Made by a program: the position numbers and the translations under genes. Under the pieces are notes generated by a model. That model saw only the letters and a program-made list of their open reading frames with translations. It was not told the DNA's origin and ran no database searches. Positions 1 through 62,470 of a stretch of DNA of 62,470 nucleotides are shown here, piece by piece (within the stretch, counting starts at the first letter, position 1; the number at the start of each line of letters is the position of its first letter). The stretch covers positions 1 to 62,470 of the forward strand of contig CAYVZU010000009.1 in the NCBI GenBank assembly GCA_964455935.1, written 5' to 3'. The stretch is from an uncultured Fibrobacterota bacterium (lineage in GTDB: Bacteria > Fibrobacterota > CAYVZU01).

Positions 1-53
1 GAGCAGAATTGCGCCTTTTCAGGATTTTCTCAAACCAAACTGTAGAAGATGAG

Positions 54-233
54 TTTCAGTGCTTTTTGCAAAGAGGCTACAATGGCCTCACGGTCATGCC
101 GGTCCTTTTTCGCCTGCTCCTCATTGTGGCAAACAATGTAGCGATGGTCAAACAAGGTTACTTCCTTGACCTTCAACGGAGACGGATCTTTGCTGCGCTT
201 CCTTTCGGGATGAATCACATGATAACGCCCTTT
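54..233 (-). pseudogene. IS1634-family transposase internal fragment
   Basis: Minus-strand frame reads GRYHVIHPERKRSKDPSPLKVKEVTLFDHRYIVCHNEEQAKKDRHDREAIVASL, which resembles an internal segment of IS1634-type transposases. No proper start and an early stop, so a remnant. Confidence 0.75.
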
Positions 234-277
234 CCCTCTCCTGAATTAGTGCCCACAACATCTCATAGGCAATTCGG

Positions 278-2437
278 CTATCGGACCACGTCGATTTTAG
301 CGGTACAGCTTGATTTCCCAGCTTTCAACCGGCATACATAGACGCCGGTTGCCTTGCCCGCAGTATTAAAATCTATTGAATGTGGCCCAGCCGTAAAAAA
401 TTTACGTTCAATTACAGTTGCGGCCTTATTGCCTTGCACATCAAAGGCTTCTAATGTAACATATTCATGCTCCGGAAGTGAAAAGCGAATGGTTGTCACT
501 GGATTAATGGGGTTGGGTGTTGCCCGGAGAAACAATCGTTCTGTGGAGTGAATGGTGGTGGTAGTGGTTGATATCGCGGTATATTCCAAAGCACCGATTG
601 TCCAAATATCAGGTCGTATATTATTGTTGAAGTCATACGAAAATCCCTGCAATGTAACTCCTGCCCCGATAGTCGGACTAGTTGAGGTAGGGTAATAATA
701 AGAAAAGTCGAACGCATTTGCACCCCCAACAAAAAGTGGATCTGCAAATGTACTGTTTGCATCCCGCAATGTGGAATTCTTCCACCCGGCAAAATCATAT
801 TTGGCCGTATTTGGATATGAACCAGTCCAAAATGGAGTTGGGTTATTTGGATTATGGTAAACATTATTGTCAAGCGTCACATCGGCAGGCATTGAAGCTT
901 GATATAAAGAAAGCAAGGGCGAATCCACCCTTGAATTGTAGATTATATTATTTGCTATTTTAGTGCCTCCATAGCCAGGAATAGCTATGCCAACCCAATT
1001 CCCATAATCCGAAGCCTCTGCTGGCATTATAATTGTGTTGTTCGCAAACATAAAATTGCGCATAGCTGGTCCGGCTGCTTGACCGTAGTGAGACCAACCA
1101 CTCCTACAACCAATAATAATATTATTGTAGATTCTATGATCCATTGATTGAGCCACTGGATTTGTGGCTATTTCATCGCCAGTCATTATGCCCTCCGGCG
1201 TCATCCGCTTATATATTGATTGCAAAGTGGAACCCACTGGAACGTGCAGAACATCTATGACATCTTCATATCGGATCGGGTGATTGTATAGCAAATTGCG
1301 CCGAACTGTTTGTGCGGGCTGATTATCCAAATACATATTAACGCTCCAATTATCATAGCTGATATTATCTTCAATGATAGCATTGCCTGTACCTCCCATA
1401 GACCCAATCCCCTCGCCGCCATTATCGTGCACAACATTACCGCTGACCTTTGCATAGCCACCAAAAGTAAAACCATTCGGCCAACCGCCGGTACTGCCCC
1501 AATGTAAGCCACGCGGCCAATTCAACATTACATTCCCGTAGACATGGTTTTTATATAGTTCATCGTACGGCCCTTCAGCCTTAAGACCGGCCTTACCAGA
1601 AAATTTAAAGGTATTTTTTTCAAGTCTAACATGGCTGCCGTTAGCCCAGATCCCATACGAACCAGCCCCACGGACCGTTAAGCCATACACGGTAAGGTAG
1701 TTATTATTTATTGCATAAATACCATATTCAACATTGTCCACATCCGTTTTTATCACAATAATATCATGCAAAAGCGGATCCTCCCCATTGGTATGGACGT
1801 ACAGCTTTTTTGCAGTCCCATCATAATACCATTGGCCAAACATGTTTACCTCCGCCAAACTATAAACAGCTCGACCGGCTCTGTAATTATCATCCATAAT
1901 TACCGCCGCAGGTGAAACATGCGTTGTGCCACCCAAAAGAAAATCGCAAGGAGTTTCATATATTTGGCCATTGCTCACGCTTTTTGTCCAAACCAACTGA
2001 TGTGTTGAAGATGCATCAACAATAACTTCTCCATTGCCGAACGGACCAATCGTAAGCCGGTGTGCTTCATTGAAAGTTCCTGCCGGATTTCCAAAGCTGA
2101 TTTTTTCTCGATATATACCAGCTTTTATTTTAAAGGTGTTTCCAGCCTTATTGCGACCCCCATATCTGTCCGTTGCCTTTCCAATTGTTTTATACGGACC
2201 ATTGCTGCCGCTGGTGTAAGCAGGTGAAAGACCATTCCAAGCATCATTACCATTAGCAATATCGATATAATAGGTCTTGCAGTCTGGAATATTCGCAGTA
2301 TCACAATCAGGTATACTTAAGGTCGCCTTTTCACTCTCGTCATAATACCTGCCAGCATGGGCAAAACTCGGCAGCATGAAAAACATCGTAAGGAAAATAT
2401 GGGCAATTTGCCTGCCGCCGGTTTTTAAAAGCACCAT
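278..2437 (-). CDS. Secreted right-handed parallel beta-helix protein (pectate-lyase-like fold) with T9SS/FlgD-type C-terminal domain
   Basis: 719 aa. Signal peptide ending AHA, YYIDIANGND...GPYKTIGKA motif, many Asn-rich beta-helix repeats (IYNNIII, FANNTI, IANNII), Thr linker, then a tail PNPINPVTTIRFSL...AFDVQG...GVYVCRL. Confidence 0.8.
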   Translation of the reverse strand: MVLLKTGGRQIAHIFLTMFFMLPSFAHAGRYYDESEKATLSIPDCDTANIPDCKTYYIDIANGNDAWNGLSPAYTSGSNGPYKTIGKATDRYGGRNKAGNTFKIKAGIYREKISFGNPAGTFNEAHRLTIGPFGNGEVIVDASSTHQLVWTKSVSNGQIYETPCDFLLGGTTHVSPAAVIMDDNYRAGRAVYSLAEVNMFGQWYYDGTAKKLYVHTNGEDPLLHDIIVIKTDVDNVEYGIYAINNNYLTVYGLTVRGAGSYGIWANGSHVRLEKNTFKFSGKAGLKAEGPYDELYKNHVYGNVMLNWPRGLHWGSTGGWPNGFTFGGYAKVSGNVVHDNGGEGIGSMGGTGNAIIEDNISYDNWSVNMYLDNQPAQTVRRNLLYNHPIRYEDVIDVLHVPVGSTLQSIYKRMTPEGIMTGDEIATNPVAQSMDHRIYNNIIIGCRSGWSHYGQAAGPAMRNFMFANNTIIMPAEASDYGNWVGIAIPGYGGTKIANNIIYNSRVDSPLLSLYQASMPADVTLDNNVYHNPNNPTPFWTGSYPNTAKYDFAGWKNSTLRDANSTFADPLFVGGANAFDFSYYYPTSTSPTIGAGVTLQGFSYDFNNNIRPDIWTIGALEYTAISTTTTTIHSTERLFLRATPNPINPVTTIRFSLPEHEYVTLEAFDVQGNKAATVIERKFFTAGPHSIDFNTAGKATGVYVCRLKAGKSSCTAKIDVVR

Positions 2438-2648
2438 ATAAACCCCAATACTATTGTTAGTAGTTATTCATTCTTATTTTTATTTGCAATTTGCCCTGCA
2501 TTACACATTCCCAAACATCTGTTCATACTCCCCGCTTTATTAAATAAATGAAATTTAGCTGAGGAGATAGGATCAATCCATATTCAAAGCAACGTTCTCC
2601 TTGGTTAATAATATCGGGTCAGGTAATATATTTGATCTGAGAAGTTCT

Positions 2649-4622
2649 TCACTTCATAATCATCATCCGGATCGCCTTCTGCTCTGTTGGCGTCTTCTCC
2701 ATCCGCAAGATATATATGCTGTGTGAGAGTTTTTGCCCCTTATCATCAACCCGCGGATCAAATATAAAGCGGTGAAAACCGGCCATCAATTGCCGGAAAG
2801 GTAAAAGGGTCCGGACTTTTTTGCCGGTTAAATCATAAATTGAAAGCTGCAGCGATGTCTGCCGGGGCAGCGTCAGCACAACCTCGCTTTGGGGACTCAA
2901 GAAGTTGGGCATATATTTCAGCATGAGCGCTCCACATAAAACGCATGGTCCCTCTTGTTGTATTCCGATTCCGGTGGGATTCAATTCATAGGCGCCCCAG
3001 GTATTAGCTCCACTTAAAGGCCTTCCGCGGCTTAAATAATCATGGTCCGGCACAACCACGGACGCCAGAACAACCGCTCCCGGCAGAAGCTGCGGCTGCA
3101 GGGCCACGCTGCCCGGACTTGGAATTACATTGTAGTTGTCGCCCGAAAGCGGGCCAGTGAAATTCGGGTTTGTGTTTATTACATTATTTGAAGCATTGGC
3201 CTCGTTGGTTTTTGCATTATAGACAATACTGTTTTTGTTATCTATGGCAACCAAGCCGCAAGCGCCGCTTCCGTTACCATCCGCACCGGCCGCATAGTAG
3301 AAAGCGGATTTCTCGGTGTTCCCGCTGGTAAAGTCCCAGTCAGCATAGAAAATATTGTTGCGGGAAACAAGTTGTTCCGTTCCGTTGCAGCTATTGCCGC
3401 CCCCGGTCATGATAATCACATCGCCGGAACTATAAACCGTTGAATTCACAATAGTCACCTTTCTGCCAGCAGCATAATTGAGGGAAACGGCATTCCCCAT
3501 GGCCCTGCAGTTATTGAAATCCCCCCCCGCCGTCTCGGTTATCGGCTTCCCATTGAAGTAATTACAGTTTCCCACAATAACACAATTTTCGATGAAAGCA
3601 TCTGCAGCCGTCTTCACCTGATTGCCGGCATTACCTTCAAACCTGCTTCTCTTTATTGTAATAGTTCCATTGCCGCTATGATACAGCAGATCCAACCCGT
3701 CGGAGGTATTATGAGAAATATTGCAATCCTCAAATATCCAATTTCCTCCTGTAGAGGCGGTGCCAATGCCATCGCCGTAACCCCCCTGGTCCTGGCTGAA
3801 GCATCCCCCAATTCCTTTTTCCGGATAAGTCTCTCCGCAACCATTAAATTCTATGGTGACTCTTCTGAAGATCATGTTTCCTGAATCTGATGATACGCCG
3901 GCACCAACGTCACCATCCCAACCTACAAAGCCGTTTCCGCGTATAGTAACATCCTCAAGCGTCCAGTTTGAGACTCCGCCAACATGAAAACCGGCGTTGG
4001 AAAAGCCATGGACATCGACATCCTTGATGAATACGTTGTTTCCACTTGTTGCCACAATCCCTATGTCCCCGAAGTCGCCATGAGGATATGTACTTCTGTT
4101 ACATCCATGTGACGGGGAATTATAGATACACGAACTGTGGTCGGTAATATCAAGCCACCGGAGCTCAATGTTGCTGCCACCAAGAGTAAAAACCTGCCAT
4201 GGTCTTTCGCTGGCCCATAATTCCGGCTTTGCTCCAGTTCGGGTGTCCCATCCCTTGCCGCATATTACCGTAGGCTTCGATGCGCTCGGGCCGGCCGGAA
4301 TAGCTGCGGCAACACAGTCCCACGTCCACGCTGAATTGCAACCCGCAGCACCAGGTGCGCCGTATCCCATTTTATAGGATCCGGCGGCAATTATGAGAGT
4401 ATCACCACCTTGCATCAGTGCGGTTCCCGTGGGGGCCAATACCCAAAAAGGGTGATTGAATGCCGCATTCTGATTGGTGCCGCTCCCGGAGTAGGCTGCA
4501 TCGGCCCTTCCATTACACTGTGTGCCTGTACCGCCGTCTGTTCGAACATAATAGGTGGCCGATATTGCTTCCTGATTCCGTATTAGAGCTGCAAGTAGAG
4601 CACAAAGGATAATCCTCTTCAT
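2649..4622 (-). CDS. Secreted right-handed beta-helix protein with T9SS/FlgD-type C-terminal domain
   Basis: 657 aa. Signal peptide, ATYYVRTDGG start, Cys-rich beta-helix repeats (HNTSDGLDL, FEGNAGNQVK), tail YMPNF...LSIYDLTGKKVRTL...IYILRM. RBS aggggg upstream. Confidence 0.8.
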   Translation of the reverse strand: MKRIILCALLAALIRNQEAISATYYVRTDGGTGTQCNGRADAAYSGSGTNQNAAFNHPFWVLAPTGTALMQGGDTLIIAAGSYKMGYGAPGAAGCNSAWTWDCVAAAIPAGPSASKPTVICGKGWDTRTGAKPELWASERPWQVFTLGGSNIELRWLDITDHSSCIYNSPSHGCNRSTYPHGDFGDIGIVATSGNNVFIKDVDVHGFSNAGFHVGGVSNWTLEDVTIRGNGFVGWDGDVGAGVSSDSGNMIFRRVTIEFNGCGETYPEKGIGGCFSQDQGGYGDGIGTASTGGNWIFEDCNISHNTSDGLDLLYHSGNGTITIKRSRFEGNAGNQVKTAADAFIENCVIVGNCNYFNGKPITETAGGDFNNCRAMGNAVSLNYAAGRKVTIVNSTVYSSGDVIIMTGGGNSCNGTEQLVSRNNIFYADWDFTSGNTEKSAFYYAAGADGNGSGACGLVAIDNKNSIVYNAKTNEANASNNVINTNPNFTGPLSGDNYNVIPSPGSVALQPQLLPGAVVLASVVVPDHDYLSRGRPLSGANTWGAYELNPTGIGIQQEGPCVLCGALMLKYMPNFLSPQSEVVLTLPRQTSLQLSIYDLTGKKVRTLLPFRQLMAGFHRFIFDPRVDDKGQKLSHSIYILRMEKTPTEQKAIRMMIMK

Positions 4623-4661
4623 AGTTGCTCCCCCTGGATGGTTATGGTCACTATCTATGCT

Positions 4662-5459
4662 CAGTTGTATCAGGTTAAAGTATGGGAAAAAGAGGGGCTA
4701 CGGACCTATTTTCTGTCGGTGTATGTGAAGCAAACGACGGAAAAAGGAGGTAGCCCTGCTGAGAAATACTGTTTTCGGCCAGATAATGCAACTCCTTTGG
4801 CAACGGGAGTTGCCAAAGGACAGCATTCTGACTATCGACCTGGCTACATTGTTTTCGGATGGCTCTTTTCTCTGCAATCGCAAGGGGTCACCTTCATTAT
4901 TCGAGCCAAGAGCAACCTGGCCTGCAAAATTCTCGGACAGCATAAAAAACCGAACACGAAGCGAGATATTATCAGTGATCAACTCATTGAATTTACAAAC
5001 CATTACGAAAGCAAAGCGTACCCGGAAACTCTTCGACTAATCCGATACCGGTACACGGACAAGAATGGCAACGAAAAGGAAATCGCGGTCCTGACAAATA
5101 ACATGACCCTGGCGGCCTCCACCATTGCGGCTTTATACAAGGGACGTTGGGAAATTGAGACCTTCTTTCGTTGGATCAAACAAAACTTGCGGATCAAGTC
5201 CTTCATCGGCACAAGCCAGAATGCCGTGATGACGCAGGTCTGGGTTGCCATGATCCTTTACCTGCTGCTTTCCTTTATCAAGTTCCAGACGCGATTCACT
5301 GCTCCGATGTCGGAATTATTGCGAATCATCCGAGAAATCCTCCTGGATACCAGGAGCCTGATCGAATACTTACGGCTGAACTGGGCTCAGTTCATCAAAA
5401 TACGGGAAGGTCCCGTTCAATTATCCTTGGTATGAGACACTTTCAACCGGACACGACTG
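4662..5459 (+). mobile_element. Internally deleted IS4-family insertion sequence (about 800 bp) with both terminal inverted repeats
   Basis: Left end CAGTTGTATCAGGTTAAA (4662) matches the reverse complement of the right end, CAGTCGTGTCCGGTTGAA (ends 5459). It encloses the C-terminal part of a DDE transposase. Confidence 0.8.
4786..5435 (+). pseudogene. IS4-family DDE transposase, N-terminally deleted and frameshifted
   Basis: Contains the IS4 signature YKGRWEIETFFRWIKQNL. The upstream LPKDSILTID and GYIVFGW segments are in different frames (1-bp loss near 4840 at the D-x-G-Y motif), and the N-terminal half is missing. Confidence 0.85.
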
Positions 5460-5525
5460 AAGCAGAACGGCTGTTTATTTTTATGTGGTTTTGCAAAAAT
5501 GAATCAAAGTAATTTGAGTAACACT

Positions 5526-6569
5526 ATGTTCAACCTTTCCGACCATCCTCATCGCCGGTTCAACCCGCTAACCCGTACCTGGGTCCTCTGCTCGCCCCAT
5601 CGAGCCAAACGGCCGTGGCAGGGACAGGTGGAGAAACCGGCGGACGAGAGACGACCGGCCCACGACCCCGGATGCTACTTATGCCCGCGCAATGAGCGCG
5701 CGGGGGGCGTACGGAATCCCGACTACCGGGACACCTTTGTTTTCGACAATGACTTTTCCGCGCTTCTGCCCGATTCGCCCGACGGCGAGCAGAACTGCGG
5801 CGATCTGCTGGTTGCCCAAAGCGACCCGGGCTTGTGCCGCGTAATCTGCTTCTCGCCACGGCACGATCTGACACTGGCCCGGATGGAGACTCCCGAAGTT
5901 CAGAAAATCGTCAATGTATGGTGCAATCAATACCAGGAATTCGCCCGAATGAAATGCGTGCGCCACGTCCAGATTTTCGAAAACAAGGGCGCCATGATGG
6001 GCTGCAGCAATCCCCACCCGCACGGGCAGATCTGGGCCAGTCAGCGCATTCCCGAAGAGCCGGCCAAGGAACTGGCCTCGATGGGCGACTGGTTCAAGAG
6101 AAAACGGCGGTGTCTTCTTTGCGACTATGCGGAAGTGGAGCGGCACGAACGGGTGCGGACCGTTTGCGAAAACAATACCTTTGTGGCCCTGGTGCCATTC
6201 TGGGCTGTCTGGCCTTTCGAAACCATTGTTCTTCCCAAAGCGCATCATTTATCCATCGACCAGCTTGCGGACCACGAAAAAAAAGATTTGGCCGCCATGA
6301 TTCGCAGCGTGACCTGCCGGTACGACAACCTGTTCGAAACCAGTTTTCCTTACTCCATGGGAATTCACCAAGCCCCTGTTGACAAATCGTATTACGGATT
6401 CTATCACCTTCACCTTCATTTCTACCCTCCCCTGCTGCGCTCGGCCACGGTAAAGAAATTCATGGTCGGCTACGAGATGCTGGGCGAACCCCAGCGCGAC
6501 ATTACGGCCGAACAAAGCGCCGAACGCCTGCGGGCGTTGAGCGAAGTTCATTACACAAACGCAAGATAG
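5526..6569 (+). CDS. galT: UDP-glucose--hexose-1-phosphate uridylyltransferase
   Basis: [18 protein letters not shown], catalytic [27 protein letters not shown]. The ORF could start at 5499, but ATG 5526 fits homolog length. Confidence 0.97.
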
Positions 6570-6619
6570 CCGCTTCTCGCCGTGGTTTCTGCATCTGCCT
6601 AGCCGGCACGGGAGCCGGC

Positions 6620-6990
6620 TTACGGAACTGCGATTTCGGCGCCCAGCGCCTTCTCCCGGAAAATCTCCTCCGCTGTTTTCAATGGAACGCCCCGGACCTC
6701 GATGGCCTCAAGGTCGGCCGCGCCAGGCCCAGTTTCTGCGCCAGCTGGATGTGATCCACCCGGTCAAAGCCCAGCAGGTGCGCCCCCATTGCGTCACAAG
6801 CAACGAAATCGGCGCTGGCCAAAACAAGGTCCGATTCGAAGGTGGTCCCGCCGATGGGTCGCGGTCGATCATGGGGCGATGTTCTTCATCGTGAGAGTTG
6901 CCGTGAGGACCCCTGAACCTTGTGCTGTGCCAGGCCGCCGGCAAAGGCTGATTTTGGCGCTTGAGTTGCGGACGGCCGGCCCGCGGATGG
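6620..6990 (-). pseudogene. Degenerate DUF362-family gene remnant
   Basis: Minus-strand pieces in different frames: ...TATLTMKNIA, PIGGTTFESDLVLASADFVACDAMGAHLLGFDRVDHIQLAQKLGL and (G)AADLEAIEVRG...IAVP*. These resemble DUF362 motifs. There is a 1-bp frameshift near 6723. Confidence 0.55.
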
Positions 6991-7003
6991 ATTTTCTACC
7001 TTG

Positions 7004-7921
7004 ATGCTCAAACGAATTAAAAACGATCTCATTTATCTTTTTGTCCTGGCCTTTGTTGCTCTGGTCCGGCAAATGCCGCGGCGGGTCGCCATGACATTCC
7101 TGGCCGGGATGGCGCGGGCGGCGTTTCATCTGGCCGGCTCGGAGCGAAGAAAAACCGAGCGCAACCTTCGGTTCATTTTTACGGATCAGTGGCCGGAGAC
7201 AAAGGTCCGCGCGACAGCCGCGGCCGTATTCGAGAATCTGGGCCGCAACCTGACCGATGTGATTTTGTTCCGGCATTTAGGTCCGGAGCGGTTCTTTACG
7301 AAATACTCGGTTTGCCACGGGTGGGAGAACTTCGTGGAGCCTCACGGCCGCGGCAAAGGCGTTGTGTGTCTTGCCTCGCACCGCGGCGCTTTTGAGTTGC
7401 TCCACCATTATATGGCCTGGCTGGGGTACCCGATTTGCGTGACCGGCAGTCCAATCTATGATCCGCGTCTGAATCGACTAATCGTCGAGAACCGCATCGG
7501 CCAAAGGATCCATTACGTGGAGCGCGGCAGCGCATCGGCCCGGGAGATCCTGCGATTTCTGCGCGAAGGCAATTTGTTTGGGGTTCTTCTGGACCAGGAT
7601 ACCAGGGTCGATGGAGTCTTTGCACCTTTTCTTGGCAAGCCTGCCTTCACGCCATCCACACCCGTTCGATTGGCGATGAAAACGGGCGCCGCCATCGTGC
7701 CCTTTGCCATCGAACTGACGCCGGAGCGCAAACAGATGATTACAATCGAACCGGAAATAGAACTGGCAAATACCGGAGACTTCGAACGGGATCTTCTTGA
7801 GAATGTCTCCCGCTGCAATAACGTGATTTCCCGCTGGATTCTGGCCCGGCCCGAGCAATGGGTGTGGATGCACGAGAGGTGGAAAACAAAAGAGACTGGA
7901 GTTGGGAGTCGGGAGTTGTGA
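7004..7921 (+). CDS. lpxL: Lipid A late acyltransferase (LpxL/HtrB family)
   Basis: N-terminal membrane helix, SHRGAFE (HxxxxE), LLDQD, C-terminal RPEQWVWMHERWK. Confidence 0.88.
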   Translation: MLKRIKNDLIYLFVLAFVALVRQMPRRVAMTFLAGMARAAFHLAGSERRKTERNLRFIFTDQWPETKVRATAAAVFENLGRNLTDVILFRHLGPERFFTKYSVCHGWENFVEPHGRGKGVVCLASHRGAFELLHHYMAWLGYPICVTGSPIYDPRLNRLIVENRIGQRIHYVERGSASAREILRFLREGNLFGVLLDQDTRVDGVFAPFLGKPAFTPSTPVRLAMKTGAAIVPFAIELTPERKQMITIEPEIELANTGDFERDLLENVSRCNNVISRWILARPEQWVWMHERWKTKETGVGSREL

Positions 7922-7997
7922 GTTGGGGGAAAAAAGAGTCGGAGTCGGGAGACTGGAGTTGCGAGATAAAAAAAAACCTAAACTACTCAGGTTCTGA

Positions 7998-8072
7998 TGT
8001 CATTTCGAGCGAAGCGAGAAATCTTTCTGCGTTCTGGAAAGGATTTCTCCTCGAAGACTCGTCGAAATGACA
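7998..8072. repeat. Palindromic REP/RPE-like element, copy 1
   Basis: TGTCATTTCGAGCGAAGCGAGAAATC...GATTTCTCCTCGAAGACTCGTCGAAATGACA. Near-identical copies at 23038 and 44432. Confidence 0.9.
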
Positions 8073-8097
8073 TCCCTAAAAAATCCCGCCTCCCTAC

Positions 8098-9846
8098 TCA
8101 TTTCTCGAACTCCAGCGTAATCCCTTCGAATTCCCATCGTGCCCGGAGGGTGAGCGTATCGGGAATCACGGTCTGAAGCTCGGAAAAGACAAACGGTTTC
8201 AGGGCGCCCGGATCGTATCGGCCGTTGCGGTTCTGGTCTTTGAATGCAAAAACCTGGTAGCGGCCCGCAGGGAGACCGGCGATTTGAATTGAATCGCTGT
8301 TGAAGACGAATTCCAGTTTCCGTTGCGTGTCCAGCTGACTCCAAACCACCACCGTGGGCGAAGGATCCTCCGATAGGATACGGCCCGTGATGCCCTTGGT
8401 CAGATCCTCCTCACCGAGAATCGAGAAGCGCTGGGTCATGGTATCGCGCAGCATATTGCGTTCAAGATCCGAGATCGCGTAGGGCTGAAGCTGCAACACG
8501 TAGGATCTTCCGGGCTGGACGGAATCCAAGTTGGCAATCGCGCGCATCAAGCCCTTGGCCCGCACCCGAACCGGAAGTTGAATCCGGCTGGAATCAAGAA
8601 CCCGGAACCGCGTTGGATGCACCAGAACAGGCTTGCTGAAGACCAGTTCCAGGCTGTCGCCCGGCATCAGGATTCCCCTGGGCGGTTCCGTGCGCGCGAT
8701 GCGCGGAGGCAATGTATCACGTTGGGCAACCGGGGTAAAGACCGCCGTATCGCGGCTTGGACGCCGGCCCATTGCATCGACAAACCCGATTGACTGAATG
8801 CGATAAAGCGGCCGTTTTTGCGGGGCCGTCTTAAAAACCCATTCCGAATCCAAATCGGCCAGTCCGGAATGCAGAACACCCAGCGTGTCGCGCAAGCTGT
8901 CGCCGGAAATAATCCGGACCAGGTCTGTCCCTTTTCCCCCGGCCGAGCGAACGGGTCTGTTGAATTGAAGCCGCACCAGATCGGCCCCCAAAGACCGGGC
9001 CGACACAAGAGCGAAACCAAGCGTATCCATTCGGGCCAGACTCAGCAGAGGGCCTGCCATTGAATCGTTTCCCGCCGCATAATCGCAGGACGCCAACGCA
9101 ATACGCTCCCGGGCAACATCGGGCAACTTGTTTCCGTTTTCATCCTCAAAGGCCAGAATGCGGTAGCGACCCGGGTTCAAAAAGGAGAATTGAAAACGGC
9201 CGTCTTCCGCGGTGGTTGTGATGTAGTCCGCTCTTTGCGAATCGGGCGCGAACGGGGAATCAGCGCCGCTCATCACATAGGCGCACACCAGCGGAGCCCG
9301 AACGGGACCAATGATGCGGCCCGCAATGATGCCGGCCGCCAACGAGTCACCCGTTGTAAAGGAATAAAGAATCGGAGTCCCGAGCTTAACCCCATGCAAA
9401 TCGCTTGTTGCTGAAGAAATGGTGATGGAATAGGTCGTGTTAAGGGCGAAACTCGAATCAAATGTGATGCTTACTTTGCGGCCCGACCAGCGAAAGTGAG
9501 GACGCCCCACATTCGGCGGATTGACCAGAAGTCCCTTCTCTAGACTTTGCCGGTTAAGCCATTCGCTCCAGGTGAAAGACAGGACCGATCCCGGCGGGAC
9601 TTTAATGGCCCTGTGAGAGGGCATAAACTGCTCAATCCGGGGCGGGATCTGGTCCGCGGGGCCGCCCATAGGGTGTCCCTGCTGAGCGCACCTAAAGAAA
9701 GCCGCGCACAATCCTGCCGCAAAAACAGCGCGTTTTGTCCAACCAAATGCCAGAAGGCCCTCCTGATTAGAAGAGAGCAAAATAACAGAGTCGCTCCAAC
9801 CGAAACAAACGTTGCTTTGTATGGCCTGTTCCCTCGACACCTCCAT
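8098..9846 (-). CDS. Ig-like (Big_5) domain lipoprotein of the FCB type
   Basis: Lipobox-like FFRC followed by AQQGHPMGGPADQIPP, two Big_5-like repeats and PGRYRILAFEDENGN / GRYQVFAFKDQNRNGRYD motifs. The true start is probably about 90 nt downstream of the ORF start. Confidence 0.75.
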   Translation of the reverse strand: MEVSREQAIQSNVCFGWSDSVILLSSNQEGLLAFGWTKRAVFAAGLCAAFFRCAQQGHPMGGPADQIPPRIEQFMPSHRAIKVPPGSVLSFTWSEWLNRQSLEKGLLVNPPNVGRPHFRWSGRKVSITFDSSFALNTTYSITISSATSDLHGVKLGTPILYSFTTGDSLAAGIIAGRIIGPVRAPLVCAYVMSGADSPFAPDSQRADYITTTAEDGRFQFSFLNPGRYRILAFEDENGNKLPDVARERIALASCDYAAGNDSMAGPLLSLARMDTLGFALVSARSLGADLVRLQFNRPVRSAGGKGTDLVRIISGDSLRDTLGVLHSGLADLDSEWVFKTAPQKRPLYRIQSIGFVDAMGRRPSRDTAVFTPVAQRDTLPPRIARTEPPRGILMPGDSLELVFSKPVLVHPTRFRVLDSSRIQLPVRVRAKGLMRAIANLDSVQPGRSYVLQLQPYAISDLERNMLRDTMTQRFSILGEEDLTKGITGRILSEDPSPTVVVWSQLDTQRKLEFVFNSDSIQIAGLPAGRYQVFAFKDQNRNGRYDPGALKPFVFSELQTVIPDTLTLRARWEFEGITLEFEK

Positions 9847-10014
9847 TGAAAAGCAGTGGGGACTGATTTTTCAAAATGAGAAGAGGAATCCATGCCATAA
9901 TTTACCTATTTTAAAGGGCGCAACAAAAGTTGTGCATTGCAGCTTGACATGAGCTATTGACGATATTACCTTTTCAATTCGGTCATTGTTAACCCCTTTA
10001 TAGGTGAGGTTGTT

Positions 10015-11478
10015 ATGCCGTCGCACGATTCGAAACACGACGTGAAGCTAGACATTCTAGTAATTGACGACGAACCCGTAATTGTCGAGAGCCTAACCGA
10101 GTGCCTCAAGGGGCACAACGTGAAGTCCGCAGGCACGGCTTCGTCAGGCCTCAAGCTTTTTCACGAATCCCGTTTTGACCTGGTCCTTCTCGATCTCAAG
10201 TTGCCGGATCGCGACGGAATGCACATTTTGCGCGAAATGCGCGAGAGCGAGCCTTCCTGCGAGGTCGTGATCATCACAGCGGACAACTCCGTGGAAAAGG
10301 CGGTCGAGGCCATTAAGAACGGTGCTTACGATTATCTTGCGAAGCCTTTCACCGCCGATGCGGTCAAGGGGATTGTTGAAAAGGCCCGCGCCAGCATCAA
10401 GCGCCGCAAAGAAGTGGATCTCCTGCGCTCCGAACTCAAATGCATGGCCAGCGACAACCAGATTATCGGCGAGAGCGAACCCATGACCGAAGTCTTTCAG
10501 GCGATAAAGCAGGCTTCGGGCAACCACAAACCCGCGCTGGTGATTGGTGAAATCGGGACCGGAAAAGAACTGGTAGCCAGGGCCATCCACCGCGAGAGCA
10601 ATCGTCGCGACAAACCCTTTGTGATCATTGCGTGCAGCGACAACACCGATCAGCAGACCGAGCGGGAGCTATTTGGATGGGCCAAAAATGCCTTTGACGG
10701 CGCAGCCACTGCGCAGCCCGGCAAGCTCGAGATGGCCGACGGCGGAACCATCTTTTTCGACGAAATCAACAAGATCGGGGAAAGCCTACAGAACAGGATT
10801 CTGAAGGTCTTCACCGAGGGCACCTTCGTACGCAAGGGAGAATCCAAGCAGCGCAAAACCGATGTCCGGGTGATCGCCTCCAGTTCCGACAATCTCTATC
10901 TGGAAGTCCACGCGGGCCTCTTTAGCGAGGATCTCTACGACTATCTGGGGGCGCAACTGGTTGAAGTTCCCAACCTCAAGGCGCGCGGAAAAGACATCAT
11001 CACGTTGACCAAGCACTTCCTGAAAATGGAATGCAAGCGCCGCAACAAATCCGTGCGTGGCGTCAACGGCAAAATTCTCAACGCCTTTATCAAATACTCC
11101 TGGCCGGGAAACGTGCGCGAATTGAAGAGCATTTGCGAGCGTCTGGTCACCCTGGCCATGCCGGGCGAGCTGCTGGACGTCGATAAGCTTCCGCCGGAAA
11201 TCTACACTGGCGTGCACCGCGGCCGGAAAATCCCGGGCCTGCAGGGCAAGTTCCAGTACGACGAGCGGCTTTACGACGTCCTGGACAAGCTTGAAACCGA
11301 ATACATCGCGCGCATTCTGCAGAAATACAATTACAATCAGTCGCATGCGGCGCGCGTGCTGGGCATTCATCGCAACACCCTGCTGCTGAAATTGCGCAAG
11401 CTGCAGATTCCTATGGAAAAAAGGCGCCGGCGCATGACGCCCGCCGGACCCGCCGGACGCATTATCCAGGGCCGGTAA
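10015..11478 (+). CDS. NtrC-family response regulator (REC-AAA+-Fis HTH) with a degenerate GAFTGA loop
   Basis: REC (IDDE, LLDLKLP, KPF), Walker A GEIGTGKE, Walker B FFDEI, WPGNVREL, HTH AARVLGIHRNTL. The GAFTGA position reads NAFDGA. Confidence 0.92.
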   Translation: MPSHDSKHDVKLDILVIDDEPVIVESLTECLKGHNVKSAGTASSGLKLFHESRFDLVLLDLKLPDRDGMHILREMRESEPSCEVVIITADNSVEKAVEAIKNGAYDYLAKPFTADAVKGIVEKARASIKRRKEVDLLRSELKCMASDNQIIGESEPMTEVFQAIKQASGNHKPALVIGEIGTGKELVARAIHRESNRRDKPFVIIACSDNTDQQTERELFGWAKNAFDGAATAQPGKLEMADGGTIFFDEINKIGESLQNRILKVFTEGTFVRKGESKQRKTDVRVIASSSDNLYLEVHAGLFSEDLYDYLGAQLVEVPNLKARGKDIITLTKHFLKMECKRRNKSVRGVNGKILNAFIKYSWPGNVRELKSICERLVTLAMPGELLDVDKLPPEIYTGVHRGRKIPGLQGKFQYDERLYDVLDKLETEYIARILQKYNYNQSHAARVLGIHRNTLLLKLRKLQIPMEKRRRRMTPAGPAGRIIQGR

Positions 11479-11501
11479 GGTCCTGGCCTCGGATCGCTGA
11501 C

Positions 11502-11529
11502 AAAGGCCCCGCACCTGCGGGGCCTTTTT
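11502..11529 (+). terminator. Rho-independent terminator
   Basis: AAAGGCCCCGCA-CC-TGCGGGGCCTTTTT hairpin with a U-tract after the regulator. Confidence 0.85.
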
Positions 11530-11622
11530 GTTTTCCTTGACAGCCCGGATTTTTCGAGTGTTGTTTAATCCCAGACGCCAATGCGCGCGGCCAGGCCCAT
11601 CCCCATTCCAAAGGACAACAAC

Positions 11623-12939
11623 ATGGACTTCACAGTCGAGACCCTAGGGCCGCGGACGGTCCCCTCGCCCGTAAAGCTTTCCAAGATCCACGGCGACTTC
11701 ATCACAAACTATGTCGATGACCGCGCGCGCACTCTTCGCGATCCCGCGGTGCTCGCCGGAAGCCAGCCGCAACCGGTGGACTTTGCCGGGGGGTGCTTTG
11801 AAATCGCGGGTCCCCGCGAGATGATCTATTTCGATCCGGCCAAGGTTCGCTGCGCCATCGTGACCGCCGGGGGCCTCTGCCCGGGGATTAACGATGTAAT
11901 CCGGTCTCTGGTCATGGAGCTGTGGTACTGGTACGGAGTGCGCGAGATCCTTGGCGTTCGGTATGGATACAGGGGATTCCTGGCCGAGTCCGGTTTCCCC
12001 ATGATTCCTTTGACGCCCGAGAAGGTTGACAACATTCACAACCTGGGCGGAACGATCCTGGCTTCCTCGCGCGGCATGGTTGATTCGGAACGCATTGTCG
12101 ATACGCTGGTGGAAAAGAAAATCGATGTTCTCTTTACCATTGGCGGGGATGGGACGCAAAAAGGGGCGCAAGCCGCCGCGGAAGTCATCAAGCGGCGGGG
12201 CCTGAAAATCGCGGTGGTGGGAATTCCCAAGACGATTGACAACGACGTTCTTTTCGTCGAAAGATCCTTTGGTTTCGAGACGGCCTTTTCCATTGCCGTC
12301 GAAGCGGTCCGCGGCGCTCACGTCGAGGCCCGAGGCGCCTTCAATGGCATCGGGCTGGTAAAGTTGATGGGCCGCGACTCCGGTTTCATAGCCGCCAGCG
12401 CGGCGATTGCCAATCACGATGTGAACTTCGTGCTGGTGCCCGAGGTGCCGTTCGACCTCGAAGGCCCAAACGGTTTTCTTCATCATTTGGCCCAACGGCT
12501 GAACAATCGCCATCACGCCGTGATTCTGGCGGCCGAAGGCGCAGGCCAGGATCTGCTGGCCTCGGAGCAGCGCGAGAAGGATGCGTCGGGAAACATCAAG
12601 CACGCCGATATCGGCCTGTTTCTCTCCAGCCGGATCAAGCGATATTTGGCCGAAAGAAAAATCGAGGTTTCACTCAAATACATCGACCCCAGCTACATTG
12701 TGCGTAGCGCGCCGGCCATTCCCAGCGACTCGGTCTATTGCGCCCAATTGGGGCAGAACGCGGCCCATGCCGCCATGGCCGGCAAAACAGCCGTTGTGGT
12801 TGGTCTGTGGAACAGCACCTTCACGCATGTTCCCATCCGGGAGATTATCAAGGGTCGAAAGAAGATCGATCCGGAAAGCGGATTCTGGTTGCACACGGTC
12901 CAGTCGACGGGTCAGCCATTTTCGATGGTCAATCGCTGA
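11623..12939 (+). CDS. pfkA: ATP-dependent 6-phosphofructokinase (group X, plant/spirochete-like)
   Basis: TAGGLCPG, GGDGT (Gly at the ATP/PPi determinant), PKTIDND, MGRDSG, YIDPSY. RBS aaggac before ATG 11623. Confidence 0.92.
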   Translation: MDFTVETLGPRTVPSPVKLSKIHGDFITNYVDDRARTLRDPAVLAGSQPQPVDFAGGCFEIAGPREMIYFDPAKVRCAIVTAGGLCPGINDVIRSLVMELWYWYGVREILGVRYGYRGFLAESGFPMIPLTPEKVDNIHNLGGTILASSRGMVDSERIVDTLVEKKIDVLFTIGGDGTQKGAQAAAEVIKRRGLKIAVVGIPKTIDNDVLFVERSFGFETAFSIAVEAVRGAHVEARGAFNGIGLVKLMGRDSGFIAASAAIANHDVNFVLVPEVPFDLEGPNGFLHHLAQRLNNRHHAVILAAEGAGQDLLASEQREKDASGNIKHADIGLFLSSRIKRYLAERKIEVSLKYIDPSYIVRSAPAIPSDSVYCAQLGQNAAHAAMAGKTAVVVGLWNSTFTHVPIREIIKGRKKIDPESGFWLHTVQSTGQPFSMVNR

Positions 12940-13171
12940 GCGTCTTCTCCGTTGCGCGGTCCGTTTTGGCCTTGCGTGACCGCTGAATCACTTGTGTGAT
13001 CCGTCCTGCAACATAGATCAGAAATCCGCCAATCGCCATGTAGAATCCCTTTGGCCTGCCCAGCGGCCCGCTTGCCGTCCGATCGGCCAGAAGCCAGAAC
13101 GTGCCGGTACAAGCTGTGGTGACCCCAACGAACATCCAGAAGATCCCCTTGGAAAGAAAAGGAAATTTCAT
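12929..13171 (-). CDS. Small two-TM membrane protein, hypothetical
   Basis: 80 aa from ATG 13171 with two hydrophobic segments and a basic tail. Converges on pfk and is divergent from the large operon. Confidence 0.55.
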   Translation of the reverse strand: MKFPFLSKGIFWMFVGVTTACTGTFWLLADRTASGPLGRPKGFYMAIGGFLIYVAGRITQVIQRSRKAKTDRATEKTLSD

Positions 13172-13466
13172 ATGAAATTGCCATCCTATTAAGCACGCAA
13201 GCATGAGAACTGAAAATCTCTTAAGGTCTGCGGGAGGGTCAAGAAATATTTGGCAGTTAAAGTAGGATAATTCTATATTGACGATTAAGCGGCTTATTGA
13301 ACGGTTTTACGCATAGGATAACTTGTTAAAACAGAATGGGTTAAGCTGAAATTGGCAAAAGTACATTATCGGGTATGTGGATCCATCTGGAACACCACTA
13401 ATTGTGGTTAGTTCCTTTTATCTGTTTGGATCCAGTTTCCCCGAATTGGAGAGGAGGTGAACTGGG

Positions 13467-13709
13467 ATGCCTGAATATTTTACATCAGGTCAGGTTGCCA
13501 AAAGACTGCGGGTGTCTGTATCCACCCTCAAACGCTGGAGCGCATTGCGAGACAGCGCCAATGGTGAGACGCGCAACGCAAGCGGCTGGATGTTGTTCTC
13601 GGAAACCGACATTACGGACCTAAGACGATTTAAACGCGATCGACGCCGCATCGGACGGAACTTCAGCAAGGAAACGCTGGAGCCCGCCAACGGGTCGGAG
13701 GGAAAATGA
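13467..13709 (+). CDS. Small MerR/excisionase-type HTH DNA-binding protein heading the Agl-Glt-like operon
   Basis: YFTSGQVAKRLRVSVSTLKRW...RNASGWMLFSETD. Strong RBS gaggagg. Its stop overlaps the next ATG (ATGA). Confidence 0.8.
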   Translation: MPEYFTSGQVAKRLRVSVSTLKRWSALRDSANGETRNASGWMLFSETDITDLRRFKRDRRRIGRNFSKETLEPANGSEGK

Positions 13710-14791
13710 ATCTGCCGCGGTCGAGTCTGGCGCTGGCGACAGTTCTGGTTTTGTGCGCCACAGCCCAGCTCAATGCCGATCTGAAGCGTTCCCGGACGGA
13801 GGACCTGATGGAGGTCCGCGCCTCCAATACCGAAGGCTTCTCCAACATCTGGGCGGGAGCGGATGTGCACTGCGAGTATCGCGACAATTCGCTGTCGATC
13901 GAGCCCAAGGTGTGCGGGCGCATCGGGCTGGCTTCACTGCTTCACCTCAGCGGTAGTACGGGCGTTCCCAAGGGGCGCACTCTGGGCACAACCGAGGTCC
14001 ATGCGCAGATCACACTTCCCGGAAACGACCGGCTTCGATTCATTGGCATGGCCGCAAGCGGCGACATGCTTCTGACAACCCGGGCCGATCCCGAATCCGA
14101 CAGACCCCCTTTCGTTCCCTATCTGGGATTCACGGCCCTGATCGATTTGGACCTGATCGCCAAATTCCCCTGGCTGCCGTTGAAACTATACGTGAATGCC
14201 ACAAATCTGGCCGGGGAAAACATCATGCTCTATTTCACGCCGGTCAGTCTGCTGGGGGGAATCGAGTATAAAGGAAGCCGTCACAGCTACTTTGCCAGCG
14301 GACAAGCCATGGTGTTAAAGCAGAACAATGATATTGAGCTGACCCAGATTAAGTCCTCCGGCGAATTCGATCAATTTCTTTTCTATGTATATCCGGGACT
14401 ACGCTATCGAATCAGCGACCGCATCAGCCTGGTGGGCCGCGGCCGGCTGCTGCTCCTCTCCATTGGCGATAGTCCCTATTTGCCGCAGCGAATGCTTGGC
14501 GTTTCAATCGGCGCGGAGATTCCTTTGCTGTTCAAGGACACCGATGCCGAAGCGCTGCGAAGTTTGATTTTCGTCGAACGTAGGCGCAAGTCGAACCAGT
14601 CCGTCGCCAAAGCAAAGGCGGCGGCCGCCCAGGGCCAGGGTCGAATGGCCGCGATTATGCCCGCCGACTCGCTGGCGACCGGCGAGGCCCAGAGACGAAG
14701 CAATGATTATTTCAAACAGCGCGAGGAACTCCGCAACAGTCGCAAGAAGGTTCTGGAAGACATGGAGAAAATTGAGGAGATGCTGGAATAA
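13706..14791 (+). CDS. Putative outer-membrane beta-barrel protein with C-terminal coiled coil (paralog A)
   Basis: Signal peptide, alternating amphipathic strands, charged helical tail. Shares motifs with the next gene (PLKLYVNA vs PLTLYANA; GIEYKG in both). Confidence 0.65.
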   Translation: MNLPRSSLALATVLVLCATAQLNADLKRSRTEDLMEVRASNTEGFSNIWAGADVHCEYRDNSLSIEPKVCGRIGLASLLHLSGSTGVPKGRTLGTTEVHAQITLPGNDRLRFIGMAASGDMLLTTRADPESDRPPFVPYLGFTALIDLDLIAKFPWLPLKLYVNATNLAGENIMLYFTPVSLLGGIEYKGSRHSYFASGQAMVLKQNNDIELTQIKSSGEFDQFLFYVYPGLRYRISDRISLVGRGRLLLLSIGDSPYLPQRMLGVSIGAEIPLLFKDTDAEALRSLIFVERRRKSNQSVAKAKAAAAQGQGRMAAIMPADSLATGEAQRRSNDYFKQREELRNSRKKVLEDMEKIEEMLE

Positions 14792-14952
14792 TGTTCTGCC
14801 GCCGAATTCAACATTCGAACTCCGGGCACCGGAAAGGCGCCAAAGGACCGCTTGCGGATGCGCGCAGGCGCCAGCGAAACCGGTCCGCGGGAGCCGCCGA
14901 CCCGCTTGATCGCGGACTTCGAATCTCGAATTTGTCCGGAGTTATTCGGCAC

Positions 14953-16125
14953 ATGCCGCCATGGATCCCGGTGCTTCCGCTTTTGCTGGCCGGCTTGTGC
15001 TTTGGCGCCATCACAAAACGCGAACGGGGCGACAACCTGTATCAGACAATCTCGGCCAACACAATGGGAAAAGGGAATCTATGGCTCAGCGCGCAATTAA
15101 TGGGCTTTATCTGGGACAATTCGTTGACCGCCAAACAGGGCGGGGGGCAATTGAAGATCTTTCCGTCGCTCGAGGGTCGCTACGGCATTTTTCAATTTCT
15201 GCAGGCCCGGTTCTATTCGCGCCTGCTTAGCTATGGATTCCAGCCCGGCTATGTGGGCGCCGAACTCAAGACGACCATACCCAACAATATGGCCATCCGG
15301 TTTCTGGGGTTGGGATTGGCCGTGCAATACGAACGCGGGTTGCTGACGGAATTCTCGAGCATCGGGGGCACCCGGTTTGGGGCCACGGGGTTCTCGCCCG
15401 AGGGACTGATCTACGAGTCCGGCTCCACAAATTTCATTCTGGCCGCGGATTTCGATTTTCTGGCCCTCTCGTCCTATACGCCGCTGACGCTTTATGCCAA
15501 TGCGGGGTATGCCCTGCCCAACGATGGCGCGTATTCCCAGTTGGGACAATTTCTGATGCGCACCGGAATCGAGTACAAAGGCATCGGCGCGGATTTTTTT
15601 ACGGAGTTCTGGATGAATGCGCTTAACAACTTTCGCGAGCCCTTTTTGGTGGAGAACCTCCCGCATCCGCGCCGCTACTTTGTGCATTTTTCGGAAAATG
15701 CGTGGTTCATCACGGCGGGAGCGCGGATGCGCTACGAGAGCGGCCTGACGACCTTCGCCAACATTTCGCTGCGGCCCAAAGCGCTTGTGTCCGACCCGGG
15801 CGCCCCCATCGAAGCGGACAGGCTTGGCGAAGCCGCCGTTCAGAGCATGGAAAACAGCACCGAAGTCAATGCCGGATTTTCGCCGTTCTATGCGGACTGG
15901 ATGCTGCAAGGAGGAATCGCATACCCGATCCGTTACGCGCAGCCGTCCTCGGAAATCTACCGGGGATTTCTGCTTAAGAAGAATGAAAAACGCAAGAAGG
16001 TGATTGATATCGATGAGAAAGTGAAGGCCTCCGGCACGAATGCGGAGGAAGAGGAATCGAAGAAGCGCCTGGAGCAGATCGAGGAACGAAAAAAGAAGGT
16101 TATGGATGGGATCATCCTGGACTAA
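14953..16125 (+). CDS. Putative outer-membrane beta-barrel protein with C-terminal coiled coil (paralog B)
   Basis: ATG 14953 gives a signal peptide (MPPWIPVLPLLLAGLCFG). Aromatic-rich strands, tail EESKKRLEQIEERKKK. Paralog of 13706. Confidence 0.65.
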   Translation: MPPWIPVLPLLLAGLCFGAITKRERGDNLYQTISANTMGKGNLWLSAQLMGFIWDNSLTAKQGGGQLKIFPSLEGRYGIFQFLQARFYSRLLSYGFQPGYVGAELKTTIPNNMAIRFLGLGLAVQYERGLLTEFSSIGGTRFGATGFSPEGLIYESGSTNFILAADFDFLALSSYTPLTLYANAGYALPNDGAYSQLGQFLMRTGIEYKGIGADFFTEFWMNALNNFREPFLVENLPHPRRYFVHFSENAWFITAGARMRYESGLTTFANISLRPKALVSDPGAPIEADRLGEAAVQSMENSTEVNAGFSPFYADWMLQGGIAYPIRYAQPSSEIYRGFLLKKNEKRKKVIDIDEKVKASGTNAEEEESKKRLEQIEERKKKVMDGIILD

Positions 16126-16213
16126 CCTGCTGGAGCGCAGCGCAAGAGGCCTGCTCGGCATTGGCCGGCCGCAACCGATCCGCCCTGGCGGATTGCATTC
16201 CGGGTGGCGGCCC

Positions 16214-19200
16214 ATGCCATGCCTTTTGCGATGCGCTCTGTTAATTGCAGGATTGTCCGCCATGGTTTTGGCGGCTCCCGGGGATTCCACAGCCGCCGCG
16301 GCGACCGTGGCGCGTCCGGACTCCGCGGCCGGATCGGATTCCTCCGCGCAGCCCGAAAAAAAACCGAATGTCTCGAAGGCCGGGCCCGGTTCCGCGGACG
16401 CAGCCCCGGCGAAGCAGGGATTCCTGGCGCCGGTCCGCCGCGCCCTGAAGCGGCTGATCAAGATCCGCAGCGACTCGGTCTCGGTGGACGACCGCATCCT
16501 GACGCGAACCGAGAAAAGCGCCATGCGCCTGAGCGAAGAACAATGGAAACTCAAGGTGGTCTTCGGCGAAATGGACCGCCTTGCCACGGTTCTTCAGGAT
16601 ATGCGCGATCTTCAGCTGTATCCGGCCTCCCTGACCCGGACCAATCCCAAGTGGAGTGTGGCGTTCGACAAGAAGCTGGAGAAAAAAGAGAAGGAGATCA
16701 AGGAAATCCGCTCGCGTGTGGATGCACTAAGCCGGCCCCTTCTCGACGCGGTCGCGATTCTGCGCGAGATGACCATGGGCGAATTCAACCGGGACATGGT
16801 CGACATTCTTGACCAGGAAAACCGGGATCGGACCGTGGTCATTCTGCAGGTCAAGCGGGAAATCAACGCCCAGTGGGAGACCATTGGAAAGTTGTTCCAT
16901 GACGTATGGGCCGTCGCGGGACTCGAATACCCGCGGATCGAGAGCCAGGCGGGATTCGACGCCGAGTTCTTCGCCATCCTCTACTCGAACCTGGGCCGCA
17001 ACTCGGACCTGTTCTACGACAAACTGCGGGTATTCAAAGATACTCTGGCCGCGCGCGGGACCCAGGATACCTGGCGCAAAATGGCCGCCGTTGATCTGGC
17101 CCGAATTCAGGAACGCCTGCAAGCCGGTCTCTACGAAATTTCGGCGCTCGAACTGCAGAATCTCATTGAGCGCTACAACGGACGAATCGAGATCGGCGCC
17201 CTTTATTACCTCTACGGGAAAAGCCTTCTTCTCCAGGGACGCCACCGCGAAGCGCAGGAGACCTTCGCCAAAGTTGCGGCCGGCTCCAACTACCGTTCGC
17301 GGGCACTGTTGGGTCAATTGCAGGCCCTTTTCCTGCTCGACGACTTTCCGGGCGTTCTGGCGCAGTTTGGTGTCGAATGGCTCGATACCAATCTAACGGC
17401 CGGCCAGCGCAACTTCGCGATTCTCATGGGCGCGCAGGCGGCCTATCGCACGGCCCGGTATGACAGTGTAATCAACTTTGTGACCGCGGCCCGGGCAGAC
17501 CGCAAATACTATGCGGAACTGGTGTACGCACTGGCCCAGGTCTATCTGATCAAGGGCGACCAGGCCACGGCCCAGAAGCTGTGGGAGAAGGTCCTTTCAC
17601 TGCCGGCCTCGGCCCGCGGAGACGCCGCCCTGAATAATCGCACCACTCTCATGCTGGCGTATCTCGCCTACGAACAGGGCAAATACGAACAGGCCCTGAA
17701 TCTGTTCTTTAAGATTGCCGACGACCCCCGGTTCTTCGCCGATGCTCTATACGGAATTGTCTGGTGCTATATGAAACTGGGCAATCCCAATGAAGCCGAG
17801 ATCGCCCTTCGAAAAATGGTCAACCAGAATCCGGACAACCCGTTGGCCGTGGAAGGCATTCTGCTCTTGGGCAAGAAAATCGCGGCCCAGGCCGAACTGG
17901 AGTGGAACTACAGCGCCTTCTGCCGCGAAGAAGCCGTGCGCATTCGGGAGCTCTCCGAGAGGCTGGAACGCCGCAGGGCCGATGGGGCGTCGGCGACCGT
18001 GCTCAACGAAGCCGCGGCCCAACTGGATACGCTGGAGCAGCGTCATTCGAAGCGCAAGCCCCTGCGGCGCGACCAGATTTCGCAACTCTTCAGCAGGTCG
18101 CTTGAAATTTGCGATATGGTCGTGGCCAACTACAAATCAGGCATGTACCTGGAAACCCAGGCGGCGGGCCGGCGCGAAAACCTGATCCGGCAGCTCTCCG
18201 AACTGCAAGCACGAACCGAGGCGCAACGCCGCAGCGTGGCCGCCATGGAGGTCAGGGCAACCGAAACAGCCCAACGCGCCGATGTGGCCACGATCAAGGA
18301 CGCCGTGCAGCGGGCTCGAATCTTCAAGATCAGCGTCATGATGCGCCAGCAGAACTGGGAAACCGAGAATGCGGACCAGGTCCTGATCAGCCTCAATGCC
18401 CGCATCGACTCACTGCGAAAAGAAGCGACTACGTCCGCCGACAGCGTTGCGAAAGCCGCGGCCCGCAAGGGGGTCGCCCGCTATCAGAAAGCCAGGGGTG
18501 AGTTCGTGATTGTCACCGAGCAGGAGAAAGCGGCGCGGCGAAGCCGGATCATTGATGTGATCGAGCGCTGTGGAAAGGAATACCGGCTTACGGGCGATCA
18601 GGAGCAATACCTTCTTTTTCAGTTGGCCGAACTCCGTTACGACGAGGCCAAAGATGCGTTTTTGGCGGAACTGGCCCGCTATGACGAAGCGCTGGTCCGG
18701 TTCGACAGCCTGGCCACCCTGGCCAAGACCCGGGATATCCCGGCGCCCGAGCCGCCCGTAGAGCCCAAGCCCGAATACGGCCCCTGCATGGCTATTTTTC
18801 AGGATCTGATCTCCCGCTACCCCGATGGGGTCTACACGGGGAGCGCCCTATACTCGCTCGCATTCTGTTACAACGATCTGGGCCGCGATACGGTGGCCCG
18901 GGAGCATTTCGAAAAACTGGCGCAGAAGTTTCCCCAGAACCCGCATGCCGCCCAGGCGTGCATGGCCGTGGGCGAATTCTGGTTTGACCGGGCCGAATTG
19001 GAAAAGTCGGTGGCCGCCTATTCGAAAGTGCTCACCTATGCCGAGAGCGAGTGGTTCGACGAAGCCATTTACAAGCTGGGGTGGTCCTACTACCGCCTTT
19101 CGAAAACCAAGAAAGCGATCAGCTCGTTCGTGTATCTGATGTCCGACAACGGATTGAACCTGGGCAAGGAGTCCGTATCCAAAACCAAATCGCTTCTGGA

Positions 19201-19918
19201 AAAGGAATCGATCGACTACATCGCCATCAGTTTTGCCGAGGAAGACACGACCTGGCAGGGCGGCATCGAGAAAGCAAAGGCCTTCCTGGGCCGCATCCGG
19301 GATGACCGCACCGGGATGCGGATTCTGCACAAACTCGCCGATGTGTACCGGGCCCAGGGGACCGAGGCGAGTCTTAAGCTCGCCCGCAAAACGTATGAGA
19401 CCCTGCTGGACATGTTTCCGTATTACGACAACAATCCGCAGGTTGAGCTGGACCTGATCGCCGTGCTCGAAAAGCAGGGCGTCAACGTTGACATCAATGC
19501 CTCGCGCATGGAAATTTTCCGGCGCTATAACCATCGCAGTTCCTGGGCCAAAAGCAAATCGGACGATCGCGTGGTGGCCCGGGGCGACTCCATTTCCAGC
19601 AGCGCGTTGTTCGAAGCCGCGCGGCGATTCGCCCTGGATGCGGCCCAGAACAACGACGTAGCCATCTACAAGCAGGCCATGGATGCCTACCGCCGGTTTA
19701 TCGACACCTATCCGGGGGACACCCGCTCGGCCGATTCGCATTACAACATTGCCGAAATTCTTTTCAGCCTGGGCCAATACCAAAATGCGGCGCAGGAATA
19801 TATGCGGGTGTCGCGAATCTACCAGAAAAGCACGCATCAGGAGACGGCCGCCTGGAATGCCATTGTCTCGGCCCAAAACTTCAAAAAGCTAAGGCTGCAA
19901 GCCGAGGCGCAGCAATAG
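16214..19918 (+). CDS. Large periplasmic TPR protein with coiled coils (GltD/GltE-like)
   Basis: Signal peptide from ATG 16214. Many TPR motifs (ALYSLAFCY, AIYKLGWSYY, SHYNIAEILF) and a GltD-like EKESIDYIAISFAE segment. Confidence 0.8.
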   Translation: MPCLLRCALLIAGLSAMVLAAPGDSTAAAATVARPDSAAGSDSSAQPEKKPNVSKAGPGSADAAPAKQGFLAPVRRALKRLIKIRSDSVSVDDRILTRTEKSAMRLSEEQWKLKVVFGEMDRLATVLQDMRDLQLYPASLTRTNPKWSVAFDKKLEKKEKEIKEIRSRVDALSRPLLDAVAILREMTMGEFNRDMVDILDQENRDRTVVILQVKREINAQWETIGKLFHDVWAVAGLEYPRIESQAGFDAEFFAILYSNLGRNSDLFYDKLRVFKDTLAARGTQDTWRKMAAVDLARIQERLQAGLYEISALELQNLIERYNGRIEIGALYYLYGKSLLLQGRHREAQETFAKVAAGSNYRSRALLGQLQALFLLDDFPGVLAQFGVEWLDTNLTAGQRNFAILMGAQAAYRTARYDSVINFVTAARADRKYYAELVYALAQVYLIKGDQATAQKLWEKVLSLPASARGDAALNNRTTLMLAYLAYEQGKYEQALNLFFKIADDPRFFADALYGIVWCYMKLGNPNEAEIALRKMVNQNPDNPLAVEGILLLGKKIAAQAELEWNYSAFCREEAVRIRELSERLERRRADGASATVLNEAAAQLDTLEQRHSKRKPLRRDQISQLFSRSLEICDMVVANYKSGMYLETQAAGRRENLIRQLSELQARTEAQRRSVAAMEVRATETAQRADVATIKDAVQRARIFKISVMMRQQNWETENADQVLISLNARIDSLRKEATTSADSVAKAAARKGVARYQKARGEFVIVTEQEKAARRSRIIDVIERCGKEYRLTGDQEQYLLFQLAELRYDEAKDAFLAELARYDEALVRFDSLATLAKTRDIPAPEPPVEPKPEYGPCMAIFQDLISRYPDGVYTGSALYSLAFCYNDLGRDTVAREHFEKLAQKFPQNPHAAQACMAVGEFWFDRAELEKSVAAYSKVLTYAESEWFDEAIYKLGWSYYRLSKTKKAISSFVYLMSDNGLNLGKESVSKTKSLLEKESIDYIAISFAEEDTTWQGGIEKAKAFLGRIRDDRTGMRILHKLADVYRAQGTEASLKLARKTYETLLDMFPYYDNNPQVELDLIAVLEKQGVNVDINASRMEIFRRYNHRSSWAKSKSDDRVVARGDSISSSALFEAARRFALDAAQNNDVAIYKQAMDAYRRFIDTYPGDTRSADSHYNIAEILFSLGQYQNAAQEYMRVSRIYQKSTHQETAAWNAIVSAQNFKKLRLQAEAQQ

Positions 19919-19919
19919 T

Positions 19920-22900
19920 ATGGGAACTCGCTCCAAACTTTCTTCCATCGCCGGCTCCGCTGCGCTTGCCGGTCTTTGTCTGTGTCTGGCCGTGTCTTGC
20001 GGCGGCCGGAAAACCCTCCAGAAGCCGGCCGAACCCGGGCCCAAAAGACCGGCCGTCCGAAGCGTCCCGGCCGCCGATACCTCGGCCCAAACGGTTCGCA
20101 ATGTCCTGACCGAGATTCCTCCGGTCGATACCAGCGGCGGAATGGCCAAGGACGACGCACTGGTCATTCTTTCGTGCAACAACTATCTCCAGATGTTCCC
20201 CGAAAGTCCAAAAAACGCGGATGTTTTGCAGATCAAAGCCTCGACCTACTACAACGGCAAGCGGTTCAACAGCGCGCGTGAGAGCTACGAGGAGCTGCTG
20301 AAACGATATCCGGCCAGCCTCCACGTGAGCGAAGCCATGAAAATGATCGCCCAAAGCTTCTATGTCGAGAAGGATTTTGCCAAGGCCGAGGATTGGTATC
20401 GAAAGCTGCGCCAGCTGGCCGCGGCCACAGGGGCCGATGAGGGCGAAGCCGTGGCCCGCCTGTCCGAAGCCGTTTACCGCGGCGCGGAACGCCTTGAACA
20501 GACGGGAAAGCTGCTGGAAGCGGCCAAGGAATACGAGCGGGTCGCAATCGAGTTTGCCTCGGCCAAGATCGCCGACGTATCCCTGATCAATGCGGGGCTG
20601 GTATATGAAAAACTGATCGACTGGTCGGCGGCCATTCTCATGTACAGCCGCTTGATCAATGATTTTCCGAATTCCTCGTACCGTCCGCGCGGATTCTTTC
20701 GCATCGGCAAATGCTACGAAAAATTGAGCGATTGGGAGAAAGCCGCGGAGGCCTATTTGACGCTGGTGCGGACCTATCCCGCGGACCCGCTTGCCGTGGA
20801 CGCCATTTACAATGCGGGCATGTGTTTTCAAAACGCGGAAAACTGGTCCGCGGCGGCCAAGACCTTCGAACGCATGGCCGAGCTCTATCCCAAAGCCAAA
20901 GATGCCTCGAACGTGCTGTTCATTGCCGGCGAGCTCTACATGAAAATCAACGACTGGAATAACGTGGCCCGGATCAACCGCATTTTCGAAAAGAATTTCG
21001 GCGGCGACAAAGAACGCGTGGTCCAGGCCCTGTGCATGGCGGCTGTGGCCGCCAAAATGCAGAAGCGAAACGACGAGGCCGTTAAAACCTTTCAGGATGC
21101 TCTAGGCGCCTTCCGCAAACTGCCGCAAAAGAGCGAGATCAATGTCTATTATGCAGCCAAGGCTCAGTTCTCCATTGGCGAGATTTACCATGAAATGATG
21201 CGGGCCATTAAGTTGACCCAGCCGCCCAACGTATACAAGGAGCAGCTCGGTCGCAAAGCCCAGTACCTGCAAATGGCCATCGAGAACTACAGGCTCACGC
21301 CGGGCTATAAGGTCCGGGATTGGACCACGCAGTCCATCTACTGCTTGGGACAGGCCTTCGAGGATTTTGGCCTGGGAATTTTTCAGCAGGAACGGCCCGC
21401 CAATTTGACCCTGGACAATCTGGTGGCTCTCGAAACGGGCATTGCCAATGCCGCGGTGGAATATTTCGTAGGACCCGGGCGAGCTTTGCCCACCTATGAA
21501 AGCAACGTCACTCTGGGATCCAAGCTCAATATCGAGGACCGGTGGATCCTGAAATCACGCGACAAACTGACGATGCTCCCCTACTCGGCGGCCCAAAGCT
21601 ATACCAAGCTGATGGAAATTGTCCAAAAGACCCCGCGTACGGCCGGCGATCAGCCGCCGGTGGTGCAAATCCGCGCCAAGCTGGGAGTCCTCCAGCAAAT
21701 TGGCCCGCTTCAGCAAAAAGCCATCGAACTTTATCTAAAGACTCTTGAGCGCGGATTGATGTACCAGATCCAGGACGAATACGTTCGCAAGGCCACCACC
21801 GAGGTCACATCCATTTCCTACGCCATTGGCGAGACCTACCGCGAAATCGTACAGATCGCGCGAAGCGCTCCCATCCCGGAAGCGCTGGCCGCACTGCCGT
21901 ACGAACGTTTTCTCTATAAACTGAAGCTGATCGAAACGGGAATCGCGGACTATGAAAGCAACTCGCTCGACGCGTTCAAGGACAACGTGGGAATCGCGCG
22001 AGCCTACAAGCTCAACGATCAGTGGGTCGACAGTTCGCGGATCCGTATTGGCCAGATCCTTCTGGAGCGCGCCCGAACCCGCGACGTACTCTCGATCGAA
22101 GCGCTGGAGGCCCCTCCGCTGCCGGCCGATGTGGCCACCGAAGAGGAAAAGCAGGCTTATAAGGCGCAATTCGAGGAACTCGGCTTCAAGCTGCAGGACG
22201 GCTGCGCCGCCATATACCGCGACATTCTGCGCATGGGGCGCGAGGGCACGGTGATGGGAGAAGCGGTCGCGCATGCCTACATGCGCCTCTACCAGATCGA
22301 TCCCAAACAGTACGGCACGCCCCAGGTCGTTCCAAAGGCCAGGACATTTGGGCCGGGCCCCCACTGGAAATCGTTTGCGGGCCAGCCCCCGCCGGCCTGG
22401 CTCCAGGACGGTTACGACGACAGTCAATGGAAACCGGTTCGCAAGGGCCTTATTTCGCCCGCAATGACGATCAAGGGATTCAAGGAAAAACCGCCCGTGC
22501 CCATGTGGGGCGAGGACACCGGAGCGGCCGCTCCGGCCGCGGACGGATCGTATTCGCCGGCGCTCTCGATCTGCATAAGAACGGTGCTGTTTGCCAACAG
22601 CGTGCCATTGGAAGGGGCGCTGGAAGCGGCAGGCCTGGACTCTTTTCAAATCTGGCTGAACGGCAAGAGCGTGGTGTTCGACTCGACCCAGGCGGCCCGG
22701 CCCGCCTCCATGGCCCACACAGCCGATGTCCGGACTTTGCTGCGGAAGGGAAAGAACATCATTGCCATGCAGGGCTGGAGGAAGACCAAGGCCGGCTATG
22801 GTCTCCTGCTGCGGCTGGACTATGTGGAAGAGGCCCAGGCGTTCCAGGCTATTCCGCCCGGAACCAGGGAGCCATTGTCCACGGACCAGATCCTGAATCA

Positions 22901-22964
22901 TGTTTTTCCGGAGATTGCGAATTTTCCCGAGGTCGTAAAACCGAAAATCAAATTGCCGGGGTAA
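19920..22964 (+). CDS. TPR lipoprotein (GltD/AgmU-like) with C-terminal jelly-roll sugar-binding-like domain
   Basis: Lipobox LAVSC and about 10 TPRs. YAAKAQF...WTTQSIYCLGQAFEDF resembles the GltD C-terminal region. The C-terminus has W...GYDDSQW, FQIWLNGK and LLRKGKNIIAM. Confidence 0.8.
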   Translation: MGTRSKLSSIAGSAALAGLCLCLAVSCGGRKTLQKPAEPGPKRPAVRSVPAADTSAQTVRNVLTEIPPVDTSGGMAKDDALVILSCNNYLQMFPESPKNADVLQIKASTYYNGKRFNSARESYEELLKRYPASLHVSEAMKMIAQSFYVEKDFAKAEDWYRKLRQLAAATGADEGEAVARLSEAVYRGAERLEQTGKLLEAAKEYERVAIEFASAKIADVSLINAGLVYEKLIDWSAAILMYSRLINDFPNSSYRPRGFFRIGKCYEKLSDWEKAAEAYLTLVRTYPADPLAVDAIYNAGMCFQNAENWSAAAKTFERMAELYPKAKDASNVLFIAGELYMKINDWNNVARINRIFEKNFGGDKERVVQALCMAAVAAKMQKRNDEAVKTFQDALGAFRKLPQKSEINVYYAAKAQFSIGEIYHEMMRAIKLTQPPNVYKEQLGRKAQYLQMAIENYRLTPGYKVRDWTTQSIYCLGQAFEDFGLGIFQQERPANLTLDNLVALETGIANAAVEYFVGPGRALPTYESNVTLGSKLNIEDRWILKSRDKLTMLPYSAAQSYTKLMEIVQKTPRTAGDQPPVVQIRAKLGVLQQIGPLQQKAIELYLKTLERGLMYQIQDEYVRKATTEVTSISYAIGETYREIVQIARSAPIPEALAALPYERFLYKLKLIETGIADYESNSLDAFKDNVGIARAYKLNDQWVDSSRIRIGQILLERARTRDVLSIEALEAPPLPADVATEEEKQAYKAQFEELGFKLQDGCAAIYRDILRMGREGTVMGEAVAHAYMRLYQIDPKQYGTPQVVPKARTFGPGPHWKSFAGQPPPAWLQDGYDDSQWKPVRKGLISPAMTIKGFKEKPPVPMWGEDTGAAAPAADGSYSPALSICIRTVLFANSVPLEGALEAAGLDSFQIWLNGKSVVFDSTQAARPASMAHTADVRTLLRKGKNIIAMQGWRKTKAGYGLLLRLDYVEEAQAFQAIPPGTREPLSTDQILNHVFPEIANFPEVVKPKIKLPG

Positions 22965-23037
22965 GTCAAAATTATGAATTATGAATTGCGGATGAGGAAA
23001 TGAAAGTAACTACTCAGGTCCTACTGCGCGGTGGTAT

Positions 23038-23107
23038 TGTCATTTCGACGAGTCTTCGAAGAGAAATCTTGGGGGAAGAAAGATTTCTCGCTTCGCTCGA
23101 AATGACA
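23038..23107. repeat. Palindromic REP/RPE-like element, copy 2 (inverted relative to copy 1)
   Basis: TGTCATTTCGACGAGTCTTCGAAGAGAAATCT...AGATTTCTCGCTTCGCTCGAAATGACA. Confidence 0.9.
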
Positions 23108-23167
23108 TGGAAAAAATGAAAAGTTTCGAATGAAAAGCAGAAGAAGAAAAATGCAGCAGGAGAAAGA

Positions 23168-23578
23168 ATGAAGACAAAACACAAACTTGGGCATGTAGTC
23201 CAATCCATCCTTCATCCTTCATCCCTCATCCTCGTTGTGACGGCCGCCCTGTTGACGATTTCCGCGGCTCCGCCCCGGCCATCTGCAGCTCCGGCATCCA
23301 AACCGGCCAAGCCCGCCTCCGCGGCAGCCCCCAAAACCGCGGCGCCCGACACCGCGGCCAAATCGGACGACCGGCAGAGCTTCGTACTGCGACGGCCCGG
23401 CGAAATCACCTTCACGACCGGCGCAGTGATCGAGGGCAAAATCGAGAAGCCGCAAGTCATGATTATTCTGCCCAAAGAAAAAATACAGGCCGACTCGATC
23501 ATCTTCGATCAGAGCTTCCGCGCGCAAATGCTGGAGCCCCTTGATATTCAGAGCGTGCGGGCAACGGAGATGGAATAG
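23168..23578 (+). CDS. CglF/GltF-like small exported protein
   Basis: Signal peptide, Ala/Pro linker, then ITFTTGAVIEGKIEKPQVMIILPK...F...L, which resembles the IEGxxxKP core of CglF/GltF. Sits between the TPR genes and the motor genes. Confidence 0.7.
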   Translation: MKTKHKLGHVVQSILHPSSLILVVTAALLTISAAPPRPSAAPASKPAKPASAAAPKTAAPDTAAKSDDRQSFVLRRPGEITFTTGAVIEGKIEKPQVMIILPKEKIQADSIIFDQSFRAQMLEPLDIQSVRATEME

Positions 23579-23675
23579 AGCAGGGCGATATTTCGTGTGC
23601 TTGCACCGGGAGAATTTTAATTTCAGGAGAACCCGTTACTGGATCGCAGGCGGATAAAGAAGCTGGAGGTAATTC

Positions 23676-24317
23676 ATGTTTAGCGCGGAATCCATTGCCC
23701 GGTTTTTCAAAGAGGGTGGCATCTTCATGTACGTGATCGCGGGGGTGTCGGCCCTTGCCCTCGGCGTGTTGCTGGAACGGATTTTTTATTATCTGGTCCG
23801 CTGCCGCATTAACGCCAAGGCCCTGTTGGCCGAAGTCATGCGGCTCATCCGCAGCGACAAGATCGAGGAAGCCCGTAAAGTCTGCGCCTCCAGCCGAGCG
23901 CCGCTGGCCCAGATTTTGGAGGCCGGCGTTTATCATTTTCAGCAGGGGGAATCGGACCAGGAAATCCAGAATGCGGTGGACGAAGTCGCGCTTCGCGAAC
24001 TGCCCAGAATCAACCGGCGCACGCACTACCTTTCATTGTTCGCCAACGTCGCCACCCTGCTTGGACTGCTGGGGACCATCCAGGGCCTGATCTCATCATT
24101 TGCGGCCTTGGCCACGGCCGAGGCTTCACAGAAAGCGACTCTTTTGGCCGGCGGCATTGCCGTGGCCATGAATACCACGGCCTTGGGACTGGTGGTGGCC
24201 ATCCCCTGCATGGTGGCATTTTCGATTCTGGGCTCAAAAGCCAATACGATTATCGAGGAAATTGACGAGAGTTCCGTCCGGATTTTGAATTTCCTTTTTT
24301 CGCAGCGCCGCCACTGA
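23676..24317 (+). CDS. MotA/TolQ/ExbB proton-channel protein (AglR-like)
   Basis: GGIFMY...LER and RTHYLSLFANVATLLGLLGTIQGLI...AMNTTALGLVVAIP. RBS ggaggt. Confidence 0.93.
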   Translation: MFSAESIARFFKEGGIFMYVIAGVSALALGVLLERIFYYLVRCRINAKALLAEVMRLIRSDKIEEARKVCASSRAPLAQILEAGVYHFQQGESDQEIQNAVDEVALRELPRINRRTHYLSLFANVATLLGLLGTIQGLISSFAALATAEASQKATLLAGGIAVAMNTTALGLVVAIPCMVAFSILGSKANTIIEEIDESSVRILNFLFSQRRH

Positions 24318-24338
24318 TCCGGCTGCTGCACGAAGAAC

Positions 24339-24854
24339 ATGGCAGAACTCGAAAAAATCCAAGGCAAAGCCGAGGGCAAGCCGGCGACGAAAAGAGCCTT
24401 GCGCGGCGCCGGGGCCGGCGGGCTCGAAACCGTCGATCTCGACGTAACCCCGGTCATGAACCTTTTTCTGGTCTTGATTCCGTTCCTTGTCTCCATGGCC
24501 GTGTTCACGCATCTGGCCATCGTGGAGTTTTCGCTCCCGCCGGGCGTTTCAGACCAGAGCGAAGCCGACCCCACAACCCCGGATCACATCGACATCTCGG
24601 TGGTCCTTACCGACAAAGGCTACACCATTATGGGTTCCGGACAGAAGCTGGAACTGGTGCCCAAATCGGGCGAACGCTACGATTTCGAAGCCCTGATCCG
24701 GCAGCTCAAGGCCATCAAATACAAATACCCGCAGGAAGAAAGCATTGTTCTGGTCGTGGAGCCTTCCGTGCTCTACGAGGACATCATCCATTTCATGGAC
24801 AAGTGCCGCGAAAGCCAGTTTCCCAACATTGGCTTGTCGGGAGGATTTCAATGA
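24339..24854 (+). CDS. ExbD/TolR protein (AglQ-like), with Asn at the conserved TM Asp
   Basis: LDVTPVMNLFLVLIPFL transmembrane segment and ExbD periplasmic fold (VLYEDIIHFMD). Confidence 0.88.
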   Translation: MAELEKIQGKAEGKPATKRALRGAGAGGLETVDLDVTPVMNLFLVLIPFLVSMAVFTHLAIVEFSLPPGVSDQSEADPTTPDHIDISVVLTDKGYTIMGSGQKLELVPKSGERYDFEALIRQLKAIKYKYPQEESIVLVVEPSVLYEDIIHFMDKCRESQFPNIGLSGGFQ

Positions 24855-25177
24855 GTCTGCATATCAAGCGAAAGATCAACAGGGATTTCGCGATCATCAA
24901 GCTTTCGGGAGAGGCCACCTCGGAAGAGGTCAGCAAACTTTCCAAAGCCATTGAGGAAAGCCGCGTCAAAGGGTTCCGCAAGATCGCCGTGGATGTGGCG
25001 GAAACCGTTTTTCTCGATAGCTCGGCTCTTGGCGTTCTGATTCTCAACTACAAGATGCTATCGAAGGAGAATGGCGACCTCTGTCTGCTGAGCCCCACCC
25101 TATACATCCGCGATCTGCTGCGCAATTCGAATCTCGATACGGTCTTCCGGCTCGTGGACAGCGAAGAGGATTTATGA
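24851..25177 (+). CDS. STAS-domain protein (anti-sigma-factor antagonist family)
   Basis: IAVDVAETVFLDSSALGVL, with the conserved phosphorylatable Ser. ATGA overlaps with both flanking exbD genes. Confidence 0.9.
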   Translation: MSLHIKRKINRDFAIIKLSGEATSEEVSKLSKAIEESRVKGFRKIAVDVAETVFLDSSALGVLILNYKMLSKENGDLCLLSPTLYIRDLLRNSNLDTVFRLVDSEEDL

Positions 25178-25686
25178 GCTTTCCGGCCTGCAAATCGTCC
25201 GGAATGAAGCCGCGCAAAACACGTGCGCGTACGCCCAAGGCCTTTAAGGTCCAGCTAACCTCTTTGGTGGATGTAATGACCATTTTGCTTGTGTTCCTGA
25301 TAAAAAGCTTCTCGGCCGAAGGCAACGTCATGAACGTTCCGCAGGATATCAAGCTTCCGGCTTCCACGGCCCAGAAGCAGCCAAAACCCGCAATCATTCT
25401 CTCGATCAACAATCGGATTCTGCTGGCTGAGGGCGACCCCGTTGCGGACATGACCGAGATGATAAAAACCGACGATCTCTTGATCGAGCCGCTTTACAAC
25501 TGGCTTGGAAAACGGCGCTCGATGACCGAGAAGATCGCGCAATATTCCACAACAACGGAATTCAAAGGCGAGATCGCGATCCAGGGCGACCGCAAAATTC
25601 CATTCCGGCTTCTGCAGAAGATCATGTTTACCTGTGGCCGGGTGGGCTATAGCAACTTTTCGCTGGCCGTCATCCAGGAGGAGTAG
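25174..25686 (+). CDS. ExbD/TolR protein (AglS-like)
   Basis: LTSLVDVMTILLVFLIKSFSAEG, LPAST, IQGDRKIPFRLLQKIMFTC...FSLAV. Alternative start at 25204. Confidence 0.9.
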   Translation: MSFPACKSSGMKPRKTRARTPKAFKVQLTSLVDVMTILLVFLIKSFSAEGNVMNVPQDIKLPASTAQKQPKPAIILSINNRILLAEGDPVADMTEMIKTDDLLIEPLYNWLGKRRSMTEKIAQYSTTTEFKGEIAIQGDRKIPFRLLQKIMFTCGRVGYSNFSLAVIQEE

Positions 25687-26744
25687 TGGAGTTTCCGGGA
25701 CAGGAACCCATCATTGTCGGGAGCGCCGTCCGGGCGCCCACCGCCAGCGTTGCGGCCATTCGCGGGAGCTTCTTTCAGAATCTCGATCCGCGTCTGGCGG
25801 GGTTGATGCTGGTTTCGATGCTCATTCACGGCGGGGTTGTCGCATACTTGTACAGGGTGCCCACGCCAAAGCGCGAAGCGATGGAGCTGGAAAAGATTCC
25901 CGAACGTTTCGCAAAATTCATCATCGATAAACCCTTGCCCAAGAAAGAACAGGCAGGCCGCGCAAAGGGCGAGGGCGGGCAAAAGAGTTCGAAAACCGCG
26001 GAAACAGCAAAGGCCGAACCGGCCAAGGGTACGGAGGTCGATCCCGCGGTTCAGGCGAAGCGCGTCGCGCAGGCCCAAAAGAGCGTAGCCAAGAGGGCCC
26101 AGCGGGCCGAGGCCATGCTTCGCAATTCGGGGGTCCTAGGTATGCTTTCAGGGCTGGGGGCCACGGGCAAGGGGCCGGCGGTGGTGGATGTGCTTGGACG
26201 CGCGGGCCGGGTAAGCGCCGCCACGGACCTCGAATCGCAGTTGCAGGGAGTTACCGGCCTGACCAGCGCCGCCACGGCCATGAACCAGCCGCTCGTGCGA
26301 AGCCGTGAGGGTGTGGGAACCGCGCAAAAGGCCGACATTTCGGACCTGATCATGGGGCTGGAGGGTGCAAGAGCGAGCTCGCTCGCCCACCGGGGCGAAA
26401 TTCAGTGGTACAAGCCGCCCGAGATCGTGGGCCAGGCTTCCAGTAGCGCCAAGCGCGCCCAGGAAGCCATCAACCGCGTCGTGAAGGACAAACTAACCAC
26501 CATCAAAGTCACCTATGAACGCATTTTAAAATTAAACCCGAACCTCTCGGGCAAATTGACGGTGCGCTTCACGATCGAGGAGGATGGCAGCGTGTCGAAT
26601 GTGGAGATCATCGAAACGACAGTGAATTCCCCCGAACTGGAGCGGGAAATCATCCGCAAAGTGGAACGTTGGATATTCGAACCGCTGGCCTCCGGCAGCG
26701 GAACCACGGTCGTAACATACCCGTTTATTTTTCAGTCGAAATAA
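25686..26744 (+). CDS. TonB-like protein with AgmX/PglI (GltG/GltJ) C-terminal domain
   Basis: GTG start overlapping the previous stop. Single TM with SxxxH (SMLIHG), ERFAKFII, SGVLGML, C-terminal YERILKLNPNLSGKLTVRFTI...VTYPFIF. Confidence 0.88.
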   Translation: MEFPGQEPIIVGSAVRAPTASVAAIRGSFFQNLDPRLAGLMLVSMLIHGGVVAYLYRVPTPKREAMELEKIPERFAKFIIDKPLPKKEQAGRAKGEGGQKSSKTAETAKAEPAKGTEVDPAVQAKRVAQAQKSVAKRAQRAEAMLRNSGVLGMLSGLGATGKGPAVVDVLGRAGRVSAATDLESQLQGVTGLTSAATAMNQPLVRSREGVGTAQKADISDLIMGLEGARASSLAHRGEIQWYKPPEIVGQASSSAKRAQEAINRVVKDKLTTIKVTYERILKLNPNLSGKLTVRFTIEEDGSVSNVEIIETTVNSPELEREIIRKVERWIFEPLASGSGTTVVTYPFIFQSK

Positions 26745-26764
26745 TCCGCGGAAAGGAGCGCCTT

Positions 26765-27715
26765 ATGGTCGTGACTTCCCCATCGATTCGCCGGGCCGGG
26801 TTTCACCGGCGGGGTTGTTGTTTCCCGGTTCTAATCGGGCTGTTTTTGGCGGCCGCCGTTCTGGCGCCGCTGCCCTGCGCGGCGGGTATCCTGCGCGCGG
26901 GCGACGCGCTTGAGATCTTTGTGGCCGATCACCCGGAACTGACCCGAAAAGTGCTGGTCTCCGCCGAGGGCACGCTCGACTATCCGTTCTTCAGCGATCG
27001 CTCGGTGCTGGGCCTAACCCCGGAGGAGGTCTCAGACCTGCTTATGTTTCGCTTGGCCAAGAGCATCACCAACCCATTTGTCCTCGTCACGCCTTTGCGT
27101 TCGCTGCCCATCACGGTCCGCGTGCTGGGTCAGGTGAAGAAGCCGGGTCAGATTCAGCTTCCAGTGGGGTCCAGCATGCAGGAGGTCCTGATGGCCGCCG
27201 AAGGGCCCACCGATTTCGCCAATCTTGCCGATGTGCGCCTGATCCGGGACAAAGCGACCGAGGCCGATGCCGTGCGGGTGGATTTCCGCAAGTTCATGGA
27301 GACCGGCAACATCTCCCTGCTTCCCGAGATCCGCAACAACGACACCGTGATCCTGCTGGCGAGCCCGCGCGACATGAAAGTGAAAGTCCTGGGATGCGTA
27401 AGCCGGCCCGGCTACTATTCCCTGCAGGGCGAGACCACAATTTTCGATGCCATCTACATGGCCGGCGGACCCGAAGACAAGGCCAACCTTTCCAAGATCC
27501 GGCATGTGCTGCAGACCCTGGACGGCAAGAATGTCGATCAGATTGTGGATCTTCAGAAGTATATTGATAAAGGACGCATGGACGAGATCCCCAAAGTCAA
27601 TGCGGGGGACGCCATTATTGTTTACAAAAAAATGTTCACCTGGGGAACGTTCCTGACATTGGTGCGGGATGCGCTGATGCTGTTTACCGCCTATCAGGTT
27701 TTCGTGGGGAGCTAA
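26765..27715 (+). CDS. wza: Polysaccharide export OPX/Wza protein (Poly_export + 2 SLBB)
   Basis: LRAGDALEI...VSAEGTLDYPF, VRVLGQVKKPG, VKVLGCVSRPG and a C-terminal amphipathic helix. RBS aaggag. Only 20 nt after the TonB-like gene. Confidence 0.88.
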   Translation: MVVTSPSIRRAGFHRRGCCFPVLIGLFLAAAVLAPLPCAAGILRAGDALEIFVADHPELTRKVLVSAEGTLDYPFFSDRSVLGLTPEEVSDLLMFRLAKSITNPFVLVTPLRSLPITVRVLGQVKKPGQIQLPVGSSMQEVLMAAEGPTDFANLADVRLIRDKATEADAVRVDFRKFMETGNISLLPEIRNNDTVILLASPRDMKVKVLGCVSRPGYYSLQGETTIFDAIYMAGGPEDKANLSKIRHVLQTLDGKNVDQIVDLQKYIDKGRMDEIPKVNAGDAIIVYKKMFTWGTFLTLVRDALMLFTAYQVFVGS

Positions 27716-29905
27716 ATGGGAACCCTCTCGCGCGCGCAGGGCATTGGAGGCCGCGAGGTGCGGCTGCAGGACTACCTGGGTATCCTGCAGCGCCGGTATC
27801 TTAGTATCGTCGTCACCTTTCTGGCCGTGGCGGGCTCGACCGGTTTTTTTATCTGGCAGAAACCCGATCTGTATCGGGCCTTTTCAACACTCGTCATTGA
27901 GGAAGAACAGTCGGCCTTTGCGTTGGCGGGACTGGCCGAGGCCGGCCGTCCCCTGGGATTCTACCAAGGGCTCCTCAGCAGCCGGTCGTATCTCGAAGAG
28001 ACGCTTGATTCCATCGGCATCTGGACCTTCCGCGACGTTCTGCCGGATCCCCTCAGAAACGATACATTGGCCATGTTGGCCTATATTCGCGACCACATCT
28101 CTCTAGGGCCAACCAATTTTCAGTCGCTCCAGCAATTCACGGCTACGGCGGCCACCAGCGAACTGGCATACCGCATGGCCCTCTATGGCACGCTGGTATT
28201 TCGAAAGCGATGCGGCGAGGTGGAGGCCGAACAGTCTCGCGAGACGGTGATCCAACTCGAGAAGCAGATCACGATCATCCGCAAGAAACTGGAAGAGGCC
28301 GAGAAGGATTTTCAGGCCTATCGCGACCGCAGCGGATTGAGCAACGAAGGCATGGACGCGGAACTCGCGCACCTGCAGGAGGTTTATTTTAAAGAACGCA
28401 CCGAACGAACGCTGCGGGAAGCCGAATACGAGGCCACCAAGGGCCAGCTCGAAATTCTCGAACGCAAAATTACTCCCCCCTCGGAAAGCGAGACCGAAGA
28501 GGTCCGCAAGCTGCGCAACACGTTGCGCGAATTGGAACGCGAGAAACTTCGCCTGTTGTCGCTCAACATCACCATTTCGCCCAGTTCCCCCCTGCAGAGC
28601 GAGATCAACACCATCGAACAGCAGATCCTGCAAGCCAAGGGAAAAAGCAACAGCGCGCGCGAGATGACCAATCCGGGTCTCGTCAACCAGTGGCAGGCGC
28701 TGCGAAGCAAGGTGGCCAGCCAGGAACTGGAAATCGAATTCTCGAAAAAGCGGCTTGCCTCGTACCGGTCCTCGATCGAAGAATACCGGGCCCAACACCC
28801 CGAAATCGTGGACCAGATCTATGAGCTGTCCCGGCTGGACCGTGCTCGAAAAATCTATGAGGAAACCTACAACCTTTTGCTGGGCAAGGTGGAGGAAGCC
28901 AAGATCCGGGGAATTTCCGAGTCCGGCCGCATCAAGATCATCGATCCCGCTTACCGCCCCGGCAGTCCGATCCCAAAAAATTCCGGACGGTTCTATGCCG
29001 CCGGGATTGTCATCGGAATTCTGTTGGGTTTCGGGCTGGCCTTTTTTGTCGAGTTCAACGATACCACGGTCAAGACCAGTGAAGACATCGAACGTTTTCT
29101 TAATCTGCCGGTGATCGGCACAATCCCCCATATTGTGGTGCCCAAGACAGAGGCCCTGGAGCTCCGGCGCTCAGCCAGCAAATCCCGAAAGAAGGAAGAA
29201 CAAACCCGGTATCCCAAGAACCTGCTTAATTTTTCGAACGATGAATCCATCGCGTCGGAGGCCTACCGCAGTCTCCGCACCAACCTGCTGTATTCCAGTC
29301 CCGACAAGCCGATTCGGTCACTGGTGATGACCAGTTCGGGGCCGGGCGAAGGAAAATCGCTCACCGTGACCAATGTCGCCCTAGCCTACGCCCAGATGGG
29401 TTCGAAGGTCCTTCTGGTGGACACGGACCTGCGCCGGCCGGTGGTGCATCACCTGTTCCAGATCCGTCGCGAGCCGGGGTTTTGCGAGCTCTTCCTTCCC
29501 AATCCCGACTGGAGCCAGATTGTGCGGCCGTCTCCAGTCTCCAACCTCAGCATCATCCCGGCCGGTCGGTTTACGCCCAGCCCAGCCGAGCTGATCGGCG
29601 CCCACAAAATGGATAACGTGCTCGAGCAGATGAAAGAACGGTTTGATATCATCTTTTTCGACACGCCGCCTCTGGTCGCGGTCACCGATGCCACGCTGTT
29701 AAGCAAGAAAGTGGACGGCGTGGTCCTTGTCGTCAAGTCGCGGAGAGCGGAACGTGAACTCACCAAAAGAGCCGTTGGCATTCTATCAAGCGTGGGCGTG
29801 AAGGTGATCGGCGCGGTGCTTAATGACATCGATTTATCGCACCGCTATTCGGGCTACGGTTACTACAAATACTACTATCATTACTACCGTTCGAAGAAGG
29901 ATTAG
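27716..29905 (+). CDS. wzc: Wzc polysaccharide co-polymerase / BY-kinase
   Basis: Two TMs flanking a coiled coil, EAYRSLRTNL, Walker A GPGEGKS, VDTDLRRP, DTPP, C-terminal Tyr cluster YSGYGYYKYYYHYY. Confidence 0.95.
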   Translation: MGTLSRAQGIGGREVRLQDYLGILQRRYLSIVVTFLAVAGSTGFFIWQKPDLYRAFSTLVIEEEQSAFALAGLAEAGRPLGFYQGLLSSRSYLEETLDSIGIWTFRDVLPDPLRNDTLAMLAYIRDHISLGPTNFQSLQQFTATAATSELAYRMALYGTLVFRKRCGEVEAEQSRETVIQLEKQITIIRKKLEEAEKDFQAYRDRSGLSNEGMDAELAHLQEVYFKERTERTLREAEYEATKGQLEILERKITPPSESETEEVRKLRNTLRELEREKLRLLSLNITISPSSPLQSEINTIEQQILQAKGKSNSAREMTNPGLVNQWQALRSKVASQELEIEFSKKRLASYRSSIEEYRAQHPEIVDQIYELSRLDRARKIYEETYNLLLGKVEEAKIRGISESGRIKIIDPAYRPGSPIPKNSGRFYAAGIVIGILLGFGLAFFVEFNDTTVKTSEDIERFLNLPVIGTIPHIVVPKTEALELRRSASKSRKKEEQTRYPKNLLNFSNDESIASEAYRSLRTNLLYSSPDKPIRSLVMTSSGPGEGKSLTVTNVALAYAQMGSKVLLVDTDLRRPVVHHLFQIRREPGFCELFLPNPDWSQIVRPSPVSNLSIIPAGRFTPSPAELIGAHKMDNVLEQMKERFDIIFFDTPPLVAVTDATLLSKKVDGVVLVVKSRRAERELTKRAVGILSSVGVKVIGAVLNDIDLSHRYSGYGYYKYYYHYYRSKKD

Positions 29906-30025
29906 GGAATCGAGCGAGTTGTGCGTCATGAGTCGCGAGCGAAAACAATACCGGGATTAAATCAGGAAAACACCGGTCTTTGATCGGCTCCGGTTCTTCA
30001 CGCACGACTCGCGACTCACCACTCT

Positions 30026-31213
30026 ATGCGAATCGCATTGGTCAACAGCGAATATTGCGGGCCGGGGGGCATTGGAGCATACACCCGCAATCTGTCCAAG
30101 GCCCTGACCAAGCAGGGCCACAGCGTTTTTATCCTAAGCAAGCTCGACGAAGACCAGCGCAACCCGGCATCCCCGGTAACGGTGTTGCCCGTTCGGCGAA
30201 GGCCCGCGAAGAACCGCGTTCTGCGCGGACTGGGCTACCGATTTTTCTGGGAAATTAATCTGCACCTGGAATATGCGGGCGGCGTCGCCGAAGCCCTGGA
30301 GGCTCTATTCCGGGCCAATCGGATTGACATTGCCGAAGTGCCTGACTTCTACGGCGAAGCCTGGGCCTTGGGAATAAAACATCCCTATGTATGCAGGCTG
30401 CACACGCCATGGACACTGGTGCGACAATGGAACTCCCATCCTGCTCGCCAGGCAGACCGCTGGATTGCCAGGATGGAAAAAAAAACCACGCGAAAGGCGG
30501 CCGGGGTCTCTTCGCCCAGCGCGGCGCTGCTGGGGCAAATCCCGCGCTCCTGGATGCCGCAAAATGCGCCGCATGCAGTCATTCCCTACCCCCTTGCGGA
30601 CCCAACGGCACGGACCGGCTCGGTAAAGACATTCCCGACCGAACTGCTCTTTTTGGGACGCCTCGAACGGCGAAAGGGCTTCGATTGGATCTGCCGTGTT
30701 CTGCCCGAAGTGCTGCGCGAATTCGCCGGCGCCGGCGCCGGTGCCGTTATTGCCGGCGCGGCGACCCAGGAGGCCCGGCCCTGGCTGGAACAGCTCGCGC
30801 AGGAACTCCGAAGCCGGGGATTGGAGGAACGCTGTCGTATTCTGGGCGCTGTCGACGAAGCCCGAGCCTCTGAACTCATGGCCCGCGCCGACATCGTTAT
30901 GGTCCCCTCGCGATTTGATAATTTTCCCAATGTGATTTTGGAAGCCATGGCCGCGGGTCGCTGCGTCGTGGCCTGCCGGGCGGGCGGAATCCCCGAAATG
31001 GTCGAAGACAATGTTTCTGCCCTGCTCTTTGCGCCCGAAGCTGGTCATGAGGGCCTGCGCCGGTGCCTCCGGCAAGCGCTCATGGGCGGTGAACTCCGCC
31101 AGCGATTGGGACGAGCCGGCCGCAAGGCTGCAACGCGGCGCTACTCTCCGGATGTTATTGCGCAGCAGACGGTTTCCTTTTACCAGGAGGTATTGTCGCG
31201 GTGGAACCCCTAA
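30026..31213 (+). CDS. Glycosyltransferase family 4
   Basis: GGIGAY, FLGRLERRKG, PSRFDNFPNVILEAMA, GGIPEMV. Confidence 0.92.
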   Translation: MRIALVNSEYCGPGGIGAYTRNLSKALTKQGHSVFILSKLDEDQRNPASPVTVLPVRRRPAKNRVLRGLGYRFFWEINLHLEYAGGVAEALEALFRANRIDIAEVPDFYGEAWALGIKHPYVCRLHTPWTLVRQWNSHPARQADRWIARMEKKTTRKAAGVSSPSAALLGQIPRSWMPQNAPHAVIPYPLADPTARTGSVKTFPTELLFLGRLERRKGFDWICRVLPEVLREFAGAGAGAVIAGAATQEARPWLEQLAQELRSRGLEERCRILGAVDEARASELMARADIVMVPSRFDNFPNVILEAMAAGRCVVACRAGGIPEMVEDNVSALLFAPEAGHEGLRRCLRQALMGGELRQRLGRAGRKAATRRYSPDVIAQQTVSFYQEVLSRWNP

Positions 31214-32460
31214 GAATCTGTTTCATCTCGCGCGAATATCCGCCTCTTTCCCATACGGGGGGAATCGGTACGTATGCCCATGTGGCGGCCGAAGGCCTCG
31301 CCCGGCGCGGTCATTGCGTACATGTCATCTGCGTGGGTCCCGGGGAATCGCACGAGGTCAGCCCTGCCGGCGCCTTTGTGCACCGGATTCAAATTCATCC
31401 GTTTCTGCTTCCTGCCGGTCGCCTCTGGTATTCACTCCGGGCCGTGGCTCGGCAACTGGCCTTCTCGTATCTCGACAATCAGGCCTGGAGCTATGGCGCA
31501 GCCGCTTTCCTGCGGCCCCTGGCCGCCCATGAAGATCTGCGCGTGATCGAATACGCCGAAACCAATGCCGAAGGATTTTACTCGATGCAAAGCAGCGCGC
31601 TGGCCCGGGTCTGCCGGCTCCACATCGGCGGCTGGAGCGAGTCGGCCAGCAACGTCCGCAAAGACCTACTGGCCGCCAGATTGACATACAGACTCGAGCG
31701 TCGTTCCATTCTATCGGCCCATCGCATCACCAGCCCCAGCCGTGCCCTGGCCGATCTTACGGCCAAAACGCTCGGGATCGATCACAACCAAATCCGGGTC
31801 TACCCCAATCCGCTGGATCTGGAGTTCACGGGCAATGCGGCGGCACCGCGAAAACAATTCGAGGGCCGCATTCTATTCGTGGGCCGTATCGAACGGCGCA
31901 AGGGCACCGACCTGCTGCTGGGCGCGTTCATTAACCTGCTGGCCCGGTTTCCGCAATCGCGTTTGCGCATTGTGGGCCAGGACTATGGGTATTACTTCGA
32001 TCAAAAAAAGGGCGTGGACCAGCTCAGGCAGCTGATCGAGGAATATGGAATCGCCGACAAGGTGGAGTTTCTGCCGCGCATGGACCGCCCGCGGCTGATT
32101 GAGCAGTACGCCTGGGCCGATGTAGTCGTGGTGCCTTCGATCAACGAGAACCTTCCCTATGTTGTGCTCGAGGCGCTGTCGCAGTTCCGGCCGGTGGTCG
32201 CCAGCGACTGCGGCGGAATCCCCGAAATTGTGCAGGACGGCACAACCGGCATTCTCTTCGCCACCGGAGATATTTCAGGGCTGACTTCGGCCCTGGTGCG
32301 GCTATGGGAAAATCCGGCCATGGCAACGGCCCTGGGTCAGGAAGCAGGCATTCAGATCCGCCGGCGGTATTCATTGGAAGGACTGCTGCCGAAAATGGAG
32401 CAGGCTTATTACGAAGCCATGGAAGAGAGTCGTGAGTCGCCGGTAATGAGTCGTAAGTAG
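31201..32460 (+). CDS. Glycosyltransferase family 4
   Basis: GTG start, EYPP...GGIGTY, FVGRIERRKG, PSINENLPYVVLEA, GGIPEIV. Confidence 0.92.
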   Translation: MEPLRICFISREYPPLSHTGGIGTYAHVAAEGLARRGHCVHVICVGPGESHEVSPAGAFVHRIQIHPFLLPAGRLWYSLRAVARQLAFSYLDNQAWSYGAAAFLRPLAAHEDLRVIEYAETNAEGFYSMQSSALARVCRLHIGGWSESASNVRKDLLAARLTYRLERRSILSAHRITSPSRALADLTAKTLGIDHNQIRVYPNPLDLEFTGNAAAPRKQFEGRILFVGRIERRKGTDLLLGAFINLLARFPQSRLRIVGQDYGYYFDQKKGVDQLRQLIEEYGIADKVEFLPRMDRPRLIEQYAWADVVVVPSINENLPYVVLEALSQFRPVVASDCGGIPEIVQDGTTGILFATGDISGLTSALVRLWENPAMATALGQEAGIQIRRRYSLEGLLPKMEQAYYEAMEESRESPVMSRK

Positions 32461-32474
32461 ACAAAGGCGGAGGG

Positions 32475-33164
32475 ATGAGCCAAAGCGAAGAGTCGGTCAA
32501 CGAAAAAACCCCGGGGGCCAAATCTCCTCTACCGCAACGCGCGACGCACCTTCGCCCCCGTTTGATTTATCGCGCAGCCAAACGGATCATCGATCTTTTG
32601 GGCGGATTGCTTGGGACGGTGGTAACCCTAATCTTGGCGGTCCCGATCTCGGTAGCCATCAAATTCGATTCGCCGGGTCCGGTTCTATTCCGCCAGACGC
32701 GGGTCACCCGCAACGGAATACGGTTCCGGTTCTACAAGTTTCGCACCATGGTGGTGGATGCGACCATGCGCCAAGCCCAGCTGGATCGGCTTAACGAAGC
32801 GACCGGACCCATTTTCAAGATCCGCGACGATCCGCGCGTAACCCGGGTGGGCCGCTTTCTCCGGCGCTACAGCCTCGATGAGCTGCCCCAGTTCCTCAAC
32901 GTGGTCAAGGGAGACATGAGCCTGGTTGGCCCGCGGCCGCCGCTGGACCATGAAGTGATTCAGTATTCGGACTTTCACCGAAAACGATTGCTGGTAAAGC
33001 AAGGAATGACCGGCTTATGGCAGATCAGCGGAAGAAGCAAACTGACATTTGAGAAGATGGTGGATTTGGATGTCTACTACGTCGAAAACCAGTCGCTGAA
33101 ACTAGATCTGCAAATCCTCGCGCAAACCCTTCCAATTGTTGTCAAGGGCATTGGATCGTATTGA
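32475..33164 (+). CDS. Priming phosphoglycosyl transferase (WcaJ/CpsE sugar-transferase family)
   Basis: KRIIDL, KFRTM, DPRVTRVGRFLRRYSLDELPQ, GDMSLVGPRP, GMTGLWQ. Confidence 0.95.
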   Translation: MSQSEESVNEKTPGAKSPLPQRATHLRPRLIYRAAKRIIDLLGGLLGTVVTLILAVPISVAIKFDSPGPVLFRQTRVTRNGIRFRFYKFRTMVVDATMRQAQLDRLNEATGPIFKIRDDPRVTRVGRFLRRYSLDELPQFLNVVKGDMSLVGPRPPLDHEVIQYSDFHRKRLLVKQGMTGLWQISGRSKLTFEKMVDLDVYYVENQSLKLDLQILAQTLPIVVKGIGSY

Positions 33165-33266
33165 CAGTTTCCCGTAGCTTGGATCTATTTCGAAAATATA
33201 TATTCTGAGTAGAAAGCAATGTACTCTCGCTTTTTAAACGGTTAGGGAGGCAGGAGGATAGCCCCA

Positions 33267-36200
33267 ATGAGAACGCGTATTTCGGCCTTAGGAATTTGTT
33301 TGTCGATTTTAGCAAGTCTTTCGATGGCGGCAATCGGTGATTCGATCTGCAGCATTCAATCCAAGCCGGGGACTTGTGTAGAGGCAAAAGACAAAGATAC
33401 GGTTTTTGTTCCCGCAGACATGATGTTGTTCGGAAAGGAAGTGTCGTTCTGCCCCGATACGGTTCCCGGAACGCGCGGAAAAGTGCAGATCATCATGGTG
33501 CTCGACAAATCCGGGAGTATGGACGGTACCGACCCCAATCGAAGACTCCCCACAAGAGCCGATAGCGTCGTCGAACAGGTCCGCAGAATGAGTCCCGACA
33601 GCAAAATCGGAATTATCCTGATGCCCGGAAGAGCGGGTGGCACAACACCACAGGGACTTCCTCCAGTCTCGCTCAATAACGCGGCCAATGTGGGCTTGCT
33701 TCATACCTGGATCAACTACGCCAGAACCCATGGCGGTTACACCCCATATGGCGCCAGTCTCGATACGGCCCTGACTTACTTTGGCCGGCTGCCGGCAACC
33801 GATACAAACCGTGTACTCATTTTTCTTTCGGATGGAGAACCGTGCTTAGGGGGGACTCCTTGTACCGATCCCAGGTATGACTTATTTGTGAGCGCCGGCC
33901 GACGGGCCCTGCTCCCGCCCACCTATACGATTTACTATTATGCCACCAGCCCAAGCGCGACCGCGGCAGGTGTTCTCCAAAGCCTGGCCGCCAATGCAGA
34001 CGCGGGCAGGGGCGCATACTACCCGGCCCCCAACGCGGATGCGCTCGATGCGGTGTTCGATGATATTCTTCGCACAATTCAACCGACCCGTACCGTCGAA
34101 AACTTCTTCATGCTCAACACAATGACCGGCCAAACCGTCATGGCCAATACGAGCGATACGGCCAAGAAGGTGATGGTGCCGTTCGAACAAATATATCTGC
34201 AGCCCGGCGCCAACACGGTTCAATTCTATTACAAAACCAAGGGCGACACTTCAGCGCCCACGGAAAACGACATCTTCAAAACGGTCACCCTTTTCCGCCG
34301 GCCAGGCAGCACAACATCGGGTCAGAACGCGGAGTTCGACAGTACATTCATGGATGTGTGCTTCGAAAAAAGTAGCATAACGTTCACCAATGCCAGCTAC
34401 GTTTCGATGCCCGCGGGTGCGGTTTATGACCCCAATTTCCTCAATGTTTATGTCGGCGGCCGCCGCGGGCCGGGGACAAGCACAACGGCGGCCGACACGG
34501 CCACTGTTGTCATCACATCACGAAGCGGCGACGCGGAACGAATCACAATCACCGAGACGGGGCTCAGCACGAATGCGTACCGCGGGCTTGTGCGGCTGAC
34601 CAACAGCAGTTCCCGCGTTCAGTACGACAACAATCTCCAGGTGTTGGCCATCGATACGCTGTACCTGCGGTACCTAAATCCCGAGTATTATTCCAACGGA
34701 CAGTACTACGATATGAGCTTGGACACGATTGTCGTTCGCTACATTGGAAAGGTCAAATCGATTGTGCTGTACGAGGAACCGGGTAATCCTGCCTCGCTCG
34801 TACCGCTGGCGAACCCAACTACTCCAATCGAGGTGGTGGTGACCGAGCCTCAGACCCTCTGGGCCAAGGGTTTTGACGGCAATGGCTACTGGCTGGGCAA
34901 TCCCACCACGGGTCTTGACACGATAAAGGTCCGCTGGACCACAACCGGGTTTAAAGGGACAATCCTGTTGATAGGCACGGCCGATTCCGCGTACAAGCTG
35001 TTTGCGCCGCAATTGGCTTATGATACGGGATATGTGATCGCCTCGAAGGACACCGGCGGCGGAGTAATCAGGGACTCTATTCGCGTCATCACCAGACCCG
35101 GTCCGCCTGTGCGGTTGAGCATCGAAGACCAGCCCAATGGGCTTTCGGTGGCTTCCATCGACACACTTGTGGTGCCTGCCGGAAAGCTCAGCGATACGGT
35201 TTACGCGGTCGGCAGGGACACATTCGATAACTTCACGGGGAATATCGCAAGCACCTGGTCGAAATCGCTTGCAAACACGATCTTCTCCGCCTCACCCGGG
35301 CCGGACACAAAAAGTACCGTTACGCGAACACCGGCAAATGCAACGGGAATAGGATTCCTGCGGGCACTGGCGGCTTCCTTACCGGCCGAGACAATCCAGG
35401 TGAAGCTGGTTGACTATTATTATACGGCCCTGCAAATCAATGAAGTCCCGGGCGGAAATATCACTGACAAGGCCATAAACACGGGCCAGAGCGTCTCCTT
35501 GGTGGCCTATGGTCTAAGGTCAACTGATGGCAATTGGGAACCGGTCAATGTCACCTGGAGCCTCACGAACCTGGTGGATCAAAATGGCGCGGCCCCAACA
35601 GGAACGCCTACGTATACATTCGAGCCGAAATCACCGGGAAGCGGACCGGGCAATACCGGAACGATCACCGCTACCTTGACGCAGTATGGCGCGGGGAGCA
35701 CGCTGACCGATGTCGTGAACATGACCGTCACGCCGCAGCCGCCCACTCGCTATACAACCGTCCTTAGCCCCACGCGGTTGGCTGCGGGCGGAACCATGAA
35801 CGTGGCGCTCACGGCCTGGAACGACGATGGCGTGTACCCGGTCAATCTGGACATGAGCATGTGCTGGTATTCGGACCAGGTGAAACTGCCGTCGAATACC
35901 ATTCCGCAAACCATCGCGGGCAACAACATGGGGAATGCCGCGGCCCCCGCATGTTTCCTTGTTCATTTCACCAATGGCGTATCCTCGCTCAACACCGTGT
36001 TGACGATCGTAACACCCGTGTATGGCAGCCGGCTGCACTTTTATGATACGCGCGGCATTACCACGGTTGACAGCACAGGCACCTTTATTGTGACGCCGGG
36101 GGCGCTTGCGGCCCTTCAAATCGTGAACAGCCAAGGCGCGGAAATGCTCGCACAAACCACAAACAATAAAAACGGCCGGATTGAATTGTATCTGCAAGGA

Positions 36201-37445
36201 TACGATGGTTACGGAAACCTGATTTCAAACACAATCGGTACCTGGTCCACAACGTCGCCGCTGACGGATAACCAGTTTGTCAGAACATTGCCGAATCCCG
36301 GACCCGAGGCGATATATACGCCCGTGGAAGACCCCGGCGATCATTGCGGCCTCATTCGAGTTGATAACGGGGCAATTTGGGATACAATCAGTGTCTGCGT
36401 TGTAGATTCACTCCTGGCCCGAATGGAACCTGTCATCACCCGCGATACGGATGGCGACGGCTACCTGGACCGGCTGGATGTACACCTGAATGAGCCTGTA
36501 AAAATCCTGTCCAGCGCCAATGTTGAGGCGGCTTTTGTAGTGTCCGGCCAGGTTGCGGGCAGGACGGTAACCTGGAGAGTAATTGGAATTACCGGCGTCA
36601 ACTCGACAACCGGCGATTACCAGTTGACACTCGAAGAACATGCCGATTCCCTTGAAACCGGCGCCACCCCAACCGTCACCTTCATTCCCTGGGCAGGCAT
36701 GGTGGGCATGCAGCCGGGTACGTATCAGTCCGTTGACGGGGCCGGGCCCGTGATCAAGACCGTTGTTCTTAACGACCAAGGCACCACCGAGCCGGCCGAT
36801 GATCAGATTACGGTCACGTGGAGCGAACCCCTTGGCGGGTGGAATTCGACCGCATTATCGGCCAATCAGGTTCTGACCGTCTGGAAACCGATTACAGATT
36901 CCCTGCCGGGTTTGCTGACCGGCTGCCCAATTTATCCGCCGTATGGAATACGCGCGATTGTCGATGTCCTAAACGGGGCCATGCTCGAGACCAACCACTG
37001 GTTCTCGATCGACTCCATTCAAGGCGGAGTCAAAGACATTTACAACAACTATTCGCTAAAGACGAACCGGAAGGTGCAGCTCCAGATTGTGGGCCCGGCG
37101 AAACCTCGCATAATAATCTATCCCAATCCGATCAACTACGAACGTCTGAAAAATCCTGGATCCGGCTACCAGCCCCACATCAGCCTGTTGATCTACGATA
37201 CCTCGGAGGTATCGATTATGATTTATGACCTTGCAGGCAATCTGGTCCGGAAGTTTGGTCCCATGACCCTGGCCAACAACATCGGCGTGACCGGGACACG
37301 GGCGCGTACACATGTTCTTGATTTCTGGGATGGGACCAACGGTCGCGGTCGCATTGTAAACCGCGGCGGTTATATTGCCAAGGCGCTCGTACGGCCTCTC
37401 GGCGGCAAGGCCCAGCCCCTTTTCTTCAAGCTCGCGGTCCAATAG
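33267..37445 (+). CDS. Large secreted VWA-domain adhesin with Ig-like repeats and T9SS/FlgD-type C-terminal domain
   Basis: 1392 aa. Signal peptide, MIDAS DKSGS...TPY...LSDGEP, Thr-rich beta-sandwich repeats, DTDGDGYLD Ca-binding loop, tail IYPNP...IYDLAGNLVR...WDGTNGRG. Confidence 0.85.
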   Translation: MRTRISALGICLSILASLSMAAIGDSICSIQSKPGTCVEAKDKDTVFVPADMMLFGKEVSFCPDTVPGTRGKVQIIMVLDKSGSMDGTDPNRRLPTRADSVVEQVRRMSPDSKIGIILMPGRAGGTTPQGLPPVSLNNAANVGLLHTWINYARTHGGYTPYGASLDTALTYFGRLPATDTNRVLIFLSDGEPCLGGTPCTDPRYDLFVSAGRRALLPPTYTIYYYATSPSATAAGVLQSLAANADAGRGAYYPAPNADALDAVFDDILRTIQPTRTVENFFMLNTMTGQTVMANTSDTAKKVMVPFEQIYLQPGANTVQFYYKTKGDTSAPTENDIFKTVTLFRRPGSTTSGQNAEFDSTFMDVCFEKSSITFTNASYVSMPAGAVYDPNFLNVYVGGRRGPGTSTTAADTATVVITSRSGDAERITITETGLSTNAYRGLVRLTNSSSRVQYDNNLQVLAIDTLYLRYLNPEYYSNGQYYDMSLDTIVVRYIGKVKSIVLYEEPGNPASLVPLANPTTPIEVVVTEPQTLWAKGFDGNGYWLGNPTTGLDTIKVRWTTTGFKGTILLIGTADSAYKLFAPQLAYDTGYVIASKDTGGGVIRDSIRVITRPGPPVRLSIEDQPNGLSVASIDTLVVPAGKLSDTVYAVGRDTFDNFTGNIASTWSKSLANTIFSASPGPDTKSTVTRTPANATGIGFLRALAASLPAETIQVKLVDYYYTALQINEVPGGNITDKAINTGQSVSLVAYGLRSTDGNWEPVNVTWSLTNLVDQNGAAPTGTPTYTFEPKSPGSGPGNTGTITATLTQYGAGSTLTDVVNMTVTPQPPTRYTTVLSPTRLAAGGTMNVALTAWNDDGVYPVNLDMSMCWYSDQVKLPSNTIPQTIAGNNMGNAAAPACFLVHFTNGVSSLNTVLTIVTPVYGSRLHFYDTRGITTVDSTGTFIVTPGALAALQIVNSQGAEMLAQTTNNKNGRIELYLQGYDGYGNLISNTIGTWSTTSPLTDNQFVRTLPNPGPEAIYTPVEDPGDHCGLIRVDNGAIWDTISVCVVDSLLARMEPVITRDTDGDGYLDRLDVHLNEPVKILSSANVEAAFVVSGQVAGRTVTWRVIGITGVNSTTGDYQLTLEEHADSLETGATPTVTFIPWAGMVGMQPGTYQSVDGAGPVIKTVVLNDQGTTEPADDQITVTWSEPLGGWNSTALSANQVLTVWKPITDSLPGLLTGCPIYPPYGIRAIVDVLNGAMLETNHWFSIDSIQGGVKDIYNNYSLKTNRKVQLQIVGPAKPRIIIYPNPINYERLKNPGSGYQPHISLLIYDTSEVSIMIYDLAGNLVRKFGPMTLANNIGVTGTRARTHVLDFWDGTNGRGRIVNRGGYIAKALVRPLGGKAQPLFFKLAVQ

Positions 37446-37470
37446 CAGCAAAACGGTCAGGTTCAAATGA

Positions 37471-37503
37471 AAACGGCCCGGGAAACCGGGCCGTTTGCTT
37501 TTT
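37471..37503 (+). terminator. Rho-independent terminator
   Basis: AAACGGCCCGG-GAAA-CCGGGCCGTTT hairpin followed by GCTTTTT. Confidence 0.85.
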
Positions 37504-37572
37504 GGACGAATGCTTTTTCTCTGCGTAGATAACTTGTGGAAGGGCTTCATCTTCCAGTTTACGTTTTTAACT

Positions 37573-37755
37573 AGTAACTGCACAGGTTCCCATGAAACCA
37601 CAGAGAGAAATCCGAGTTAAGAATGAGAACACAGAGGGAAATCTTTCTGGCGCGCACCGCGCCGGAGTAGATCTTTTCCCACTCTGTGTCCTCTTCTCCG
37701 GCCTCAGTGTTTCTCTGTGGTTTCATGATTCTTCCGAGAGACGTGAGTAGTTACT
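37573..37755. repeat. MITE-like inverted-repeat element (CCACAGAG family) inside AGTAACT...AGTTACT outer repeats
   Basis: CATGAAACCACAGAGA (37591) pairs with TCTCTGTGGTTTCATG (ends 37727). Outer repeats AGTAACTGCACA and GTGAGTAGTTACT. Confidence 0.75.
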
Positions 37756-37807
37756 TTAACCATATAGAACTGGTTTGGCCTCCTCCAGCCTAACAGCCTT
37801 CTTCCAT

Positions 37808-39226
37808 CTACTTCAATTTCTCTTTCACAAAGCTCACCACATTCGCCACTGGAATCCTCTCCTGCCCCATGCTGTCGCGGTCGCGAATCGTCACGGTGTC
37901 ATCGGTCAGGGTCTGGCCATCCACCGTAATGCAATAAGGCGTCCCAACTTCATCCTGGCGGCGGTAACGGCGGCCAATGGCGCCGGCCTCGTCGTACTGG
38001 GAGCCGATGGCATTGGCTTTGAGTTCTTTCAGGATCGCACGGGCTATCTCGGGCATGCCGTCGCGCTTCACGAGCGGAAATACAGCCGCCTTGACCGGCG
38101 CAATGCGCGGATGAAAATGAAGGACCACCCGTTTCTCGCTCTTGCCGTCGGCCGTGGGCGCATCCTCTTCGGCATACGCATCGAGTAGAAACGCCAGGGC
38201 GGCCCGGTCGGCGCCCGCAGCCGGTTCGATTACAAAGGGAACATAGCGCTCCTTGGTTTCTTCATCGAAAAATGCCAGATTCTTTCCCGAAAATTCCGAA
38301 TGCTGCTTAAGATCGTAATCCGTGCGGTTTGCGATTCCTTCCAGCTCGCCCCAGCCCCATGGATATTCGTATTCCACATCGGAGCAGGCTCGCGCATAAT
38401 GGGCCAGCTCGTTGCACGCATGCTCGCGAAGGCGCAATTTCTCCTTGCGCAAACCCAGCCTGGTGTACCAATTGAATCGCTCGTTGAGCCAGTAGCGATA
38501 CCACTCCTCATCGGTGCCCGGCTTTACGAAAAACTCCAGCTCCATCTGCTCGAATTCGCAGGAGCGGAAGGTGAAATGCTCGACCACAATTTCGTTGCGA
38601 AAACTCTTTCCCTGCTGAGCAATGCCAAAGGGAGGCTTCTTGCGGCTGGCCGACTGTACGTTGAGGAAATTCACGAACATGGCCTGGGCCGTCTCGGGCC
38701 GCAAATAGACCTGGCTCGATGCATCCTCCACCGGCCCCAAATGCGTCTTGAACATGAGATTGAATTGCCGGATATCGGACAACTCGGGCGAGCCGCACTC
38801 GACACAGAGAATTCCAAGCTTGCCCACAACCCCTTTTTGCTTTGTCTTCTTTCCGGTCTGCGGATCGACCACGGTGTATTCCACCTCGGACCCCGACGCA
38901 GCCGTGGGCGCCTTGTCGGCCCGGAACCGGGTCTTGCAGGTTTTGCAGTCCACCAGCGGATCGTGAAATCCCCGAATATGGCCCGATGCCTCCCAGACCC
39001 TTGGATGCATGATGATCGAGGCATCGAGGCCCACCACATCCTCGCGCTCGTGGACCACCGCGCGCCACCATTCGTTTTTGATGTTGCGCTTGAGTTCCAC
39101 GCCCAACGGCCCATAGTCATAGCAGGACCGCAAACCGCCGTAGATTTCGCTGGACTGGAAAATGAACCCACGGCGCTTGCATAGGGATATGATCGACTTC
39201 ATGAGTTCGGGTTCCTGGCTAGCCAA
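37808..39226 (-). CDS. glyQS: Glycine--tRNA ligase, homodimeric type
   Basis: SLCKRRGFIFQSSEIYGG, YLRPETAQ, GKSFRNE, ELEGIANR, IGRRYRRQDEVGTP. TTG start with RBS aaggag. Confidence 0.97.
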   Translation of the reverse strand: MASQEPELMKSIISLCKRRGFIFQSSEIYGGLRSCYDYGPLGVELKRNIKNEWWRAVVHEREDVVGLDASIIMHPRVWEASGHIRGFHDPLVDCKTCKTRFRADKAPTAASGSEVEYTVVDPQTGKKTKQKGVVGKLGILCVECGSPELSDIRQFNLMFKTHLGPVEDASSQVYLRPETAQAMFVNFLNVQSASRKKPPFGIAQQGKSFRNEIVVEHFTFRSCEFEQMELEFFVKPGTDEEWYRYWLNERFNWYTRLGLRKEKLRLREHACNELAHYARACSDVEYEYPWGWGELEGIANRTDYDLKQHSEFSGKNLAFFDEETKERYVPFVIEPAAGADRAALAFLLDAYAEEDAPTADGKSEKRVVLHFHPRIAPVKAAVFPLVKRDGMPEIARAILKELKANAIGSQYDEAGAIGRRYRRQDEVGTPYCITVDGQTLTDDTVTIRDRDSMGQERIPVANVVSFVKEKLK

Positions 39227-39446
39227 GCAAATCTCCTTTCAAAGGGGTCGAATTCCGTGTATCCGGTGAAGAAATATACAATTGAAGCCCCCGTTCGTTC
39301 ACGGACCGATGAGCGGCAAGGTGTGCTGTGTGGATACTTTCCCCAAAGTGGCGTAAGGGTTCGTCCACGCACAATCGATTCGGGCATAAGGCATTCCATG
39401 CCCCCGGCCGTTTTATTTAAACGAACCGCGAATTTATTTTAAGGGC

Positions 39447-40106
39447 ATGGAATTTCTGCATCATGAGAATACGCTTGTCGCCATGCTTCCGCCGCATTTC
39501 ACGGTGCTTGAAGCCAAAGGCTTCGGCCAGGAAATGCGCGCGCGCGCAGCGCATAGCGGCCTCGAGATCGTTCTGGATGCAACCAACCTGGTGTATTTGG
39601 ATTCGTTCGGAATCGGCAGTATCGTCGAGGTATTGCGCTCAGTGCGGGCCCAAGGGGGAGATTTGCGCGTGCGCAACCTAAGCGGCGAGCCGCTGAACCT
39701 GTTCCAGCGCTCTGGGCTGGAACGGATCATTCCGCTGGAAGAGGGCGAAAGCACGCAGCCGGATCTTTCCCTGCGCTATGGATTCGAAACGCACGGCCGC
39801 CTGCAGGTATTCCATTGCGCCGGCATGGTCACTTTTACCCATGACGGGGCCAAGTTCGAGGCTGCTTTGCAGCAAGGCTTGGCCAGCCACGATGCTCTTT
39901 TGCTCGATCTTTCGGAACTGAAATACATGGACAGCGAAACCATCGGTCAGCTTGCCCGGCTTCATTGCGAAGCCAAGGCCCAGGGCAAACGGTTCGGGTA
40001 CTGCAACGCGAACCCGCTGGTGGCCGACCTGCTCAAGCGGCTTGGGGTTGCCAGCATCGTGCCCGGATACGATTCCCTGGAACAGGCCATAAAGGCCTTG
40101 TCATAG
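39447..40106 (+). CDS. Tandem (double) STAS-domain anti-sigma-factor antagonist
   Basis: Two STAS repeats: LDATNLVYLDSFGIG and LDLSELKYMDSETIG. Confidence 0.85.
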   Translation: MEFLHHENTLVAMLPPHFTVLEAKGFGQEMRARAAHSGLEIVLDATNLVYLDSFGIGSIVEVLRSVRAQGGDLRVRNLSGEPLNLFQRSGLERIIPLEEGESTQPDLSLRYGFETHGRLQVFHCAGMVTFTHDGAKFEAALQQGLASHDALLLDLSELKYMDSETIGQLARLHCEAKAQGKRFGYCNANPLVADLLKRLGVASIVPGYDSLEQAIKALS

Positions 40107-40208
40107 CTATCGTAGTTTGGCCAGGATCACAGGAAAAAAGCCTCTCCTCCCGTTATCCTGGTAAAAAGGGAATCTGCCGGCGACCGTGCCGTGTGCGAAG
40201 AGCGATAC

Positions 40209-41363
40209 ATGGATAAACAAACCATCATTTCCGAGGACCGCCGAAAATCCCTGGCCCGCGTAAAGCGGGTTGTTGTTAAGGTGGGCACCAATCTGGTGAT
40301 TGGGCACGGCACGCCCGAAAACCGAACATGGCTGCTTCATTTCGTACAGGACATGGTAAACCTCCAAAAAAGAGGCATCGAAGTGGTCATTGTTTCCTCC
40401 GGCGCAATCGGCGCCGGCATGCACATGCTGGGCATCGCGCGCCGGCCTCAGGTCATGCCGATCAAGCAGGCCTGCGCGGCGGTGGGGCAAAGCCAGATCA
40501 TGCAACTCTATGAACGGCTCTTCCGCCGGCACAAGGTGCGCGTGGGGCAGGTCTTGCTGACCACCGAAGACCTGTGGAACCGGAATCGCTACCTCAACCT
40601 TCGCAATACAATCAACGCCCTCCTCGAACTGGGTGTCATGCCCATTATCAACGAGAACGACTCGATCGCGGTGCGCGAAATCAAGGTGGGCGACAACGAC
40701 ACACTCTCGGCGCATGTCACCAATTTCGTTGAGGCCGATCTGCTGGTGATCCTCAGCGATATCGACGGCCTCTACAGCGCCGACCCCAAAAAGAACCCCT
40801 CGGCTTCGCTGATCCGCGAAGTGCGCCAGATTACGCCGGCCATTCGCAAATGCTGCGGCGGCAAAGGTTCCGAGGCCAGCGTGGGCGGCATGCGCACCAA
40901 AATGGCCGCCGCCGCGATTGTCACCCGCTCGGGCGAGATGATGATCATCGCCAACGGGTTCAAGGACCGGGTCGCGGACCTGCTGGCCGGAAAGAATGCC
41001 GGCACGCTGTTTCATCCGGCGGCCCGCGGCTTATCCTCCCGGAAACGCTGGATCGCGTTCTCGCAGAAAACGAACGGCTCGATCGTTGTGGACGACGGCG
41101 GCGCCGCGGCCCTGATCCAGAAGAAGAAAAGTCTGCTCCCGGTTGGCGTGCGCGGTATCGAAGGTGTTTTCAAGCGAGGGGACCTTGTGGCCGTTCGCAA
41201 TCTGCGTAACGAAGTCATCGGCCGCGGCATTGCAAACTACTCCTCGGAACAGGTTGAAGCCATCAAGGGACGGCGATCCAATGAAATCGCCTCCATTCTG
41301 GGCCAAATGGACTACGAGGAAGTCATTCACCGCGACAATCTAGCCATTGCGGAAAATTCGTGA
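40209..41363 (+). CDS. proB: Glutamate 5-kinase
   Basis: RVVVKVGT, VSSGAI, KQACAAVGQ, IINEND, GDNDTLSA, GGMRTK, C-terminal PUA domain. Confidence 0.96.
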   Translation: MDKQTIISEDRRKSLARVKRVVVKVGTNLVIGHGTPENRTWLLHFVQDMVNLQKRGIEVVIVSSGAIGAGMHMLGIARRPQVMPIKQACAAVGQSQIMQLYERLFRRHKVRVGQVLLTTEDLWNRNRYLNLRNTINALLELGVMPIINENDSIAVREIKVGDNDTLSAHVTNFVEADLLVILSDIDGLYSADPKKNPSASLIREVRQITPAIRKCCGGKGSEASVGGMRTKMAAAAIVTRSGEMMIIANGFKDRVADLLAGKNAGTLFHPAARGLSSRKRWIAFSQKTNGSIVVDDGGAAALIQKKKSLLPVGVRGIEGVFKRGDLVAVRNLRNEVIGRGIANYSSEQVEAIKGRRSNEIASILGQMDYEEVIHRDNLAIAENS

Positions 41364-42196
41364 GTCCCGTCCCCGTTATCTCGGTACTCATTCCCGCCTA
41401 CAACCGCGCATGGAGCCTGGCGCGGGCCATCGACTCGGTGCTGCGCCAGAGCCTGCACGAATTCGAACTGATCGTGGTGGACGACGGATCAACGGACAAT
41501 ACCCGGGCCATTCTCGAAGCCTATGGTGATTCGATTCGGGTTCTGCGGCAGGAAAATGCGGGCGTTTCGGCCGCGCGCAATGCGGGGATACGCGCTTCGA
41601 GCGGTGAATTCGTGGCCTTTCTGGATTCGGACGATGAATGGCTTCCGGAGAAACTAAGGATTCAATATGCGTTTTTCGAAAATCATCCGCAGGTCCGGAT
41701 CTGCCAGACCCTGGAGCGCTGGATCCGCAATGGCCGGTTCGTGAATGCCCCGGATTCGCACAAAAAGAAACCGGATTTCATCTTCGCCGAGAGTCTTCGC
41801 AAATGTATGATCACCTGCTCCTCGGTCATGATCCGGCGCTCGCTTCTGGATGAAACGGGGTTGTTCAACGAGGCGCTTCCCGCCTGTGAGGACTACGACC
41901 TCTGGCTGCGCATCACATGCCGCGACCCGGTAGGCCTTATCGCGCAAGAGCACCTGATCCGCTATGGCGGCCATCCGGACCAACTCTCGTCGAAGTACAC
42001 GGGAAACGACCGGTACCGCATCCGGGCCATTCTCGACCTGCTGTCATCGGGCCGACTGAGTGAGGAACAACGGCGTCTCACTCTGAGCGAAATCGAATTC
42101 AAATGCCGCGTATACGGACAGGGATGCCAAAAAAGAGGAAAACAGGAAGAAGCGCGAAGGTTTATGTCAATTCCGGAGACATTGGGCAATGAATGA
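41360..42196 (+). CDS. Glycosyltransferase family 2
   Basis: ISVLIPAYNR, VVDDGSTD, GVSAARNAG, AFLDSDD, CEDYDLWLR. Confidence 0.93.
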   Translation: MSPVPVISVLIPAYNRAWSLARAIDSVLRQSLHEFELIVVDDGSTDNTRAILEAYGDSIRVLRQENAGVSAARNAGIRASSGEFVAFLDSDDEWLPEKLRIQYAFFENHPQVRICQTLERWIRNGRFVNAPDSHKKKPDFIFAESLRKCMITCSSVMIRRSLLDETGLFNEALPACEDYDLWLRITCRDPVGLIAQEHLIRYGGHPDQLSSKYTGNDRYRIRAILDLLSSGRLSEEQRRLTLSEIEFKCRVYGQGCQKRGKQEEARRFMSIPETLGNE

Positions 42197-43184
42197 AGCG
42201 ATCCGCGGCGCTGGTTTGAGCGAGATTGCGCTGACCGATGTCGACATCGACGACATGACCTATGCGGTCTGGGCTTGGTCTGACTACGGCAAAATCAAGG
42301 AATCGATTGCCCAAACAGGTTTGCTCAATCCTGCGATTGTTGCAAAGAAATCCAACGGATTCGCAATCGTATCGGGCCACAAGAGGATCCGAGCGCTCAT
42401 TGAGCTTGGCTGGGCCAAGGTTCACTGCCTGCTTGTCGAACCGGAGGACCCGCCTTACCAACTCTTTATCAACACCGTCATGGAGAACCTTTCGTTCAGG
42501 GAATACAACCTCATTGAAAAGAGCTTGATTTTAAACCAATTAGAGGTGGTTACCTCGTGTGGATACTCCATTGAAAAGCTCCGGCAGACTCTTGGGATTC
42601 ACGCTTGTAATTTAGCTAAAATCAAGGACTTACAAAGTCTACCCAGGGAAGCCCTCCGGGCAATCGCGTGTGGAAAAGTTCGACCTTCCGTTGCGCTTGA
42701 GTTCGCTGAATTCGGGCCTGAAGATCAGTTAGAGCTCATTAAAGCCCTTGAAATGTTCGATCTGGGCGAGAACAAGCAGAGAGAGATCCTTCTCCTGATT
42801 TTTGAACTTGCAAGAATTCAACACTGCACACCGGCCGAGATCTTGCGTTTGAATGAGATCCGGAAGGTTTTGGTGGATCCTGTGCTTAACGCGCCGCAAA
42901 AAGGCGCCCTGTTTCTAGATATCCTGCGGGCGAAGCGGTCACCGACATTATCAGGAATGCAGCGCGAATTTGAAACGGCAAAAAGGCGGACAAGCCCGCC
43001 AAGAAATGTCGCAATCATTAACAAAGCGCCTTTCGAAGCTGATTCGCTTCAGCTCTCTATCTCCCTTTCCAACCGCACGGAACTGGCATGCGCATACCAG
43101 TATTTAAAAAATTTGGAAGCCCGCGAGGAATTCGAGTCCCTCCTGCGCGCCGCAACCGGCACCTCCGTAAGGAAAAGCGAGTAA
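42189..43184 (+). CDS. ParB/Srx N-terminal-domain protein (orphan ParB-like)
   Basis: SIAQTGLLNPAIV...IVSGHKRIRA, ENLSFREYNLIEK. Overlaps the GT2 stop. No parA nearby. Confidence 0.8.
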   Translation: MNEAIRGAGLSEIALTDVDIDDMTYAVWAWSDYGKIKESIAQTGLLNPAIVAKKSNGFAIVSGHKRIRALIELGWAKVHCLLVEPEDPPYQLFINTVMENLSFREYNLIEKSLILNQLEVVTSCGYSIEKLRQTLGIHACNLAKIKDLQSLPREALRAIACGKVRPSVALEFAEFGPEDQLELIKALEMFDLGENKQREILLLIFELARIQHCTPAEILRLNEIRKVLVDPVLNAPQKGALFLDILRAKRSPTLSGMQREFETAKRRTSPPRNVAIINKAPFEADSLQLSISLSNRTELACAYQYLKNLEAREEFESLLRAATGTSVRKSE

Positions 43185-43342
43185 ATCTCCACCCTCCAAT
43201 AACGCGGCCTTGTTTTTGCAGTTATAAATAGCAGTTGGATTCTCCGTTTTCATTTCCGCGACCCGTATTCCGATCTTCTGTTTTTCAGATTTCGATTCAC
43301 AATTCCCAAATTGCCGATTCACAATTCTCCGTCTTTCAACCC

Positions 43343-44398
43343 ATGCTTTCCCGCCATAGCCAGAACCCGCTGATCACGCCGCCCATGGTGAAGCCCTCGC
43401 GGCCGGGATACCGTGTTCGAGGCGCCTTCAACCCGGCAGCCATCGAGCACGAGGGCGGGATTCTCCTGCTCCTCCGGGTGGCCGAAGACTGCCCGGCGCA
43501 AGAGGGGACCGTGGCATTCCCTTTTTATCGCTATGACAAAGGAACCGGCCATCCCGAAATCTTGCAACTGCGCACATCGGATCCCGATGTTCATATAAAA
43601 AATTCACGTTCAATAATCTGGCGCGGCAGGGAATATCTCTCGACGATGAGTCATCTGCGGCTTGCCCGAAGCCGCGACGGAATTCATTTTGTGGTGGACG
43701 AGCGCCCGCTCATCTCTCCGATTGACGAGTCGGAGAATTACGGCGTGGAGGACGGCCGGATCGTGAAATTGGGCCGGGACTACTGGATCAATTTCACGGC
43801 CGTTTCACGGGACAGCTATGCAACGGCCCTTGCCTGCACCGCCGATTTCCAAAACATCGAGCGTCGGGGAATTATCTTCACTGTCCCCAACAAAGACGTC
43901 TGCATTTTCCCGGAAAAAATCGAGAGGAACTATGCCGCCCTGCATCGTCCCTTCAATCACGACTTCGGCCTGTCTTCGATCTGGTACGCCGAATCGCCCG
44001 ACCTCATTCATTGGGGAAATCACCGGTGCATTTTGCGGCCGCGGCCCACCGTATGGGAGAACCGCAAAATAGGAGGGGGCGCTCCCCCAATCAAGACCGG
44101 CGAAGGCTGGCTTGCAATCTGCCATGGAACCGGCCTGCAACAAGGCGAGGAGGCCTACTCTCTCTTTGTCGCCCTTCTCGACCTGCGCCGGCCCTGGATC
44201 GTCCGCGCCCGAGGCGAATTGCCCTTTTTCTTCCCCCTTCTTCCCTATGAAAAAAGCGGCTTCGTGCCCAACGTCGTCTTCACAAACGGAGTCATTGCCA
44301 AGCCCGACGGCACCATTCTTATTTATTACGGCGCTTGCGATGAAAGCACGTGCCTGGCCATTACAAGCGTGGAAAATTTACTGGGAACTCTGAGCTGA
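43343..44398 (+). CDS. GH130 glycoside hydrolase/phosphorylase (beta-mannoside active family)
   Basis: NPLITP, GAFNPAA, GVEDGRI, NKD...FPEKI, LHRP, KIGGGAPPIKT, NVVFTNG, YYGACD. Confidence 0.9.
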   Translation: MLSRHSQNPLITPPMVKPSRPGYRVRGAFNPAAIEHEGGILLLLRVAEDCPAQEGTVAFPFYRYDKGTGHPEILQLRTSDPDVHIKNSRSIIWRGREYLSTMSHLRLARSRDGIHFVVDERPLISPIDESENYGVEDGRIVKLGRDYWINFTAVSRDSYATALACTADFQNIERRGIIFTVPNKDVCIFPEKIERNYAALHRPFNHDFGLSSIWYAESPDLIHWGNHRCILRPRPTVWENRKIGGGAPPIKTGEGWLAICHGTGLQQGEEAYSLFVALLDLRRPWIVRARGELPFFFPLLPYEKSGFVPNVVFTNGVIAKPDGTILIYYGACDESTCLAITSVENLLGTLS

Positions 44399-44431
44399 TT
44401 CCTTCTTTTTTTGCAACGGGTCAGGTCCCGG

Positions 44432-44578
44432 TGTCATTTCGAGCGAAGCGAGAAATCTGATGTGCACCAGCACGTCATTCTGAGTGTAGCGAAGGTTCTT
44501 CCAGCATGGCGAAGATCCCTCACTTTGTTCGGGACAACGCGTTGCGCTGGATTTCTCTTCGAAAACTCGTCGAAATGA
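44432..44578. repeat. Palindromic REP/RPE-like element, copy 3, with a second degenerate element nested in its loop
   Basis: Outer TGTCATTTCGAGCGAAGCGAGAAATC...GATTTCTCTTCGAAAACTCGTCGAAATGA. Inner GTCATTCTGAGTGTAGCGAAG...GATCCCTCACTTTGTTCGGGAC. Confidence 0.85.
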
Positions 44579-44644
44579 ACACAATATGGGTGCAAACACC
44601 TTTTCCTTCAGTTGATTGCGACTGTAAACGTTTGGGATATGCGC

Positions 44645-44980
44645 ATGAATCTACCCATTGTGTTCCTCCTGGCCTCCCAGTCGCTCTTCACCTTGAGCGA
44701 TTTGGTGGCACGGGCAAGCCTTCGCAATCGCCGGTTTAGCGCGGCGGCCCTTGCCGGGGTATGGATTCTTGTCTTCGAAGCCCTTCGAATAATTGGAACG
44801 TTTCTTCAACTCTACGTTTTCACCCACCTGGAACTGGGAAAATCCATGGCGCTTTTTGGCGCCTCGTCCATCGTTCTTTCAAACGCGCTGGGACTGCTCT
44901 TCTTGAAAGAGGTTCTTTCCGTACGCGCCTATTTTGGCATTATTCTGGCCATTAGCGCCTTCCTCGTAATTGGACTGTGA
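44645..44980 (+). CDS. Small 4-TM DMT/SMR-like membrane protein (subunit A)
   Basis: About 111 aa, four hydrophobic helices, ELGKS...LLFLKEVLS pattern typical of SMR/EamA halves. Confidence 0.75.
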   Translation: MNLPIVFLLASQSLFTLSDLVARASLRNRRFSAAALAGVWILVFEALRIIGTFLQLYVFTHLELGKSMALFGASSIVLSNALGLLFLKEVLSVRAYFGIILAISAFLVIGL

Positions 44981-44981
44981 C

Positions 44982-45341
44982 ATGAAACGAATCCTCCTGC
45001 TGCTGATCCTGGCCCAGGTTCTATTTTCATTGAGCGATTTTCTGGCCCGGGCAAACATGCCCCGTTACGGGTTCTGCTTGATGGCTTTTTTCAAGCCATG
45101 GTTCGCCGGCTATGTGGGCGTGCGAATCCTGGCCGTAGCATGCACGCTGTATGTCTACACAAGCGTGGAATTGGGCAAAACACGCGCGATCTTCGGCGCG
45201 ATTTCGATTGTCCTGGCCAACGCCATGGGATACTTCTTGCTTAACGAGGCCCTCACGGTCCGCGAATACGCCGGCGTGGCTATCGCCGTTGCCGCTTTCA
45301 CGTTTCTGGCGCTGGGCGGCAAGGTCCAAACCCCAGCCTGA
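44982..45341 (+). CDS. Small 4-TM DMT/SMR-like membrane protein (subunit B, paralog)
   Basis: QVLFSLSDFLARA vs QSLFTLSDLVARA in subunit A, and ELGKTRAIFGA vs ELGKSMALFGA. Confidence 0.75.
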   Translation: MKRILLLLILAQVLFSLSDFLARANMPRYGFCLMAFFKPWFAGYVGVRILAVACTLYVYTSVELGKTRAIFGAISIVLANAMGYFLLNEALTVREYAGVAIAVAAFTFLALGGKVQTPA

Positions 45342-45452
45342 ACATCCGTAGATTATGCGAAAGCCGCGGATCGGCACTCCGCGTTTGTTTGCGACATCTA
45401 TGGATTCTCTTTTGTTCCCGCTCCGGCTTTGCCGGGTTAGTATTTTTCTTCC

Positions 45453-47342
45453 ATGATCAGCCTTTCCAACGTCACGCTGCGCCTGGGCGAACGCGTTTTG
45501 TTTGACAACATTTCGTGGATCATTCCAGAGAAAAGCCGCGTTGGATTGGTCGGCAACAACGGGGCTGGAAAAACCTCTCTTTTCCGGGCCATCATAGGCG
45601 AAACGCATCTGGACGCGGGGTCCGTCGAAATCCAAAAAGGCAGGGAAATCGGTTATCTGTCCCAGGAATTCGCCGACCTGCAACCGGTTAATATCATCGA
45701 ATACCTGAAGACGCGTTGCGGCATAACGGAATTGGAGCATGGAATTCAGGACCTGGAACACCGGATGTCTCTTTCGCCGGATGATGCCAGGTTAACCCGG
45801 GAATACGACCAGGCCCAGGCCGCATTCCATTTCAAGGACGGCTACGCCTTCGAGGCCAAAGCCAAGCAGGTGCTCAAGGGCCTGGCCTTTAAAGACGAAG
45901 ACTTCGCCAAGAACTGCATGGAGTTCTCCGACGGATGGAAGCGCCGCATTCACCTTGCGGCCGTTCTTCTGGCCAATCCCCATATCCTTCTGCTGGACGA
46001 GCCCACCAACTTTCTTGATACCGAGAGCCTCGAATGGCTCGAAAGCTTCTTGCGCGATTATCCGGGCACGATCCTGGCTATTGTGCACGACCGTGTCTTT
46101 CTCGACAAAATGGCCCGGCAGATCGCCGAATTGGACAGGGGCCGGTTGACTCTCTACTCCGGGAATTTCAGCCAATACGAGATCGAGAAAGCGAAGCGGC
46201 GGGAGCTGGCCCAGATCGAGATGGAACGGCAAGGAAAGGAAATTGAGCGGGTCCAGAAATTCATTGACCGGTTTCGCGCCAAGGCCTCCAAAGCCACGCA
46301 GGGGCAGAGCCGCATCAAAATGCTCGAGAAGATCGAACGGGTTTCGCTGGAAGCCGAGTCAAAGCAGGTGCGGATCTCATTTCCGGCCGGGCCCCGGAGC
46401 GGACAACAGGTTTTGCGCGCGGAGGGCATTTCGAAATCCTACGGCAGCCATTGCGTGTTCGGCAATCTGGATGTGGTCCTGCACCGGGGCGAACGGGTGG
46501 CCCTGGTGGGCGTTAACGGCGCCGGAAAATCCACCCTGCTGCGCATCCTAAGCCGGACCGAGGAGCCATCCTCCGGCGGCGTCGTATACGGCAAGGACGT
46601 TCTGCCCGCCTTCTATTCCATCGAGGCTTCACGGGATCTGGATTCGGAGCAGACGATCTGGGAAGATATCTGCGCGGCGCCGTCGGCGGCCACAACGCAA
46701 GAGCGACGGAACCTGCTGGGGGCTTTTCTATTCGGGGGCGATGACATCTTCAAGAAGATCCATGTGCTCTCGGGCGGGGAAAAGTCCCGGCTGGCGCTGC
46801 TGAAAATTCTTCTGCGACCCACCAACTTTCTGATCCTGGACGAACCCACCAACCACCTCGACCTGGCCACGAAGGAAGTATTCCAGGAAGCCCTGCTCTG
46901 CTACCAGGGCACGCTGCTGATCGTTTCGCACGACCGCGATTTTCTCGATCATTTGGCTTCCCGCGTGCTCGAAATCCGCGAGCAACGGCTTCATGAATAC
47001 CTGGGCAACTACTCGTATTTCATCGAAAAGCGCGGACCGCTGTTGGCCGACACGGTCACCGGTCCGACGCCGGATGTCCAGCCCAGAAAAGAATCGGCCT
47101 ATCAATTGCGAAAAGACGCGGAACGGGCGCGCCGCATGTCGGAGAAGAAGATTGCCGGGCTGGAAAAGGAGATCGAGGCGCTGGAGACCAGAAGGAAGGA
47201 ACTCGAGCTGATCTTCTGCGACCCCGAAACGCACAAAGACCGGGAAAAAGCCCAGGAACTGCACAGGGAATGGGAGTCCGTTCCCCAAAAGCTGGAGCAA
47301 CTGTATTTGCAATGGCAGGAACTTGCGGATCGGAAATGCTGA
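45453..47342 (+). CDS. ABC-F family ATPase (YheS/Uup-like)
   Basis: Two ABC domains (GNNGAGKT / LLLDEPTN and GVNGAGKS / LSGGE / LDEPTNHLD), FIDRFRAKASKA linker, C-terminal coiled coil, no TMs. Confidence 0.93.
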   Translation: MISLSNVTLRLGERVLFDNISWIIPEKSRVGLVGNNGAGKTSLFRAIIGETHLDAGSVEIQKGREIGYLSQEFADLQPVNIIEYLKTRCGITELEHGIQDLEHRMSLSPDDARLTREYDQAQAAFHFKDGYAFEAKAKQVLKGLAFKDEDFAKNCMEFSDGWKRRIHLAAVLLANPHILLLDEPTNFLDTESLEWLESFLRDYPGTILAIVHDRVFLDKMARQIAELDRGRLTLYSGNFSQYEIEKAKRRELAQIEMERQGKEIERVQKFIDRFRAKASKATQGQSRIKMLEKIERVSLEAESKQVRISFPAGPRSGQQVLRAEGISKSYGSHCVFGNLDVVLHRGERVALVGVNGAGKSTLLRILSRTEEPSSGGVVYGKDVLPAFYSIEASRDLDSEQTIWEDICAAPSAATTQERRNLLGAFLFGGDDIFKKIHVLSGGEKSRLALLKILLRPTNFLILDEPTNHLDLATKEVFQEALLCYQGTLLIVSHDRDFLDHLASRVLEIREQRLHEYLGNYSYFIEKRGPLLADTVTGPTPDVQPRKESAYQLRKDAERARRMSEKKIAGLEKEIEALETRRKELELIFCDPETHKDREKAQELHREWESVPQKLEQLYLQWQELADRKC

Positions 47343-47357
47343 AGAACGATAGGCGAT

Positions 47358-48035
47358 TTACGCGACGGCGACCGGCGCGCGCTTGGAGGCCTGCGTTCTT
47401 GCGTCTTGACTCACCAAAGACCGCTCGTATTCGGCAATTTCCGGGTTGAGCAGCTTCGAAGCCACGAAAGGCTGGAAAATATGCGCCTTGTCGGCCATCC
47501 ACTCCACAATCTCTTCGAGATCGCGCAGCCTAAGAAGTGAGCGCACCACGGTGGTGCGGAACTGATAAGGCACTCCGGACTGGCGGATGAGATCGACGCT
47601 GCGGCTTATGCGGCCATTGTCAATGGGTGCACAGACGACCTGTGAATAGATTTCGAGGGGCGCCTTGATGTCCATCGCGATAAAGTCGAGCAGCTTGAGT
47701 TCAATCGCCTTTTCCAGGATTTCGGGGTGGGAGCCGTTGGTGTCCAGCTTGACCAGAAAGTTCATATTCTTCAGGCGCTGGAGAAACTTGATCAGGCTAG
47801 GCTGAAGCGTGGGTTCTCCGCCCGTAACCGTGACGCCGTCCAGCTTTCCCTCGCGCCGGCCCAGAAATTCCAGCACGTCCTCCTCGGGTATGGACTCAAA
47901 GAACAACTCGGGTTTTACCAATTCGGGATTGTGGCAATAGGGGCAGCGGAAATTGCACCCCTGGGTGAAGACGACGGCGCACGTCCTGCCCGGATAGTCG
48001 ATCAACGAAAATTTCTGAAAACCGCCGATTCTCAT
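47358..48035 (-). CDS. nrdG: Anaerobic ribonucleotide reductase activating radical SAM enzyme
   Basis: SLIDYPG, CNFRCPYCHN, TGGEPT, KLDTNG. Directly downstream of nrdD. Confidence 0.93.
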   Translation of the reverse strand: MRIGGFQKFSLIDYPGRTCAVVFTQGCNFRCPYCHNPELVKPELFFESIPEEDVLEFLGRREGKLDGVTVTGGEPTLQPSLIKFLQRLKNMNFLVKLDTNGSHPEILEKAIELKLLDFIAMDIKAPLEIYSQVVCAPIDNGRISRSVDLIRQSGVPYQFRTTVVRSLLRLRDLEEIVEWMADKAHIFQPFVASKLLNPEIAEYERSLVSQDARTQASKRAPVAVA

Positions 48036-50185
48036 AGAGCCGATGACTCGTTTGCCGAAGTCAGATTATAAAGCCGCCGTTCCTTGAATTCCGCTTTTTT
48101 GCCCTTGTTCCATTGCGCAACAGGTCTTAGATATCCCACCACACGCGAATAGACCTCGCATTCGGTTTCGCATTTTGGACAGTTGGGATGCTCCCCGGCC
48201 ACATATCCGTGATTGGGACATACACTGAATGTCGGTGTGATGCTGAAGTATGGGAGCCGGTATGATTCACACACTTTGCGAACAAGAGATTTTACGGACG
48301 CGGGGTTCTCGATTCTCTCGCCCGTAAACAGATGCATCACGGTTCCCCCCGTGAACTTCGTCTGAATTTCATCTTGGAGGTCCAACGCTTCGAACACATC
48401 GTCGGTATAGTTGACCGGAAGCTGCGCCGAGTTGGTGTAGAAGGGCTCGGCGCCCTGGGTAACACCCTCTTCATTGCAGCAGAGCACGTGAGGATACTTT
48501 TCCTTATCCAACTTCGCCAACCGATACGAGGTGCCTTCCCCAGGAGTTGCCTCGAGATTATAGAAATTGCCGGTCTCTTCCTGGATCTGCACAAGCCTTT
48601 TGCGCAGGAAGTCCATTGTACGCAGCGCCAGGGCGCGCCCCTCGGCCGTGCCGATGTCCTTGCCGATCAGGTTGAGACAGGCCTCGTTCATGCCGATGAT
48701 TCCCACGGTGCTAAAGTGGTTCTTCCAGTATTGGCCTGTGCGAAGCTTCACGTTGCGCAGGTAGTATTTGGTGTAGGGATAGAAGTGCTCTTCCGTGAAT
48801 TGCTCCAGAACCTTGCGCTTGAGCTCCAGGCTATCCTTGGCCAGCTCCACCAGACGGTCCAGCCGCGCCAGAAGGTCGGTCTCATTCTGGGCCACGCCGC
48901 CCAGCCGCGGCAGGTTGATCGTAACAACGCCAATCGAGCCCGTAAGCGGGTTGGCGCCAAAGAGCCCGCCCCCGCGCTTCTGCAGTTCGCGGTTGTCCAA
49001 ACGCAGCCGGCAGCACATCGACCGGGCGTCTTCGGGCTTCATCTCGGAGTTGACGAAATTGGAGAAGTAGGGGATCCCGTATTTGGCTGTAGCCTTCCAG
49101 ATGAAGTCGAACTTGGGGTTGTCCCAATCGAAATCCCGGGTGATATTATACGTGGGAATGGGAAACGTGAAAACACGGCCCTTGGCGTCCCCCCGACCCA
49201 TCACTTCCAGAAAGGCGCGGTTGAGCATATCCATTTCGGTCTGGAACTCGCGATAGGTCTCTTTGCGGGCCTCGCCGCCAATGACCACGGCCTGGTCGGC
49301 ATAATTGGGCGACGGCGAAAGATCGAGCGTGATGTTGGTAAACGGCGTCTGAAATCCCACCCGTGTGGGAACGTTGATATTGAAGATGAACTCCTGAAGG
49401 GCCTGGGTTACTTCCTTCTGATCCAGGTGGTCGTAGCGGATGAACGGCGCCAACAGGGTGTCGAAACTGGAAAAGGCCTGGGCGCCCGCGGCTTCGCCCT
49501 GCAGCGTATAGAAAAAGTTGGTGATCTGGCCCAGCGCGGAACGGAAGTGCTTGGGCGGGCTGCTCTCGACCTTGCCCGAGACACCCTTGAAACCCTCGAC
49601 AAGCAGGTCCATCAGGTCCCAGCCCACGCAGTAAACCGAGAGCGAGTTGAGATCATGGATATGGAAGTCGCCGTCGCCATGGGCTTCGCGCACCTCGGGG
49701 GGATACACTTTACGCAGCCAGTACGTCTTGCTGACCTCGGAAGAGATGTAGTTATTGAGTCCTTGGAGCGAGAAAGTCATGTTGCTGTTTTCATTGACGC
49801 GCCAGTCCGATTTGTGCAGGTATTGGTCCACCAGGTCGATGCTGGCTTTGGCCGTAATCTCGCGCAGACGCGCATGCTGATCGCGATAGAGAATGTAGGC
49901 CTTGGCGGTCTTGGAGTAAGGAGAGGCGATTAAGATCTGCTCGACAATGTCCTGCAATTCTTCGACGGTTGGGGTGCGGTCCACGATGATCTGCTGGGCC
50001 AGGCCAATGGCGCGCATGCTCAGCATCCGGGCAACATCTTCGCCGTACTCGCCCGTTGCCAGGCCGGCTTTAAGGATCGCGCTGGTGATCTTTTTGGAAT
50101 TGAATGGTTCCTCGATGCCGTTGCGCTTGATAATTCTGGCAAACACCCCTGTCGCGGAGGTAATCATCGCTTTGGCTCCCTGCAT
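48032..50185 (-). CDS. nrdD: Class III anaerobic ribonucleoside-triphosphate reductase with ATP cone
   Basis: N-terminal ATP cone (IIKRNG...AKAYILYR), SMCCRL finger loop, CPNHG...CPKC Zn site, glycyl-radical motif SRVVGYL. Alternative start at 50167. Confidence 0.96.
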   Translation of the reverse strand: MQGAKAMITSATGVFARIIKRNGIEEPFNSKKITSAILKAGLATGEYGEDVARMLSMRAIGLAQQIIVDRTPTVEELQDIVEQILIASPYSKTAKAYILYRDQHARLREITAKASIDLVDQYLHKSDWRVNENSNMTFSLQGLNNYISSEVSKTYWLRKVYPPEVREAHGDGDFHIHDLNSLSVYCVGWDLMDLLVEGFKGVSGKVESSPPKHFRSALGQITNFFYTLQGEAAGAQAFSSFDTLLAPFIRYDHLDQKEVTQALQEFIFNINVPTRVGFQTPFTNITLDLSPSPNYADQAVVIGGEARKETYREFQTEMDMLNRAFLEVMGRGDAKGRVFTFPIPTYNITRDFDWDNPKFDFIWKATAKYGIPYFSNFVNSEMKPEDARSMCCRLRLDNRELQKRGGGLFGANPLTGSIGVVTINLPRLGGVAQNETDLLARLDRLVELAKDSLELKRKVLEQFTEEHFYPYTKYYLRNVKLRTGQYWKNHFSTVGIIGMNEACLNLIGKDIGTAEGRALALRTMDFLRKRLVQIQEETGNFYNLEATPGEGTSYRLAKLDKEKYPHVLCCNEEGVTQGAEPFYTNSAQLPVNYTDDVFEALDLQDEIQTKFTGGTVMHLFTGERIENPASVKSLVRKVCESYRLPYFSITPTFSVCPNHGYVAGEHPNCPKCETECEVYSRVVGYLRPVAQWNKGKKAEFKERRLYNLTSANESSAL

Positions 50186-50219
50186 GATTGGTTTTTTATT
50201 GAGGAAACATTAAATACAT

Positions 50220-50265
50220 CTACCATATATTGTGTGTCAAGCTTTTTGAGCGCCAAATATTTTGT
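50220..50265 (-). promoter_or_regulatory. Tandem NrdR boxes overlapping a sigma70-type promoter of nrdD
   Basis: Minus strand TTGAC-ACACAATATATGGTAG (box 50220-50235) and ACAAAATATTTGGCGC (50250-50265) fit the NrdR consensus acaCwAtATaTwGtg. Confidence 0.75.
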
Positions 50266-50484
50266 TGTGCCGACAATACTTCCTTTTCCAACCCAGGTTG
50301 GCGTAAGCATTGGGGTTTTGCACATACAATTTAGCATATTTGCAGAGAAGCGGTTTTTGCACCATAAGAGGCATGAATGTTTGAAGTTACGCTGATTGCT
50401 TGAGCGGTTTAGTAGATGAAGGCTGTAACGGCTGAGTTTATCTTGTGTTACGATATGCCGGGCATCCATTACTCACAAATATAA

Positions 50485-50505
50485 ATACCAGATTTGGTAT
50501 GTCAA
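50485..50505 (-). promoter_or_regulatory. Upstream NrdR-like palindrome next to a second -35 element
   Basis: Minus strand TTGAC-ATACCAAATCTGGTAT-TTATATT, the same geometry as the proximal site. Confidence 0.5.
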
Positions 50506-50559
50506 ATCTTTTTTGGTCCGAGCCCTTGCGGGTAAACCATAGCGGGCCACCACCGGTTG

Positions 50560-50634
50560 CGTTGACAAAATGCGAATGAATGAAGCGGCCTGTTTTTCAT
50601 TGGATTTCATGGAGAGATTCGCGTTTTGTCAACG
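50560..50634. repeat. 75-bp element bounded by 18-bp inverted repeats
   Basis: CGTTGACAAAATGCGAAT ... ATTCGCGTTTTGTCAACG (17/18 match). Confidence 0.65.
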
Positions 50635-50719
50635 AGACATTGTCCCCGGAGCGGGGCTTCGGGTAATTATTAATTATTAATTATCAATTACCAATTGATA
50701 ATTGATAACCGGGAGCCGG

Positions 50720-52078
50720 TCACCGATCCGCGATCGTGGCCATCAGTTCGGCTTCGCAGGTCATTTCGTCACCCACATAGGATTTTGCGGCCATGCGAAC
50801 AATCTTGCCTTTAAACCGGACCAGTTCCACTTCCAGGCGAAGCTGATCGCCCGGCACCACGGGGCGACGGAATTTGGCGTTGTCGATGCTCATGAAGTAG
50901 ACGGCCTGCGGGCGCTGGCCTTCGTCGAGGGACTTGAGCGCAAGAAGCCCGCCGGCCTGCGCAAGGGCTTCGATCTGCAAGACGCCCGGCATGATGGGAT
51001 AGGCGGGAAAATGTCCGTTAAAATAGGGTTCGTTGACCGTGACATTCTTGATGGCGACAATCTTCTTCCTGGGCACGAGTTCGAGCACCCGGTCCACGAG
51101 AAGAAATGGATAGCGATGGGGCAGCGCATCGCGGATGGCGTTGACATCGATGCCGCTGGCGCTCGCTTTAAGACGGCTGTGCTCTTTTCGGATGAGCTTG
51201 GCCATCTCGATGTTGGCCGCATGGCCGGTGCGCGCGCCCAGCACATGCGCCTTCAGCGGGGCGCCCAACAGATAAAGATCGCCGATCAGATCCAGAGCTT
51301 TGTGCCGGCATAGTTCGTTGGGATAGCGCAGGGCCGTGTTGTTGAGAAATCCATTCTCGCCCCAAAAAATCTCGCGCTGATTGAAAAGTTTCTGGATGGT
51401 TTCGAGCAATTCGTCGCTGCGGGGAATATCCTGCACCACAATGGCGCTGTCGAGCGTACCGCCCTTGATCATGCCGGCCTCGCGCAGCTTCAGAACCTCC
51501 GAAAGAAAGCAGAACGTCCGGGCCCGGGCATATTCTTTTTCGAACTCACCCTTGAGATCGAACAGGGTCGTGTGCTGTGCGCCCAAGGCCGGATGCTGAT
51601 AGTCGATCATGAGGGTGAGGTGAAAACGATCGGATGGGAAGGCCGAAAGCGCCACATTCCCTTTCTCATAAAGAAAGGGATCCTTGAGTGTGAGATAGCG
51701 CCGCGATTGCGCCTGCTCGACGATTCCGGCCTGGCCAATCAGGTCAAGAAACGGCAATGCGCTGCCGTCGCCCAGCGGGATCTCGTTTGTATCGACCTCG
51801 ATAAGGGCATTGTCGATTTGCATGCCGGCCATGGCGGCCATCACATGCTCGACCGAGTAGACCAGCGCGCCGTCACGGCCCAAGCAGGTCCCGCGCTGCA
51901 AATCGGTGACAAAATCAATGTCGGCCGGAATGACAGGCTGCCCAGGGAGATCGACCCGCTTGAATTGGATACCGTGGTTTTCGGGGGCCGGTTTCAGACG
52001 GACCGTTGATGAATTTCCGGTGTGCAGTCCCACGCCGCTGAAGCCGGCTTCTTTGGCAATGGTTCGTTGACGGTCCAT
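50720..52078 (-). CDS. lpxC: Bifunctional LpxC deacetylase / FabZ dehydratase
   Basis: QRTI...GVGLHTG, SVEH, ARTF, RHKALDLIGDL fused to LPHRYPFLLVD...FNGHFP...MPGVL. ATG 52078 with RBS ggag. Confidence 0.96.
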   Translation of the reverse strand: MDRQRTIAKEAGFSGVGLHTGNSSTVRLKPAPENHGIQFKRVDLPGQPVIPADIDFVTDLQRGTCLGRDGALVYSVEHVMAAMAGMQIDNALIEVDTNEIPLGDGSALPFLDLIGQAGIVEQAQSRRYLTLKDPFLYEKGNVALSAFPSDRFHLTLMIDYQHPALGAQHTTLFDLKGEFEKEYARARTFCFLSEVLKLREAGMIKGGTLDSAIVVQDIPRSDELLETIQKLFNQREIFWGENGFLNNTALRYPNELCRHKALDLIGDLYLLGAPLKAHVLGARTGHAANIEMAKLIRKEHSRLKASASGIDVNAIRDALPHRYPFLLVDRVLELVPRKKIVAIKNVTVNEPYFNGHFPAYPIMPGVLQIEALAQAGGLLALKSLDEGQRPQAVYFMSIDNAKFRRPVVPGDQLRLEVELVRFKGKIVRMAAKSYVGDEMTCEAELMATIADR

Positions 52079-52109
52079 TTTATTCTCCCTGATAAAAAAG
52101 CAAGTATTT

Positions 52110-52271
52110 ACCACAGAGACACAGAGAACACCGAGAAAAACTATTTACCAGAACCATTGGCGGATCCCTGCAACTCCAGCTCCAGCGTCTTGTAAACCTC
52201 GATGGCAGATCTAAGAATCTGCTCCGTTATTTTTTTCGATCCCATCTCTGTGCCCTCTGTGCCTCTGTGGT
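52110..52271 (-). mobile_element. CCACAGAG-repeat-bounded mini element carrying a collapsed GxxExxY-like ORF (52141-52245)
   Basis: 27-bp inverted repeats built of 9-mers (ACCACAGAGACACAGAGAACACCGAGA). The internal ORF MGSKKITEQILRSAIEVYKTLELELQG resembles a GxxExxY N-terminus with the core deleted. Confidence 0.65.
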
Positions 52272-52280
52272 GAGCAGCTG

Positions 52281-53291
52281 CTATTTTTCCGGCTGTCTGC
52301 TTTCCAAAGCGCGAATGCGCTCGATCCATTTTGGCAGGGTGTGCAGCAGCGCCTCGATTTTGCGAACCGAGACCAGATCGCGCGCAGGAGTGCCCGTCAC
52401 CACGGCTTTAGCCGGAACGGATTTCGAAACGCCCGCCTGTGCTCCAATAAACGCGCCGTCGCCAATTTCCAAGTGCCCGGCCAGGCCCACCTGGCCGGCG
52501 ATTTTCACATGGCTCCCCACGCGCACGCTGCCGGAAATCCCGGTTTGAGCCGCAATTGCCGAGTGTTCGCCAATTTCAACGTTGTGCGCCACATGAATCA
52601 GGTTGTCCAGTTTCACGCCGTCGCGCAGGATCGTGGGCCCCAATGCCCCCCGATCGATGCAGGTGTTGGCGCCGATTTCCACATCGTGGCCGATCTCAAC
52701 CCAGCCCAGCTGCCGGATTTTTGTGTACCGGCCTTCTTTTTCGGCAAACCCAAACCCGTCGCTGCCAATCACGGCGCCCGGGTGCAAGATAGCGCGATCC
52801 CCGATTTTGCAGTTTCGCCGTATCACGACATGCGGGTAGATGCGACAATCTTTGCCAATCGAGACATTCTCCTCCACTATCACGGAGGCATCCAGGATCG
52901 TGTTTTCGCCGATGCACACATTGGGCCCGATTGCGCAGTGCGGCCCAACGGTCAAACCGGAAGGCGGCTGAAAAGAGGGATGGACAACGGCGCTGGGATG
53001 AATACCCGGAGCGGGCCTTTTCTCGTCGTCAAAGAGCTCCGTGGCTCTGGCAAAGGCCCAGTAGGGGTCGTCCACCTCGATACGATTGGCGGGCCCTCCC
53101 AAGACGCCGGACGCAATGAGGACCGCGCCCGCTCGGGTGGAAGCCAGCTCCTTCTGCCGCCTGGAATCCGCTAGAAAACTAAGGTGCCGGGGACCGGCCT
53201 TGTCCAGCGGAGCAAGCGTTTCCACGGCGTAGGACGAATCGCCTTTGAGCTCTCCATGGACATGTCGCGCAATTTCGGACAGGGTCAGCAA
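52281..53291 (-). CDS. lpxD: UDP-3-O-(3-hydroxyacyl)glucosamine N-acyltransferase
   Basis: LSFL, DDPYWAFA, hexapeptide repeats, IGSDGFG, EIGANTCIDRG, DNLIHVAHN. TTG start at 53291 with RBS aagggg. Confidence 0.95.
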   Translation of the reverse strand: MLTLSEIARHVHGELKGDSSYAVETLAPLDKAGPRHLSFLADSRRQKELASTRAGAVLIASGVLGGPANRIEVDDPYWAFARATELFDDEKRPAPGIHPSAVVHPSFQPPSGLTVGPHCAIGPNVCIGENTILDASVIVEENVSIGKDCRIYPHVVIRRNCKIGDRAILHPGAVIGSDGFGFAEKEGRYTKIRQLGWVEIGHDVEIGANTCIDRGALGPTILRDGVKLDNLIHVAHNVEIGEHSAIAAQTGISGSVRVGSHVKIAGQVGLAGHLEIGDGAFIGAQAGVSKSVPAKAVVTGTPARDLVSVRKIEALLHTLPKWIERIRALESRQPEK

Positions 53292-53655
53292 ATGGGCGCC
53301 CCTTTGATCGGTGAATGGAGAGAAAAGATAATTTATCTCTCCGAACGGGGACAGCATTGTCCGGCAGAAGGGCGATCGCCACAAGGGGGCAGGAAATGGT
53401 AATGGTTGCTCAGCGAAGTCCACACGCGGATGCCATATCTTTTTTAGCGGACAGCAAGCAGGCTTGGATAAGTGGTTTGGTTCTGCATCCTCAGGCGTGC
53501 GCTATTGGCATTAACTAGCTCCGACACTGAGATATGTTGACAAAACAGTCCTGCGCCCTTATTTTTTCTTTACAGAGTGATTCCATTCTTCTTCCTGTTA
53601 CGGCGCAATACGATTCCATGGCTGGAATTGAAGCGGTAAACATTTAGGGGGTACC

Positions 53656-54987
53656 ATGGCGCACAATTGGATTGGCGCAACCTTATGCCTGGCCGGGCTT
53701 GCTTTCCATCAGGCCCGGGCACAGATTGTTTTCTCCAATGGCTTTGAGGGTTCTGCCCAGGAAGTAACCGACGCTTGGGGTTCCGCCAATGCGGCCAACT
53801 GGCGTATTGCGGATCCGGGCCCTTTTAATACTCCGGGGAATCGCGTATTGAAATTGACGATCCCGGCTGGTCAAATGGGCGCCACCATGCTGGTTAAAAC
53901 CGTGGCCGGCTACGACAGACTCTATGCCCGCTGGTACATGAAATTTCCGGATGGCTATAATTTTAACGACGATGCTCGCCACGGAAGCTGGTTTGGCGTG
54001 GGGACAATCGGCAAGGCAGGCAATATTCCCTCCGCCGACAATAGCTTTTATTATTCCGTGGAGCCCAGCAACCAGGGCAAGATGTACATTTATGCCTACT
54101 ACGCGGGCATGGCCTGCTCCAATCCGCCGCCCCCTGGTCCCACCTGCTGGGGTAGCATTTTCCAGGATGCCGGAAGGCCGGCCGTAACCATAGGCAAATG
54201 GTTTTGCCTGGAGATTATGATCAATGCAGGCACTCCCACCCCCAGCGCAACCGGCGCGAATGGGGAATTTGATCTATGGGTTGATAGCCTCCGGATTGGA
54301 CCCTGGGGCGGGCTCTGGCTGCGCTCTATTGCGTCCCTTAAGACCAATACTCTGCGGCTTGAAATTTATAACGAGCCCGCGCTCACGCATGATCTTTCGG
54401 TACTGTATGATGACGTGGTCATGTCGCAGCAGCGAATCGGACCTGTGGGCGGCCCAGGCGACACAGCCGTTCCGGCCGCGCCCAATAACCTGAAAGCTAC
54501 GGTGGTTTCGGCATCGCAAATTAATTTGACCTGGAAGGACAACTCGTATAACGAAAAAATGTTTATCATGGAAAAAAAGGTAAGTCCCACCGGCGCCTGG
54601 ACCAAATTCGATACGACCCAAACCAATATCAGCAGCGGTACTAGCAGCGGATTAGGGCCTTCACACACTTTTTACTACCGTGTTTTGGCACTTGGAAACA
54701 ACGGGAAATCGGGGTATTCGAACGTTGACAGCGCCACGACTCTTTCCACCGGAATGCAGATGGTACCGACGTCCCGGGCTCTTGGGAATATTCGCAGCCG
54801 GTGGGTTTTCGCCCCGGGCGGAGCCGGAAACAAATTGTCCTTTGTCAAAGAAGCGGGCGTATTGGAAGTCTACAACATTGCCGGCAGAAAAGTATGGCAG
54901 CATCGGCATACCGGCGCTTACGGCGACACACGCCCGGTTTATCTGCCCGCGGACCTGGAAGGCATATTGTACCTGAAATTCGAATAG
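53656..54987 (+). CDS. Secreted polysaccharide-lyase-like / ConA beta-sandwich protein with FN3 domain and T9SS-like tail
   Basis: Signal peptide ARA. LYARWYMKFP, GKWFCLEIMI...ANGEFDLWVD, YDDVVMS; FN3 (PAAPNNL...INLTWKDNS...YYRVLA); tail EVYNIAGRKV. Confidence 0.7.
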   Translation: MAHNWIGATLCLAGLAFHQARAQIVFSNGFEGSAQEVTDAWGSANAANWRIADPGPFNTPGNRVLKLTIPAGQMGATMLVKTVAGYDRLYARWYMKFPDGYNFNDDARHGSWFGVGTIGKAGNIPSADNSFYYSVEPSNQGKMYIYAYYAGMACSNPPPPGPTCWGSIFQDAGRPAVTIGKWFCLEIMINAGTPTPSATGANGEFDLWVDSLRIGPWGGLWLRSIASLKTNTLRLEIYNEPALTHDLSVLYDDVVMSQQRIGPVGGPGDTAVPAAPNNLKATVVSASQINLTWKDNSYNEKMFIMEKKVSPTGAWTKFDTTQTNISSGTSSGLGPSHTFYYRVLALGNNGKSGYSNVDSATTLSTGMQMVPTSRALGNIRSRWVFAPGGAGNKLSFVKEAGVLEVYNIAGRKVWQHRHTGAYGDTRPVYLPADLEGILYLKFE

Positions 54988-55068
54988 CCGCATGCCGGGC
55001 CAAATCTGTGCCTCATAAAGCCGGTACCGCAAACATAGTCTCAGATTCCTTTTTGAGATGCGCTCTAC

Positions 55069-55101
55069 AAAAAAGGCCTTGCGGGTTGCGCAAGGCCTTT
55101 T
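55069..55101. terminator. Bidirectional Rho-independent terminator
   Basis: AAAAAAGGCCTTGCG-GGTTG-CGCAAGGCCTTTT between convergent genes. Confidence 0.85.
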
Positions 55102-55122
55102 GCGGAAAATATGGGGTCGGGT

Positions 55123-55638
55123 TTACTGCTGGTTGAGAAGCTTCAGCACCCGGTCGGTGAGATCGATTTTCTTGCTGGCGAAAATGATTCCGCCCATGCG
55201 GGAGTCGAGGACCAGATCGTAGTGCTCTTCGTCGGCAATCTTGTCGATGATCTTCTGGATTTTCTCGATGATGGGCTTCGTCATTTCCTCATTCTTTTTC
55301 ACCAGATCGCCCTCGCGGCCGTAATGCTTGGCAACATAACTCTCAAACTCGGCGGCCTTGGCTTTGATCTTGTCTTCCAGCTCCTTCTTCCGCTCCTTGG
55401 ACAGCAGCAGGCTCTGGCGTTCGAGCTGCTCTTTAAGTCCCTCGATTTCCTTTTTCATGTTCGTGGCCTGCTGCTGAATTCCAGCCGCCACCTTGTCGAA
55501 CTTTTCCTGGGCATCCTGCGTGCCCTTGAACTTGATGAAAATCTCTTCGGAATTGACATAGCCGATTTTCAGTTCGGCCCAGGCCGCGCCCGAAGCCAGG
55601 CCCACAATCACGAGCGCCCAGAGAAGTGGTTTACGCAT
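55123..55638 (-). CDS. skp: OmpH/Skp periplasmic chaperone
   Basis: Signal peptide, LKIGYVNSEEI, coiled coil, YDLVLD...IDLTDRVL. Downstream of bamA. Confidence 0.93.
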   Translation of the reverse strand: MRKPLLWALVIVGLASGAAWAELKIGYVNSEEIFIKFKGTQDAQEKFDKVAAGIQQQATNMKKEIEGLKEQLERQSLLLSKERKKELEDKIKAKAAEFESYVAKHYGREGDLVKKNEEMTKPIIEKIQKIIDKIADEEHYDLVLDSRMGGIIFASKKIDLTDRVLKLLNQQ

Positions 55639-55655
55639 GAATCCTCCTTTTTTAA

Positions 55656-55820
55656 CCTAAAGTCCGCGTTTGAACATGGATGAAGAGTGCCAAAAGCTTG
55701 GGATGACAGGGGACGCGCAACGACGACTGCGTATCGACAAGGTGATACGCCAAGGAGTTGCAAGGCCCATGTCGCGCAAGATTTTGGTGCTATTCGCCAT
55801 GATTCAAATGTGGATTTAGG
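55656..55820 (+). repeat. About 165-nt long imperfect hairpin element between bamA and skp
   Basis: CCTAAAGTCCGCGTTTGAA...TTCAAATGTGGATTTAGG outer stem, with inner stems CATGG/CCATG, CCAAAA/TTTTGG and GCGTATC/GATACGC. Confidence 0.7.
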
Positions 55821-58166
55821 TTAGAATCCTTTGCCAATTTGAAAGTGCCAATTGAGTCCCGATGGTTCCTTGGAAAACTGATCGACCGGATCGAACCCGT
55901 AGGCGGCATCGAAACCCATCAGTCCCAGCATGGGAATCGACAACCGGATGCCCGCGCCGGCCGATCGCTTGAGATCGGTGGGGTCAACCGTACTCAGATC
56001 GCCGAACGTGTTGCCGGCATCGGCGAACAGCGATAGATAAAGCTGCTGATCGATTACGGGAAAACGGAAAGCCGCCGAAAACGCCATCATCGAAAGCCCG
56101 TTGTTGAGACTGCCGCCAAATTGCCCTTCGGGATAGCCGCGAATCATGCCGTCATAGTTGACCCCGCCGGCCTTGAACAGATGATAATGGGAAATCCGGG
56201 TTCCATCGATGTAGCCCAACTGCGCCCTGGTGCTGAGCACGAACTTCCAGAACGCGGGAAAGTTCCAGTTCAGATGGAGATTGTGCTTCGTGAAGCTGAA
56301 ATCACCGCCCAAAGGCCCCCCAAAAAACTCCGGGTTGTAGTAGAAAACAGACCCGCGGGTTGGAAATTGCGGCAGATCGGTGTCGTCGCGCAGCAGGCGA
56401 AGCGACAGGCTGCTGCGCAATCCCGATGACAGGACCGAACGGCCTCCCGAACTGGCGATGGCGGTGCTTAGCCCTGTCACATCTTCACGGCTGAACTGAT
56501 AGGACCCCGAGACGCTGAAATAATCGTCGGGCCAGCGAAGTTTACGGCCCAAACTCAATTCGGCGCCGCGGTCCAGATAAAGCTGATTGGTGTATTTCTG
56601 TTCGGTGTAGAAAATCCGAAACCCCAGACTGGTGGGTGTGTCGTACATCCACGGCTCCGAAAACCCCAGCACGTAGTTCTGCTTCACGCTGCCGCGCTCC
56701 AGGTTCAGGTCCAACTTCTGTCCGGCGCCCCGGAAGTTGGGAATCGACAGGCTGGCCGTACCCACTACGCCGTCGCGCTGACTGTAGCCAACACCCACCG
56801 AAACCTGTCCAATGTCCTCGCGTTCGATAACGCGAAAGACGATATCGACACTGCCCTCATCGAGGGGTTTTATATCGTATTTGACATCGGTGAAGAAATT
56901 CAGGTGCATGACATTTCGATAGCTGCGCTCCAGCTTGGATTGACGGAAAATACTGCCGGGCACCAGCGCGATTTCGCGGCGAATCACTTTTTCGCGGGTT
57001 TTCAGGTTTCCCTCGATTCGAATCTTGTGCACATAAGCCGGGAGACCTTCGGTGACATTGAAATGGACGTCGATCGTATCCCCGCGATAGGTGCGCTTTT
57101 CGTCAAACCGCGAATAGATATAGCCTTCTTCATAGTAGAGGCTTTGCAGCTTGAATTTGAGGAGGTCAAAACGCTTCTGGTTGAACACATCGCCTTCGTC
57201 GAGAAGCACTTCCTTCTTCAGCCGGCTGCCCTTGAAAAGCACATTGCCCTCGAACGAGAACCGTCCGGCATAGAAGCGAGGGCCTTCGTAAACCTGCACA
57301 TCGATCCGAAGGTTACTTCTGGCCTGATCGGGCGTCAGCGAGTCCACGCCGGCAGGGCGCACAACGACTTGTTTCTTGATTCCCTTGCCGCCGGCGGGGC
57401 GCTTCCAGGCTTCTTTCCTGACAACGGGACACGGTCCAATCTGGTAATCAAGAACGCGCGCGTCGAGAAAGCCTTTTTCGCGGTAAAAGTCCGGAATCGC
57501 CTGAACGTCGGCCTCAAAATCCTCTTCCTTGAAATCACCCGAACGCCACCAGCGGTCCTCTTTGGTTTTCATCAATGAGCGAAGTTTGCTCTCCTTCACC
57601 TTCGAAACGCCCTGGAAATGGACTTGGGCAACCTGGACCTTCTTGCCTTCCTTGATATCAATGGCCAGGACAACGCGGTTTGGGTTTTCCTTGGAAGGAA
57701 CAGTGTTCGCCTCGATTTCGGCCATCAGAAGGCCTTCCTTGTCGTACATGTCCCGAAGATCGCGCACAATGTTTTGAATGTTCTGGTCGGTCAAAACCTG
57801 GCCCTCGTTGAGCGTAATTTTGGCCTTGATGTCCTCTTCACGGACCTTTTTATTGCCCGAAAGCTCGTAACGGTCCAGAACCGGAAACTCCTTGACGCGA
57901 ATGGCCAAAATCAATCCGGAATCGCCGATTGTGGTATCAGCCTGAATCCGGGAAAAAAGGCCCAGATCGTAGAGGCTGCGAATCGATTCCTGGAGTTTGA
58001 CCGAATTGTACTCCTCGCCCGCTTTAAGGCTGAGGGTATTGACGATCAGCTCCCGCTGGGTATTACGGTTTCCCTCCACCGCGATTTCGCGGATAGCGGG
58101 GAATTGCTCCTGGGCCGGAGCGGAAGTGGCGGCAAGCAGACAGAGAAAAGCAAGTAGTTTCTTCAT
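55821..58166 (-). CDS. bamA: Outer membrane protein assembly factor BamA
   Basis: Five POTRA domains (IAVEGNRNT, GNLKTREKVIRRE), NFRGAGQ, IRGY, C-terminal WHFQIGKGF. ATG 58166 gives a signal peptide. Confidence 0.96.
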   Translation of the reverse strand: MKKLLAFLCLLAATSAPAQEQFPAIREIAVEGNRNTQRELIVNTLSLKAGEEYNSVKLQESIRSLYDLGLFSRIQADTTIGDSGLILAIRVKEFPVLDRYELSGNKKVREEDIKAKITLNEGQVLTDQNIQNIVRDLRDMYDKEGLLMAEIEANTVPSKENPNRVVLAIDIKEGKKVQVAQVHFQGVSKVKESKLRSLMKTKEDRWWRSGDFKEEDFEADVQAIPDFYREKGFLDARVLDYQIGPCPVVRKEAWKRPAGGKGIKKQVVVRPAGVDSLTPDQARSNLRIDVQVYEGPRFYAGRFSFEGNVLFKGSRLKKEVLLDEGDVFNQKRFDLLKFKLQSLYYEEGYIYSRFDEKRTYRGDTIDVHFNVTEGLPAYVHKIRIEGNLKTREKVIRREIALVPGSIFRQSKLERSYRNVMHLNFFTDVKYDIKPLDEGSVDIVFRVIEREDIGQVSVGVGYSQRDGVVGTASLSIPNFRGAGQKLDLNLERGSVKQNYVLGFSEPWMYDTPTSLGFRIFYTEQKYTNQLYLDRGAELSLGRKLRWPDDYFSVSGSYQFSREDVTGLSTAIASSGGRSVLSSGLRSSLSLRLLRDDTDLPQFPTRGSVFYYNPEFFGGPLGGDFSFTKHNLHLNWNFPAFWKFVLSTRAQLGYIDGTRISHYHLFKAGGVNYDGMIRGYPEGQFGGSLNNGLSMMAFSAAFRFPVIDQQLYLSLFADAGNTFGDLSTVDPTDLKRSAGAGIRLSIPMLGLMGFDAAYGFDPVDQFSKEPSGLNWHFQIGKGF

Positions 58167-58398
58167 AATAGGAAATAGGGTAAGATAGTTATGTTCCCTT
58201 GCTCGATTCAATTCGGGCCAAAGCCTGAGTCCATCTCTCGGTAGCAGTGGAGTATCCGGGCCACACACCAAAAGCCGGCATTTGGCGGCCCCAAAGTTGA
58301 ATCACCTATATTTTATAACACCGTTCAACCCTCTTCACCCGGTCAGCTCCCCGGACAAGAACAGGAGCCGGGTTGGGGAGAGAATCAGGTTTAAGATA

Positions 58399-59883
58399 AT
58401 GAAATGGCTTCCGTTATTGTTGGTATTGGCCGGGTTGGCCCGGGCTTCCTCGCCCTATGTTTCCCTGGACCACTGGTCCTATCCTCTGTTGGAAGAGCTG
58501 CACCAAAGCGGAGCTCTGCCGGAATTGGCCATTTCCAACCGGCCCTGGACCCGGCAGGAAATTTCTCGGGCGCTTGCAGCCCAAAACGAGTCATACCTGC
58601 CAGCCTGGTCCGCCAAAACCGTCCGGATGCTTCGGGAAGTTTTTCCAGTCGATTCAACACCCCGGTTGGATTTTCTGGCGGAAGCCGGCGAGGAATACGC
58701 GGTAGCCGAAAGCATTGGCACAAACTGGTCGGCGAAAGCGGGCCTGTTTCTTTCAGCCCGGCATATTTCCGCCGTTGCGCGCGCAAAAAGCGAGGAATGG
58801 TACGCGAACGCTCCGCATTCGCTGTATCCATGGAAGCAGGACCGGGCCGCCTCGGTGCGTATGAGCGATTTATATCTGAAGACGGACTGGGCCGGGTTTA
58901 CCGCCGGATTGGGCCGGTTGAATTGGATATGGGGTCCCTTTGGCCGGCAAAGTCTGATCCTGGGCGACCAGGCCTTTTCGTTTGACCAGCTCTTTTTTTT
59001 GTTCCACTGGCGCAGGCTGCGGCTGGCGCAGATCATTGCCGAACTGGATCGCCACGGCGAGAGCCATCGCTATCTGACATTGCACCGGCTGGATGTGGAC
59101 CTGGGCCGCGGATTGGCTTTGGGCCTGTTCGAGTCAATTCTCTACCAGGGAACCGGCCGGGACTACTCGCTGAAATACCTAAATCCCGTTGGCCTGTATT
59201 TTCTGGAACAGATGAACAATCAACTGCTCTATCAGGAAGACGGCAACAGTCTTATTGGGTTTGATGCGGAATGGGTTCATCCGAAGGTCAATCTCCGGAT
59301 GCAGGTTATGATCGACGATTTCCAGGTCGACAATGAAGACGGCGGCGATCTGGAACCGCCGGCCATGGGCGGCATGGCAGGCGCGGACCTGTTCTGGCCC
59401 AGCCCTGTTTTTGGACCCGATCGCTACCTCACACTGGAATTCACGAAGCTGACCAACCGCGTCTATAACGCCATGCTCCCAGCCGAGCGCTACACCTATT
59501 ACACAACGGGACTGGCCTATCCAAACAGCGACCTCGAAAATTATTTCGCATCCTACACCGTGCGGACAGTCAAGCCCTTCATGACCTGGAAACCCTTTGT
59601 GGAGTTCCGCCGTCAAGGCGAGGGCGGAATCAACGAATTCTGGGGCGAGGTCACGGACGGCGGCAACCTGGGGTTCCGCGACGAAAAGACCCCCACCGGC
59701 ATTGTGGACCAGACGCTCACCCTGGGATTGGAGGGCTCCTATCGGCCCCGGTCATTTCTGGGCGCGGGCTTCACGGTGGGCTACTATACAGAAGACAACG
59801 TGGGAAATGTTTCGGGCGTTTCCGAACAAGGTCCCGTTTTCAAACTGAAGATCGACGCCACGTGGGGACGGAAGTTGTTCTGA
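58399..59883 (+). CDS. Wzi-family (capsule assembly) outer-membrane beta-barrel
   Basis: Signal peptide, YVSLDHWSY...NRPWTRQEI, GRLNWIWGP...SLIL, HRLD...LGLFESILY...YLNP, C-terminal Phe. Confidence 0.7.
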   Translation: MKWLPLLLVLAGLARASSPYVSLDHWSYPLLEELHQSGALPELAISNRPWTRQEISRALAAQNESYLPAWSAKTVRMLREVFPVDSTPRLDFLAEAGEEYAVAESIGTNWSAKAGLFLSARHISAVARAKSEEWYANAPHSLYPWKQDRAASVRMSDLYLKTDWAGFTAGLGRLNWIWGPFGRQSLILGDQAFSFDQLFFLFHWRRLRLAQIIAELDRHGESHRYLTLHRLDVDLGRGLALGLFESILYQGTGRDYSLKYLNPVGLYFLEQMNNQLLYQEDGNSLIGFDAEWVHPKVNLRMQVMIDDFQVDNEDGGDLEPPAMGGMAGADLFWPSPVFGPDRYLTLEFTKLTNRVYNAMLPAERYTYYTTGLAYPNSDLENYFASYTVRTVKPFMTWKPFVEFRRQGEGGINEFWGEVTDGGNLGFRDEKTPTGIVDQTLTLGLEGSYRPRSFLGAGFTVGYYTEDNVGNVSGVSEQGPVFKLKIDATWGRKLF

Positions 59884-60047
59884 CGCATTTGCCGGCAACA
59901 AGATCTCGCCTTTGCATTCCCGTTTTCACGGGTGCCCGCCATAGGACGAATTCGCCATTTTCTATCTGGTTAGTGCTGTAGTTATAGTAGACAGAATCCA
60001 CTTAGGGCGCGAAATTCGGTGACGCAGTCACCGCGAGGCAAAAGCGA

Positions 60048-61508
60048 CTATGCTTTCCCGTTCAGGCTTTCAATTATCCCTTTGAAGCTCTCCAGGCCTG
60101 CCTCAAGGTTCTCGACTATTTCCGTGGCCAGTACGTCTGGGTCCGGCAAATTCTCCAAATCCCCAAGACTCTCGTCCTTAAGCCAGAATATATCCAGGTT
60201 CGCTTTGTCACGCGCGACTAAGTCTTCGTATTTGAATTTCTTAAACCGTTCGGTTTCCTTGCGCTTGAAACGGTTTTCTGGATTGTAGCATTTAACGAAA
60301 TCCTTAAGATCATCATAGCGCATGTGGTTGGTCTTGAGCGTGAAATGAATGTTCGTCCGCAGGTCATAAATCCAAAGTTCTTTTGTCCACGGTGTTTTGC
60401 TCGCCGGTTTGTTGTCGAAGAAGACCACATTGGCCTTGACGCCCTGGGCGTAAAAGATGCCGGTTGGGAGTCGCAAAAGGGTGTGGACATCACAGCTTGT
60501 TAGCAGCCGTTTCCTGATGGTTTCGCCGGCGCCGCCTTCGAATAGCACGTTGTCCGGCACAACAACCGCGGCTTTCCCGTCTATTTTGAGCATCGTACGG
60601 ATGTGCTGGACAAAGTTCAGTTGCTTGTTGCTTGTCGTTGCCCAGAAATCCTGCCTATTGTATGATAACGCTTCCCTCTTTTGTTCCCCTTCTTCATTGG
60701 TAATAGTGGTACTGCTCTTTTTTCCAAAAGGCGGATTTGTTAGGATGTAATCGAACCTCTTTCCAGGATCGGAAATCAGGCTGTCGTTCCGGGTTATGGG
60801 CGGCTCGCTGTTCATGTCACCGATGTTATGCAAGAAGAGGTTCATCAGGCAGAGACGCGTAGTATTTGCGACGATTTCCCAGCCTGTGAAGGTATCGTAC
60901 TTCAGGAACTCCTTCTGCGCCTTGTCGAGTTTGTTGGCCTTGATGATATAGTCATAGTAGGCGAGGAAAAAACCGCCCGTTCCACATGCTGGATCCGCCA
61001 TTGTCTTCTTGGGTTCCGGTCGTATGCACTCGACCATTGCTTGGATAAGGGCACGCGGGGTAAAATATTGCCCTGCCCCGCTTTTGGTATCTTCAGCGTT
61101 CTTTTCGAGCAGTCCTTCGTAGATATCACCTTTTACGTCGGTCCCCAGCATGACCCAGGATTCCTCATTAATCATCTGTATAAGCTTGAACAGTTTGGCC
61201 GGGTCTTGAATCTTGTTCTGCGCCTTAAAGAATATCTGCCCAAGCATTCCCTTTTTTTTGCCAAGCTCTTGAAGTAGCTCGATGTAATGGGCTTCGAGCC
61301 CCGCTCCAGTTTTACCTGCCAGGCTTTGCCAATTGTAAGCCTTGGGAATGTGAGTATCGCGGCTGTATGGTGGTTTTGAATACTCGTCTGCCATTTTGAG
61401 AAACAGCAAGAAGGTGAGTTGTTCCACGTAATCCCCATAGCTAACACCATCATCCTTCAAAATGTTGCAGAAATTCCAGACTTTGGATACGATTGCTTCT
61501 GCGGTCAT
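60048..61508 (-). CDS. hsdM: Type I restriction-modification methyltransferase subunit
   Basis: DYVEQLTFLLFLKMADE, GAGQYFTPR, DPACGTGGF, NPPF, VVPDNVLFE, LRLPTGIFY. Confidence 0.96.
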   Translation of the reverse strand: MTAEAIVSKVWNFCNILKDDGVSYGDYVEQLTFLLFLKMADEYSKPPYSRDTHIPKAYNWQSLAGKTGAGLEAHYIELLQELGKKKGMLGQIFFKAQNKIQDPAKLFKLIQMINEESWVMLGTDVKGDIYEGLLEKNAEDTKSGAGQYFTPRALIQAMVECIRPEPKKTMADPACGTGGFFLAYYDYIIKANKLDKAQKEFLKYDTFTGWEIVANTTRLCLMNLFLHNIGDMNSEPPITRNDSLISDPGKRFDYILTNPPFGKKSSTTITNEEGEQKREALSYNRQDFWATTSNKQLNFVQHIRTMLKIDGKAAVVVPDNVLFEGGAGETIRKRLLTSCDVHTLLRLPTGIFYAQGVKANVVFFDNKPASKTPWTKELWIYDLRTNIHFTLKTNHMRYDDLKDFVKCYNPENRFKRKETERFKKFKYEDLVARDKANLDIFWLKDESLGDLENLPDPDVLATEIVENLEAGLESFKGIIESLNGKA

Positions 61509-61559
61509 TTCTTCTTTTCTACCTTTCGGCCTTTGCCTTTGCGGGTGATAGCGCTTTCG

Positions 61560-62417
61560 CTATTGGCAGTTTTGGGAAGAGTTTCTTTTTTCCGCCGTAA
61601 TTCTTGCCAGCAAGGCTTCGGCGGAATTTTCCCCACTCACTAATTCCGGGTTTTCTTCACGCCAGGCTTGAGTTAGCTTGCCTTCAAACGCTCGCTTAAG
61701 AATGCTTTGACGCATGGCATCTGCTTTGGCAAGGGCAGCATCAATAACATTTTCAAGGTTGGCTGCTTCGGAATGACGTTCCTCAATTTCGGCAGCAACT
61801 CTTTCCTGCTCCTCAATATCAGAAAATGGGAGTAGTATTTGTTTAAATCTATCAGAACTAATCTTTTTCTGAGCCACGCCTTTTGTGATTATCGCCAGTT
61901 GACGTTTCGTCACATCGTTTCTTATCGCGAATTTCACAAAATTGCGGTTGACAAATTCGTCCCACACGCGGAATTTCAAGCAATCTGCGGTGAGTATTGC
62001 AGCTTTGCGGTTGGCAGGATAGATTTCGCAATCACCCGGAGGATCACCCATCTTTGTTATCAAAACATCCAAAGGCAAAACTGAGTGCGCAGCCAATTCC
62101 CCGTATTTTGCACTCGAAATGTATTTCGAATGAATATCGAAATTTCCACTTGTTATGTGTCGAACGAAAACAAGAGGAATTCCTTGCGAGCGATAATCGC
62201 TAACCTTGAGGTTACTCCCAAATGGGCCTATTCCAATAGAATAAGGAGTTGGTGATGCTAATTGCTCAGGTCTTGCCCACACCCAACCCACTGGCAATTT
62301 TGGCAATTCCGCCAACTCCTTGGCCGAAATCGGTGGAAGTTCTTTCATTTTCTTTGGGGGTCTTTTGCATTCCTTCTTCGCCTTCTCGCATTCCTCTTCG
62401 TACTTCGTTTCCCGCTC
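61560..62417 (-). pseudogene. hsdS: Type I R-M specificity subunit, C-terminal half only (interrupted by an IS)
   Basis: LPKLPVGWVW, one TRD, EQERVAAEIE, RQSILKRAFEGKL, SAEALLARI. The frame stays open upstream (ERETKYEEECEKAKK) until the IS end at 62418. Internal ATG at 62348. Confidence 0.85.
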
Positions 62418-62470
62418 TGATACTTCCCCGAAAAAATGGACACACGGTTAAGCGCACTTCGCCAGACGTT
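62418..62470 (-). mobile_element. Right end of an IS3-family insertion sequence (runs off the window)
   Basis: TGATACTTCCCCGAAAAAATGGACACACGGTTAAGCG closely resembles IS3 terminal repeats (TGA...TGGACAC...TAAG). The minus strand ends ...RLAKCA* with the stop inside the repeat, as for IS3 orfB. Confidence 0.8.

Follow-up and report, generated by a model that had tools for sequence, protein, structure and literature searches.

Why should the genes of an Agl/Glt-type envelope motor be followed directly by those of a Wza/Wzc polysaccharide exporter, and do the two halves form one system? This arrangement is found at positions 13467-37445 of a 62,470-nt window (the whole stretch of DNA analysed here; contig CAYVZU010000009.1 of assembly GCA_964455935.1) from an uncultured groundwater member of the Fibrobacterota, the phylum of Fibrobacter. 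An earlier note, made from the sequence alone, had proposed a self-contained system driven by proton motive force (PMF), consisting of motor, exporter and VWA adhesin.

Gene content and layout of the locus

The locus consists of 17 plus-strand ORFs, and the coordinates and gene order given in the earlier note were confirmed by the ORF listing and by Pfam and NCBIfam searches of the locus proteins, from which families were assigned at the model cut-offs given here:

13250..13279, + strand: sigma-70-like promoter candidate upstream of g01 (TTGGCA-18-TATATT, 10/12, consensus match only)
13467..13709, + strand: g01, first gene of the conserved block, encoding a small (80-aa) HTH protein of MerR type (MerR_1 in Pfam, 25.1 bits, cut-off 21.6)
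13706..14791, + strand: g02 (OM1), secreted paralogue of g03, probably a beta-barrel of the outer membrane, with a charged helix at the C-terminus
14791..16125, + strand: g03 (OM2), outer-membrane beta-barrel by predicted fold, its C-terminal helices charged; likelier start at ATG 14953
16040..19918, + strand: g04 (TPR1), giant periplasmic TPR protein, putatively GltD-like, 1292 aa (TPR families); likely start 16214
19920..22964, + strand: g05 (TPR2), giant TPR protein, possible lipoprotein, 1014 aa (TPR families)
23037..23110, no strand: palindromic dispersed repeat of 74 nt in the g05-g06 spacer, an insertion
23168..23578, + strand: g06, small secreted protein of 136 aa, conserved core, in the GltF slot (no family assigned)
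23676..24317, + strand: g07, MotA/TolQ/ExbB-type proton channel of the Agl-like clade (PF01618, MotA_ExbB, 100.5 bits)
24339..24854, + strand: g08 (ExbD1), ExbD/TolR-type (PF02472, 52.1 bits)
24803..25177, + strand: g09, STAS protein (anti-sigma-antagonist-like) among the motor genes (PF01740, 45.6 bits); likely start ATG 24851
25174..25686, + strand: g10 (ExbD2), ExbD/TolR-type, transmembrane Asp kept (PF02472, 54.1 bits)
25686..26744, + strand: g11, GltG-like TonB-type transducer, 352 aa (NF033768, AgmX/PglI tail, 88.4 bits, cut-off 40)
26765..27715, + strand: g12, class-1-like OPX protein of Wza type whose C-terminus forms a hydrophobic helix (Poly_export, SLBB_2, SLBB)
27716..29905, + strand: g13, PCP-2a tyrosine autokinase of Wzc type, Tyr residues clustered at the C-terminus (TIGR01007, 186.6 bits, cut-off 108; GNVR)
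30026..33164, + strand: g14 and g15, GT4 glycosyltransferases, and g16, Bac_transf priming phosphoglycosyl transferase; variable biosynthetic tail
33267..37445, + strand: g17, secreted protein of 1392 aa with an N-terminal VWA domain (MIDAS DKSGS; VWA_2, 28.8 bits, cut-off 27)
37471..37496, + strand: intrinsic terminator closing the unit (11-bp stem, 8 GC, T tract)

For the longest ORFs, the successive gaps from g01 to g17 are -4, -1, -86, +1, +203, +97, +21, -52, -4, -1, -76, 0, +120, -13, +14 and +102 nt; likelier starts are those listed for g03, g04 and g09, and 26765 for g12. The description of many genes as overlapping or less than 25 nt apart is therefore correct for most junctions, yet there are also four gaps of 97-203 nt, which could contain internal promoters. 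Promoter-like sites are no more frequent in the region than expected from shuffling, and terminator-like sites within the locus are near that expectation (32 vs 24.4, sd 3.9, both strands). The terminator at 37471 is real and strong, as had been noted before, and the sequence scan identified no terminator or promoter-like site between the motor and exporter halves. The longest gap, the 203-nt spacer between g05 and g06, folds at -46.1 kcal/mol and is absent in relatives; the 74-nt repeat that it contains occurs at about 42 sites on 32 contigs.

The Agl/Glt-type motor half

The type of motor can be read from the channel protein g07. In a stator tree of 42 rows, with no named M. xanthus AglR among them, g07 falls in a clade of 33 rows. 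All GltG-linked MotA rows are placed here, together with MotA genes that precede a pair of ExbD genes, among them the two of Anaeromyxobacter oryzae. The other clade comprises eight Tol/Exb rows with TolQ and ExbB of E. coli (branch supports 87/84 and 95/52), the support for the Agl-like clade being moderate (87/84). BLAST comparisons agree with this grouping, as g07 is 40% and 38% identical to the A. oryzae pair of the first clade, each with two ExbD genes behind it, vs 27-30% for the four Tol/Exb paralogues of that species, and the gene order MotA-ExbD1-ExbD2 is the same as in its two Agl-like sets. The scores of g07 with the TIGR models are far under the cut-offs (tolQ 73.6 vs 221; exbB 53 vs 206). 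Together with the AgmX/PglI tail score of g11, the tree and these identities support the earlier assignment of the motor genes to the Agl/Glt type instead of ordinary Tol/Exb.

The two ExbD paralogues differ in their transmembrane residue: g08 has Asn in place of Asp, as in all 38 wza-linked Fibrobacterota rows, and g10 has retained Asp, as in 37 of the 38 rows, the remaining row being a gap. The STAS gene g09 (TIGR00377, 60.3 bits, cut-off 53.45; DSSALG motif), whose likely start gives a 4-nt overlap, is present in 34 of the 38 loci that hold both ExbD genes. The transducer g11 consists of a short cytoplasmic N-terminus, a transmembrane helix with an invariant His48 (20 sequences), a Lys/Ala-rich linker and the AgmX/PglI C-terminal domain. 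Its top NCBIfam match is GltG (E 6e-31), ahead of TonB, and TonB_C is matched as well (30.1 bits, cut-off 24.6). It remains below the full-length GltG equivalog (NF033760, 107.7 bits, model positions 329-647 only, cut-off 650), and no FHA domain was found by Pfam or NCBIfam; M. xanthus GltG is listed with 640 aa and an FHA domain in Table 1 of PMC3169522. The small protein g06, previously described as CglF/GltF-like, does occupy the GltF slot: it belongs to a cluster of 26 sequences, and its HMM gave 21 matches outside the source genome among 40,250 ORFs, all immediately upstream of MotA or GltG. Its matches to ORFs at the GltF slot are weak.

The upstream genes encode putative envelope components. 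The TPR protein g04 has YbgF-type repeats (TIGR02795, 99.6 bits), and the N-terminus of g05 has a lipobox-like LAVSC, as read by eye. Both have 24-29% identity (tblastn) to the large TPR gene that precedes gltG in Anaeromyxobacter/Myxococcales (Myxococcota) loci; the NCBIfam GltE model NF033758 did not match either at E 0.01, and gave 123.6 bits with an A. oryzae neighbour. The paralogues g02 and g03 (27.5% identity, E 2.5e-10; about 360-390 aa) have no Pfam or NCBIfam family. An AlphaFold2 model of g03 from 20 sequences (pLDDT 69.4, pTM 0.66) predicts about 12-14 strands, with FapF as best Foldseek match (E 4.7e-7, TMt up to 0.62) and porins next.

In its gene content the motor half resembles the Agl/Glt core complex (aglRQS with gltD, gltE, gltG and gltC), which the available part of Luciano et al. 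(2011, PMC3169522) describes from Gamma-, Beta- and Deltaproteobacteria and Fibrobacter succinogenes and terms a basal transport machinery of unknown function. As in their Group B, one TolQ-like, two TolR-like, GltG-type and large TPR genes are clustered, and several copies occur per genome, as that part of the paper reports for Fibrobacteres. Differences are the STAS gene, the MerR-like HTH gene, the two outer-membrane barrels, the Asn of ExbD1, the missing FHA domain and the direct continuation into wza-wzc and glycosyltransferase genes; polysaccharide is not mentioned in the available text of the paper. With Tol-Pal and TonB-ExbBD the motor shares the MotA_ExbB, ExbD and TonB_C superfamilies and the His-bearing anchor helix of the transducer, but it differs in the separate clade of its stator and its two ExbD paralogues. 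Among the 17 genes, Pfam and NCBIfam identified no TolB, Pal or plug-bearing TonB-dependent receptor, and the g03 barrel has no plug.

The exporter and its junction with the motor

The predicted fold of g12 (pLDDT 86.3; helix 293-315 at pLDDT >90) is matched by Foldseek to E. coli Wza (9r64, 9r60 and 2j58, E 1e-19 to 2e-18, 327-331 columns). The Pfam Wza_C model gives no match, and the hydrophobic C-terminal tail is conserved in every full-length Wza homologue among the 36 listed (the ORF of one locus, L027, ends at the contig end). As g12 combines Poly_export/SLBB domains with a C-terminal helix predicted to span the outer membrane, the characteristics of class 1 OPX proteins, we call it class-1-like. 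A Walker A motif and a Tyr-rich tail are visible in the sequence of g13, and g16 matches Bac_transf with 215 bits. The similarity to group 1 capsule export of E. coli extends from the full-length Wza fold match (E ~1e-19), the Wzc Walker motifs and the Tyr cluster to the order of conserved export genes followed by a variable glycosyltransferase region; the differences are that wzb, wzi, wzx and wzy are not found in the locus, and that a motor block stands before the exporter and is coupled to it. Downstream of wzc, the loci carry glycosyltransferase clusters; a set of one phosphoglycosyl transferase and two GT4 genes occurs in only 4/39 loci, and most relatives have different GT2 and GT4 genes. 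Contrary to the earlier supposition, the locus is not self-contained: no Wzx or Wzy was found among the scanned ORFs of the window, and the six Wzx-like genes of the genome (Polysacc_synt matches) are all on other contigs.

The junction itself is tight, with 20 nt between gltG and wza (likelier g12 start) and a ribosome-binding site, GGAAAGGAG, before the ATG. The synteny survey corroborated the adjacency on which the earlier note relied: wza directly follows gltG in 35 of the 37 related Fibrobacterota loci with sufficient flank, and wzc is next in 33/35, over a GltG identity of 34-44%. Distance matrices of GltG and Wza are highly correlated (r = 0.96, 29 rows), as are those of GltG and Wzc (0.96) and of Wza and Wzc (0.955), showing that the motor and exporter halves are co-inherited. 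Upstream, the HTH-OM1-OM2 block was found in all five extended loci (g01 homologues 5' of OM1, 45-54% identity; g02, 28-37%), and a tblastn match to g03 in 23/39 loci, the remaining loci being cut by the flank limit. Judged by these comparisons, the conserved unit is g01-g13 with a variable glycosyltransferase tail, an arrangement beyond chance because of its conservation in relatives.

The VWA protein g17 is, by the same comparisons, a lineage-specific addition outside the conserved system, so the earlier view of this adhesin as a part of it did not hold. No match was found in the 39 flanks, where no more than the first few hundred bases of the gene could be visible, or in the five extended downstream regions, and its VWA part was matched outside the source genome in only one of 120 other genomes of the phylum. 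Its repeated middle module is common to many large proteins of the phylum, and the C-terminus is weakly T9SS/FlgD_ig-like, with matches below threshold (E 0.051 and 0.24).

Could the two halves nevertheless be independent systems that merely share an operon, the motor having a Tol-Pal-like or other envelope task and Wza-Wzc making an ordinary capsule or exopolysaccharide with no mechanical link? Wza looks complete, given its predicted class-1-like structure, and Wzc has all kinase motifs, so that the exporter may need no helper; with its own C-terminal membrane helix in Wza, export would require no obvious added energy or barrel. Moreover, two loci (L011 and L037) have kept the motor block without wza-wzc downstream and the motor can therefore stand without an adjacent exporter, while the paralogous motor sets of the source genome (C47, C105 and C34) have no adjoining OPX gene, and in four genomes of family f2 AgmX-tail genes never adjoin one. 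Against this stand the adjacency in 35/37 loci, the 20-nt coupled junction and the matched divergence; gene order seldom persists over such divergence without shared function. In addition, a separate Tol/Exb-clade set is already present on C23 of the source genome, and only the g12 locus among its approximately eight OPX loci adjoins a motor. Wza is near GltG in unrelated phyla too: the order GltG, two ORFs, Wza was found in three Pfam-verified loci (Myxococcales, Myxococcota and a gammaproteobacterial MAG) and one tblastn-only locus, of 40 other loci. We therefore consider two independent systems unlikely.

A proposed motor for polysaccharide export and surface assembly

The locus is best explained, as far as sequence comparison can tell, as a long-conserved Fibrobacterota operon uniting two modules. 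The first is an Agl/Glt-type core complex in which the g07 channel is combined with the ExbD-like proteins g10, with the proton-binding Asp, and g08, with Asn; to this are added the g11 transducer, the g04 and g05 TPR scaffolds, g06, the g02 and g03 barrels, the cytoplasmic STAS regulator g09 and the HTH protein g01. The second is the Wza-Wzc export pair followed by the variable glycosyltransferase region. With moderate confidence, we propose that together they form a machine that exports polysaccharide and assembles it at the surface with the aid of PMF, the equivalent in one operon of Agl-Nfs plus Exo of Myxococcus. The priming transferase g16 would start lipid-linked repeat units, to be extended by the GT4 enzymes; flipping and polymerisation would fall to Wzx and Wzy encoded outside the locus, and the polymer would exit via Wzc and the class-1-like Wza. 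The PMF-driven stator may pull GltG via its His-bearing transmembrane helix, and the work would reach the cell surface by way of GltG, the TPR scaffold and the outer-membrane barrels and could there assist in releasing, moving or wrapping the polymer once exported.

The model for such an action is AglRQS-Nfs of Myxococcus with the Exo/MASC spore-coat polysaccharide; according to the accessible parts of PMC3858216 and PMC12288465, Agl-Nfs moves the Wza-exported spore-coat polymer. Common to both proposals is the cooperation of a PMF motor with a Glt-like envelope complex and a polymer exported by Wza. Myxococcus has the three gene sets at separate loci, and here they form one operon; the Exo OPX protein is of class 3 with a separate barrel, whereas that of the present locus carries a C-terminal helix of its own. 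A testable role thereby emerges for the 'core complex of unknown function', with a hint that such motors first served in laying polysaccharide coats on cells.

Alternatively, the locus could encode a true gliding machine, in which the motor translocates the cell, the Wza-Wzc polymer is slime and the VWA protein is a CglB-like substratum adhesin. Motor and transducer parts are homologous to Agl/Glt, the two paralogous barrels are reminiscent of GltA and GltB, and g17, which shares a VWA domain with MIDAS motif with CglB, belongs, judging by the sequence, to the same transcription unit. However, CglB is a lipoprotein unlike the 1392-aa g17 in size, and g17 differs further in its repeated middle module, its weak T9SS-like tail and its lack of conservation beside the motor. 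Counterparts of the cytoplasmic parts of the gliding machine are not found either, as g11 has no FHA domain and Pfam and NCBIfam detected no gene like GltI or GltJ (Group A) at the locus. The core genes, moreover, are argued in the available text of Luciano et al. (2011, PMC3169522) to be insufficient for motility and to be present in non-gliders. Gliding by the machine of this locus is possible but unsupported, and we think it decidedly improbable.

Least probable is a TonB-like energised binding or uptake of products of insoluble polysaccharides (chitin, cellulose), as proposed for FSU_2396-2403 of F. succinogenes, since there is no TonB-dependent receptor among the 17 genes, the barrels have about 12-14 strands and no plug, and the neighbours are export and biosynthesis genes instead of hydrolases or importers. 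The accessible part of Raut (2019, PMC6851124) reports that cluster (OmpA, TPR, TPR, MotA, ExbD, ExbD, TonB) as up-regulated on cellulose and found in the cell-envelope proteome of cellulose-grown cells. By that description it resembles g03-g11 in its row of an outer-membrane protein, two TPR, MotA, two ExbD and a TonB-family protein, and differs in starting with an OmpA-family protein and in having no wza-wzc reported alongside. In family f2 (46 of the 120 genomes sampled), to which it may belong, g11 finds only weak matches (best 2.4e-18); if that membership is correct, these make FSU_2396-2403 a paralogous type.

Gene content and boundaries of the locus

The genome to which the contig belongs comprises 3.94 Mb in 193 contigs and is 98.6% complete, and the stretch itself is contained in four DNA sequencing runs from one groundwater study. 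According to the ORF listing of the window, 17 co-directional ORFs span positions 13467–37445. The labels that an earlier note had given to them from the sequence alone were confirmed with Pfam and NCBIfam.

Features of the locus (all + strand, in gene order)
g01: MerR-type HTH protein (Pfam)
g02, g03: two proteins without any family (Pfam, NCBIfam)
g04, g05: two giant TPR proteins (Pfam, NCBIfam)
g06: small ORF, no family (Pfam, NCBIfam)
g07–g10: MotA_ExbB, ExbD, STAS and ExbD, in this order (Pfam, NCBIfam)
24339–24854 (g08): ExbD1, with Asn at the position of the proton-binding transmembrane Asp
25174–25686 (g10): ExbD2, with the proton-binding transmembrane Asp retained
g11: TonB_C protein, above the cut-off of NF033768, the AgmX/PglI tail model (88.4 versus 40 bits)
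g12: Wza, with Poly_export and SLBB domains (Pfam)
g13: Wzc, tyrosine autokinase with GNVR (Pfam, NCBIfam)
g14, g15: GT4 glycosyltransferases; g16: Bac_transf priming transferase (Pfam, NCBIfam)
g17: protein of 1392 aa with a VWA_2 domain just over the cut-off (Pfam)

The best match of g11 is GltG, with 107.7 bits over model positions 329–647 only, far below the equivalog cut-off of 650 bits. Most genes overlap or lie less than 25 nt apart, and four gaps measure 97–203 nt. The gltG stop at 26744 is followed by a GGAAAGGAG motif before the ATG at 26765, which leaves a gltG-wza junction of 20 nt. The sole strong terminator is found at 37471–37496, 3' of g17, and terminator-like sites within the locus are about as frequent as in shuffled sequence. 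A separate promoter or terminator splitting the motor and export halves, which would have refuted the first proposal, was not borne out.

A sigma-54-dependent response regulator (activator at 10015–11478) and a phosphofructokinase occupy positions 10015–12939, directly upstream of the locus. A sigma-54 promoter scan gave 21 matches compared to 32.7 expected, with none in the relevant spacers and none before g01. A 74-nt palindromic element with a long hairpin is located at 23037–23110, and also at 7997–8072 and 44432–44578. The g05-g06 spacer, filled by one copy, folds at -46.1 kcal/mol and is absent in relatives. About 42 dispersed sites of this element, which resembles intergenic repeats of the REP or MITE kind, occur on 32 contigs of the genome.

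Conservation and range of the gltG-wza junction

A profile scan with one genome per species identified 79 loci around relatives of g11. Of these, 39 are close orthologues from Fibrobacterota MAGs (GltG identity 34–44%), labelled by their submitters as Chitinispirillaceae, Chitinivibrionales, Fibrobacteres or 'Fibrobacter sp.'. The gltG-wza adjacency is conserved: wza begins 59–158 nt past the GltG match in 35 of the 37 loci whose downstream sequence extends to 1200 nt or more, and wzc was found in 33 of the 35 that extend to 3500 nt or more. In the two exceptions to wza adjacency, GltG is followed by unrelated minus-strand genes (L011) or by an SLC12-type permease (L037). The upstream order OM2-TPR1-TPR2-small-MotA-ExbD-STAS-ExbD-GltG (OM2 corresponding to g03) is kept in the relatives, with STAS present in 34 of 38 loci holding both ExbD genes. 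In all five relatives that were extended past the 10-kb flank, the HTH protein (45–54% identity) and OM1, the counterpart of g02 (28–37%), precede OM2. Most relatives have other glycosyltransferases 3' of wzc (L017, for example, has a methyltransferase-GT2 fusion, GT4, GT4, GT2 and GT4), and a set of priming transferase, GT4 and GT4 like that of the window occurs in four loci only.

Distance-matrix correlation over 29 rows is 0.96 for both GltG-Wza and GltG-Wzc, as tight as for Wza-Wzc (0.955) and MotA-ExbD2 (0.925). At the level of sequence distances this shows co-inheritance without cassette swapping and no more, as kinship alone gives correlation. A less probable rival explanation is that of two unrelated modules in one operon. 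In KSB1, Calditrichota and similar loci the motor block is found without Wza. A complex prediction of Wza (residues 22–290) with GltG (130–352), with a score of 0.00 and a mark of 0.32, counts neither way.

Among 120 other genomes evenly drawn from the phylum, a full-length match to g11 at E 1e-50 or better occurs in 40, which belong to nine families. The 46 genomes of one family (f2) all lack such a match (best 2.4e-18), and in four f2 genomes the AgmX-tail genes never adjoin a Poly_export gene; in one genome of another family (f11) the two are adjacent. The genome of the window itself encodes six AgmX-tail proteins above the cut-off, four loci with Agl-like stator genes as judged by tree (on the window contig C9 and on contigs C47, C105 and C34) and about eight loci for OPX (Wza-type outer-membrane export) proteins, with nine Poly_export matches. 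Only the exporter on C9 adjoins a motor.

Motor-related loci elsewhere in the genome
C47, 11414–16667: Agl-like stator locus
C105, 430–4038: Agl-like stator locus with two adjoining MotA genes
C34, 25410–30613: Agl-like stator locus
C113, 4261–10280: separate pair of giant TPR genes
C23, 30322–34969: Tol/Exb-clade set

In three of the 40 non-orthologous loci, from a Myxococcales MAG, a Myxococcota MAG and a gammaproteobacterial MAG, GltG is followed by an ORF of about 200 aa, an ORF of about 470 aa and a Pfam-verified Poly_export gene; the Myxococcales locus (L060) has Wzc as well. A fourth has Wza by tblastn only.

GltG-to-Wza regions of non-orthologous loci
L060, 11423–16551
L062, 11682–14677
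L075, 11337–15393
L086, 11132–13989

Both ORF families between GltG and Wza are homologous across these four loci. The ORF before Wza (about 430–480 aa) ends in an aromatic C-terminal residue and is a possible barrel.

Motor, outer-membrane and export proteins

The stator comparison comprised E. coli tolQ, exbB and motA (annotated records), six MotA_ExbB genes of Anaeromyxobacter oryzae, as well as MotA genes from the retrieved loci and from the genome itself. Downstream of each of two A. oryzae genes come an ExbD1-type and then an ExbD2-type gene, as in the window, and g07 is 40% and 38% identical to these two versus 27–30% to the four Tol/Exb-type paralogues. In an IQ-TREE tree of 42 rows, without a named M. 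xanthus AglR, g07 is located in a 33-row clade together with every GltG-linked MotA and the same two A. oryzae genes. A separate 8-row clade contains TolQ and ExbB of E. coli, the remaining four A. oryzae genes and the C23 gene (supports 87/84 and 95/52, which are moderate). A homologue search with the Agl-like MotA of A. oryzae gave generic protein names only among the 120 rows listed. On the basis of these identities and this tree, the motor is Agl-like as first proposed and does not cluster with ordinary Tol/Exb. The placement agrees with that of F. succinogenes homologues inside agl/glt clades, as reported by Luciano 2011 (PMC3169522).

In all 38 wza-linked Fibrobacterota rows (from loci L009–L046 and L078), Asn replaces the transmembrane Asp of ExbD1, while ExbD2 has the Asp in 37 of the 38, with one gap. 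Asn likewise occurs in the ExbD1 of the C47 and C34 sets and of 8 of the 12 remaining GltG-linked rows, and both Agl-like ExbD pairs of A. oryzae have Asp in both genes. The transmembrane helix of GltG contains an invariant His.

The g06 family comprises 26 secreted proteins of small size that share a strongly conserved core. Its HMM, run on 40,250 stop-to-stop ORFs of the non-orthologous loci and the whole genome of the window, gave 21 matches outside that genome (E 7e-8 to 9e-3). All are on the + strand in the slot directly upstream of MotA or GltG, including an A. oryzae ORF in gltF position. GltF of M. xanthus is a secreted protein of 89 aa encoded between gltE and gltG (PMC3169522, Table 1). 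The label 'GltF-like' is therefore supported by position, while its support from sequence is weak. No GltD-, GltE- or GltF-type match was found for g04–g06 in NCBIfam, and the top ESM Atlas score of g06 (0.81) is a lead only.

The structure model of g03, built with 19 homologues (pLDDT 69.4, pTM 0.66), is a beta-barrel of about 12–14 strands followed by charged helices. Foldseek ranks the FapF transporter on top (E 4.7e-7, TMt up to 0.62) and porins next, and g02 is a paralogue of g03 by BLAST; together these support the earlier description of two outer-membrane barrels.

For Wza, a hydrophobic C-terminal stretch of about 27 residues is conserved in g12 and in all full-length homologues among 36 listed ORFs (the ORF of L027 ends at the contig end and is not full-length). 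In the AlphaFold2 model of g12 (pLDDT 86.3) this stretch forms helix 293–315. In Foldseek the whole chain aligns with E. coli Wza (9r64, 9r60 and 2j58; E 1e-19 to 2e-18; 327–331 columns), compared to 163 columns only for the class-3 WzaB of M. xanthus. The Pfam Wza_C model has no match in g12. According to PMC9603273, class-3 OPX proteins need 18-strand Wzp porins and class-1 proteins work without a separate porin. By that scheme the modelled g12 appears class-1-like and would need no separate porin, so g02 and g03 are more likely motor partners than polysaccharide pores. As Wza has its own C-terminal helix, a role of g02 and g03 as Wzp porins was set aside as the main reading; g03 moreover has only about 12–14 strands instead of 18, and neither protein has BLAST similarity to the Pfam-unassigned ORFs of about 470 aa preceding Wza in the Myxococcota loci.

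Wzc has Walker motifs and a Tyr cluster at its C-terminus. The suggestion in the earlier note of a self-contained system does not hold, as no Wzx or Wzy could be identified within the window; six Wzx-like genes are located on other contigs.

The g17 protein carries a signal peptide as well as a DKSGS motif of MIDAS type, and had been proposed as the adhesin of the machine. Its residues of about 486–1300 form a module repeated in many proteins of 1200–3000 aa in 39 of 121 genomes of the phylum (own included), and its VWA part matches only a paralogue on contig C6 and one other genome. At its C-terminus Pfam gives sub-threshold matches only (FlgD_ig, E 0.051; Por_Secre_tail, E 0.24). Over the next 10 kb downstream (20 kb in total), none of the five extended relatives has the VWA protein or the priming transferase. 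By its distribution, g17 is a passenger specific to this lineage, placed last in the unit, and no conserved machine adhesin.

Possible function of the conserved unit

The best-supported reading is a PMF-assisted machine for polysaccharide export and assembly. By analogy, its contacts and energy coupling would follow the reported AglR-GltG interaction (PMC3169522) and the Agl-Nfs machine, which winds the Wza-exported spore-coat polymer of Myxococcus (PMC3858216, PMC12288465). We regard as possible, but on balance doubtful, the more specific idea that the Fibrobacterota block has kept, or arrived at anew, the original role of the gliding and spore-coat motors. In this view a proton-driven stator of TolQR type, in which one ExbD subunit is 'dead', would act via GltG, the TPR scaffolds and the two outer-membrane barrels directly on the Wza-Wzc translocon or the nascent polymer. 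Export and spreading of capsule or EPS would then be mechanically powered, by a PMF-coupled machine for polysaccharide secretion and assembly outside Myxococcota that a STAS partner-switch module would switch.

A true gliding machine is an unlikely rival explanation, for which the Agl-like stator speaks and against which the absence of g17 counterparts in the extended relatives counts. Descent of the gliding and spore-coat motors from a system for capsule assembly is reportedly the thesis of Agrebi et al. 2015 (Nat Rev Microbiol 13:318). This idea rests mainly on Myxococcus, in which the genes for motor, Nfs and Exo lie at separate places. Here, as far as gene order can tell, motor and exporter make up one deeply conserved operon in another phylum, with looser GltG-to-Wza linkage in some Myxococcota and a gammaproteobacterial MAG, so that the hypothesis of a capsule-assembly origin becomes a simple genetic test. 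A TonB-like uptake or adhesion system, such as the cluster FSU_2396–2403, reported to be cellulose-induced (PMC6851124), is the remaining rival, and an unlikely one.

The core complex, i.e. the Agl/Glt motor set of Luciano 2011, is known in Fibrobacter in multiple copies of unknown function, and since 2011 no role has been assigned to the stand-alone complex (PMC3169522). Among the article texts searched, none was found to describe an operonic fusion of core, Wza and Wzc. Among the matches listed, publications joining Agl, Glt, Wzc and synteny concern M. xanthus only. In the text of two OPX surveys, TonB, Glt and Fibrobacter are never mentioned, ExbD is absent from one and Nfs from the other. 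The result also bears on annotation, as such motor genes are now annotated as TonB/ExbB/ExbD 'biopolymer transport'. Features worth study are the Asn/Asp ExbD pair, the STAS insert, a GltF-slot protein outside Myxococcota and a class-1 Wza alongside extra barrels.

More than 50 STAS-domain ORFs could be identified in the 3.9-Mb genome (STAS HMM, E 0.01 or better), the double-STAS protein next to the locus among them, which suggests a very large partner-switching network. One of the two beta-helix proteins in the window reaches exactly the Pfam cut-off of 27 bits for Por_Secre_tail, a T9SS sorting domain, and on this basis the organism probably uses type IX secretion.

Other features of the window
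278–2437 (-): right-handed beta-helix protein with the Por_Secre_tail domain
2649–4622 (-): second right-handed beta-helix protein
7001–7921: lipid A acyltransferase
39447–40106: double-STAS protein directly downstream of the locus
50720–58271: outer-membrane biogenesis cluster with an LpxC-FabZ fusion, LpxD and BamA (five POTRA and Omp85)
60048–61508 (-): HsdM, type I restriction-modification methylase, near the AT-richer end of the window (GC 0.48 versus about 0.56 elsewhere)

Follow-up and report, generated by a model that had tools for sequence, protein, structure and literature searches.

Does the STAS protein encoded between the two ExbD genes of a Fibrobacterota motor cluster act on that motor, and if so, as a fixed part or as a regulator? 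The gene lies in a 62,470-nucleotide stretch of DNA from an uncultured Fibrobacterota bacterium, hereafter called the window. The control of Tol, Ton, and Agl motors is generally ascribed for the most part to expression and periplasmic partners, and, as far as our literature searches show, no cytoplasmic switch protein is known for any of them. No published account of a STAS-ExbD pairing was found in titles and abstract beginnings among the matches listed, and a literature search for an anti-sigma factor antagonist together with TolQ and gliding returned nothing. The papers listed that mention such an antagonist along with ExbD and ExbB were Leptospira transcriptome studies. STAS was also absent from the main texts of PMC3169522, PMC12204202, and PMC4814513; the apparent mentions in PMC4488436 were rejected, as they are an author name.

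The STAS gene lies in a motor and polysaccharide export cluster

We annotated the genes around the STAS gene and the sequence elements within them (Table 1). Judged from the domain matches, the gene order is that of an Agl/Glt-"core"-like module followed by Wza/Wzc export genes. The 1292-aa TPR protein at the head of the cluster is GltD-like by size and repeats only; the GltD homologue of Fibrobacter succinogenes is also listed with 1292 aa (Table S3 entries of PMC3169522). The 1014-aa TPR gene was located upstream of the motor genes, and Wza and Wzc after them, in 20/20 named Fibrobacterota contigs with the locus. The 136-aa small protein, which matched no Pfam or NCBIfam family above cut-off, was taken as exported in our description of the module. 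The GTG start of the TonB-like gene shares 1 nt with the ExbD2 stop, and the start of the Wza-like gene, which is syntenic in relatives including STAS-less loci, is uncertain (longest ORF from 26669).

Table 1. Genes and sequence elements of the cluster, in window coordinates
Feature	Position	Strand	Basis or detail
TPR protein, 1292 aa, first of cluster	16040..19918	+	Pfam TPR; NCBIfam YbgF-type repeats, 99.6 bits
TPR protein, 1014 aa	19920..22964	+	Pfam TPR_6, TPR_2 and others; syntenic in relatives
Small protein, 136 aa, N-terminal hydrophobic segment, conserved synteny	23168..23578	+	phmmer matches at same place in relatives
ExbB/TolQ/AglR-like proton-channel subunit, 213 aa	23676..24317	+	PF01618, 100.5 bits
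ExbB C-terminal cytoplasmic tail	about 24249-24314		
ExbD/TolR-like subunit 1 (ExbD1), 171 aa	24339..24854	+	PF02472, 52.1 bits
ExbD1 N-tail motif, degenerate	about 24378-24395		KPATKR, from tail alignment
GGAGGA	24840-24845		5 nt 5' of STAS ATG
ExbD1/STAS junction, ATGA	24851-24854		STAS ATG 24851-24853; ExbD1 TGA 24852-24854
STAS gene, 108 aa, single-domain SpoIIAA/RsbV type	24851..25177	+	ATGA overlap at each end
Asp56-Ser57-Ser58 of STAS	25016-25024		Asp56-Ser57 at 25016-25021
AGAGGA	25165-25170		3 nt 5' of ExbD2 ATG
STAS/ExbD2 junction, ATGA	25174-25177		ExbD2 ATG 25174-25176; STAS TGA 25175-25177
ExbD/TolR-like subunit 2 (ExbD2), 170 aa	25174..25686	+	PF02472, 54.1 bits
ExbD2 N-terminal motif	25174-25197		MSFPACKS, on ~28-aa tail of net charge +8
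TonB-like (GltG-like) protein, 352 aa, AgmX/PglI-type C-terminal domain	25686..26744	+	PF03544 (TonB_C), 30.1 bits
Wza-like outer-membrane polysaccharide export protein	26765..27715	+	Poly_export and two SLBB domains
Wzc-like chain-length determinant and tyrosine autokinase	27716..29905	+	GNVR, P-loop; TIGR01007, 186.6 bits (cut-off 108)

The motor proteins scored far below every cut-off of the NCBIfam ExbB, ExbD, TonB, TolQ, and TolR equivalogs (TolQ, 73.6 versus 221; ExbB, 53 versus 206; ExbD, 26.6 versus 216; TolR, 28.4 versus 127). The TonB-like protein matched NF033768, the AgmX/PglI C-terminal domain, with 88.4 bits (cut-off, 40), and scored 107.7 bits against NF033760 (GltG), for which the cut-off is 650. 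Its GltG-type domain and the architecture of the cluster make AglRQS-like a reasonable putative label for the motor. No ABC transporter gene was found in the cluster among the annotated genes of the window. Sigma-54 promoter patterns (2 matches versus 5.4 expected) were absent upstream of the operon, and sigma-70-like promoters (2 sites versus 6.4 expected) and terminator-like sites (27 versus 21.9 expected) occurred at chance level.

The STAS product is a canonical single-domain STAS protein

The initial annotation had stated that the STAS gene overlaps both neighbors by ATGA and keeps the DSS phosphorylation site, and both statements held at the positions given in Table 1. The 108-aa product matched Pfam STAS (PF01740) with 46.2 bits (E 4.2e-12; cut-off, 22.6) and the NCBIfam anti-sigma factor antagonist family TIGR00377 with 61 bits (cut-off, 53.45), and did not reach the SpoIIAA equivalog TIGR02886 (48.3 bits versus 114.75). 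Its AlphaFold2 model had a pLDDT of 92.4 and shows a four-stranded sheet with helices, helix 2 beginning at residue 57. The top Foldseek match of the model was SpoIIAA (1th8_B; TM 0.89, rmsd 1.5), and the RsbV/RsbW structure 6m36 gave TM 0.85-0.86; in a profile comparison with the PDB, TM1442 (7.6e-18) and SpoIIAA (6.5e-16) were matched. The Asp-Ser pair lies at the N-terminus of helix 2 and aligns on Asp57-Ser58 of SpoIIAA (1th8_B), of which Ser58 is the phosphosite. Helix 2 is the usual partner-binding helix of the STAS fold, and the family-specific Phe63 and Trp67 sit on it. The product thus has the canonical STAS fold. It shares this fold (TM 0.85-0.91, rmsd 1.4-1.6), the HMM families (PF01740 and TIGR00377), and the Asp-Ser site with the antagonists SpoIIAA, RsbV, and TM1442; unlike them, it has no adjacent kinase, phosphatase, or sigma factor gene and is embedded between two ExbD genes.

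The STAS gene is kept between the ExbD genes across ten families

We next examined orthologous loci in a census of one genome per species in the phylum Fibrobacterota (class Chitinivibrionia-like). The STAS gene was located between the ExbD genes in 43 of the 62 orthologous loci, spanning 10 families. It was missing from all 12 loci of a sister clade (f11), had moved elsewhere in the genome in all five members of one family (f10), and was lost in two genomes (G044 and G054). Overall, the embedded gene was lost or moved at least four times. In the motor-protein tree, a starred branch lay between a 50-row clade with all 43 STAS loci and the 12 rows of the STAS-less clade. In the 42 loci other than that of the window, the ExbD1/STAS overlap was 4 bp in 37, 1 bp in 4, and 11 bp in 1, and the STAS/ExbD2 overlap was 4 bp in 36, 1 bp in 4, and absent in 2. 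The link to the motor proposed in the initial annotation is consistent with this recurrence of the gene at the same position in related loci.

The initial annotation had also held that ExbD pairs are normally contiguous. The other ExbD pairs in the genome of the window were contiguous in 4/4 cases on contigs with no STAS match, and the paralog-type ExbD1-ExbD2 loci in metagenomes were contiguous in 27/27; against this background, the embedded STAS gene (43/62 orthologous loci) is more than a chance arrangement. In the metagenomes, the STAS gene was embedded in 41/45 informative contigs, which are not independent of the genomes. Four DNA runs, all from one groundwater study, are listed for the locus, and no RNA run is listed.

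Genome contigs were scanned with a profile built from a 12-row alignment and patterns specific to this STAS sub-family. The scan returned 35 loci, of which 34 were from Fibrobacterota and one was a weak match in Anaerolineae without ExbD neighbors. The close sub-family is narrow: of 1.84 billion representatives, 14 reached E ≤ 1e-30. ExbD-STAS fusions were not found: four longer relatives among 7994 scored candidates (E ≤ 1e-8) had no ExbD domain, which is weak evidence. In the STAS tree, the relocated f10 proteins formed one group (support 100/99; 5/5 genomes) nested inside the main embedded clade (93/90), and in three of the five f10 loci the gene was 1-2 genes from a flagellin gene. A topology with the embedded and relocated proteins as one clade apart from the free-standing paralogs was marginally rejected (p-AU 0.04), so the paralogs may have been born from within this clade, or the history may be more complex than one recruitment.

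Furthermore, we examined the constraint on the STAS protein. The dN/dS was 0.03-0.28 in 10 of 14 close pairs, with dS saturated in the other four; by this measure, the STAS gene is under purifying selection. Asp56, Ser57, Leu60, and Gly61 were invariant in 31/31 aligned members, the Asp-Ser pair was found in 70/70 single-domain top representatives, and most members were exactly 108 aa long. These results, together with the retained position and overlaps (43/62), support a functional link between the STAS protein and the motor. If the STAS gene were a passenger, one of many paralogs that happened to land between ExbD genes and has no role in the module, the great number of STAS genes in the genome (69 matches) and the repeated loss or relocation would be readily accommodated. 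However, a passenger would not be expected to persist over 10 families with low dN/dS, mostly exact length, and preserved overlaps, nor to be kept in the genome after its exit from the operon, as happened in f10. We consider this explanation very improbable.

Motor tails may vary with the presence of the STAS gene

The N-terminal tails of the ExbD subunits and the C-terminal tail of ExbB were compared between STAS-bearing and STAS-less loci. The ExbD2 motif MSFP[AV]SK formed the very N-terminus of the protein in 42 of the 43 STAS-bearing loci, the sole exception being a locus interrupted by an in-frame TGA, and also in the five f10 loci with relocated STAS. It was missing from 12/12 loci of the STAS-less sister clade and from the STAS-less G054 locus. 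The ExbD1 motif AFPxxKR and the ExbB tail ...ESSVRxLNFLF showed the same pattern of presence and absence. In G044, all tail motifs were retained after loss of the STAS gene, and in the window itself the ExbD1 motif is degenerate (KPATKR); both points weigh against the STAS protein acting as a regulator of the motor. Only three contrasts are independent, two in the same direction and one unchanged (sign test, p 0.5). The co-variation of the FPxSK motifs of the ExbD N-tails and of the ExbB C-tail with the STAS gene is thus suggestive, not significant.

Hydrophobic motifs at the ExbD N-terminus (MSFLK... and LSLFRS..PPSD) also occur in paralogous motors that lack a STAS protein, so part of the tail conservation may serve ExbB rather than the STAS protein. 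With related motifs in STAS-less paralogs and three independent contrasts, the tail motifs were rejected as proof of STAS binding. In the model of ExbD2, residues 1-28 are unstructured (pLDDT <50) and a helix comprises residues 30-49. A complex prediction for ExbD1 residues 1-36, ExbD2 residues 1-30, and the STAS protein (31-row alignments each), run without controls, scored 0.00, the mark being 0.32, and counts neither for nor against binding.

Candidate kinases and phosphatases are encoded elsewhere

Among the annotated genes, the operon has none for a partner kinase, a phosphatase, or a sigma factor, the rest of the window has no cognate kinase or phosphatase gene, and no sigma or anti-sigma gene lies near the STAS gene. 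Genes of the kinase and phosphatase types were located on other contigs: the genome has 16 HATPase_c_2 matches, nine over cut-off and five of them strong (56-82 bits), and six SpoIIE-type PP2C matches.

These counts bear on an alternative explanation, in which the STAS protein is an ordinary partner-switching antagonist of an RsbW-type anti-sigma kinase encoded elsewhere and never touches the motor. Embedding would then only keep it made in step with the motor, and operon expression or envelope state would be passed on to transcription. The nearest sequence and fold relatives are all kinase-binding anti-sigma antagonists (SpoIIAA/SpoIIAB, 1th8; RsbV/RsbW, 6m36), the 69 STAS matches against about five strong kinases amount to many-to-few wiring, the f10 protein operates from another locus, close to a flagellin gene in three of five cases, and the motor of the sister clade needs no STAS protein. 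This explanation, however, leaves unaccounted for the precise position between the ExbD genes with overlapping codons over 10 families and the eroded cytoplasmic tails of the motor in STAS-less loci, and it does not fit the lack of a nearby sigma or anti-sigma gene. We regard it as unlikely.

Proposed role of the STAS protein

The conservation of the STAS gene between exbD genes suggests that motors of this kind have a cytoplasmic regulator that has so far gone undescribed. In the reading we prefer, at a probability of roughly 0.45, it is a dedicated accessory regulator recruited to an Agl/Glt-core-like motor genetically tied to Wza/Wzc polysaccharide export. The motor would consist of an ExbB/TolQ channel, two unlike ExbD/TolR subunits, and a GltG-like TonB transducer. 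The overlapping stop and start codons would allow the STAS protein to be co-translated with both ExbD subunits, and it may dock at the cytoplasmic side of the motor, where the long basic tails of the ExbD subunits are the most likely contact. It would be released or engaged through phosphorylation at Ser57, a residue on which one of the few RsbW-type kinases and PP2C phosphatases with genes on other contigs would act. Motor activity, and hence polymer export or surface transport, could in this way be switched at unchanged motor abundance.

The initial annotation had offered two possibilities, a stoichiometric cytoplasmic subunit or a phospho-switch for the motor. Position, selection, and the Asp-Ser site argue for a functional link to the motor. 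The STAS protein does not appear to be an obligatory subunit, because the f11 motor lacks it in 12/12 loci, f10 encodes it outside the operon in 5/5, and two further genomes have lost it; the ExbB-ExbD-ExbD-TonB-Wza-Wzc module persists without it in the sister clade and in the two loss genomes. An obligatory stoichiometric subunit is therefore unlikely. A phosphorylation-controlled clutch, in which one phospho-state of the STAS protein clamps the tails of the ExbD heterodimer by their FPxSK tips at the exit of the ExbB pentamer, is doubtful. Clamped tails would stop or license rotation and thereby motor-driven polysaccharide export or surface transport. Such a protein would be the first cytoplasmic subunit dedicated to regulating the 5:2 rotary motors of the Tol/Exb/Agl type.

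Comparison with known STAS proteins and motor regulators

YcgR, EpsE, and MotI are small cytoplasmic brakes or clutches of flagellar stators or rotors, and they switch a proton-driven 5:2-type motor at constant amount, which is the mode proposed here for the STAS protein. They differ in having unrelated folds, in acting on MotA or FliG, and in that their genes are not located between stator genes. To our knowledge, no such cytoplasmic regulator is known for Tol/Exb/Agl-type motors.

MlaB of the lipid transporter MlaFEDB is a precedent for a STAS protein acting outside sigma-factor switches: it is a single-domain STAS protein, a fixed cytoplasmic subunit, and encoded in the operon of its machine. 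By contrast, MlaB binds the ABC ATPase MlaF rather than a motor, the cluster in the window has no ABC ATPase, and the fold match is TM 0.59-0.64. Solved STAS subunits of transport ATPases, with MlaFEDB among the fold matches, and the constant presence of Wza and Wzc after the motor genes are in keeping with another explanation, that the STAS protein targets the polysaccharide export half, e.g., the Wzc-like protein, whose P-loop kinase domain it could bind as MlaB binds MlaF, with the motor genes as mere neighbors. Against this, the fold similarity to MlaB is lower than that to SpoIIAA/RsbV (TM 0.85-0.89), STAS-less loci keep the Wza/Wzc order unchanged, the STAS gene lies between the ExbD genes and does not adjoin wzc, and the co-varying motifs belong to motor proteins. 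A target in the export half is improbable.

As such a regulator, the embedded STAS protein would be a testable candidate switch, with Ser57 as the predicted site and the ExbD N-termini as the predicted docking peptides. It would also give the STAS families of Fibrobacterota and similar phyla, which are large and mostly orphan, a target that is not a sigma factor, and provide a way to approach what the Agl/Glt "core complex", here tied to Wza/Wzc export, does in bacteria that do not glide.

That core complex (aglR-aglQ-aglS, gltD, gltE, gltG, and gltC) is also reported for Fibrobacter succinogenes (Fisuc_1892-1897) by Luciano et al. 2011 (PMC3169522), who also mention that non-myxobacteria have one more core gene, which is not named. 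The complex and the window have in common one TolQ/ExbB-like protein, two ExbD/TolR-like proteins, a TonB-like protein with an AgmX/PglI domain, and large TPR proteins. In a Fibrobacter-type genome (G204), the cluster encodes proteins of 747, 1292, 212 (internal start), 164, and 308 aa. These lengths are near the values in the PMC3169522 table. The proteins scored 120, 84, and 51 bits against those of the window. Unlike the window, the G204 cluster has no STAS gene, and the locus in the window would be a paralogous version of the Fibrobacter-type Agl/Glt cluster, tied to Wza/Wzc.

Gene organization and type of motor

The genes on the + strand from 16040 to about 33200 form a single tight cluster, listed below with other features of the window. 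The ExbB, ExbD, and TonB proteins reached their Pfam domain thresholds, and none of the window motor proteins reached the NCBIfam equivalogs ExbB, ExbD, TonB, TolQ, or TolR. The TonB-like protein carries an AgmX/PglI C-terminal domain (NF033768, 88.4 bits; cut-off, 40), and its best-scoring full-length model was that of GltG, a gliding protein (107.7 bits), well short of the cut-off of 650.

Features of the motor gene cluster and other genes of the window
Feature	Size (aa)	Position	Strand	Remark
Two beta-helix proteins		278-4622	-	One with T9SS C-terminal sorting domain
DDE transposase		4638-5435	+	Adjoins the beta-helix genes
TPR protein	1292		+	First gene of cluster
TPR protein	1014		+	Second gene of cluster
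Small protein	136	23168-23578	+	Between TPR genes and exbB; no family match
ExbB/TolQ-like channel	213	23676-24317	+	PF01618
ExbD-like gene 1 (ExbD1)	171	24339-24854	+	PF02472
STAS ORF	108	24851-25177	+	Between both ExbD-like genes
ExbD-like gene 2 (ExbD2)	170	25174-25686	+	Second ExbD-like gene
TonB-like protein	352	25686-26744	+	Followed by Wza-like exporter
Wza-like exporter, Wzc-like tyrosine autokinase, glycosyltransferases, sugar transferase			+	Downstream of TonB-like gene, in this order
VWA_2 protein	1392	33267-37445	+	VWA_2 at N-terminus, no other family match; after glycosyltransferase genes
Tandem two-STAS-domain protein	219	39447-40106	+	Adjoins amino-acid kinase/PUA gene

The Agl/Glt "core complex" of Luciano et al. 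2011 (PMC3169522) comprises aglR, aglQ, aglS, gltD, gltE, gltG, and gltC; outside myxobacteria, where its role is described as unknown, it occurs as one cluster, for example in Fibrobacter succinogenes. A Fibrobacter-type genome of the phylum (G204) contained a cluster of ORFs of 747, 1292, 252 (212 if an internal start is used), 296, 164, and 308 aa, lengths that fit those tabulated for Fisuc_1892-1897 in Table S3 of that paper. The G204 proteins matched the window ExbB, ExbD2, and TonB at 120, 84, and 51 bits, and, unlike the window locus, their cluster has no STAS gene. From its architecture and one domain, and not from a tree with Myxococcus proteins, the window module is read as a putative paralogous Agl/Glt-core-like motor.

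The 136-aa small protein keeps its synteny throughout the clade; PMC3169522 mentions an unnamed "additional gene" in the core complex, and this protein may be its product. In the Glt machine of Myxococcus, the part of surface coupler is reported to be played by CglB, a VWA adhesin (PMC9946355). Both an LpxC-FabZ fusion and a T9SS-tail protein are encoded in the window.

The STAS gene and its product

The initial annotation described a STAS gene that overlaps both neighbors by ATGA and keeps a DSS phosphorylation site, and the sequence bears this out. The ATGA at 24851-24854 contains the ExbD1 stop and the STAS start, and that at 25174-25177 the STAS stop and the ExbD2 start, with Shine-Dalgarno-like purine-rich stretches 5 nt (STAS) and 3 nt (ExbD2) before the ATGs. 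The codons of Asp56-Ser57-Ser58 occupy 25016-25024. The ORF matched Pfam STAS at 46.2 bits (cut-off, 22.6) and the NCBIfam anti-sigma factor antagonist model TIGR00377 at 61 bits (cut-off, 53.45).

An AlphaFold2 model built with 31 orthologues (pLDDT 92.4) had the SpoIIAA strand-helix order, with helix 2 beginning at Ser57. The best solved matches were SpoIIAA in complex with SpoIIAB (1th8_B; TM 0.89, rmsd 1.5), RsbV (6m36; TM 0.85-0.86), and TM1442 (1vc1; TM 0.91), whereas MlaB gave a lower fold score (TM 0.59-0.64). A PDB search with the family profile detected TM1442 (7.6e-18) and SpoIIAA (6.5e-16) and aligned the Asp-Ser of the family with Asp57-Ser58 of SpoIIAA, in which Ser58 is the phosphorylated residue. 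Among 1.84 billion cluster representatives, 14 belonged to the subfamily at E <= 1e-30, most of them exactly 108 aa long, and Asp-Ser was present in 70/70 top single-domain representatives.

Conservation of the STAS position

ExbD2 was searched across 296 genomes of the phylum, of which 236 yielded a match at E <= 1e-20; the unpublished genome G262 is counted in this tally and contributed to no other result. Loci were fetched for the best matches, and 62, the window included, had ExbB, ExbD1, ExbD2 (>120 bits), and the TonB-like gene. STAS lay between the ExbD genes in 43 of them, distributed over families f1, f3, f4, f6, f7, f8, f9, f12, f13, and f15. It was absent from this position in 19: all 12 loci of f11, all five of f10, G044 (one of four in f13), and G054 (f8). 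No STAS remnant was found by profile search of every ORF of at least 25 aa in 22 loci (12 STAS-less loci and 10 fetched later, two of which look paralogous). In the other 42 STAS-bearing loci, the ExbD1/STAS overlap was 4 bp in 37, 1 bp in 4, and 11 bp in a single locus. At the STAS/ExbD2 junction the overlap was 4 bp in 36 and 1 bp in 4; one locus had a 3-nt gap, and in the last an in-frame TGA breaks ExbD2. This TGA lies in the ExbD2 N-terminal tail just past STAS (L036, genome G063) and recurs in a matching metagenome contig (L197); the STAS of another metagenome contig (L204) is broken by several frameshifts. Each of these lesions is either an error of sequencing or a sign of ongoing decay.

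In a metagenome scan with ExbD2, STAS was directly upstream of ExbD2 in 41 of 45 informative orthologous contigs (including the frameshifted L204) and missing from that place in 4; there is overlap between these contigs and the genome set, and the two are not independent. ExbD genes had been described as normally contiguous, which held for all 27 paralog-type metagenome loci and for the other four pairs in the window's genome (4/4), none sharing a contig with any of its 69 STAS matches.

The order TPR, small protein, ExbB, ExbD1, STAS, ExbD2, TonB, Wza was found in 20/20 named motor-bearing contigs, contig ends allowed for; Wzc came next in 19, and the contig of L088 stops within wza. That STAS regulates the Wzc/Wza export half, which shares this fixed order, is quite unlikely in our estimate; its gene lies within the exbD pair, away from wzc. 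Public contigs with the same locus came from Chitinispirillaceae, Chitinivibrionales, Fibrobacterota, and "Fibrobacter sp." MAGs, and the window lineage is a Chitinivibrionia-like member of the Fibrobacterota without a close sequenced relative. Each part comes from a known family, and the novelty lies in their constant association, a STAS gene within the exbD pair of a motor that is Agl/Glt-core-like and linked to Wza/Wzc. A literature search for STAS within the exbD pair of such a motor found nothing.

Evolutionary history

A quick IQ-TREE of concatenated motor proteins (900 columns, 62 loci) was rooted at the midpoint. Starred branches set the 12 f11 loci apart from the remaining 50, and all 43 STAS-bearing loci lay inside the 50-row clade, with a minimum of five state changes. 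If the midpoint root is taken, STAS would have been gained once and would later have left the locus in f10 (two placements), G044, and G054; since the root was not inferred, f11 could just as well have lost the gene early. No STAS-profile match above 72 bits was present in the f11 genomes.

Each of the five f10 genomes has kept a free-standing STAS. Four reached 118-129 bits against the family profile; in the fifth, from G098, the match covered profile positions 23-108 only, and its 88 bits fall among the scores of the free-standing paralogs. A His-Trp signature follows the Ser in all five, and in the STAS tree they make up a single group (100/99) inside the main embedded clade (93/90). Free-standing paralog families fall among embedded ones in this tree; constraining all embedded and relocated STAS together cost 16.3 log-likelihood units (p-AU 0.04, 108 columns), a marginal rejection of a single group. 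Phe63 and Trp67 in helix 2 are among the residues that separate the embedded and relocated family from its nearest paralogs.

The suggestion that STAS is a stoichiometric subunit seems not to hold in its obligatory form, since the gene is absent from the sister clade and made elsewhere in one family. That it is a passenger gene, as its loss or relocation in some lineages might suggest, appears highly improbable; in close pairs, dN/dS was 0.03-0.28 in 10, with dS saturated in 4 more.

In three of the five f10 loci (L136 in G102, L137 in G100, and L143 in G098), a flagellin gene (Flagellin_C) is found at a distance of 1-2 genes from the relocated STAS, and in two of these a BsuPI-like protein is encoded beside the STAS. 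The nearest free-standing paralog family (L008, L026, L027, L138-L142) is marked by DSHG[LV]G[IV]I[IV]YY together with a short insertion ahead of helix 3; at three loci its gene comes directly downstream of one for a conserved 347-438-aa protein with a putative PilZ-like end, judged by eye.

Cytoplasmic tails of the motor proteins

When motor proteins were aligned by STAS status, three cytoplasmic elements went with STAS. The ExbD2 N-terminus is MSFP[AV]SK in 42/43 STAS-bearing loci, the five f10 loci, and G044, and is followed by a basic stretch, the net charge being +6 to +9 across about 28 residues; 12/12 f11 loci and G054 have no such motif and a tail ~9 residues shorter. The ExbD1 tail motif AFP[AV]xKR (KPATKR in the window) has the same distribution, and the ExbB C-terminal tail IEEIDESSVRxLNFLF is altered in f11 and G054. 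ExbD2 residues 1-28 are predicted to be unstructured, with a helix at 30-49.

On a tree built without the tail-motif columns, presence and absence of STAS gave three independent contrasts. In two of them the ExbD2 motif changed the same way, and in the third (G044, a short branch) it was unchanged. Because the sign test gave p 0.5, the co-variation may serve as a pointer to the partner, a lead and not a result. The ExbD proteins of paralogous motors that lack STAS bear hydrophobic N-terminal motifs of their own; therefore, part of the tail conservation probably serves the motor itself. The G054 locus (L080), from the one deep lineage in which STAS was lost and no copy kept, has a motor branch of 0.65 versus 0.15-0.20 in its sisters and has lost the ExbD1, ExbD2, and ExbB tail motifs together.

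Proposed role and possible phospho-switch

Our preferred reading, with a probability of roughly 0.45, is that STAS is a dedicated accessory regulator. It would be co-made with the two ExbD subunits and would act on the cytoplasmic face of the motor, most likely on the ExbD tails, with phosphorylation of Ser57 probably gating it. An ordinary partner-switch antagonist that shares only expression with the motor, a role for which the SpoIIAA-like fold and TIGR00377 match would be typical, seems rather unlikely to us; it would not account for the long retention of the gene within the exbD pair or for the tail changes in f11 and G054.

The window's genome (3.9 Mb) contained 69 STAS matches (67 over cut-off), 16 HATPase_c_2 matches (9 over cut-off, five at 56-82 bits), and 6 SpoIIE-type PP2C matches. 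From their coordinates, some of these genes form classical modules on other contigs, and no kinase or PP2C match fell in the motor operon; the invariant Ser would thus fit a phospho-switch fed by a distant kinase.

STAS is strongly expanded in this genome, with 69 matches versus ~5 strong RsbW-type kinase matches and 6 PP2C, and most of its STAS proteins are orphans. The tandem two-STAS-domain protein (two stretches each for PF01740 and PF13466; TIGR00377, 74.7 bits) is encoded downstream of the motor cluster, at a distance of about 10 kb. Judging from overlapping coordinates, two of the kinase and PP2C matches are fused phosphatase-kinase ORFs, of 562 aa (C46) and 706 aa (C84).
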